A stretch of 16,937 bases of DNA from a virus. The notes beneath the pieces were generated by a model. The model saw only the letters and a program-made list of their open reading frames with translations. It had not been told where the DNA came from and made no database searches. The stretch lies in the IMG/VR virus record IMGVR_UViG_3300045988_100718. The stretch is one strand, 5' to 3'. Of the stretch, positions 1 through 16,937 are shown piece after piece. Position numbers and translations under genes: made by a program. How positions within the stretch are numbered: the stretch's first letter is position 1; every line of letters starts with the position of its first letter.

Positions 1-85
1 ATTTTTTTGTCCGGTTCGAGAGAGTAAAAAACTGGGCGCGGGGTCTTTTCCGTCGTCGGCTGTTTAAAAAACGGCGTCACCATTC
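1..85 (+). repeat. Left copy of the 85-bp direct terminal overlap
   Basis: Compared base by base with 16853-16937 and found identical. It is either a circular-assembly overlap or a short direct terminal repeat. Confidence 0.95.
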
Positions 86-796
86 CGGCCGCGAAGAAGA
101 TTGCGCGCGATCACTGCGAAGGCCAAGGGCAACGAGCTGCGCGCGTCGTTCTTCTTTCCGAGCGTCCACAAGGGCTTGCGATAGATGCAGCGCGTACCAC
201 TGCCGCACCCTCTTGCGGGTAGCGTCGTCCTTCGCCCTCTCCCACTCGATGCTGAAGCCGGGGTCAATCACCCGTACGTCATAGTCGAGCGCTATCCATT
301 CATCCATCATGCGGGGGTGCCGCTTGCTGCTGGGCGTCGTGCGCGTACACCACACGTCGATAGGTTCCGACGATATGGCGAACTGTCGGTAAGCGCCCGA
401 CCACGCCATAGCCACCGCGCGCCGCTCGGCAAGGCTGGGGCTGGTGAGGCCCATAGCGGCGGCAAGGGCGCTGAAGCTGACCACGGGGTCGCCCGCGTTC
501 TTGTGCGCGTCGATGTAGTCCACGGCCTCGCGGTCGCATGAGCCGGGCGGGACTACGATCATGTGCAGCCGAGCGCCATAGCCGTACAATACGCGATCTT
601 GCCGGGATGCGTTGCAGTGCTTGCACGCGCGACGAATATTAGGCACCGTGTCCATACCGCCATGCGAGTGCGGCACTATGTGGTCGTCTTCGGTGCCCAC
701 TCGCGTGCAGCCGGGCAGACGCAGCCAACAATCATTTCCCCATGTCTCTATGACCTTGGCCCTCACAAACGGGTCGATAGTCTGCCGTCGCCCCAT
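77..796 (-). CDS. HNH endonuclease with a C-terminal domain of about 165 aa that looks like a degenerate P-loop kinase
   Basis: HNH motif: DDHIVPHSHGG...NIRRACKHCNASR. The likely start is ATG 796 (MGRRQTIDPF), 4 nt after the stop of the upstream gene; the ORF track extends it to 850. On the circle it lies immediately upstream of terS. Confidence 0.8.
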   Translation of the reverse strand: MGRRQTIDPFVRAKVIETWGNDCWLRLPGCTRVGTEDDHIVPHSHGGMDTVPNIRRACKHCNASRQDRVLYGYGARLHMIVVPPGSCDREAVDYIDAHKNAGDPVVSFSALAAAMGLTSPSLAERRAVAMAWSGAYRQFAISSEPIDVWCTRTTPSSKRHPRMMDEWIALDYDVRVIDPGFSIEWERAKDDATRKRVRQWYALHLSQALVDARKEERRAQLVALGLRSDRAQSSSRPEW

Positions 797-800
797 ACAA

Positions 801-1007
801 TCACTTCGCCTTCTGCGTGCGCACCCACACGTCGAGGTCGCCAACCTCATACACGCAAGGGCTGTTGATGGCGTCGCCCGCCTTGAACCATATCGGCCCG
901 GTGCCGTCGCCCCTCATCCGTTCCATCTGCCTTTGCGAGACGCCGAGATAGCGCGCCGCCTGTGCCGTGGTCAACTTCGCGCGTGGATTCACTTCATACC
1001 TACCCAT
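801..1007 (-). CDS. Excisionase-family (MerR-like) HTH DNA-binding protein, candidate recombination directionality factor
   Basis: 68 aa. LTTAQAARYLGVSQRQMERMRGDGTGPIWFK...VYEVGDLDVWV matches the typical Xis/AlpA-type HTH pattern. Confidence 0.6.
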   Translation of the reverse strand: MGRYEVNPRAKLTTAQAARYLGVSQRQMERMRGDGTGPIWFKAGDAINSPCVYEVGDLDVWVRTQKAK

Positions 1008-1330
1008 GCCTTGAGCGAGTTAATCAGGTCTTCTCGGCCGAACACTTGCACGCCCGCGCGCTTGGACGGTCTGAGTACGATACCGTCCTTGATTAGCTGC
1101 TGCATAACGTGGTCGCCGGTCGGGTCGGCGGTCGGTGCGATCTGGTTCAGGTGGAGCAACTGGATAACGAGGGAACGGCTCACGGTGTCGGTGCTCACGG
1201 TGTCGTGTTCCAGTCGGGCGACGTTCCAGCGGATAGCGTCCTTGATGTCCTTGGTACGCTGAGCCTTGGTCGCCGGGGTCTGTCGTCGCGCCCTTGTCTT
1301 GGTCGGTTTGTAGCTGACTGCATAACCCAT
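989..1330 (-). CDS. Hypothetical protein with a basic N-terminus (113 aa)
   Basis: ATG at 1330 is preceded by GAGGT about 8 nt upstream (aacGAGGTaacgaaATG). The N-terminus is Lys/Arg-rich. I recognise no motif. Confidence 0.6.
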   Translation of the reverse strand: MGYAVSYKPTKTRARRQTPATKAQRTKDIKDAIRWNVARLEHDTVSTDTVSRSLVIQLLHLNQIAPTADPTGDHVMQQLIKDGIVLRPSKRAGVQVFGREDLINSLKAWVGMK

Positions 1331-1446
1331 TTCGTTACCTCGTTTCGTTCGTCTCGTTGATGTCTGCTAGGTGGTCAGGTTGGTTTTTCATGTCTCTTAA
1401 AGTGGTGGGCGGTTAGAGCGGGGAACCTAAGCGCGTGATAAAGGAA

Positions 1447-1474
1447 AGCGGCGAAGCCGCAAGGCTTCGCCGTT
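1447..1474 (-). terminator. Rho-independent terminator-like hairpin, minus orientation
   Basis: A perfect 10-bp GC-rich stem pairs 1449-1458 with 1463-1472 around a 4-nt loop. On the minus strand it is followed by CTTTCCTTTAT. Confidence 0.6.
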
Positions 1475-1799
1475 CCGCTATCCGCAAGGTTCACCACGCG
1501 ATCGCAAAAGCTCTTAAAGCGGAGCCACGGCCGTCGCATAGGTCAGCGGCCCGAAGACCGCGCGCAAGGTCACGACAAGAGGCCCGCCACGTATGACGGT
1601 GCTGCACCCTGTTGCGCCCTGACAATGCGCCCCAAGTCGTTCAGTAATCCCGCATGGCGTGCCGTCGCCGTCTTAACCACCGCACCACATGCGGCGTGTT
1701 TGTAACGCGCTGGGCAAGGCGCGCTAGGGTCCTTTTTCGCGTGCTACGGCTTACCTAGGGTCGTTCACCGATTGCGGCACATTCAGTTATCGGGGTCGC

Positions 1800-1976
1800 C
1801 TACTGTCTTCGGCGCGCCACGTCGTCGTTTGTCAAGGCGTCGTTGATTGACGCCCTGAGCTGTTCGAGCTGAGGCCGTGTGAACACTTGCCTTGTGCAAA
1901 TGTCGCCACTGTCGGCCCGAAGCTCGAAAATTCCGGGATATTCCGGGTTGTTAGCCACCCAAGCTCGGGAACTCAT
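1800..1976 (-). CDS. Hypothetical small protein (58 aa), below the ORF-track cutoff
   Basis: Hand translation: MSSRAWVANNPEYPGIFELRADSGDICTRQVFTRPQLEQLRASINDALTNDDVARRRQ. Its ATG overlaps the upstream stop as ATGA (1973-1976). Confidence 0.5.
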   Translation of the reverse strand: MSSRAWVANNPEYPGIFELRADSGDICTRQVFTRPQLEQLRASINDALTNDDVARRRQ

Positions 1977-2119
1977 AACTGCACCTTCATTGTGATAGGC
2001 CCCTTACCGCCGATGCCGGCGATACCCATAGCCGCCTTGGCTAGACATGAGGCAAGAAACATGAACAGAAACGCCAACAGGGCGAAAGGCGCGGCCAACA
2101 CGCTTCTAACGATCTTCAT
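1973..2119 (-). CDS. Tiny predicted lipoprotein (48 aa), below the ORF-track cutoff
   Basis: Hand translation: MKIVRSVLAAPFALLAFLFMFLASCLAKAAMGIAGIGGKGPITMKVQL. It has a charged n-region, a hydrophobic core and a canonical lipobox L-A-S-C (Cys25). GGAAGG lies about 10 nt upstream of the ATG. Confidence 0.6.
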   Translation of the reverse strand: MKIVRSVLAAPFALLAFLFMFLASCLAKAAMGIAGIGGKGPITMKVQL

Positions 2120-2148
2120 TGTCACCGCCCTTCCACCGAAGCGACTTC

Positions 2149-2433
2149 TCATAGTGCATGATCGGCCTTGCGGTAAGCGCCCACGAACGTCCAGCCGTCA
2201 CGCGGCATGAACAGGTCGAAGGCGTCGGCCCCACGCCTCACGCCGTACTCGCCCTTCTGAAGCACCGGGCGGCAATCCTCGGTGATAGCGATAACCACGG
2301 CCGTGACAATCGAATGGCCGTCGTTGTACGTCACCAAGTCGCCCGCGATCAGGTCGGCCGCGCGCGTCACCGGCGTGTAATTCACCGGCACCGGCTTATA
2401 TTCCATAGCCGTCGTCTGTCGTCTACCGAACAT
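2149..2433 (-). CDS. Hypothetical protein (94 aa)
   Basis: ATG 2433 is preceded by GAGGA 8 nt upstream. It overlaps the stop of the cro-like gene by 11 nt. I recognise no motif. Confidence 0.55.
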   Translation of the reverse strand: MFGRRQTTAMEYKPVPVNYTPVTRAADLIAGDLVTYNDGHSIVTAVVIAITEDCRPVLQKGEYGVRRGADAFDLFMPRDGWTFVGAYRKADHAL

Positions 2434-2662
2434 TTTGCGGTTCCTCGATTCTGCCGGCTAGGTAGTCCACCGACGTATCTAGTTGGTCGGCAATGCATAC
2501 AAGGTCTTTCAGGGTGAACGGCCGATGACCGTGCATTTTGTTTGAAAAAGTCTGTTCCGCCATGCCGATTGCTTCGGCTAGTTCGCGCTGTTTCACCTTG
2601 CGGCGGCGCAAGAGGCGTCTAATCCGTTTTGGACTAACGCCGGGGTCTGTCTCTAAACTCAT
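2423..2662 (-). CDS. Xre-family HTH protein, cro-like by position
   Basis: KQRELAEAIGMAEQTFSNKMHG is a typical HTH_3 pattern. The gene is divergent from the repressor-like gene and is the first gene of the long minus-strand transcription unit. Confidence 0.75.
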   Translation of the reverse strand: MSLETDPGVSPKRIRRLLRRRKVKQRELAEAIGMAEQTFSNKMHGHRPFTLKDLVCIADQLDTSVDYLAGRIEEPQNVR

Positions 2663-2669
2663 ACATTAA

Positions 2670-2698
2670 GTTATAGCTAAACGTATCCGTTTGGGCAA
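2670..2698 (-). promoter_or_regulatory. Candidate lytic promoter giving a leaderless cro-like mRNA
   Basis: On the minus strand: TTGCCC (2698-2693), a 17-nt spacer, TATAAC (2675-2670), 7 nt, then ATG at 2662. Confidence 0.5.
2679..2692. promoter_or_regulatory. Candidate operator palindrome AAACG-TATC-CGTTT
   Basis: A 5-4-5 inverted repeat sits inside the 17-nt spacer of the candidate lytic promoter. Related half-sites TAAACG occur at 2678-2683 and 2730-2735. ATCCGTTT recurs at 2622-2629 and 2685-2692, each copy followed by GG within 1 nt. Confidence 0.35.
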
Positions 2699-2720
2699 GC
2701 TGGATAGAAATACCGGCGTG

Positions 2721-2749
2721 TTGCCAAGTTAAACGAAAGTGCTTAGAAT
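2721..2749 (+). promoter_or_regulatory. Candidate repressor promoter giving a leaderless mRNA
   Basis: TTGCCA (2721-2726), a 17-nt spacer, TAGAAT (2744-2749), 6 nt, then ATG at 2756. Confidence 0.5.
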
Positions 2750-2755
2750 GAGGCT

Positions 2756-3199
2756 ATGACGACAGCACTAGCAACGCCACCGGCAGGGCGCACTTCTTCG
2801 TGCGACGTGGCGATAAACAACATAAACATGATTCTTGCCGTCTTGCATATACCCAAGAAGGAAGTAGCCGAAGCGCTCGGCAAGATGCCCCAATCGTTCT
2901 CTAGGATGCTGAAGAACGGCTATCAATGGACTTTTGACGACATGCTAGAAGTGTCGGATATTCTGCAAGTCGGGCTAGATGATCTGACTAATCCCGACTT
3001 GACACCGAACAGGGTTATTGAAGCCCGCGCGAAGAATGGGGGTTACAACGTCGCCGTTGATGGCGACGGTCGAATACGGTGGGGCATGGCCGGACTGTTG
3101 GGCGTCCTTGGGTGGTCTCATAACCCAGAGGTCACAAGTTCAAATCTTGTCCCCGCTACCAATATCAAGCCGTCACGGCGTTACACCGTGACGGCTTGA
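2756..3199 (+). CDS. Xre-type HTH repressor-like protein (147 aa) whose 3' end reads through the attP/tRNA fragment
   Basis: The HTH is IPKKEVAEALGKMPQSFSRMLKNG. The gene is divergent from the cro-like gene, with int immediately downstream and co-oriented. Codons about 121-136 (SHNPEVTSSNLVPATN) are encoded by the tRNA-derived segment. Confidence 0.7.
   Translation: MTTALATPPAGRTSSCDVAINNINMILAVLHIPKKEVAEALGKMPQSFSRMLKNGYQWTFDDMLEVSDILQVGLDDLTNPDLTPNRVIEARAKNGGYNVAVDGDGRIRWGMAGLLGVLGWSHNPEVTSSNLVPATNIKPSRRYTVTA
3117..3161 (+). other. attP core candidate: the 3' 45 nt of a tRNA-Met(CAU) gene, initiator-like, from anticodon loop to CCA
   Basis: Elements in order: CTCATAA anticodon loop (CAT at 3119-3121), CCCAG, AGGTC variable region, T arm ACAAG-TTCAAAT-CTTGT, acceptor strand CCCCGCT, discriminator A, then CCA (3159-3161). 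No D arm or 5' anticodon stem lies upstream. The triple C after the loop and the CCCCGC acceptor strand resemble bacterial initiator tRNA. Confidence 0.8.
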
Positions 3200-4050
3200 T
3201 GCGTTTTGGGCATGGTGGGCGTATGTCCAAGAAGATAAATGCGCCGCCGGTGTGGCGCGAAGAAATAACCCAGTATCTCGATGTTCTGAAGGCGGGCGGT
3301 CAGTCCAAGGGCACTCTAACGACGCGGCGGTGCCAACTGTCGCAGATGGCACGCGATCTTCAAGGCGTGCCCGCTGATGTGAGCGACGACGCGCTTGTGT
3401 CGTGGTTCGCCCGGCATGAGTGGAAACCGGAAACGCGCAAGAGCTATCGCAATGCCGTTACCGGCTTCTTTTCGTGGCTGCATACCACCGGACGCGCGGC
3501 AGCTAATCCAGCCGAAGCGCTGCCAAGCGTCCGACGTCCGCACGCGCACCCGCGCCCTTGTCCGGATAGCGTGATTCTAGCGGCGCTAGGGCGTGCGAAC
3601 GCGGCGGAACGCACCATGATTAGGTTGGCGGCCGAAGCGGGCCTAAGAAGGGCCGAAATAGCGGCCGTACACAGTCGTGATGTGATGCGCGATCTTGTCG
3701 GCCGGTCGCTGATAGTGCGCGGCAAAGGCGACAAGCAGCGGATAGTGCCTATTTCTGACGAACTAGCCGACACGATCACCGCCGCCGATGGCTACGTGTT
3801 TCCCGGCCGATGGTCGGGACACGCCGAAGCGTCCTATATCGGCAAGCACCTTAGCCGCCTTCTTGGCGACGGTTGGACGCCTCATAGTCTGCGCCACCGG
3901 TACGCGACGGCTACGTACCGGGCCACCAACGATCTGTTCCTAGTGTCCAAGCTGCTAGGCCATGACAGTGTAGAGACGACGCAACGCTATGTTGCGATGC
4001 CCGAAGACAGATTGCGGGCGGCGCTTGACGACGTGGCGCTTGTGATATGA
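3199..4050 (+). CDS. int: Small tyrosine recombinase / phage integrase, XerC/D-like, with no obvious arm-binding domain
   Basis: Catalytic-type motifs: GLRRAEIAAV (Arg), VRGKGDKQRIVPI (Lys), HSLRHRYAT (His-x-x-Arg), LLGHDSVETTQRY (His, Tyr). ATG 3199 overlaps the upstream stop as TGATG. Alternative starts are TTG 3196 and ATG 3223. Confidence 0.9.
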   Translation: MRFGHGGRMSKKINAPPVWREEITQYLDVLKAGGQSKGTLTTRRCQLSQMARDLQGVPADVSDDALVSWFARHEWKPETRKSYRNAVTGFFSWLHTTGRAAANPAEALPSVRRPHAHPRPCPDSVILAALGRANAAERTMIRLAAEAGLRRAEIAAVHSRDVMRDLVGRSLIVRGKGDKQRIVPISDELADTITAADGYVFPGRWSGHAEASYIGKHLSRLLGDGWTPHSLRHRYATATYRATNDLFLVSKLLGHDSVETTQRYVAMPEDRLRAALDDVALVI

Positions 4051-4053
4051 CAA

Positions 4054-4084
4054 GACGGCCCCCACGATCTCTTGCGGGGCCGTC
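4054..4084. terminator. Hairpin between the convergent int and holin genes
   Basis: GACGGCCCC (4054-4062) pairs with GGGGCCGTC (4076-4084) around a 13-nt loop. There is no strong U-tract on either side. Confidence 0.45.
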
Positions 4085-4091
4085 CGGCTCG

Positions 4092-4349
4092 CTAGTTGGC
4101 GTGCTTCGCGCGCGATTTCGGGGTAATGGGGTTGTCCTTCCACCACGCCCACATGGCCGCGCCGACGTTCCACAACAGGGCGACTAGCTGATTGATTGTG
4201 TCGTCCGCGACGGGGATTGTGTCAACGCCGAACATGACAAGTGCGGCGTTGGTCAGGCCGAGCAAGAGCACGACGAAACGCGCGATGGTCGCGGCGCTGA
4301 TACCGGGCGTGCGCGGGTCGCCGCCTTCCACCTGTTCCTCGTTATCCAT
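4092..4349 (-). CDS. Holin (85 aa, two hydrophobic helices)
   Basis: The two helices are IARFVVLLLGLTNAALVMFGV and LVALLWNVGAAMWAWWKDNPIT. The WWK(D/N)N motif is typical of a Gram-positive phage holin family. The gene lies directly downstream of the endolysin. Confidence 0.75.
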   Translation of the reverse strand: MDNEEQVEGGDPRTPGISAATIARFVVLLLGLTNAALVMFGVDTIPVADDTINQLVALLWNVGAAMWAWWKDNPITPKSRAKHAN

Positions 4350-4351
4350 GT

Positions 4352-5251
4352 TTAGCCTTCCTTCTCGGTCTTGCTGGTCGCGGTCACGTTGATTTCGAGC
4401 GCGTCCAGTTTTGCTTTCACGGCGGTTTCAACGGTTTTGGCGACATCGGCGGGGTTGCTGCCGAGCGCCTTGGAGAGCGCTTCGATCGCCGCCGCCTGAG
4501 CGGTGATTGTCGCGGTCATCTCACGCACGCGCTTGTCGATGTAGCACACGCGCGTGTAGATGTCGCCTCTGCTGCCGTCCTTGGTGCCGCCATCGTCCGT
4601 GCGGCTCAGCAGCGCGTACAGTCGCGCGGTGTCCTTGTGCATCCAGCTCAGTCGCACCCAAGCGGGTTGATTGTCCTTGCCGGGGGTGCCCTCGGCACCG
4701 ATTCCGTAGTTCCAAACGTCTCCGGCGCTTGTCATGTTGTTACCTCCCAATATCTCGTTGGCTTTATTGATTACAAAGTTCACGTCAAGGCCGTTCACGG
4801 CCTTGTCTGGGCACCCGTAGTGGTCTGTGCCGGGTATCTCCCGGTGCAGCCACACGTTGCCGTTGCGCCCGTCGTGCCACAAGCGGCCCCAGCCTTGACG
4901 TCGCGCGATCTCGGCGCACAGGCGGGCCGAAGCGTCCATGCACGCGCGCGTGCAAGGCACGCCGGCCATGCCGCCTTCGTGCTCGATGCTCACTGTGCTG
5001 TTGTTGCTCTCATAGTTCGCGTCGCTCCAACTGCCGTCGCTCTCGCTCACGTACTGGTGTATCTCGCCGTGGCCGCCGATGCCGTAGTGGGCCGAAGCGC
5101 CTCCGGCGCGTTGGAAAACGCTGTCGGTGCCGTTCAGATAGCCGACCATGATGTGCAAGGTGATATGGCTTATGGCGTAGCCGTTGCGCCCGTCGTAGTG
5201 GTTCGGGCTGCCCACCCATTTGATGGCGCTCACACTCTTGTCTCCTTTCAT
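4352..5251 (-). CDS. Endolysin: N-acetylmuramoyl-L-alanine amidase (PGRP/Amidase_2-like) with a C-terminal domain of unknown type
   Basis: ISHITLHIMVG...ASAHYGIG..GEIHQYV...STVSIEHEG fits the Amidase_2 pattern. An alternative start, GTG 5233, is preceded by AAAGGAG at 6-nt spacing and may be the true start. Confidence 0.8.
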   Translation of the reverse strand: MKGDKSVSAIKWVGSPNHYDGRNGYAISHITLHIMVGYLNGTDSVFQRAGGASAHYGIGGHGEIHQYVSESDGSWSDANYESNNSTVSIEHEGGMAGVPCTRACMDASARLCAEIARRQGWGRLWHDGRNGNVWLHREIPGTDHYGCPDKAVNGLDVNFVINKANEILGGNNMTSAGDVWNYGIGAEGTPGKDNQPAWVRLSWMHKDTARLYALLSRTDDGGTKDGSRGDIYTRVCYIDKRVREMTATITAQAAAIEALSKALGSNPADVAKTVETAVKAKLDALEINVTATSKTEKEG

Positions 5252-5259
5252 TTTGTTGG

Positions 5260-5496
5260 TCAGTCGTGGTCGAACAGGTCGGCCGGCGGTTCTGGCGGCG
5301 GCGGGCCTAGGCCCTTGTAGATGTGGTCAACCAACGCGCGGTTCCATTGCCACAGACGTTGGTTGTCGGCTTGCATCTCTTGCGCCATCCTGTACGCCTC
5401 CAACCGGTTCTTGGCCGCGTTGAACAACTGGGACACGACGGCACCGCCGATGGTGCCGCCCATGCCAACCAGCGCGATAATCACGCCCTCGCTCAT
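5260..5496 (-). CDS. Small membrane protein (78 aa): N-terminal TM helix, coiled region and Pro-rich tail. Possible second holin, antiholin or lysis accessory protein
   Basis: MSEGVIIALVGMGGTIGGAVVSQLF... The ATG overlaps the upstream stop as ATGA (5493-5496). The 130-aa track ORF is an upstream over-extension. Confidence 0.55.
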   Translation of the reverse strand: MSEGVIIALVGMGGTIGGAVVSQLFNAAKNRLEAYRMAQEMQADNQRLWQWNRALVDHIYKGLGPPPPEPPADLFDHD

Positions 5497-6059
5497 ATGA
5501 TCGAGTTCTTTCTCGTGCCGATTACCTGAGTGATTGTCAAGACGTCTGTTCTGGTTCCCTGATTGCTGTTGCACACGTTCGCTTCGCCGGTAATCCATTT
5601 GTCGGCGGAAGGTGAATATGTGTTGATGGTTTTTCCGGTGATCTTGTAGCACCGGTTCTTCAAAAAGAAGGAAGAGGTTTCTTCGAAGTACGATGTGGTC
5701 AGGCTGATTGCCTTTCCGTTCGGGTTCACGACGTCCATGCTGCCGAAAACGTTGTCATTGCTTCGGAAACAAATCGTCAATCGCTCGAAGTTCGCCGCGC
5801 TTTCAGAGAGCGTGATGGCACCTGCGAAGGGTGTGTTGTCGTTGTCGTACAACACCACGGTGTTGCCCCTGATGGCGTCCAACTGTTTTTCGACGGCGGC
5901 CATGCGGGCGGTGAGCTTGTTTGGGTCGGTGCCGTCGTAGTCGAAGCCGGCCAATGCTTCGTCGATGCCTTCGGCCTGTTGCTTGATGATGTCAGGTAGC
6001 TCGCGCACTTGGTCGCTGTCACTGGGATAGGGAAGACGGTAACGCTTCGTTGTCTCCAT
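5493..6059 (-). CDS. Tail fibre / receptor-binding protein candidate (188 aa)
   Basis: The N-terminal YRLPYPSDSD..V..LPD.I resembles the conserved N-termini of actinophage minor tail and fibre proteins. It is the last tail gene. AAAGGA lies 6 nt upstream of the ATG. The C-terminal two-thirds has visibly lower GC. Confidence 0.55.
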   Translation of the reverse strand: METTKRYRLPYPSDSDQVRELPDIIKQQAEGIDEALAGFDYDGTDPNKLTARMAAVEKQLDAIRGNTVVLYDNDNTPFAGAITLSESAANFERLTICFRSNDNVFGSMDVVNPNGKAISLTTSYFEETSSFFLKNRCYKITGKTINTYSPSADKWITGEANVCNSNQGTRTDVLTITQVIGTRKNSII

Positions 6060-7569
6060 CGTTCGTCCTTTCTTTGCTCATTGCCATTGCCTTGCTTGCG
6101 GCCGCCGGTGGTGCCCCGGTCTTGGTGACATGCCGAAGCGCGCCCAGAATCCAGTCGGCCTCTTTGAACGTGGCCGTCGATGTGAGTTTCTTCATGTCGG
6201 CGCACGTCGGTTTGCCGGTTTTCAGGTTGCGTGCGGGCCAGACGCGCACGCGGTGCGTCCACCGGCTTTTCTTGCCGGCCACGTCGTAGGTGAGGGTGCC
6301 GCCGATCACGCACCACGCGCCGGTGGTGGCCGGCGCGCTGGCGTCGAACCGGCTGCCGGGGAACAGGTACACTTCGGGCCGGCAATACATGTGGCGCTGC
6401 TCCATCTTGTCGCCCCTGAACGTGAGTTCCGGCAAGCGAACACGGTTGTTGCTTTCAGCCAGAGCTGCCACGGCTCTTGACATGTCGATGCTTGCGGCGC
6501 TGCTGGCCGAATTGGTGGGGTATTCCGTCCAGTCGGCCTCGATGCTCAGACAGGTTTCGCCGTTGCGGGTCTGCGTGGCGATCTGGGCCACTCGGCTGCC
6601 ATCGTAGTTGAACTCATACATGGTGGCGGCCTGTTCCTGTTCGGCGGCGGTCGCGCCGGGATTCGTCAATCCTCGGTGCGCGTATTTCATTTCGACTTGG
6701 GTGTAATAGTCTGATGCGCTATCCAACGTGGGGTCGGCGTCGATGATGATACGTGACGCTGCCGGGGTTTGGTAGTCGTCGTTTATGGTGGTTGACCCGT
6801 CACCCAGCACGATGGTGGGGCCGGTAAGTATCACGTCGGTATTCCAGAAGGCACGTATATCGCGGAACTGTGGCACTTTTGCGGCGCTGGCGTCTTGATA
6901 GGACATGTAAAACATGCGGTCGACCTCGAAGCTGTATTTGCCGTCGATCCGTCTCGTTACCTTGCGTTCGCAGAAGTCCATGAAACTGTGCCGGTCGCTG
7001 GCCTTCGGCGGCGTCGAAAACGTGTTGTAGGTGATGTCGTAGGCGGGGATGCCGTCGAAGTTAAGCCATCGTCTCAGCGTGGCGTCCACGGTGCCCTGTA
7101 ACCACCATTGGAAGCCGCGCGCGGCCTGCGCGTCGGTGCCGTCGTTAGGCCCCTTGCGGCAGTCGGTGCGAAGGATGTAGATACGGTCTGAGGCGGTGAG
7201 CTTGATACGGTTTCGCCCGCCGTCGTGGTCGAGCATCTGCACGTCTGTCACGTATCCGTCGAACAGGGCGTAGCACAAGGGACTTTCGTTGTAGGTGCCC
7301 TGTAGCTCCCACGCCGGCCGGACGGTGAGCCGGTGGCCCATAAGACCGTTGGCGGACTTGGAATAACGGCCGCCCTGATCTATCAAGGTGATGTTCAGGA
7401 CGGCCGGGTTGGTTTCATCCCACGGCTTCTCCACGCCCCACTCGATTGTGAACGGTGACAAGGGCACAAGATCGTCGCTGCCGTCCTGTGCCTCGGGCAG
7501 TTGGCGGAGGTCAAGGAAGATGTGGCAGCCCTCCGGCAGTGGGTTGCTCCATTTGCTCACGCCCCTCAT
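6019..7569 (-). CDS. Minor tail protein (516 aa), distal-tail/tail-tip type by position
   Basis: It lies immediately downstream of the tape measure with an ATGA overlap (7566-7569). Size and position fit a Dit/Tal-like protein. I recognise no enzymatic motif. Confidence 0.6.
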   Translation of the reverse strand: MRGVSKWSNPLPEGCHIFLDLRQLPEAQDGSDDLVPLSPFTIEWGVEKPWDETNPAVLNITLIDQGGRYSKSANGLMGHRLTVRPAWELQGTYNESPLCYALFDGYVTDVQMLDHDGGRNRIKLTASDRIYILRTDCRKGPNDGTDAQAARGFQWWLQGTVDATLRRWLNFDGIPAYDITYNTFSTPPKASDRHSFMDFCERKVTRRIDGKYSFEVDRMFYMSYQDASAAKVPQFRDIRAFWNTDVILTGPTIVLGDGSTTINDDYQTPAASRIIIDADPTLDSASDYYTQVEMKYAHRGLTNPGATAAEQEQAATMYEFNYDGSRVAQIATQTRNGETCLSIEADWTEYPTNSASSAASIDMSRAVAALAESNNRVRLPELTFRGDKMEQRHMYCRPEVYLFPGSRFDASAPATTGAWCVIGGTLTYDVAGKKSRWTHRVRVWPARNLKTGKPTCADMKKLTSTATFKEADWILGALRHVTKTGAPPAAASKAMAMSKERTNDGDNEALPSSLSQ

Positions 7570-9125
7570 AACGTTAGCTCCCTTCCGCGCACCTTGGCCC
7601 AACGGTCAAGACTTGCCACGATCTCGCCGGCCACCTTGTCGTTGTCAAGGTTTCCGTGCGCGTCCACGCTTATGTTCACGGTCACGTTGGCCGTCCGTGC
7701 CGCTCCGGCCACGCCGGCCGGTGCCGTGGTGGCGAACAGGCTGGGGGCCGAAGCGCGGGCGCGCAACGGCGTTGCCGTGGCTGTGGCTGTGGGGTCGATG
7801 GTGCGCGAAGCCGAGTAGACGCTCATGGGCTGGGCCATATAGGACGCCGAAGCCGAAGCAACGGACTTCTTCGCGCCGAAGATGCCGGACACCCACCCGC
7901 TTACCTTGTTCCATGCGCCGCTAATCCAGTCGAACACGCCGCGCACCTTGTCGGCCAGCCACTCGAACTTGTTCGCTATCCAATTGATAGGGCCGGCGAA
8001 GGCGTTCTTGATGCCCTCGCCTATTCCACTGAAGAAACTGCCGATTGAAGACCATGCCGACTTGAGCCAAGAACACAGCGCGTCCCATTTCTCGCGTATC
8101 CAGTCGGCGGCAATGCCGGCGACTTTCTTCACGTTGTCCCAGTTCGTCACCAGCACGGCGATAACGGCCACGATGGCTAGAATCACGGCCACCACCGGCA
8201 GAAACGCCAAGTTAACGGCACCCTGTGCTGCGGCAACGATGGCGGCTACGACGCTGTACGCGGTCATGGCTGCGTTAAGCGTGACTATGACGGCGGCCAC
8301 GGCCGCGATCACGGCCACCAGCGGGCCAAGCCACGACGTGTTCGCCTGTATCCATGTGGCGAAGCCGGCGAGTTTCTCGGCCATCTGGGTGAGCAACGGC
8401 AACAGGGCTTCGCCCAACGCGGCCTTGGCGTTCTCGAAGGCGGCGTTCATGCGCTGTTGCTGGCCTTGCGCGGTGTCTGCCTCGCGCGCGAAGTTGCCCA
8501 CGGCCTTGCCGCTCTGGGCGGTGATGGCGGCAAGCGTGGCTTGCATTTTGGCGTTGCGGTCGCCCGACTTGTACAGGTCGCCCAATCCCATAGAAGCGGC
8601 CTGAGCCTGTAGTGTGGCGTCGTTCAGGCTGATGCCGTACTTCTCTATGGGGTCCATTTCGCCCTTGAGCGCCGAAGACAGCGCGTCCACGGCGTCGGCC
8701 GTGGTGCCGCCGAACATGCTGGACAGATCAGCGCCCAAGCCGATAAGTTCGTTTGTCTTGCTTGCCGACTGTTCCGCAGACATGCCGAAGTTCTGTAGCT
8801 GGCTGCCCACCAGCGTGGCGAACTCGTTGTATTCGTTCTGGCTTAGGCCCACGCTCTTGGCCGCGTTCTTGCTCCATGCCAGCATTTGCTTGCTGGAGTC
8901 ACCGAACACGGTTTCGACGCCGCCAACCGACTGTTGCAAGTCGCCGGCGGCCTTGGCACAGGTCGCGGCACCCGCGCCGATGGCCGCCAGCGCGGCACTT
9001 GCGGCCACGCTCGCCTTGCCCACTTTGTCCTTGAAGGACATGCTTGCGCGCTGGGCCTTGTCCATAGCGGCCACGGCGCTGGTGGCGTCACCGATAATGC
9101 TAATGGCGAGAATCGCGCTTTTCAT
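7566..9125 (-). CDS. Tape measure protein (519 aa)
   Basis: It follows the G/GT chaperone genes. It is Ala/Gly-rich and helical, with a long central hydrophobic block (WLGPLVAVIAAVAAVIVTL...ILAIVAVIAVLVTNW), as is typical of tape measure proteins. Confidence 0.85.
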   Translation of the reverse strand: MKSAILAISIIGDATSAVAAMDKAQRASMSFKDKVGKASVAASAALAAIGAGAATCAKAAGDLQQSVGGVETVFGDSSKQMLAWSKNAAKSVGLSQNEYNEFATLVGSQLQNFGMSAEQSASKTNELIGLGADLSSMFGGTTADAVDALSSALKGEMDPIEKYGISLNDATLQAQAASMGLGDLYKSGDRNAKMQATLAAITAQSGKAVGNFAREADTAQGQQQRMNAAFENAKAALGEALLPLLTQMAEKLAGFATWIQANTSWLGPLVAVIAAVAAVIVTLNAAMTAYSVVAAIVAAAQGAVNLAFLPVVAVILAIVAVIAVLVTNWDNVKKVAGIAADWIREKWDALCSWLKSAWSSIGSFFSGIGEGIKNAFAGPINWIANKFEWLADKVRGVFDWISGAWNKVSGWVSGIFGAKKSVASASASYMAQPMSVYSASRTIDPTATATATPLRARASAPSLFATTAPAGVAGAARTANVTVNISVDAHGNLDNDKVAGEIVASLDRWAKVRGRELTL

Positions 9126-9651
9126 CGTCTCGCCTCCTTTGCCTCTTGCTCGGCCTCTTCGGCGTCCTCGCGTTCCTTTTCCAACAGTTCCAAACAGGTG
9201 CCCCAGTCCTCCGGGCTAGGCTCGCTCTCGCGACGCCACGCCCACGGGGTGCCGCCGAAGCGGGCGGCAAGCACGCACGAATAGGCGTTCAGGCCGTCGG
9301 CGTCCCAGCGGGGAAAGGGCCGAAAGTCTCTTCCTCGCCGTCGCTCACGTTGGCGGCCACCGGGGTGTCGAACATGTCCACAGCGTTGTCGTTGTCGTTG
9401 GCTATGTCCTCGATGCTCACGACGGTTGCCAGCCACCGGTCGAATGGCAGATCAGTAAGTGAGGTCTGGCGGCAGCGCATATAGGCGCTATAGGCGTTGA
9501 ACTTGACGGCGGCCTCCATGAGGCTGCCCCAGCCGTGGGCCTTGCCGTAGGTTTCTGCGGCGGTGCGTTGGAACATGGTCACCATGATTTCGTCGGTGTG
9601 ACCGTCGGTGTAGCGAACGCGGGTGTTCGCCGGTATGGTGGTGTCGCTCAT
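9122..9651 (-). CDS. Tail assembly chaperone GT-like product made by a -1 programmed frameshift
   Basis: The zero frame reads ...GGC CCT TTC CCC.... The heptamer C CCT TTC gives ...TFGPF then PRWDADGLNAYSCVLAARF... in the -1 frame (track ORF 9122-9436). That frame ends in an ATGA overlap with the tape measure start. Confidence 0.7.
9289..9651 (-). CDS. Tail assembly chaperone (G-like, 120 aa)
   Basis: It lies between the tail tube region and the tape measure. AGGAG sits 9 nt upstream of the ATG. Its 3' end overlaps a -1 frame ORF. Confidence 0.75.
   Translation of the reverse strand: MSDTTIPANTRVRYTDGHTDEIMVTMFQRTAAETYGKAHGWGSLMEAAVKFNAYSAYMRCRQTSLTDLPFDRWLATVVSIEDIANDNDNAVDMFDTPVAANVSDGEEETFGPFPAGTPTA
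9313..9319 (-). promoter_or_regulatory. Slippery heptamer CCCTTTC (X XXY YYZ) for the G/GT frameshift
   Basis: Read directly from the sequence. The frame relation was checked: lowest codon coordinate is 1 mod 3 before the site and 2 mod 3 after it, which is -1 on the minus strand. Confidence 0.7.
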
Positions 9652-9655
9652 TTGC

Positions 9656-10063
9656 TTAATCTCCTGTGGTTATGCGGTTTATGATCTTTTCGACGGCCTG
9701 AGAGTAAAGGGCCGTCCATTCCGGTTCGGTGTCCTTCGCGGCCTTGTTGGCGAAATAGGTTGCCTTGATGTTGTGGCCGGGCCAGCCGTAGTTAATGACG
9801 CCGGCATATGGCACCTTGCCTTTGTTGCCGGCGCGCACCACGCCGGCTTTCTGGGTGGCTCCGGCGCGCACGGTGCGCGACAGTCTGCCGGATACGTGCG
9901 GGGCCGTTTTCTTGGCCTCGCCGGCGACTATTGAAGCGGCCTCGCGGTTCACGGCCTTGAGGTCTTTCAGATCGTCGCCGGCTTTCTTCAGGCTTCGCGC
10001 CAGCTGGCCCGCGCCCTTCAGTTGCAAGGAGCCGTTGCCGCCGGCCCCAATCGTCCCGGCCAA
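9656..10063 (-). CDS. HK97 gp10-family head-tail joining protein (135 aa)
   Basis: AKKTAPHVSGRLSRTVRAG...VPYAGVINYGWPGHNI fits the gp10-family pattern (aP..tG.Lr.si......Ya..vefG). The start is TTG 10063 or an internal TTG and is uncertain. Confidence 0.6.
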   Translation of the reverse strand: MAGTIGAGGNGSLQLKGAGQLARSLKKAGDDLKDLKAVNREAASIVAGEAKKTAPHVSGRLSRTVRAGATQKAGVVRAGNKGKVPYAGVINYGWPGHNIKATYFANKAAKDTEPEWTALYSQAVEKIINRITTGD

Positions 10064-10066
10064 ACG

Positions 10067-10486
10067 TCACATCCCGGACGGCGTGTAGGCGCTGGGCGTC
10101 ACGTCCGTTGCGGCAAAACTGAAATCGTTGGCGTTCTTGCTCTTCACGTCGCCGCCGATCTGGATGCTGGCAATCGTCACCTTGCCCTTCCACTGGACGG
10201 TGCCCGACTTGTTCGGAATGAACGTGAACGGCAGTTCATCGCCGCTGTGCTGGTTGCACCAGACCTGAAGGCCGTCCATGCTGAAGTCTTCCTTGACGCT
10301 GCCGGTCAGCGTCCAAGACTCGGTCTGGCTGCCGCCCTCGCTGTGCCCGTCAAGGAAGTTGTCCGGGTCTTCGGTGTCGGTGCTCGGCTCCAACGCGGTG
10401 TTGGTCACGTCCGCGCTAAAGTCCTGTTCGCTGCCGGTGTCTCCGATCTTGAGCGAGCCGGGGCCAAGTGTGCGTACCTTCGCCAT
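10067..10486 (-). CDS. Major tail (tube) protein candidate (139 aa)
   Basis: The call rests on small size, a strong RBS (GAAAGGA 7 nt upstream), position in the tail module, and a GPGSLKIGDTGSEQDFSADV N-terminus like small actinophage tube proteins. It is made mostly by elimination. Confidence 0.5.
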   Translation of the reverse strand: MAKVRTLGPGSLKIGDTGSEQDFSADVTNTALEPSTDTEDPDNFLDGHSEGGSQTESWTLTGSVKEDFSMDGLQVWCNQHSGDELPFTFIPNKSGTVQWKGKVTIASIQIGGDVKSKNANDFSFAATDVTPSAYTPSGM

Positions 10487-10502
10487 GATTGTTTCCTTTC
10501 GG

Positions 10503-10883
10503 TTAGTCTTCGGTTAGTTCCAAGGGGTTAAGGATCAGTTCGTAGGCCGCGAGGTTGCCCACGCCGGCCAGCGAATAGGTGACGGGCTTCGCGCTTCGCA
10601 TGTTCACCTTGCGCGCCCAGAGTCTTTCGACCACGGGTGTGATGATGTCCAACGCTTGCACCTGTGTGGCGGTGGTGCCGGCGATCACGTTCACAGTCCA
10701 GATGCGCTCTTGGAACTGGTAGCCCTCGAACGTGATCGTCGGCGGGTCGATCAGCATAACGGCCTTGCCGGGCAATGGCCGGGCCTCTTGAGCGTCGATG
10801 GTCACGGCGGCCACGAGGTCTCCGGCGGCGTCGGTGAGCAAGTCCATAAGGGCTTCGCGCTCCTCGCGCACGCTCACGGTCAT
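10503..10883 (-). CDS. Head-tail joining or tail terminator-like protein (126 aa)
   Basis: The start MTVSVREERE overlaps the upstream stop as ATGA (10880-10883). The 179-aa track ORF is an over-extension. The call is by position. Confidence 0.5.
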   Translation of the reverse strand: MTVSVREEREALMDLLTDAAGDLVAAVTIDAQEARPLPGKAVMLIDPPTITFEGYQFQERIWTVNVIAGTTATQVQALDIITPVVERLWARKVNMRSAKPVTYSLAGVGNLAAYELILNPLELTED

Positions 10884-11227
10884 GCGATCACCAGCCCGCC
10901 CGTGGGCACGCCGACCGCGTTCAGTTTCGGCCAGACCGATCTGAGCGGGTCGGTGCTGATGCGGTATGGTTCCACCGTGCCGTCGCCCACGTCCATCACG
11001 CCCAATCGGGCGTCGCGGGCGTTGTACAGGTCGGCGGCGCATGACGTGATGCAGTCGGCGCGCACGGTGTCCGCCACCGTGTGCCCGTCTATCGCGCTGT
11101 CCACGTAGCTGATGGCGCTGGTGATGGCGCGTTGCACTCGGTCGGCGTCGCCGGCCGGGACTCCGATTTCGTCACGCACCGACGCTTCGTATTTTTTCCA
11201 GTCCATCAAGGCTGTGACTCCTTTCAT
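10880..11227 (-). CDS. Head-tail connector/adaptor protein (gp6-like)
   Basis: It is the first gene after the head module. RVQRAITSAISYVDSAI is a connector-like pattern. The start may instead be TTG 11209 or ATG 11206, both downstream of an AAAGGAG. Confidence 0.55.
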   Translation of the reverse strand: MKGVTALMDWKKYEASVRDEIGVPAGDADRVQRAITSAISYVDSAIDGHTVADTVRADCITSCAADLYNARDARLGVMDVGDGTVEPYRISTDPLRSVWPKLNAVGVPTGGLVIA

Positions 11228-11263
11228 GATGGTTGCTATGGATGGTGCAGAGTGCGAGGGAGG

Positions 11264-12124
11264 TTAGTCGATTTTGTACAGGCGGGGAGTGACTGTCGCG
11301 TTGACTGGGCCGGTGGCAGCGGTCGTGAAGATGCGCGCGGCCCACGTCTCGGTGCTGGCGACTGTGAACGCTCCGGTCTGCTGGTTGCTGGCGTCGCCGG
11401 CCGGGTTGAGCATGGCGACGTTGATGCCCGTGCCGGTAATGTTGGGGACTAGGTAATAGTCGCCGGGGTGGAGGGTGATTGAGCTGGCCCACGCGGTCCA
11501 GCCGGTCGCCTTGCCGGTGGCGGTGTATGAGCCGTCCTCAGAGGCGGTGAGGGTCACGCCGTTTTTTGTCTCACCGTGGATGGCGGGCCACAGGTTCGCT
11601 AGCTCATAGCCCCCCCCCCCAAGGCTCGTGTTATCTGGTTTCATCCAATCGTGCGCGGTGTCGCCGGATTCCAACTGGACTCGGAGGTCGCCGTTCTTCT
11701 CGGTGGGTGTGGCCTCGGTGGCGAGGATTTCGAAGCGCAGGCTGACGGTGCCGGCTGGGACTGTCCCGGCATTACCCGTGTTAATCTGGGCACCCAGTTG
11801 ACCACCTTTGGCGTCAAGGCATTTGACGGAGACGGTCAGACCGTCGATACTGGTGGGCCTGCTCAATGTCACGGCACCATGTACCGGGCAGGGGAACGTC
11901 CATCGAATGCCCGCCCACTGGCTTGAGGCGGTGCCCTTGACGTGCAGCGAGCCGTCACTGTTAACGGTGGCGGTCAAACCGTTGCCCGACGCGGGGCCAT
12001 AAGACAACAGGTTACGGGAGAGCACTGTGACGGGCACGACGGTTTTTACCGCTGGATTGACGGTGCTGGATATCGTCACGTCGGTTTTTCCCGGTTGTTT
12101 CCCGGTGATGGTGATGGTGGTCAT
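11264..12124 (-). CDS. Ig-like (C-terminal half of a Big_2 domain) plus two tandem CBM-like/jelly-roll-like repeats. Candidate capsid decoration or adhesin protein
   Basis: TTITITGKQPGKTDVTISSTVNPAVKTVVPVTV fits the last strands of Big_2. Two internally similar blocks follow: NGLTATVNSDGSLHVKGTASSQWAGIRW...RVQLESGDTAHDWMKP and NGVTLTASEDGSYTATGKATGWTAWAS...TVTPRLYK. Confidence 0.6.
   Translation of the reverse strand: MTTITITGKQPGKTDVTISSTVNPAVKTVVPVTVLSRNLLSYGPASGNGLTATVNSDGSLHVKGTASSQWAGIRWTFPCPVHGAVTLSRPTSIDGLTVSVKCLDAKGGQLGAQINTGNAGTVPAGTVSLRFEILATEATPTEKNGDLRVQLESGDTAHDWMKPDNTSLGGGGYELANLWPAIHGETKNGVTLTASEDGSYTATGKATGWTAWASSITLHPGDYYLVPNITGTGINVAMLNPAGDASNQQTGAFTVASTETWAARIFTTAATGPVNATVTPRLYKID
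11610..11620 (-). repeat. G11 homopolymer (C11 on the plus strand) inside the Ig/CBM gene
   Basis: Counted directly. It encodes SLGGGGYE, between the two CBM-like repeats. Confidence 0.95.
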
Positions 12125-12279
12125 TGGATCACCTCGATGTCGATAAGGTCGGTGCCGGCAGTGGTGGCGGTCACGGTCTGTGGCGCTGTGTCTGGTGTGA
12201 TTGTGGTTTTGATTTTTGCGGTTCTGCCCGCGGTGACGGTTAGACTATCCGGTGTGGCGCTGAGTCCCGTGGGCGTCAT
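12121..12279 (-). CDS. 52-aa ORF encoding the N-terminal half of a Big_2 Ig-like domain, below the ORF-track cutoff
   Basis: Hand translation: MTPTGLSATPDSLTVTAGRTAKIKTTITPDTAPQTVTATTAGTDLIDIEVIQ. It has ATGA overlaps with the capsid stop (12276-12279) and with the next ORF start (12121-12124). Confidence 0.5.
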   Translation of the reverse strand: MTPTGLSATPDSLTVTAGRTAKIKTTITPDTAPQTVTATTAGTDLIDIEVIQ

Positions 12280-13853
12280 CCTTTTGGGAACTTGACGGGG
12301 ATCAGGCCCGTGGGCAGCGTCGCGGCTACGGCAAGATAGCCATAGACGCTGTAGTTTTCGGTGAGATTGGTGGGGTCGCCGTCGCTGAGCTGGGTCGGGC
12401 CGCCGCTTTCCCAGACCGTTACCGCTTCAGGGTCGATGAAGCATGCCGTGCCGGTGGGGGCGCTTGGGAGGAGCTGGACGGGGACGCGGAGGAATCGGCC
12501 GGCGATGCCGGTGAGGTCGAAGTCGCCGATGGTGTCCGAGCCGTCGCCGGACAGGTCGAAGAATCGACTGCCGGTGTCCTTGAGCTTGATGAGCGCGGTC
12601 ATGACGTCCTTGGATACGCCGAGGCGGGTGAGGGACGTGTTACGGTCGTCGGCGAGTTCGGCGGCGTCCATGATAAGGCCCGCCCACTGGTCGATGGTCA
12701 TGGCGTCAAGGGCGGCGGGCGCGTCGATCTTGTTGGCGTTGGAGGTCGCGTCGCGCTGCGCGGCGATGGTCGCGTACAAGTAGTCGCGCACGGCGGTTTC
12801 CGTCGCCTTCGCGTAGGCGTTGCGGAGGCCGCGAAGCATGGTGTCGAGCGCGGGCACCTGAGAGCGTTCCACGGTCTGCCGTGAGATGCTGCCATAGCCG
12901 CCATACGTGTTGATGCTGACGGACTTTGTGGCGAAGGTCAGCTTGCCGAACGGCAGCTTGGCGCCTTCGGCCGTTTGCTTGCCGACTGTGGTGGTGTCGG
13001 TGTCGAGCACGGTGTATTCCATCGTCATGCCCTTGTCAGGCAGCGCGGCGTGAGTCAGGATGCCCATGACCTTACGGCGCTGCTGGATGAGGCGGAGGTC
13101 GTCGGCAATCCAAGTTGTCGTGTTGCCGATGTTGCCGGTGGTGATGAGGTCGCGGCATTCGTGCATGAGCTGCACGGCCGCGTCGTCGCCACGGTTCAGG
13201 GCCTGAAGGTACGCGCCCGCTGTACGGTATTCACCGCCGATGACCTTGGGCGCGGTGTTCGCGCCGCCCTTGGCGATAGCGGCCTTGATGCTGCGTTGTT
13301 CGTCCTTGATGGCCTCAAGGGTTTCGGTAAGTTCCGCGTCCATACGGGTTTCCTCGCTTTCGTTGTCGTTTCCGGTTTTGGACATGTTTCCGTGGGGGTC
13401 GGCGCTGCGTTGGTCTGTGATCTTCGCGGCCTCATACGCGGGCCACGACACCACCGACGTTTCCAACAGGCGCACGCGCTTGCGGTGTGTTACACCGTCC
13501 TTGTCGGTCTCTGATTCCACTGGGATGAAACCGACGCTGAGGCTGTCCAGCGCGCCGTCACGCAACAGGGCCACGACGTCGCGGCCTAGCTGCGTGTCGC
13601 TGATGCGGGCCGTGATGTGCAAGCCGTCCGACTGACTGTCGGCGTCGGTGATGCGGCCGATAAGCTCGCCGTGCTGGTAGCAGAGCTTGGCCGTGTCCAC
13701 GCCGTCGAACACACACGAACTGTCAAACGTCTCGGCACCGTTCCACGTATCAATCACCTGACCGAACGGCACGGCCACGCCTTCCAGCGTGCGGCCGTCG
13801 CCGTCTTCGGCGGCGCGTAGGCATACGCCCTTCAATCCGATTTCATGCTTCAT
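12276..13853 (-). CDS. Prohead protease (HK97/S78-like) fused to a scaffold-like linker and an HK97-fold major capsid protein (525 aa)
   Basis: The N-terminus carries LCYQHGELIG (His) and DSLSVGFIP (Ser), the HK97-family protease signature. An acidic, coiled linker follows, then a capsid-sized C-terminal domain of about 330 aa. No separate protease or capsid gene exists. GGAAGGGGTG lies upstream of the ATG. Confidence 0.75.
   Translation of the reverse strand: MKHEIGLKGVCLRAAEDGDGRTLEGVAVPFGQVIDTWNGAETFDSSCVFDGVDTAKLCYQHGELIGRITDADSQSDGLHITARISDTQLGRDVVALLRDGALDSLSVGFIPVESETDKDGVTHRKRVRLLETSVVSWPAYEAAKITDQRSADPHGNMSKTGNDNESEETRMDAELTETLEAIKDEQRSIKAAIAKGGANTAPKVIGGEYRTAGAYLQALNRGDDAAVQLMHECRDLITTGNIGNTTTWIADDLRLIQQRRKVMGILTHAALPDKGMTMEYTVLDTDTTTVGKQTAEGAKLPFGKLTFATKSVSINTYGGYGSISRQTVERSQVPALDTMLRGLRNAYAKATETAVRDYLYATIAAQRDATSNANKIDAPAALDAMTIDQWAGLIMDAAELADDRNTSLTRLGVSKDVMTALIKLKDTGSRFFDLSGDGSDTIGDFDLTGIAGRFLRVPVQLLPSAPTGTACFIDPEAVTVWESGGPTQLSDGDPTNLTENYSVYGYLAVAATLPTGLIPVKFPKG
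12282..12288 (-). promoter_or_regulatory. Candidate -1 slippery heptamer CCCAAAA, two codons before the capsid stop
   Basis: The zero frame reads TTC CCA AAA GGA TGA. C CCA AAA fits X XXY YYZ. The -1 frame continues AGG ATG ACG... into the Big_2 ORF. Confidence 0.5.
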
Positions 13854-15033
13854 TGTTCACCCCTTCCGGTTGCGGTGCTGCGATCTTGGGAGGCAGCGCC
13901 TCGCGCGCCCTGATCTCGTTTACGTCCATCCATCCCGCGCCGAGCGCCGAAGCATAGGCGGCGTAACGGTCGGACATGTCAGCGCGGCGGCTGCTGTCCC
14001 AGTCGAACGCGGCGGTACGGCCGCGCGGCAACAAGCGGTTAAACAGTTCCTCGATTTCGCCCGTGTAGGCCGCTAACGTGTAGTCAGCAAATTCAATCCA
14101 CGATTGCTCGATATTGGAATAGGTCAGGTTCGAGCCGTCAACTGCGGCAAGCATGATTGACGCCGGGATGCCGAGAAGTCGCGCGATCTGAGTCGTGTCG
14201 AACTTCTGCGTTTCGAGAAACTGAAGGTCTGCCGGCTTCATATCCAAAGGGACGTACTTCAGTTTCGAGCCGAGCACCTTCACGTCGGCGGCTGTGCCGG
14301 TCGCCTTCCACGCCTCTTTGGCGTTCTTGGCGATCTCGGGCGTCACCTTCTCTTCCGTCTGCAAATAACCCTTGATGTTGGAAGAATCCGTGTAGAACTT
14401 GGCCTTGTAGTCGCGCGCCATCTGAGCGCCTTCAACTTCCTCGCGCGCCGCCGATAGGGGACCCAGTCCACGCAAGCGGCCGGGAACGTTCAGAAACTTG
14501 CAATGCACGATGTCGTTGGCGGTGTAGTCCTTGCCGAGATAGCTATAACGGAGCTTCGGCGCGGCGGGGTCGCTGCCGTCGTCGGACACGACGACAAGGG
14601 CGGGCGGCAGCACCTCGCAAGACACGATGTCACCGCCGAAGCGCACAAGGCGGACGAAAGCGTTGCCGTCAATGACCATCGATGCCACCATGTCGGCCAA
14701 GAAGTCCCGGCGCGATCTGTTCACGTCAGGTTGCAGCACGAGGGAACTCACGGTGTCCAGCTTGACGCCGCCGCGCATCTCATGAATGGGCAAACCGGTA
14801 ATGGCGGTCTGCAACACTTGGACGCCGCGAAACACGGTGGACAAACTCAGCGGGTCGCACACGCTTGCACGCGCGGGCGGCTTGATGCCGTCCGGCATGT
14901 CGTCGTCGGCACCGCGCGTCAGCACGCGGCCCGCGATCTTCATACGCTGCCAAAGGTTCATGCGGCCGATTATGCGCGCACGACGCTGGAACGGTCTACC
15001 GTCGTGCCGCCAATCACCGCCAAGTACCGCCAA
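13843..15033 (-). CDS. Portal protein (HK97-family-like)
   Basis: The call rests on size and position between terL and the protease-capsid gene. The start is uncertain: TTG 15033 from the track lies inside a tandem repeat, while ATG 14961 (MNLWQRMK) is the first ATG. Neither has a clear SD. Confidence 0.75.
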   Translation of the reverse strand: MAVLGGDWRHDGRPFQRRARIIGRMNLWQRMKIAGRVLTRGADDDMPDGIKPPARASVCDPLSLSTVFRGVQVLQTAITGLPIHEMRGGVKLDTVSSLVLQPDVNRSRRDFLADMVASMVIDGNAFVRLVRFGGDIVSCEVLPPALVVVSDDGSDPAAPKLRYSYLGKDYTANDIVHCKFLNVPGRLRGLGPLSAAREEVEGAQMARDYKAKFYTDSSNIKGYLQTEEKVTPEIAKNAKEAWKATGTAADVKVLGSKLKYVPLDMKPADLQFLETQKFDTTQIARLLGIPASIMLAAVDGSNLTYSNIEQSWIEFADYTLAAYTGEIEELFNRLLPRGRTAAFDWDSSRRADMSDRYAAYASALGAGWMDVNEIRAREALPPKIAAPQPEGVNNEA

Positions 15034-15050
15034 GTACCGCCAAGTACCGC
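15011..15050. repeat. 10-bp tandem repeat, three exact copies (caagtaccgc) plus one degenerate copy (caatcaccgc)
   Basis: Read directly at 15021-15050, with the degenerate unit at 15011-15020. It starts 2 nt after the terL stop. Confidence 0.9.
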
Positions 15051-15052
15051 CG

Positions 15053-16498
15053 TCAGAAGATCTGCAGCGGCCCGGCCTCTTCGGGCCTGTGCGCCGCTCC
15101 CCACGCGGCCAACATGCACGATTCCAGCGGCGACGTGAGGCCCGTGGAGCCGCGGCGACTCACGCGCCATGCGTCGCCCGCCCACTTGCGCGCCGAGTTG
15201 GCCGCGCTAGCGTCAAGGTCGGCGTCGGCCGCGTGCCATATCGCACCGTTGGTCAGGCCGCTCACGTAGCTTTGCCCGACGGTGAGGTAGTCGGCCGCTT
15301 CCATGTCCACGAACACAAGCGCGGGGTCGCCGTCGCTGTCGGTCATATGGCGCAAGCGGTCGGATAGGTCGGCGGCGGTTCCACGGTTGTCGATCACCAC
15401 CGGCGCGCCATAGATGGCGCACAGACGACGTAGCTCTTCGGGCGCGTAGCCGGTGCCGTCCAGTATCTTCAGCAGCTGCGTGGTGATGGTGCCGTCCGGG
15501 TTGCAGATTCCGGCGCTGATGCTGGTGTGGGTAGAATCTACGTCCACGGCTGCACCGAAAACCACCGGCCTATCGTTCAGGTCGGCGGGGCTTATGGGCG
15601 CGGTGACTGTCTGCGCCCACGTCGCTTCATCTATGGCGCGGTCGGTTATGCCTTCGTCGCGCCTGTTGCCGAAGGCGCGCGCCCAACCGGCCGGATTGCC
15701 CTTGAATTGCTCGTGGAAGTCCACTAGCTGCGATCTGTCCCACAAAAGCCCCGCCGCTGGATGATGGATCATGATGGCGTCGAGGTCTTCGGGGTCGGCG
15801 TCGGCCGGAAGGCCGAAGTCGAACCAACATGTGCGCCGGGATTGCTCGCCCGCGCGGCAAGCGTCAAGACGGCGGTTGAAGAACGTCGATTCGGCCGTGC
15901 CTTCGGTGCTGGTAATCCAAAGTTGCGGCTGCACGCCCGTGGCCTTAAGGCGCGTCGCCATCGTGGGCATGAAGCCGTCGAGGATGGTATTACCGGTTTC
16001 CTCACTGAGGCTAAACGCTTCGTCCAGAGTGATCTTGTCGCCCTGTACTCCGTGGCCCGCCACCTTCGTCACGCTCTTGGGCATGATAACGGAGCCGTTG
16101 GCGAACGGTTGGCGAAGGTCGCCCGCGCCCAAGTACGGCCGTGTGGTGATGGCCGACAAGGGCGATGCCTGTATGGTCTTCAGGTATTTTTTAAAGTGGT
16201 CGCCCGCGTCCTTGCCGGTCTGAGCCAAGTAGTAGATGAAGCGGTTAGGCCCCCACTGCGAATTACGGGTATCCACCGCGTCCACAAGCGTGGATTTTCC
16301 GCACTGACGCGGCGTGGAAAGAATCACCGTGTCATAGTAGTAGGTGCCGGTATCGGGGTCGATTTCGCCCGCCACGTCGGCAACCATTCTTTGCCACGGC
16401 AATAGCGGCGTGCCGAGCAACCGCGCGAACTTGGCGACTATGGGGCCGTCCGTCTTCCGGTCGGGGTTGCGCGGGGTGCCGCCGCGTACCGGCGTCAT
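15053..16498 (-). CDS. terL: Terminase large subunit
   Basis: The Walker A motif is STPRQCGKSTLV, with a nuclease-type C-terminal half. The start ATG 16498 overlaps the terS stop as ATGA. The track ORF to 16582 is an over-extension. Confidence 0.9.
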   Translation of the reverse strand: MTPVRGGTPRNPDRKTDGPIVAKFARLLGTPLLPWQRMVADVAGEIDPDTGTYYYDTVILSTPRQCGKSTLVDAVDTRNSQWGPNRFIYYLAQTGKDAGDHFKKYLKTIQASPLSAITTRPYLGAGDLRQPFANGSVIMPKSVTKVAGHGVQGDKITLDEAFSLSEETGNTILDGFMPTMATRLKATGVQPQLWITSTEGTAESTFFNRRLDACRAGEQSRRTCWFDFGLPADADPEDLDAIMIHHPAAGLLWDRSQLVDFHEQFKGNPAGWARAFGNRRDEGITDRAIDEATWAQTVTAPISPADLNDRPVVFGAAVDVDSTHTSISAGICNPDGTITTQLLKILDGTGYAPEELRRLCAIYGAPVVIDNRGTAADLSDRLRHMTDSDGDPALVFVDMEAADYLTVGQSYVSGLTNGAIWHAADADLDASAANSARKWAGDAWRVSRRGSTGLTSPLESCMLAAWGAAHRPEEAGPLQIF

Positions 16499-16800
16499 GC
16501 CTTCGCCTCTTGCAGCAATCCGGCAAGGGCGGGGTCGATTTCCTTTTGCGCCGGGAACTTGGTTTCTAGTTCCTGATACCACGCCAATAGCTGCGCCATG
16601 ACGCGCGACGTGTCGCGGCCCTTGGCGTTCAGGGCGTCGAAGTTGCGCGCGATATTGATCATGGTCTTGCAGATATACCGGGCGCTGGGGTTCAGGGTAC
16701 GGCCTTCCATGAAACTGTCGATAAGTTCCTTCGTGGCGCGTTCCTGTAGGCCATCGTTGGGGCCGTAGTAGTCCTCGAATCCTTCTAGCGTCATTTGCAT
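16495..16800 (-). CDS. Terminase small subunit candidate (101 aa)
   Basis: It lies immediately upstream of terL and is translationally coupled to it. GAGGTG sits 6 nt upstream of the ATG. It is small and helical. The call is by position only. Confidence 0.55.
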   Translation of the reverse strand: MQMTLEGFEDYYGPNDGLQERATKELIDSFMEGRTLNPSARYICKTMINIARNFDALNAKGRDTSRVMAQLLAWYQELETKFPAQKEIDPALAGLLQEAKA

Positions 16801-16852
16801 TCGTTCACCTCTTCTTGTTGCTTGTTTTCGTTGGTATTCCGCCGTTTTCTAG

Positions 16853-16937
16853 ATTTTTTTGTCCGGTTCGAGAGAGTAAAAAACTGGGCGCGGGGTCTTT
16901 TCCGTCGTCGGCTGTTTAAAAAACGGCGTCACCATTC
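16853..16937 (+). repeat. Right copy of the 85-bp direct terminal overlap
   Basis: Identical to 1-85. Confidence 0.95.

What the first reader, a model, noticed from the sequence alone, without database searches (positions are those of the whole stretch)
1..16852. Near-minimal temperate tailed phage with no replication or recombination genes
The closed 16,852-bp unit carries the following:
- a full virion and lysis gene set
- an integrase, a two-HTH switch, an Xis-like HTH and an HNH endonuclease
- about five tiny proteins of unknown function

I could not recognise a DNA polymerase, primase, helicase, initiator, SSB, recombinase or antiterminator. The protease and capsid are fused, the tail tip is reduced to one large protein plus a 188-aa fibre, and eight gene junctions are ATGA overlaps.

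Lytic actinophages of about 15-17 kb with protease-capsid fusions are known. A temperate, tRNA-integrating version of that minimal layout is unusual. It raises the question of how the DNA is replicated after induction: entirely by host functions, or in situ before excision.
Basis: partly seen in the sequence, partly recalled or inferred. Interest (0 to 1): 0.7.

Follow-up and report, generated by a model that had tools for sequence, protein, structure and literature searches.

The report
Tiny temperate bifidophage with ornate RNA
This is a complete 16.9-kb temperate tailed phage of Bifidobacterium of a kind already described; it has no replication gene, not even the small initiator that some of its tiny cousins carry, and its only large gene-free gap holds an apparently undescribed ~400-base pseudoknotted RNA conserved in more than 80 related phages.

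Summary
The 16,852-bp unit is closed: an independent contig with a different breakpoint matches it with 0 mismatches. It carries a full virion and lysis set, an integrase, a repressor/Cro pair, an Xis-like HTH and an HNH protein. No replication, recombination or antiterminator gene was found by Pfam, PHROGs or structure prediction. It is not a fragment: four Bifidobacterium genomes carry att-bounded relatives of 16.96-17.78 kb at tRNA-Met.

The claim of unusualness is overstated. Mavrich et al. 2018 described ~18-kb tRNA-Met bifidoprophages (Bb423phi2, 689b-1, like Bl-1) with integration-dependent immunity. Temperate Gordonia CW/DM phages and Curtobacterium phage Barebow share the layout.

Two points are new. 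First, some tiny cousins (Barebow gp21, Arthrobacter Elkhorn gp23) do encode O-like/DnaD-like initiators, and this phage has none. Second, its only large non-coding gap (469 nt, window 1331-1799) encodes a ~400-nt RNA on the minus strand. I counted 66 pairs in 13 helices, including two pseudoknots, with 90.5% paired against 73% in shuffles (0/500). It has no Rfam match and occurs once per genome in 84/84 relatives.

I infer (p≈0.35) that it is the cis element that starts host-driven replication. Antitermination or a trans-acting role are live rivals.

The parts
1..85 (.). Terminal overlap, identical to 16853-16937. It closes the 16,852-bp circle and lies in the HNH-TerS spacer where a cos site is expected.
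   Evidence: independent closure by L002
77..796 (-). HNH endonuclease (residues 1-70) fused to a polynucleotide-kinase-like P-loop fold with a decayed Walker A (VPPGSCDRE).
   Evidence: Pfam HNH 5e-7. AF2 pLDDT 89.6 with Foldseek hits to T4 Pnk, Pnkp1 and adenylate kinases. Alignment A3 shows intact GPPxAGKS/T in distant homologues. Gordonia Jeanie gp27 has the same HNH+AAA_33 architecture.
801..1007 (-). 68-aa HTH_17 (MerR/excisionase-like) protein, candidate Xis.
   Evidence: Gene calls with a PF12728 hit in L001-L004; 67-89% identical in prophages
989..1330 (-). gp113: disordered arginine/lysine-rich N-terminal tail (residues 1-21), a long helix, then a winged-helix domain. It always follows the RNA.
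   Evidence: AF2 pLDDT 84.6; only weak wHTH matches; narrow family of 30 representatives; no Pfam or PHROG hit
1400..1792 (-). Conserved ~400-nt structured RNA with 13 helices, including pseudoknots PK1 (1758-1754/1728-1724) and PK2 (1617-1612/1567-1562). Contains the invariant single-stranded UUACAAACAC.
   Evidence: no Rfam match; one copy in each of 84 loci
1800..2433 (-). Three small early genes of unknown function: gp94 (2149-2433), gp59 membrane protein (1973-2152) and gp58 (1800-1976).
   Evidence: No family or PDB match; gp58 and gp59 conserved in prophages
2423..2662 (-). Cro-like HTH, first gene of the leftward operon. Promoter -35 at 2698-2693 and -10 at 2675-2670, with the ATG 7 nt after the -10 (probably leaderless).
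   Evidence: PF07022 3e-8, phrog_4583 7e-13; sequence read
2756..3199 (+). Immunity repressor (HTH) whose 3' end runs through attP. Promoter at 2721-2749.
   Evidence: HTH_26 and phrog_4583, both weak; promoter scan 10/12; C-terminus differs between circular and integrated forms
3113..3161 (+). attP core: the 3' part of initiator-type tRNA-Met(CAU) including CCA, followed by hairpin 3164-3200.
   Evidence: Sequence. L003 attL rebuilds a full tRNA CGCGGGG...CTACCA. The attR side carries the host tRNA 3' end.
3223..4050 (+). Tyrosine integrase, 275 aa, with no arm-binding domain.
   Evidence: PF00589 3.7e-19, phrog_1 1.9e-32; 275-aa gene call
4092..5496 (-). Lysis cassette: 78-aa membrane protein (5260-5496), amidase endolysin (4352-5251) and SPP1-type holin (4092-4349).
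   Evidence: PF01510 8.6e-16, PF04688 5.7e-17
5493..11227 (-). Tail and connector module: connector (10880-11227), gp126, major tail protein (10067-10486) and gp10-like/Neck1 (9656-10063). Then the chaperone (9289-9651) with a -1 frameshift at 9313-9319 extending to 9122, tape measure (7566-9125), tip protein (6019-7602) and fibre (5493-6059).
   Evidence: PHROG hits; HK97-gp10; frameshift
11264..12279 (-). gp52 and gp286, a variable cassette downstream of the capsid gene. The C-terminal ~300 nt is swapped between near-identical phages.
   Evidence: phrog_35081 8e-68; blastn against L001; different gene calls in L001, L005 and L006
12276..16800 (-). Packaging and head module: TerS-like (16495-16800), TerL (15053-16498), portal (13843-14943) and the protease-scaffold-capsid fusion (12276-13853).
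   Evidence: PF04860 8e-68, PF04586 + PF25209; phrog_9; 33-35% identity to Barebow and cluster EE fusion proteins

Best explanation
**Shown.**
- This is a complete, currently mobile temperate siphovirus of Bifidobacterium, of the Bb423phi2/689b-1/Bl-1 type.
- The 16,852-bp circle integrates through an armless tyrosine integrase into the 3' half of an initiator-type tRNA-Met gene. attP sits inside the repressor gene, so integration changes the repressor's C-terminus (integration-dependent immunity).
- Everything else lies on the other strand, arranged as if it were one ~15.5-kb leftward transcription unit starting at the Cro promoter.
- The phage encodes no initiator, helicase loader, helicase, primase, polymerase, SSB or recombinase. 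Related tiny phages (Barebow, Arthrobacter cluster AN) do carry an O-like/DnaD-like initiator in the same early interval.
- The only large gene-free stretch encodes a ~400-nt, multiply pseudoknotted RNA on the operon strand. A winged-helix protein with an arginine-rich tail (gp113) always follows it.

**Inferred.** DNA synthesis is carried out entirely by host enzymes. The RNA element is the cis-acting start signal, as either of two things:
- a folded transcript that forms a primer or R-loop, working like ColE1 RNA II;
- the equivalent structured single strand that recruits host primase or RNA polymerase.

gp113 would be a possible accessory. I put about 0.35 on this replication role. I put about 0.9 on the identity and anatomy, and about 0.95 on the RNA being a real structured element.
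For: **Identity and completeness.**
- The circle was closed twice independently.
- Integrated copies of the same phage (L001, L003) rebuild a full tRNA-Met.
- Four genomic prophages are bounded by 29-40-nt repeats at tRNA-Met, 16,959-17,778 bp apart.
- The layout matches PMC6109161.
- Rebuilt viral-form repressors of L012 and L013 end in LAA.

**No replication genes.**

**Cousins have initiators.** Elkhorn gp23 hits phrog_8540 'replication initiation O-like' at 5e-103. Barebow gp21 hits phrog_4707/270/428/186/345 at 1e-12 to 2e-7.

**The RNA is real.**
- The gap is 469 nt in a genome that is 94% coding.
- 66 pairs in 13 helices are 90.5% paired, against 73.2±0.7 in shuffles (0/500).
- 46 pairs show changes on both sides, against 32.7±2.1 (0/500). 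Slid controls give 38-44%.
- The 5' domain on 52 distinct sequences is 94.6% paired.
- G-U cells number 146 against 25 A-C cells, which fixes the strand.
- There is exactly one hit per genome in 84/84 loci.
- Distant relatives keep a 405-452-nt gap, and L101 and L099 are still detected.

**Where an origin could sit.** The other non-coding stretches are at most 163 nt. DnaA boxes are not enriched.
Against: - There is no direct evidence that replication starts in this region. No transcript ends, R-loop, RNase H site or antisense regulator has been shown.
- To my knowledge, RNA-primed ColE1-type origins are not known in Actinobacteria or in tailed phages.
- The link between lacking an initiator and having the RNA is imperfect. 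Gordonia CW phage Jeanie and Rhodococcus RRH1 show no recognisable initiator and no large gap.
- The RNA lies between the early and late genes, and gp113 has an arginine-rich tail. Both fit a transcription-antitermination role equally well.
- Mavrich et al. saw no excision or copy-number rise of Bb423phi2 after mitomycin C.
- The tentative third pseudoknot is weakened in the window's own lineage.
Confidence: 0.55

Rival explanations
1. The RNA is a cis-acting transcription element. It would be a processive antitermination or late-switch device, working like HK022 put or the Bacillus EAR element, or like lambda nut with gp113 as an N-like arginine-rich partner. It would let RNA polymerase that started at the Cro promoter read through ~13 kb of late genes. 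Replication would then start somewhere else, by an unknown host-dependent route.
For: - The RNA sits inside a long one-strand gene array, between the early genes and gp113-Xis-HNH-TerS-structural genes. From my own knowledge, EAR likewise sits between genes of a ~16-kb operon.
- The order RNA then gp113 mirrors nutL then N.
- gp113 residues 8-27 (KPTKTRARRQTPATKAQRTK) are disordered, basic and conserved.
- No protein antiterminator was found.
- In cluster EE phages the syntenic 509-705-nt gap follows a conserved TAGAAT -10-like box, so it may be the leader of the rightward operon.
Against: - At ~400 nt with at least two pseudoknots, it is several times larger than put (~70 nt) or EAR (~120 nt).
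- It has no Rfam match to any antitermination family.
- The consensus scan finds no intrinsic-terminator-like site on the minus strand within 4092-16800 that would need overriding.
- The terminator-like hairpin inside the RNA is followed by a U tract in only 17 of 73 variants.
Confidence: 0.3
2. The RNA is a trans-acting ornate RNA in the manner of the phage-associated GOLLD and ROOL RNAs. It would be a particle, decoy or ribozyme serving anti-defence, host takeover or another role unrelated to replication or transcription of the phage genome.
For: - Large, highly structured, pseudoknotted RNAs of unknown function are known from phages and prophages (PMC12286853, listed).
- The invariant 17-nt single-stranded block CAGCGCGUUACAAACAC suggests a binding or active site.
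- There is one copy per genome, under strong purifying selection.
Against: - No promoter or terminator of its own was found.
- It has a fixed position and fixed neighbours, unlike what I recall for GOLLD and ROOL.
- It is carried by the most space-limited tailed phages known, which argues for a core life-cycle function.
- It has no sequence or structure match to the GOLLD, ROOL, OLE, HEARO or raiA models.
Confidence: 0.2
3. The element is not an autonomous phage. It would be a decaying or domesticated prophage copied only with the chromosome, or one that is amplified in situ or with a helper. On this view no origin is needed and the RNA has nothing to do with replication.
For: - Bl-1 and 689b-1 were first classed as cryptic.
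- Bb423phi2 showed no excision and host-level copy number after mitomycin C (PMC6109161).
- No replication genes were found.
Against: - All virion, lysis and packaging genes are intact across more than 80 variants that differ by up to ~50% in nucleotide sequence.
- Excised circular forms were assembled from gut metagenomes alongside integrated forms of the same phage.
- Relatives sit in five Bifidobacterium species and use at least two different tRNA-Met genes, so they move.
- Phages with integration-dependent immunity are typically not mitomycin-inducible (PMC6109161).
Confidence: 0.1

Closest known systems
Bifidobacterium breve prophages Bb423phi2 and 689b-1, and B. longum Bl-1 (Mavrich et al. 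2018, PMC6109161)
   Same: About 17-18 kb and 61% G+C, integrated at the 3' end of tRNA-Met. The integrase sits at attL and the repressor at attR, with attP inside the repressor gene. Content is mostly structural genes. The host-side att sequence in L001 (…AACATGGTTCAAATCCATGCCCCGCTAC) closely matches the published att site.
   Different: The window is the excised circular form, 16,852 bp against 18.2 kb. Its viral-form repressor ends in TVTA, not an LAA-type tag. I could not align it directly to those prophages because they are not in the searchable collections. In the passages I searched, that paper mentions neither the RNA nor the lack of an initiator.
Curtobacterium phage Barebow (PQ868957) and Microbacterium cluster EE phages (Orlajensenviridae)
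   Same: Genomes of 17-18 kb with the closest capsid-protease fusion proteins (33-35% identity). They share gene order and an HTH-HNH pair before the terminase. Barebow also has a tyrosine integrase and a divergent HTH pair. EE phages keep a 509-705-nt gene-free gap at the same position, with three short motifs in the same order as in this RNA.
   Different: Barebow carries an O-like/DnaD-like initiator (gp21) where this phage has small genes plus the RNA. EE phages are lytic. Neither the covariance model R1 nor nhmmer detects the RNA in them.
Integration-dependent immunity of mycobacteriophages BPs, Brujita and Charlie (Broussard et al. 2013, as cited in PMC6109161)
   Same: attP lies within the repressor ORF, the tyrosine integrase is armless, and the repressor's C-terminus differs between viral and prophage forms. 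Relatives L012 and L013 gain an LAA tag in the viral form.
   Different: The window's own viral-form C-terminus is not a canonical ssrA-like tag, and nothing has been tested experimentally.
ColE1 RNA II pre-primer, a protein-independent RNA-primed origin
   Same: A several-hundred-nucleotide folded transcript in a replicon that encodes no initiator. Its structure is under selection.
   Different: There is no sequence or structural homology. No antisense RNA I, RNase H site or Pol I dependence is known here, and the host phylum and replicon type differ. This is an analogy of mechanism only.
GOLLD, ROOL, OLE and HEARO large ornate bacterial and phage RNAs; put and EAR antitermination RNAs
   Same: The first group shares the size class, pseudoknots and phage association. 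The second shares a position inside a long operon.
   Different: No Rfam covariance model matches, even at E<=10 on the 491-nt region. Position and neighbours are fixed here.

Membership tests
tRNA-Met-integrated ~18-kb bifidoprophages (Bb423phi2/689b-1 type) | Bifidobacterium host, about 17-18 kb, bounded by att repeats at the 3' end of a tRNA-Met gene | tested here: met
   Homologues are in Bifidobacterium genomes. Prophages of 16,959-17,778 bp lie between 29-40-nt repeats at tRNA-Met. The window attP is the tRNA-Met 3' part. L100 sits beside metA.
tRNA-Met-integrated ~18-kb bifidoprophages (Bb423phi2/689b-1 type) | Nucleotide or protein identity to Bb423phi2 or 689b-1 themselves | not testable with these tools
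   Those prophage sequences are not in the phage, plasmid or locus collections I could reach. Only the published att site could be compared, and it matches the host side of L001.
Integration-dependent immunity systems | attP located inside the 3' end of the repressor ORF, so that integration changes the C-terminus | tested here: met
   The repressor spans 2756-3199 and the core 3113-3161. The circular form ends …NIKPSRRYTVTA and the integrated form (L001) reads …EEHGSNPCPATNVV….
Integration-dependent immunity systems | ssrA-like (LAA-type) degradation tag on the viral form only | tested here: inconclusive
   Met in relatives: the rebuilt viral forms of L012 and L013 end in FTLAA and AFILAA. 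The window form ends in TVTA.
Integration-dependent immunity systems | Tyrosine integrase lacking the arm-binding N-terminal domain | tested here: met
   The protein is 275 aa, and only PF00589 and the phrog_1 core region match.
Small-genome actinophages with protease-scaffold-capsid fusion (clusters EE, AN, CW and others) | Genome under 20 kb, a single ORF with an S78 protease and an HK97-type capsid, and an HNH gene beside the terminase | tested here: met
   PF04586 + PF25209 in a 525-aa ORF; 33-35% identity to annotated fusion proteins; TerL related to CW, AN and RRH1 phages.
Lambda O-like / DnaD-like phage replication initiators | A protein matching initiator profiles (HTH_36, DnaD_N, or PHROG replication-initiation families) | tested here: not met
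   No ORF of the window matches, and tblastn with Barebow gp21 and Elkhorn gp23 finds nothing. hhalign of gp113 against Barebow gp21 gives probability 0.4%. Positive controls do match.
Known large or regulatory RNA families in Rfam 15 (GOLLD, ROOL, OLE, HEARO, raiA, EAR, tmRNA, RNase P, group I/II introns, riboswitches) | Covariance-model match at or near the gathering score | tested here: not met
   The best hits are chance-level: 25 bits against a gathering score of 84, 18.7 against 62, and 13.7 against 70. ARAGORN finds no tRNA or tmRNA.
ColE1-type RNA-primed origin | Pre-primer transcript processed by RNase H at the origin, an antisense copy-control RNA, and Pol I dependence | not testable with these tools
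   This needs transcript mapping and genetics. Only the general resemblance is shown: a folded several-hundred-nucleotide RNA in a replicon without an initiator.
Lambda N / nut antitermination | Arginine-rich peptide binding a boxB hairpin next to boxA, with Nus-factor dependence | tested here: inconclusive
   gp113 has a conserved basic disordered tail. No boxA/boxB was identified, and gp113 has a folded wHTH body unlike what I recall of N.

The most novel reading that the evidence does not exclude
The ~400-nt pseudoknotted RNA is a new class of phage RNA that stands in for a protein initiator. It would be a transcribed, structure-dependent origin (primer or R-loop, or a single-strand initiation site) that lets a tailed dsDNA phage replicate with host enzymes alone. 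A distant version may occupy the syntenic gap of the cultured lytic Microbacterium cluster EE phages.
Probability: 0.3. Interest if true: 0.9.

Novelty: new variant of a known kind. Interest (0 to 1): 0.66.

Why it matters
**The phage.** Tiny tailed phages set the lower bound of what a tailed dsDNA virus must encode. This analysis shows the lineage has dropped even the one small initiator gene that some sister lineages keep. It still spends about 2.4% of a 94%-coding genome on a single elaborate RNA.

**The RNA.**
- If it starts replication, it would be, to my knowledge, the first RNA- or structure-based origin in a tailed phage. It would also explain how such genomes can be so small.
- If it is instead an antitermination device or an ornate trans-acting RNA, it is still a new large structured RNA class. 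It comes with more than 80 natural variants, two covariation-proven pseudoknots and a fixed protein partner.

**Practical value.**
- It occurs in abundant human-gut Bifidobacterium phages.
- Possible relatives are cultured SEA-PHAGES isolates, so the question can be tested directly.
- The analysis also corrects annotations. Barebow gp21 and Elkhorn gp23 are O-like initiators, and the 'polynucleotide kinase' of cluster CW is an HNH-kinase fusion.

Tried and rejected
- **DnaA-box origin.** TTRTCCACA with up to one mismatch gives 6 hits against 4.1 expected, so rejected. Some relatives do have a perfect TTATCCACA just 3' of the RNA.
- **Attenuator or riboswitch with an intrinsic terminator.** The best terminator-like hairpin of the window is inside the RNA. 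A hairpin plus U tract is present in only 17 of 73 variants, so this is weakened.
- **Hidden ORF in the gap.** No frame is conserved, indels are not in multiples of three, and substitutions are pairwise compensatory, so rejected.
- **Pseudogene of an O-like initiator.** tblastn finds nothing.
- **gp113 as a minimised initiator.** hhalign against Barebow gp21 and Quaker gp23 gives probability below 1%. Foldseek gives only generic winged-helix hits at E>=0.1. This is unresolved, with no support.
- **HNH C-terminal domain as a hidden initiator or helicase.** It has a nucleotide/polynucleotide-kinase fold with a decayed P-loop, so rejected.
- **Homology of the RNA to the cluster EE gap.** nhmmer and model R1 find nothing. 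Four EE sequences give too little covariation. Only three ordered short motifs, including a 13-mer identical to one RNA subtype, are shared, so this is kept as a lead.
- **Alternative closing helix.** UAACU (5' motif) pairing with GGUUA competes with the local extension of P4 and cannot be separated by covariation.
- **Third pseudoknot.** P5 loop GCGGGG pairing with CCCCGC has two compensatory lineages. The window lineage lacks the G run, and many variants can pair the run locally, so it is reported as tentative.
- **Target of the invariant UUACAAACAC within the genome.** No enriched complement was found.
- **Structure-aware MAFFT** was not installed.
- **Single-sequence folding energy** is only modestly better than shuffles, z = -1.9. 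The case rests on covariation.

Full report

The window's first 85 bases are identical to its last 85, giving a unit of 16,852 bp. Closure does not depend on this one assembly. Looking up the capsid protein returned contig L002 (ENA, 16,907 bp), which has a 55-nt terminal overlap and a breakpoint inside attP. After rotation it matches the window unit with 0 mismatches. L004 also runs straight across the repressor-integrase junction. Contigs L001 and L003 are the integrated form of the same phage. One end rebuilds a complete initiator-type tRNA-Met (CGCGGGG…CTACCA) from host 5' and phage 3' halves. The other end carries the repressor gene followed by the host's own tRNA 3' end. So the same phage is seen both excised and integrated in human gut samples.

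A scan of reference genomes found five prophage relatives, in B. vansinderenii, B. reuteri, B. saguini, B. cebidarum and B. callitrichidarum. In four of them, a 29-40-nt direct repeat of the tRNA-Met 3' end bounds an element of 16,959, 17,044, 17,778 or 17,714 bp. The 'fragment of a larger phage' refutation therefore fails.

**2. Gene content**

Pfam and PHROGs, together with the gene calls on sister contigs, give the following minus-strand array:
- Packaging and head: TerS-like, TerL, portal, and an S78 protease-capsid fusion.
- A variable gp52/gp286 cassette.
- Tail: connector, gp126, major tail protein, gp10-like, chaperone, tape measure, tip protein and a 188-aa fibre. The chaperone has a canonical -1 slippery site CCCUUUC, and its extension ends at the tape-measure start.
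- Lysis: a small membrane protein, an amidase and an SPP1 holin.

The early part of the same strand holds, in order: Cro-like HTH, gp94, gp59 (membrane), gp58, a 469-nt gap, gp113, a 68-aa HTH_17 (Xis-like), and a 239-aa HNH protein.

On the other strand are the repressor and a 275-aa armless tyrosine integrase. The two promoters are back to back, and both genes start 6-7 nt after their -10 boxes.

Seven or eight junctions are ATGA overlaps, and coding density is about 94%.

**3. Are replication genes hidden?**

No ORF matches any replication, recombination or antitermination family.
- **HNH protein.** It folds with pLDDT 89.6 into an HNH domain plus a P-loop kinase fold. The closest structures are T4 polynucleotide kinase, Pnkp1 and adenylate kinases. 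Distant homologues keep GPPxAGKS/T, but this lineage reads VPPGSCDRE. Gordonia phage Jeanie's 'polynucleotide kinase' has the same HNH+AAA_33 architecture.
- **gp113.** It folds with pLDDT 84.6 into a disordered basic tail, a long helix and a winged helix. It gives only generic wHTH matches and belongs to a narrow family.
- **gp94 and gp58.** Neither matches anything.

Related tiny phages are not all devoid of initiators. Arthrobacter Elkhorn gp23 (annotated only as HTH) hits 'replication initiation O-like' at 5e-103. Curtobacterium Barebow gp21 ('hypothetical') hits five initiator or DnaD-like PHROGs (weak HTH_36/DnaD_N). These genes lie between the Cro-like gene and the Xis-like HTH/HNH pair. 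The window has no trace of such a gene. Absence of an initiator is therefore a real, lineage-specific trait. It appears to be shared with cluster EE, and probably with CW and RRH1.

**4. What is already known**

PMC6109161 describes Bb423phi2 (18,221 bp) and 689b-1 (18,260 bp) at tRNA-Met, 'similar to Bl-1'. The paper reports:
- about 30 gene families, mostly structural;
- an integrase at attL and a repressor at attR;
- an ssrA-like tag only on the reconstructed viral repressor, that is, integration-dependent immunity;
- lytic RRH1 and cluster AN, and temperate cluster CW, as phages of similar size;
- no excision or copy-number rise after mitomycin C.

PMC7302621 notes that all small-genome actinophages share the protease-scaffold-capsid fusion.

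I rebuilt the viral-form repressors of two genomic relatives, and they end in …FTLAA and …AFILAA. The window's ends in …TVTA.

None of the passages I searched in these papers mentions replication strategy or a non-coding RNA.

**5. The overlooked feature: a large structured RNA**

The gap 1331-1799 is the only long non-coding stretch. Aligned with five prophages, it is as conserved as the flanking genes, with invariant blocks and no conserved reading frame.

*How widespread it is.* A 26-nt pattern from the gap retrieved 78 IMG/VR contigs, mostly 16-18 kb. That gave 75 distinct versions down to 47% identity.

*Covariation.*
- RNAalifold on 25 representatives predicted 54 pairs, 34 of them with compensatory double changes.
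- A curated structure of 66 pairs in 13 helices is 90.5% paired, against 73.2±0.7% in column shuffles (0/500). It has 46 pairs with changes on both sides, against 32.7±2.1 (0/500). Its covariation score is 0.437 against 0.156, and slid controls give 38-44%.

*Pseudoknots.*
- PK1: the loop of hairpin P2 pairs with the segment abutting P3. It is 100% paired, with GC/CG and CG/AU/GC exchanges.
- PK2: the P7 loop GCGCAA pairs with UUGCGC downstream of the P6 three-way junction. Variants GACGAA/UUCGUC, GCGGAA/UUCCGC and GCGGUU/AACCGC all maintain pairing.
- A third long-range pairing (P5 loop GCGGGG with CCCCGC) has two compensatory lineages, but it is weakened in the window's own lineage.

*Strand.* G-U cells outnumber A-C cells 146 to 25, so the folded strand is the window's minus strand, the sense strand of the early operon.

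*Distribution.*
- A covariance model of the 5' domain finds exactly one copy in each of 84 loci, at 73-134 bits.
- It detects a distant relative strongly (L101, 119 bits) and another weakly (L099, E=1.7e-4).
- All three distant relatives examined keep a 405-452-nt gap before the gp113-like gene.

*Not a known family.* Rfam 15 has no match, even at E<=10 on the region alone. Full-text searches found no description.

**6. Cluster EE**

Microbacterium EE phages of two genera keep a 509-705-nt gene-free gap at the same syntenic position, upstream of a small unknown gene, an HTH and the HNH.

That gap has conserved blocks, including CGA(U/A)AAC(C/U)GAA, CCUGGCUCCG and AACC…CACC. These occur in the same order as the corresponding motifs of the bifidophage RNA. 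The first motif in Quaker is a 13-mer identical to the one in one bifidophage RNA subtype.

However, nhmmer and the covariance model do not connect the two, and four sequences give too little covariation. I treat this as a lead.

**7. How it most likely works**

*Shown:* the anatomy, the integration site and both integration states, the absence of recognisable replication proteins, and the existence, strand and fold elements of the RNA.

*Inferred:* host enzymes replicate the DNA. A replicon must have a cis-acting start. The RNA region is by far the largest non-coding element, DnaA boxes are not enriched, and selection acts on single-strand structure rather than on duplex sequence alone. I therefore favour (p≈0.35) a transcribed, structure-dependent origin. 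That could be an RNA pre-primer or R-loop working like ColE1 RNA II, or a structured single-strand initiation site, possibly assisted by gp113.

*Rivals:*
- **A put/EAR/nut-like antitermination or late-switch element, with the arginine-rich gp113 as partner (p≈0.3).** Position and gene order support it. Its size and the lack of downstream terminators count against it.
- **A trans-acting ornate RNA of another function (p≈0.2).**
- **A non-autonomous element (p≈0.1).** Intact genes across deep divergence, excised circles and use of different tRNA-Met genes argue against this.

An attenuator with an intrinsic terminator is disfavoured.

**8. Verdict**

The follow-up adds a specific loss of the initiator relative to sister lineages, and a previously unreported ~400-nt pseudoknotted RNA at the heart of the early operon.

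Noticed in passing
window 1-85 / 16853-16937: The assembly overlap falls in the ~130-nt spacer between HNH and the TerS-like gene, where the cos site of HNH-dependent packaging is expected (0.8% of the genome). This may be coincidence, or the contig ends may reflect real physical ends. L002, with a different breakpoint, argues for a simple circular or concatemeric assembly.
   Followed up: partly
window 11264-11560 (3' part of gp286); L001 8410-8850: The C-terminal ~300 nt of gp286 is replaced by unrelated sequence in otherwise ~99% identical phages, giving 175+116 aa in L001, 136 aa in L005 and 174+97 aa in L006. This may correspond to the recombinase-less invertible or variable locus that Mavrich et al. 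noted in Bb423phi2 against 689b-1. Their 8-bp site CAGGGTTA occurs only at 3010 in the window.
   Followed up: partly
window 77-796 (residues ~78-92): The Walker A motif of the kinase-like domain is intact (GPPxAGKS/T) in distant homologues. It has decayed independently in two clades, to VPPGSCDRE here and GPPGA-DL elsewhere, while the fold and C-terminal motifs stay conserved. This suggests a non-catalytic role next to HNH and the terminase.
   Followed up: partly
L012 3642-4235 and L013 3860-4519 (opposite strand to the early operon): Prophage relatives carry a reverse-oriented 197-219-aa gene with an N-terminal membrane helix, inserted among the early genes. These are likely moron, superinfection-exclusion or defence cargo. 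The window lacks it.
   Followed up: no
L076, L077, L079 (A2 columns ~485-495); L016 and L017 nearly so: Several relatives have a perfect DnaA-box consensus, TTATCCACA, immediately 3' of the RNA. The window has no such box there.
   Followed up: partly
L094 (Barebow) 15968-16738; L098 (Elkhorn) 14113-14781: Genes deposited as 'hypothetical protein' and 'HTH DNA binding domain protein' match O-like/DnaD-like replication-initiator profiles (1e-12 and 5e-103). The annotation could be upgraded.
   Followed up: yes
L094 (Barebow) 13469-14386 and 3104-3373: Barebow carries an AbiJ_NTD4-domain gene next to its integrase (Pfam 6.7e-18). It also has a gene annotated as a cyclic-nucleotide sequestering protein between the portal and capsid genes. 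Both are defence or counter-defence cargo in an 18-kb genome.
   Followed up: no
window 3113-3161 vs MW202675.1 51970-52017: The only near-identical DNA match in the phage collection is this 49-nt tRNA-Met fragment in an unrelated 61-kb Caudoviricetes contig from Manatee Spring (93.9%). That is presumably another phage using a tRNA-Met attachment site.
   Followed up: no
L010 9822-9914: ARAGORN calls a 93-nt tRNA-Pro(GGG) inside the portal-capsid coding region of the B. vansinderenii prophage. It is probably a false positive.
   Followed up: no
window 2663-2755: The divergent repressor and cro promoters lie back to back, with -35 boxes 22 nt apart, in a 93-nt switch region. Both genes start 6-7 nt after their -10 hexamers, which implies leaderless mRNAs.
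   Followed up: partly

What the first reader, a model, noticed from the sequence alone, without database searches (positions are those of the whole stretch)
12100..12140. A single Big_2 Ig-like domain is split across two ORFs at an ATGA junction
The 52-aa ORF (12121-12279) ends ...TVTATTAGTDLIDIEVIQ*. The next ORF begins MTTITITGKQPGKTDVTISSTVNPAVKTVVPVTV. Read together, these form one contiguous Big_2 fold, with strands A-D in the first ORF and strands E-G in the second. Neither half can fold alone. The second ORF is in the -1 frame, and its frame is open for about 100 nt upstream of its ATG.

Three explanations are possible:
- a real frameshift mutation, meaning a decaying or phase-off gene
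- a 1-nt assembly error
- a second recoding event, although I see no X XXY YYZ site near the junction

With the capsid slippery site upstream, one uninterrupted reading would give capsid-Ig-CBM-CBM.
Basis: seen in the sequence. Interest (0 to 1): 0.65.

Follow-up and report, generated by a model that had tools for sequence, protein, structure and literature searches.

The report
Split Ig domain docks phage decoration
One Ig-like (Big_2) domain really is divided between two genes, but this is a conserved design in Bifidobacterium phages, not damage: one half is added to the capsid by a programmed frameshift, the other half starts a separate sugar-binding-like protein, and the two probably snap together to attach that protein to the virion.

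Summary
On the minus strand, the 52-aa ORF (12279-12121) and the 286-aa ORF (12124-11264) meet at an ATGA overlap. Together they encode one Big_2-type Ig domain: AlphaFold pLDDT is 93, and the domain fits the lambda gpV Ig domain at rmsd 1.3-2.3 A.

- The split lies at the same loop in more than 1000 homologues and in 45 distinct junction variants.
- These include tail-gene contexts where the halves are 2 to 158 nt apart, with stops between them and a separate Shine-Dalgarno site and ATG.
- Every N-half ends a protein, and every C-half starts one.
- Unsplit relatives exist (P0240, P0246).
- The two halves co-vary (r = 0.88), and both are under purifying selection.

The N-half reaches the capsid through a conserved -1 frameshift heptamer, C CCA AAA (12288-12282). 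The ORF's own ATG is not conserved.

Best model, inferred and not shown: fold complementation docks the CBM-like protein non-covalently onto frameshifted capsid subunits. The split probably began at a poly-G-encoded Gly loop. I found no prior description.

The parts
12276..13853 (-). Prohead protease / major capsid protein fusion gene (525 aa); the carrier of the N-half
   Evidence: Pfam Peptidase_S78 4e-16 and Phage_capsid_4 2e-9. PHROG major head protein 2e-77.
12282..12288 (-). -1 programmed frameshift heptamer C_CCA_AAA, two codons before the capsid stop (TGA 12278-12276)
   Evidence: In phase X_XXY_YYZ. CCCAAAAG-NN-TGA is invariant in 25 distinct sequences from two capsid families and from major tail protein genes. 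CCA is 9% of Pro codons and AAA 27% of Lys codons in this element.
12121..12281 (-). -1 frame extension (R + the 52 aa of ORF52): N-half of the Ig domain, strands A, A', B, C, C'/D. The predicted capsid variant ends ...VKFPK-RMTPTGLS...DIEVIQ*
   Evidence: The N-half HMM scores 70.8 bits here and 47-92 bits in the other loci scanned. The ATG at 12279 is replaced by CTG or GTG in relatives. AF2 strands 5-52.
12130..12135 (-). Shine-Dalgarno-like GAGGTG, 7 nt (from the GAGG core) upstream of the ORF286 ATG, embedded in the last N-half codons
   Evidence: Sequence. A purine-rich equivalent is kept in all capsid-type junctions, including B. reuteri GGGGGA where the amino acids differ. AAGGAGG is present in tail-type loci.
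12121..12124 (-). ATGA overlap: stop of the N-half ORF and start of ORF286 (the finding's junction)
   Evidence: The same -4 overlap occurs in 22 capsid-type loci.
12023..12124 (-). C-half of the Ig domain (ORF286 residues 1-34, strands E, F, G)
   Evidence: The C-half HMM scores 61.3 bits. AF2 fused model strands 55-60, 64-72 and 79-87 at pLDDT 89-97. In ORF286 modelled alone, pLDDT is <50 for residues 1-15 and 31-43.
11621..12022 (-). Central beta-sandwich (CBM-like) domain of ORF286, starting at the SRNLLSYGPA motif
   Evidence: AF2 pLDDT >90. Foldseek matches to Big_2-CBM56 and CBM22 and to phage tail fibre/RBP models. PHROG 35081.
11610..11620 (-). Poly-G tract (11 G; codes LGGGGY) between the central and C-terminal domains of ORF286
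   Evidence: The tract is 7-13 G long, and about one third of related loci are out of frame just after it.
11264..11609 (-). Variable C-terminal beta-sandwich domain of ORF286 (cassette-like)
   Evidence: Alternative C-terminal types appear in homologues. PHROG 35108. AF2.

Best explanation
This is a naturally split Big_2 Ig-like domain that works as a plug and socket.

Step 1, well supported by sequence comparison: a fraction of ribosomes slip -1 at C_CCA_AAA at the end of the capsid gene. This makes a capsid variant whose C-terminus is the first five strands of an Ig domain (the 'socket', 53 extra residues).

Step 2, supported by sequence comparison: ORF286 is translated as a separate protein from its own SD/ATG. 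The ATG overlaps the stop of the frameshift ORF, so its synthesis may also be coupled to frameshifted ribosomes. Its first 34 residues are the missing three strands E-G (the 'plug'). Two CBM-like beta-sandwiches follow.

Step 3, inferred: the plug inserts into the socket and completes the beta-sandwich non-covalently. This would tether the carbohydrate-binding-like protein to a subset of capsid subunits.

In related Bifidobacterium phages the same socket ends major-tail-protein extensions or distal tail proteins. One or two plug-bearing proteins follow it, so the module looks like a general docking device.

Probable origin, inferred: the D-E loop Gly residues are encoded by a slippage-prone poly-G tract in some relatives. 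A frameshift at that tract, followed by gain of a start site, would give the fixed split.
For: Conservation of the split:
- All 120 listed hits of 1175 cover only the ORF286 part and start at the same residue, even where the N-termini are ~40% diverged.
- HMM scans of 89 loci show every terminal N-half followed by a stop within 6 codons and every C-half at a gene start. Architectures are NC 37, nNCC 15, NCC 14, nNC 11, NNC 5 and NCN 2.
- A profile search for the N-half returns 73 proteins, and all 24 whose sequences were inspected end just after it.

Separate translation: the gaps between the halves are -4, -8, +2, +5, +11, +30 with three in-frame stops, +32 and +155/158 nt. Each downstream gene has its own SD and ATG.

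One domain: see the AF2 model, the Foldseek match and the unsplit relatives P0240, P0246 and P0332. The split protein P0235 is 54% identical to the unsplit P0240.

Functional unit:
- Pairwise identity of N-halves tracks that of the adjacent C-halves: r = 0.88, with 0 of 2000 permutations reaching it.
- The C-half does not track its own contiguous central domain: r = 0.02.
- dN/dS is 0.47 for the N-half, 0.35 for the C-half and 0.81 for the central domain.
- In L039 the capsid and tail sockets share ...LPEGADQTVTATVADKSIA..., with a single plug protein in the region examined.

Frameshift:
- The heptamer is invariant in four gene contexts despite rare codons, and the zero-frame stop follows within two codons.
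- The ORF's ATG is not conserved.
- Precedent exists for Ig-like extensions made by -1 frameshifting in T3 and Lactobacillus phage A2 (PMC5009743).

Origin: L091 has 9 G in the D-E loop, and 8 G would restore a continuous Ig-lipase ORF. L093 has ...VRGGYDQ* with 8 G followed by ATGA.
Against: - No experiment or two-chain structure prediction was possible. The AF2 model is of an artificial fusion, so it shows compatibility, not association.
- The ORF286-alone control used a shallower alignment (12 vs 26 sequences) and had lower overall confidence (71 vs 93), so the disorder of its N-terminus is only suggestive.
- Socket and plug counts per locus do not match strictly. The 2:1 and 1:2 cases mean some sockets would be empty or contested.
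- N/C co-variation could partly reflect physical linkage on the DNA.
- No conserved frameshift-stimulating RNA structure was found downstream of the heptamer.
- Pfam does not call Big_2 on the window sequences.
Confidence: 0.55

Rival explanations
1. Vestigial stub. The split is real and fixed, but the halves no longer interact. The frameshifted capsid carries a functionless half-domain, and ORF286 acts on its own, docking by other means or staying soluble, with a leftover N-terminal beta-meander.
For: - AF2 of ORF286 alone still draws two strands (13-19, 27-33) at low confidence.
- Socket and plug numbers are not matched in many loci.
- In poly-G lineages an OFF state simply truncates after the N-half.
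Against: - Both halves are under purifying selection that is tighter than in the central domain.
- The halves co-vary as a unit, and recombination breakpoints fall after the C-half rather than at the gene boundary.
- The plug is retained at the N-terminus of every homologue down to ~30% identity.
- The socket is retained at the C-terminus of four different carrier proteins, each with a dedicated frameshift site.
Confidence: 0.2
2. Second recoding event. In capsid-type loci, ribosomes shift -1 again, or re-pair at the CAA_UGA/AUGA overlap. This would give a covalent capsid-Ig-CBM-CBM chain.
For: - ORF286 is always in the -1 frame with the same ATGA overlap in 22 capsid-type loci.
- Relatives do chain -1 frameshifts in series: in L089 a 272-aa Big_2 protein continues into Ig-CBM via C_CCT_TTA.
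- L015 has CTG instead of ATG at the junction.
Against: - There is no X_XXY_YYZ site in the ORF52 frame.
- tRNA-Gln on CAA cannot re-pair well on CCA (inference from the sequence).
- The SD and ATG are conserved.
- Homologous tail-type junctions have spacers of 2-158 nt with stops, which no frameshift could bridge.
- The upstream -1 frame encodes junk.
Confidence: 0.1
3. Frameshift mutation (decaying gene) or a 1-nt assembly error in this window.
For: - Homopolymer indels are common elsewhere in this gene family (poly-G tract).
- Unsplit relatives exist.
Against: - The identical junction is found in hundreds of independent assemblies from several sources and in another species.
- There is no homopolymer at the window junction.
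- The flanking reading frames are conserved, with dN/dS <0.5.
Confidence: 0.03

Closest known systems
Ig-like (Big_2/I-set/FN3) C-terminal extensions of phage capsid and tail proteins made by programmed -1 frameshifting (T3 gene 10, Lactobacillus phage A2 major head and major tail proteins; Fraser et al. as summarised in Atkins et al. 2016, PMC5009743)
   Same: - An X_XXY_YYZ heptamer lies at the 3' end of the capsid and major-tail genes.
- The -1 ORF encodes Ig-like sequence.
- Only a fraction of subunits are decorated.
- The fold matches the lambda gpV Ig-like domain.
   Different: - The frameshift adds only about 60% of an Ig domain (5 of 8 strands).
- The remaining strands are supplied by a separate gene product that carries the effector (CBM-like) domains.
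Donor-strand complementation in chaperone-usher pili (Ig-like pilin lacking strand G, completed by the next subunit's N-terminal extension)
   Same: An incomplete Ig-like sandwich in one polypeptide is completed by N-terminal strand(s) of another polypeptide, which gives a tight non-covalent link.
   Different: - Three strands (E-G) are donated here, not one.
- There is no chaperone or usher.
- The setting is cytoplasmic phage assembly.
- The proteins are unrelated in sequence.
- The interaction is inferred here, not shown.
Engineered split Ig-like domains (SpyTag/SpyCatcher from CnaB2) and split-protein complementation in general
   Same: A beta-sandwich divided into two fragments that reassemble spontaneously and serve as a docking tag.
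   Different: - The split here is natural.
- There are no isopeptide-forming residues.
- The split point is mid-domain, at the D-E loop.
G-tract replication-slippage switches in Bifidobacterium sortase-dependent pilus genes (PMC9187656)
   Same: Intragenic runs of 8-13 G in surface-adhesion genes of the same genus split or join two ORFs.
   Different: - Here the tracts are in phage genes.
- The window's Ig junction itself has no G-tract. It appears to be a fixed derivative, and only the downstream tract (11610-11620) remains.
Rin/Min/Gin shufflons that swap RBP C-termini (Mavrich et al. 2018, PMC6109161)
   Same: Bifidobacterium prophages exchange variable receptor-binding C-terminal modules on a constant part.
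   Different: - No invertase sits next to the locus and there are no inverted cassettes.
- No rix repeats were found: one 1-mismatch match, at chance level.
- The exchange here would occur at the protein level.

Membership tests
Big_2 bacterial Ig-like domain (PF02368) | Sequence match to the Pfam HMM above the gathering threshold | tested here: not met
   No Big_2 hit at E<=1 for ORF52, ORF286 or their fusion. Homologous N-half proteins and neighbouring carrier proteins do carry precomputed PF02368 hits, some weak or faint.
Big_2 bacterial Ig-like domain (PF02368) | Seven- to eight-strand beta-sandwich superposable on solved Big_2 domains | tested here: met
   The AF2 fused model has pLDDT 89-97 over residues 1-90. 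Foldseek matches: 7t4f_A at rmsd 1.3 A over 89 columns, 2l04 at TM 0.77, and 7quz Big_2-CBM56.
Programmed -1 ribosomal frameshift producing a C-terminally extended virion protein | X_XXY_YYZ heptamer in the zero frame near the 3' end, with an open and conserved -1 ORF | tested here: met
   C_CCA_AAA at 12288-12282. It is invariant in 25 distinct sequences from four gene contexts, while the -1 ORF's own start codon varies between ATG, CTG and GTG.
Programmed -1 ribosomal frameshift producing a C-terminally extended virion protein | Downstream stimulatory RNA structure | tested here: inconclusive
   The single-sequence fold has z = -1.4. The alignment fold gives only 4 weak pairs at -3.6 kcal/mol.
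Programmed -1 ribosomal frameshift producing a C-terminally extended virion protein | Two protein products detected, with a peptide spanning the shift site | not testable with these tools
   Needs virion proteomics or a reporter assay.
Donor-strand / fold complementation between two polypeptides | Each partner carries an incomplete fold, and the missing strands sit at the terminus of the other partner | tested here: met
   The N-half is always C-terminal and the C-half always N-terminal. Unsplit relatives define the whole domain.
Donor-strand / fold complementation between two polypeptides | Physical association of the two chains | not testable with these tools
   Only a single-chain fusion could be modelled. 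Indirect support comes from co-variation, r = 0.88.
Pseudogene / sequencing artefact | The break is absent from orthologues, and constraint is relaxed on the pieces | tested here: not met
   The break is present in all homologues examined. dN/dS is 0.35-0.47.
Rin-type shufflon | Adjacent tyrosine invertase, inverted Rv cassettes and 11-bp rix repeats (TTCCCTAACCC) | tested here: not met
   One 1-mismatch match, which 19 of 200 shuffles also reach. No inverted repeats at the locus.
Homopolymer contingency locus (poly-G in ORF286, side observation) | A tract of at least 8 nt inside the coding sequence, with length differences between otherwise near-identical loci that switch the frame | tested here: met
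   11 G in the window. Near-identical loci L009, L010 and L012 carry 9, 10 and 10 G, and L010 and L012 are out of frame. Read-level heterogeneity was not testable.

The most novel reading that the evidence does not exclude
Bifidobacterium phages carry a general, combinatorial 'half-Ig' docking system.
- Sockets (strands A-D) are displayed on the capsid, the tail tube and the distal tail by -1 frameshifting or at protein C-termini.
- Interchangeable effector proteins each begin with the matching plug (strands E-G). These include CBM-like adhesins and, in relatives, a GDSL esterase.
- Poly-G slippage tracts in or near the split loop and between effector domains switch which plugs are made or fused.

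Together this would give a phase-variable, modular virion surface assembled by natural split-domain complementation.
Probability: 0.35. Interest if true: 0.85.

Novelty: new variant of a known kind. Interest (0 to 1): 0.7.

Why it matters
If the two halves reassemble, this would be a natural split-Ig 'tag and catcher' that phages use to hang adhesin or carbohydrate-binding modules on capsids and tails without covalent fusion.

- It would explain many orphan 50-aa 'Big_2' ORFs and N-terminally odd tail proteins in gut phage annotations.
- It would show how a domain-internal gene fission can be fixed. The proposed route is poly-G slippage followed by gain of a start site.
- It would link frameshift frequency to decoration stoichiometry.
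- It would offer a small genetically encoded docking pair for phage display and engineering in Bifidobacterium and beyond.
- For annotation, these junctions should not be 'repaired' as frameshift errors.

Tried and rejected
- BLASTN and TBLASTN of the locus against 50,697 GenBank phages found no match.
- Pfam on the window pieces and their fusion gave no Big_2. The only hit was a sub-threshold T2SS-T3SS_pil_N match across the junction.
- The GTDB genome scan gave only one locus, in B. reuteri.
- Alignment A4, which mixed N-half-only and C-half proteins, misaligned the C-halves onto the N-half and was discarded.
- The profile search of PDB sequences gave only a weak S-layer Big_2-like hit to the C-half and nothing spanning the junction.
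- The search for a frameshift-stimulating RNA structure was not convincing.
- The Rin shufflon idea was rejected: no rix sites and no inverted repeats.
- A strict 1:1 socket:plug count per locus does not hold.
- Single-linkage clustering of module types at 60% identity was too coarse to show cognate pairs. It was replaced by the Mantel-type test.
- Literature searches for a described split Ig domain or fold complementation in phage virion proteins found nothing. The library covers open-access papers only.
Full report
LAYOUT. All relevant genes lie on the minus strand. In order they are:
- terminase (16582-15053)
- portal (15033-13843)
- a prohead-protease/major-capsid fusion (13853-12276)
- the 52-aa ORF (12279-12121)
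- the 286-aa ORF (12124-11264)
- head-tail connectors
- the major tail protein (10486-10067)
- tape measure, minor tail proteins and an amidase endolysin

An HTH protein and an integrase lie on the plus strand. Homologues identify the element as a Bifidobacterium longum prophage or phage.

- ORF52 ends ...GAC ATC GAG GTG ATC CAA TGA.
- ORF286 begins at the ATG that overlaps that stop (ATGA, 12124-12121), in the -1 frame.
- The ORF286 frame is open for 40 codons upstream, but those codons encode Arg/His-rich nonsense.
- There is no X_XXY_YYZ heptamer in the ORF52 frame.
- The capsid gene ends TTC CCA AAA GGA TGA. The heptamer C_CCA_AAA (12288-12282) is in the correct phase, and a -1 slip reads ...F P K R M T P T G L S..., which is ORF52.

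THE TWO PIECES ARE ONE DOMAIN. Three independent lines agree.
1. Structure prediction.
   - AlphaFold2 of ORF52+ORF286 joined head to tail used an alignment that contains unsplit relatives (A5). It gives mean pLDDT 93.1 and pTM 0.79.
   - Residues 1-90 are at pLDDT 89-97 and form eight strands: 5-9, 13-16, 20-28, 36-40, 46-52, then 55-60, 64-72, 79-87.
   - The gene boundary (52/53) lies in a two-residue turn.
2. Fold comparison.
   - Foldseek aligns this N-terminal part with the C-terminal Ig-like domain of lambda tail-tube protein gpV. 7t4f_A matches over 89 columns at rmsd 1.3 A and 26% identity. 2l04 matches over 88 columns at rmsd 2.3 A with TM 0.77.
   - It also aligns with Big_2-CBM56 modules (7quz).
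   - The two following domains resemble CBM and lectin-type sandwiches and phage tail-fibre or RBP models.
3. Unsplit relatives.
   - An exhaustive HMMER search of 1.84 billion representatives found relatives in which the domain is unsplit and is followed by the same central domain.
   - P0240 covers query 7-129, P0246 covers query 3-224 at its residues 171-402, and P0332 covers query 11-289.
   - In alignment A5 they run straight through the junction, for example P0240 ...DIVSVKSV-EGGY-SLTAVKDGTATLTV....

Pfam itself does not call Big_2 on the window sequences. The family label therefore rests on homologues' PF02368 hits, a PHROG 'structural protein with Ig domain' hit and the fold.

THE SPLIT IS CONSERVED, NOT DAMAGE.
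- The fused query finds 1175 proteins. All 120 listed cover only the ORF286 portion (83-85% for the full-length hits; the few truncated hits cover less), are mostly 282-305 aa long, and start at the same position.
- This holds even where the first 34 residues have diverged: MGISVTGVKPGNTTVTINS..., MGALSITGIKPGSTNLKLTAG..., MTKLNITGVKPGSTSLELTAG....
- More distant representatives at 29-42% identity (P0203, P0219, P0226, P0235, P0243) also start there.
- A profile of the N-half retrieves 73 proteins of 30-100 aa. All 24 whose sequences were inspected end immediately after the N-half.

I built HMMs for both halves and scanned 89 loci: the window, B. reuteri, 80 IMG/VR contigs and 7 contigs from the protein look-ups.
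- Every terminal N-half is followed by a stop within six codons, and every C-half sits at a gene start.
- Architectures are NC (37), nNCC (15), NCC (14), nNC (11), NNC (5) and NCN (2), where n is an internal N-half directly followed by another N-half.

THE CONTEXTS DIFFER, WHICH IS DECISIVE. In the window, in B. reuteri and in 22 IMG/VR loci the N-half follows the capsid gene, and the junction is the ATGA overlap. In other Bifidobacterium prophages the ORF286 homologue sits at the end of the tail module, just before the GH25 endolysin and holin.
- There the N-half is the C-terminus of a 184-237-aa protein that also has a complete Big_2 domain.
- Examples are L001 ...PDGASQEYTADITDKTIATIKQ*, L004 ...TIATINSKE* and L006 ...TLATVTKEA*.
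- The spacer between the N-half stop and the C-half start is +2, +5, +11, +30 (TAA ... TAA TAA in frame), +32, -8 or +155/158 nt. Each has an AAGGAGG-type SD before the ATG.

No frameshift or readthrough can join these, so in those phages the halves are necessarily separate polypeptides. Because the modules are homologous and split at the same loop, the same is the parsimonious reading for the window. The window's ORF286 also has GAGGTG 7 nt (from the GAGG core) before its ATG. That purine-rich signal is kept in B. reuteri as GGGGGA, although the encoded residues change from IEV to IGG.

THE N-HALF REACHES THE CAPSID BY -1 FRAMESHIFTING.
- CCCAAAAG-NN-TGA is invariant in 25 distinct sequences.
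- It occurs at the end of the 525-aa protease-capsid fusion, and at the end of an unrelated 315-aa capsid (L025, L039, L040, L059).
- It occurs at the end of the major tail protein in L008 and L063. In L039 the sequence ATC CCA AAA GGC TGA leads into a 147-aa extension that ends in an N-half.
- The codon that is ATG in the window is CTG or GTG in relatives, so independent initiation of ORF52 is not the conserved route.
- CCA is 9% of Pro codons and AAA 27% of Lys codons in this element, so the heptamer is not explained by codon preference.
- I found no convincing downstream RNA structure.
- Ig-like extensions made by -1 frameshifting are an established phenomenon in T3 and Lactobacillus phage A2 (PMC5009743).

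THE TWO HALVES BEHAVE AS ONE FUNCTIONAL UNIT.
- Across 45 non-identical N-half / C-half / central-domain triplets, pairwise identity of N-halves correlates with that of the adjacent C-halves: Pearson 0.88, with 0 of 2000 Mantel permutations as high.
- The C-half does not correlate with the central domain contiguous to it in the same gene: r = 0.02, with 720 of 2000 permutations as high.
- Recombination therefore respects the domain boundary (just before SRNLL) and not the gene boundary.
- Pooled Nei-Gojobori estimates among 21 capsid-type sequences give dN/dS of 0.47 (N-half), 0.35 (C-half) and 0.81 (central domain).
- In L039 the capsid-borne and tail-borne sockets share ...LPEGADQTVTATVADKSIA..., and that region encodes one plug protein.
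- As a weak control, AlphaFold2 of ORF286 alone leaves residues 1-15 and 31-43 below pLDDT 50, while the central domain stays at 72-91. That run had a shallower alignment and a lower overall score of 71.

MECHANISM PROPOSED.
- Shown by sequence comparison: a frameshift-appended half-domain on the capsid, and a separately initiated protein beginning with the complementary half.
- Inferred: the three strands E-G insert into the five-strand N-half and complete both sheets of the sandwich. This tethers the CBM-like protein to the subset of capsid subunits made by frameshifting.
- The ATGA overlap would additionally let ribosomes that have frameshifted and terminated reinitiate on ORF286. The plug would then emerge next to the socket just released. 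This is an inference from the known behaviour of overlapping stop/start codons and co-translational assembly of operon-encoded partners.

LIKELY ORIGIN.
- In L089 the unsplit P0240 is itself a -1 extension (C_CCT_TTA) of a 272-aa Big_2 protein downstream of the tail-tube gene.
- In its sister locus L091 a run of 9 G lies exactly in the D-E loop: ...VENIGGGI*, then in another frame FSLTAVTAGTATVTISSKIEPTVTT-MIQ... leading into a GDSL lipase domain. Eight G would restore one ORF.
- L093 has ...VRGGYDQ* with 8 G followed by ATGA and MSQTFEVTGVGRG....
- Tail-type plug genes of the second class carry a G-run right after their start, for example ATGAACGAATCTTTTAGGGGGGGGGG....
- Replication slippage at G11-G12 tracts is an experimentally documented ON/OFF switch in Bifidobacterium pilus genes (PMC9187656).
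- A slippage-induced break in the Gly loop, followed by gain of an SD and ATG, would produce the fixed split seen in the window.

COMPARISON WITH KNOWN SYSTEMS.
- The system works like frameshift-added Ig decorations, but it adds only part of a domain.
- It works like donor-strand complementation of pilins, but three strands are donated and there is no chaperone or usher.
- It is not a Rin-type shufflon.
- Full-text searches found no description of a split Ig domain in phage virion proteins. Mavrich et al. 2018 on these prophages mention neither frameshifting nor Ig domains.

VERDICT.
- The best explanation is a conserved split-Ig docking module fed by a capsid -1 frameshift. Confidence is about 0.85 that the split and separate translation are genuine, and about 0.55 that the halves reassemble.
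- It is a new variant of known kinds.
- Interest is fairly high, because it is widespread in gut Bifidobacterium phages, easy to test and potentially useful.

Noticed in passing
window 11610-11620 (minus strand), inside ORF286: A run of 11 G encodes the LGGGGY linker between the central and C-terminal domains. In related loci the run is 7-13 G, conserved although the flanks differ. About one third of loci are out of frame just after it. Near-identical loci differ by +/-1 G (L009 9 G, L010 10 G, L012 10 G). This looks like a slippage ON/OFF switch for the variable C-terminal domain, or a homopolymer sequencing-error hotspot. PHROGs splits the protein into two families at this point.
   Followed up: partly
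L004 720-760; L005 3524; L011, L019, L043, L056, L062, L078 and others; L091 1770-1790; L093 2985-2995: Further poly-G runs of 7-13 lie right after the start codon of a second class of C-half proteins, in tail-type loci. Others lie in the D-E loop of the Ig domain itself (L091, L093). Several are in the OFF frame.
   Followed up: partly
L008 9005-9160; L063 4948-5097; L039 4513-4981: The same CCCAAAAG-NN-TGA frameshift cassette ends the major tail protein gene in some relatives and adds an N-half (after an extra beta domain in L039). The window's major tail protein (10486-10067) abuts the next gene and has no such extension.
   Followed up: partly
L089 2287-4678: Apparent serial -1 frameshifts. 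The tail-tube protein (295 aa, ends ...APKA*) overlaps a 272-aa Big_2 array, which ends GCC CCT TTA GCG TAG and continues in the -1 frame into the Ig-CBM protein P0240. This would give nested products from three ORFs.
   Followed up: partly
whole window (1-16937): Many independent contigs carrying near-identical ORF286 are 16.6-16.9 kb long, the same as the window. The element may therefore be a complete, unusually small phage-like genome. It has terminase, portal, capsid, tail, amidase, integrase, HTH and HNH genes, but no replication genes were recognised.
   Followed up: no
ORF286 central domain, window 11621-12022, and C-terminal domain 11264-11609: The central domain has dN/dS of about 0.8. 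The C-terminal domain occurs as at least four unrelated cassettes (YELANLWPAIHGE, YELANLYPRVTGL, SELTNLWPEHQAQ, YELANLVPSFTSI). This indicates mosaic exchange at SRNLL and at the poly-G/YELANL junction, typical of receptor-binding proteins.
   Followed up: partly
L052 ~3090-4520; L006 6563-7962; L007 3670-5039: Insertion sequences are present. L052 has a ~1.4-kb insertion, apparently an insertion element, interrupting a plug-type gene just after its start codon. L006 and L007 have an HTH/rve transposase pair immediately downstream of the holin-like gene that follows the endolysin.
   Followed up: no
L015 5001: One capsid-type locus has CTG instead of ATG at the ATGA junction (CCACTGACC). ORF286 there has no canonical start. 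This could be a sequencing error, non-AUG reinitiation or an inactive copy.
   Followed up: no
L091 1864-2958 and 3984-4808: In a more distant relative the plug (C-half) precedes a GDSL lipase/esterase domain, which is followed by the same NLLxYGP central domain. A 274-aa ORF of unidentified family follows the CBM protein. The docking module may therefore carry enzymes as well as binding domains.
   Followed up: no
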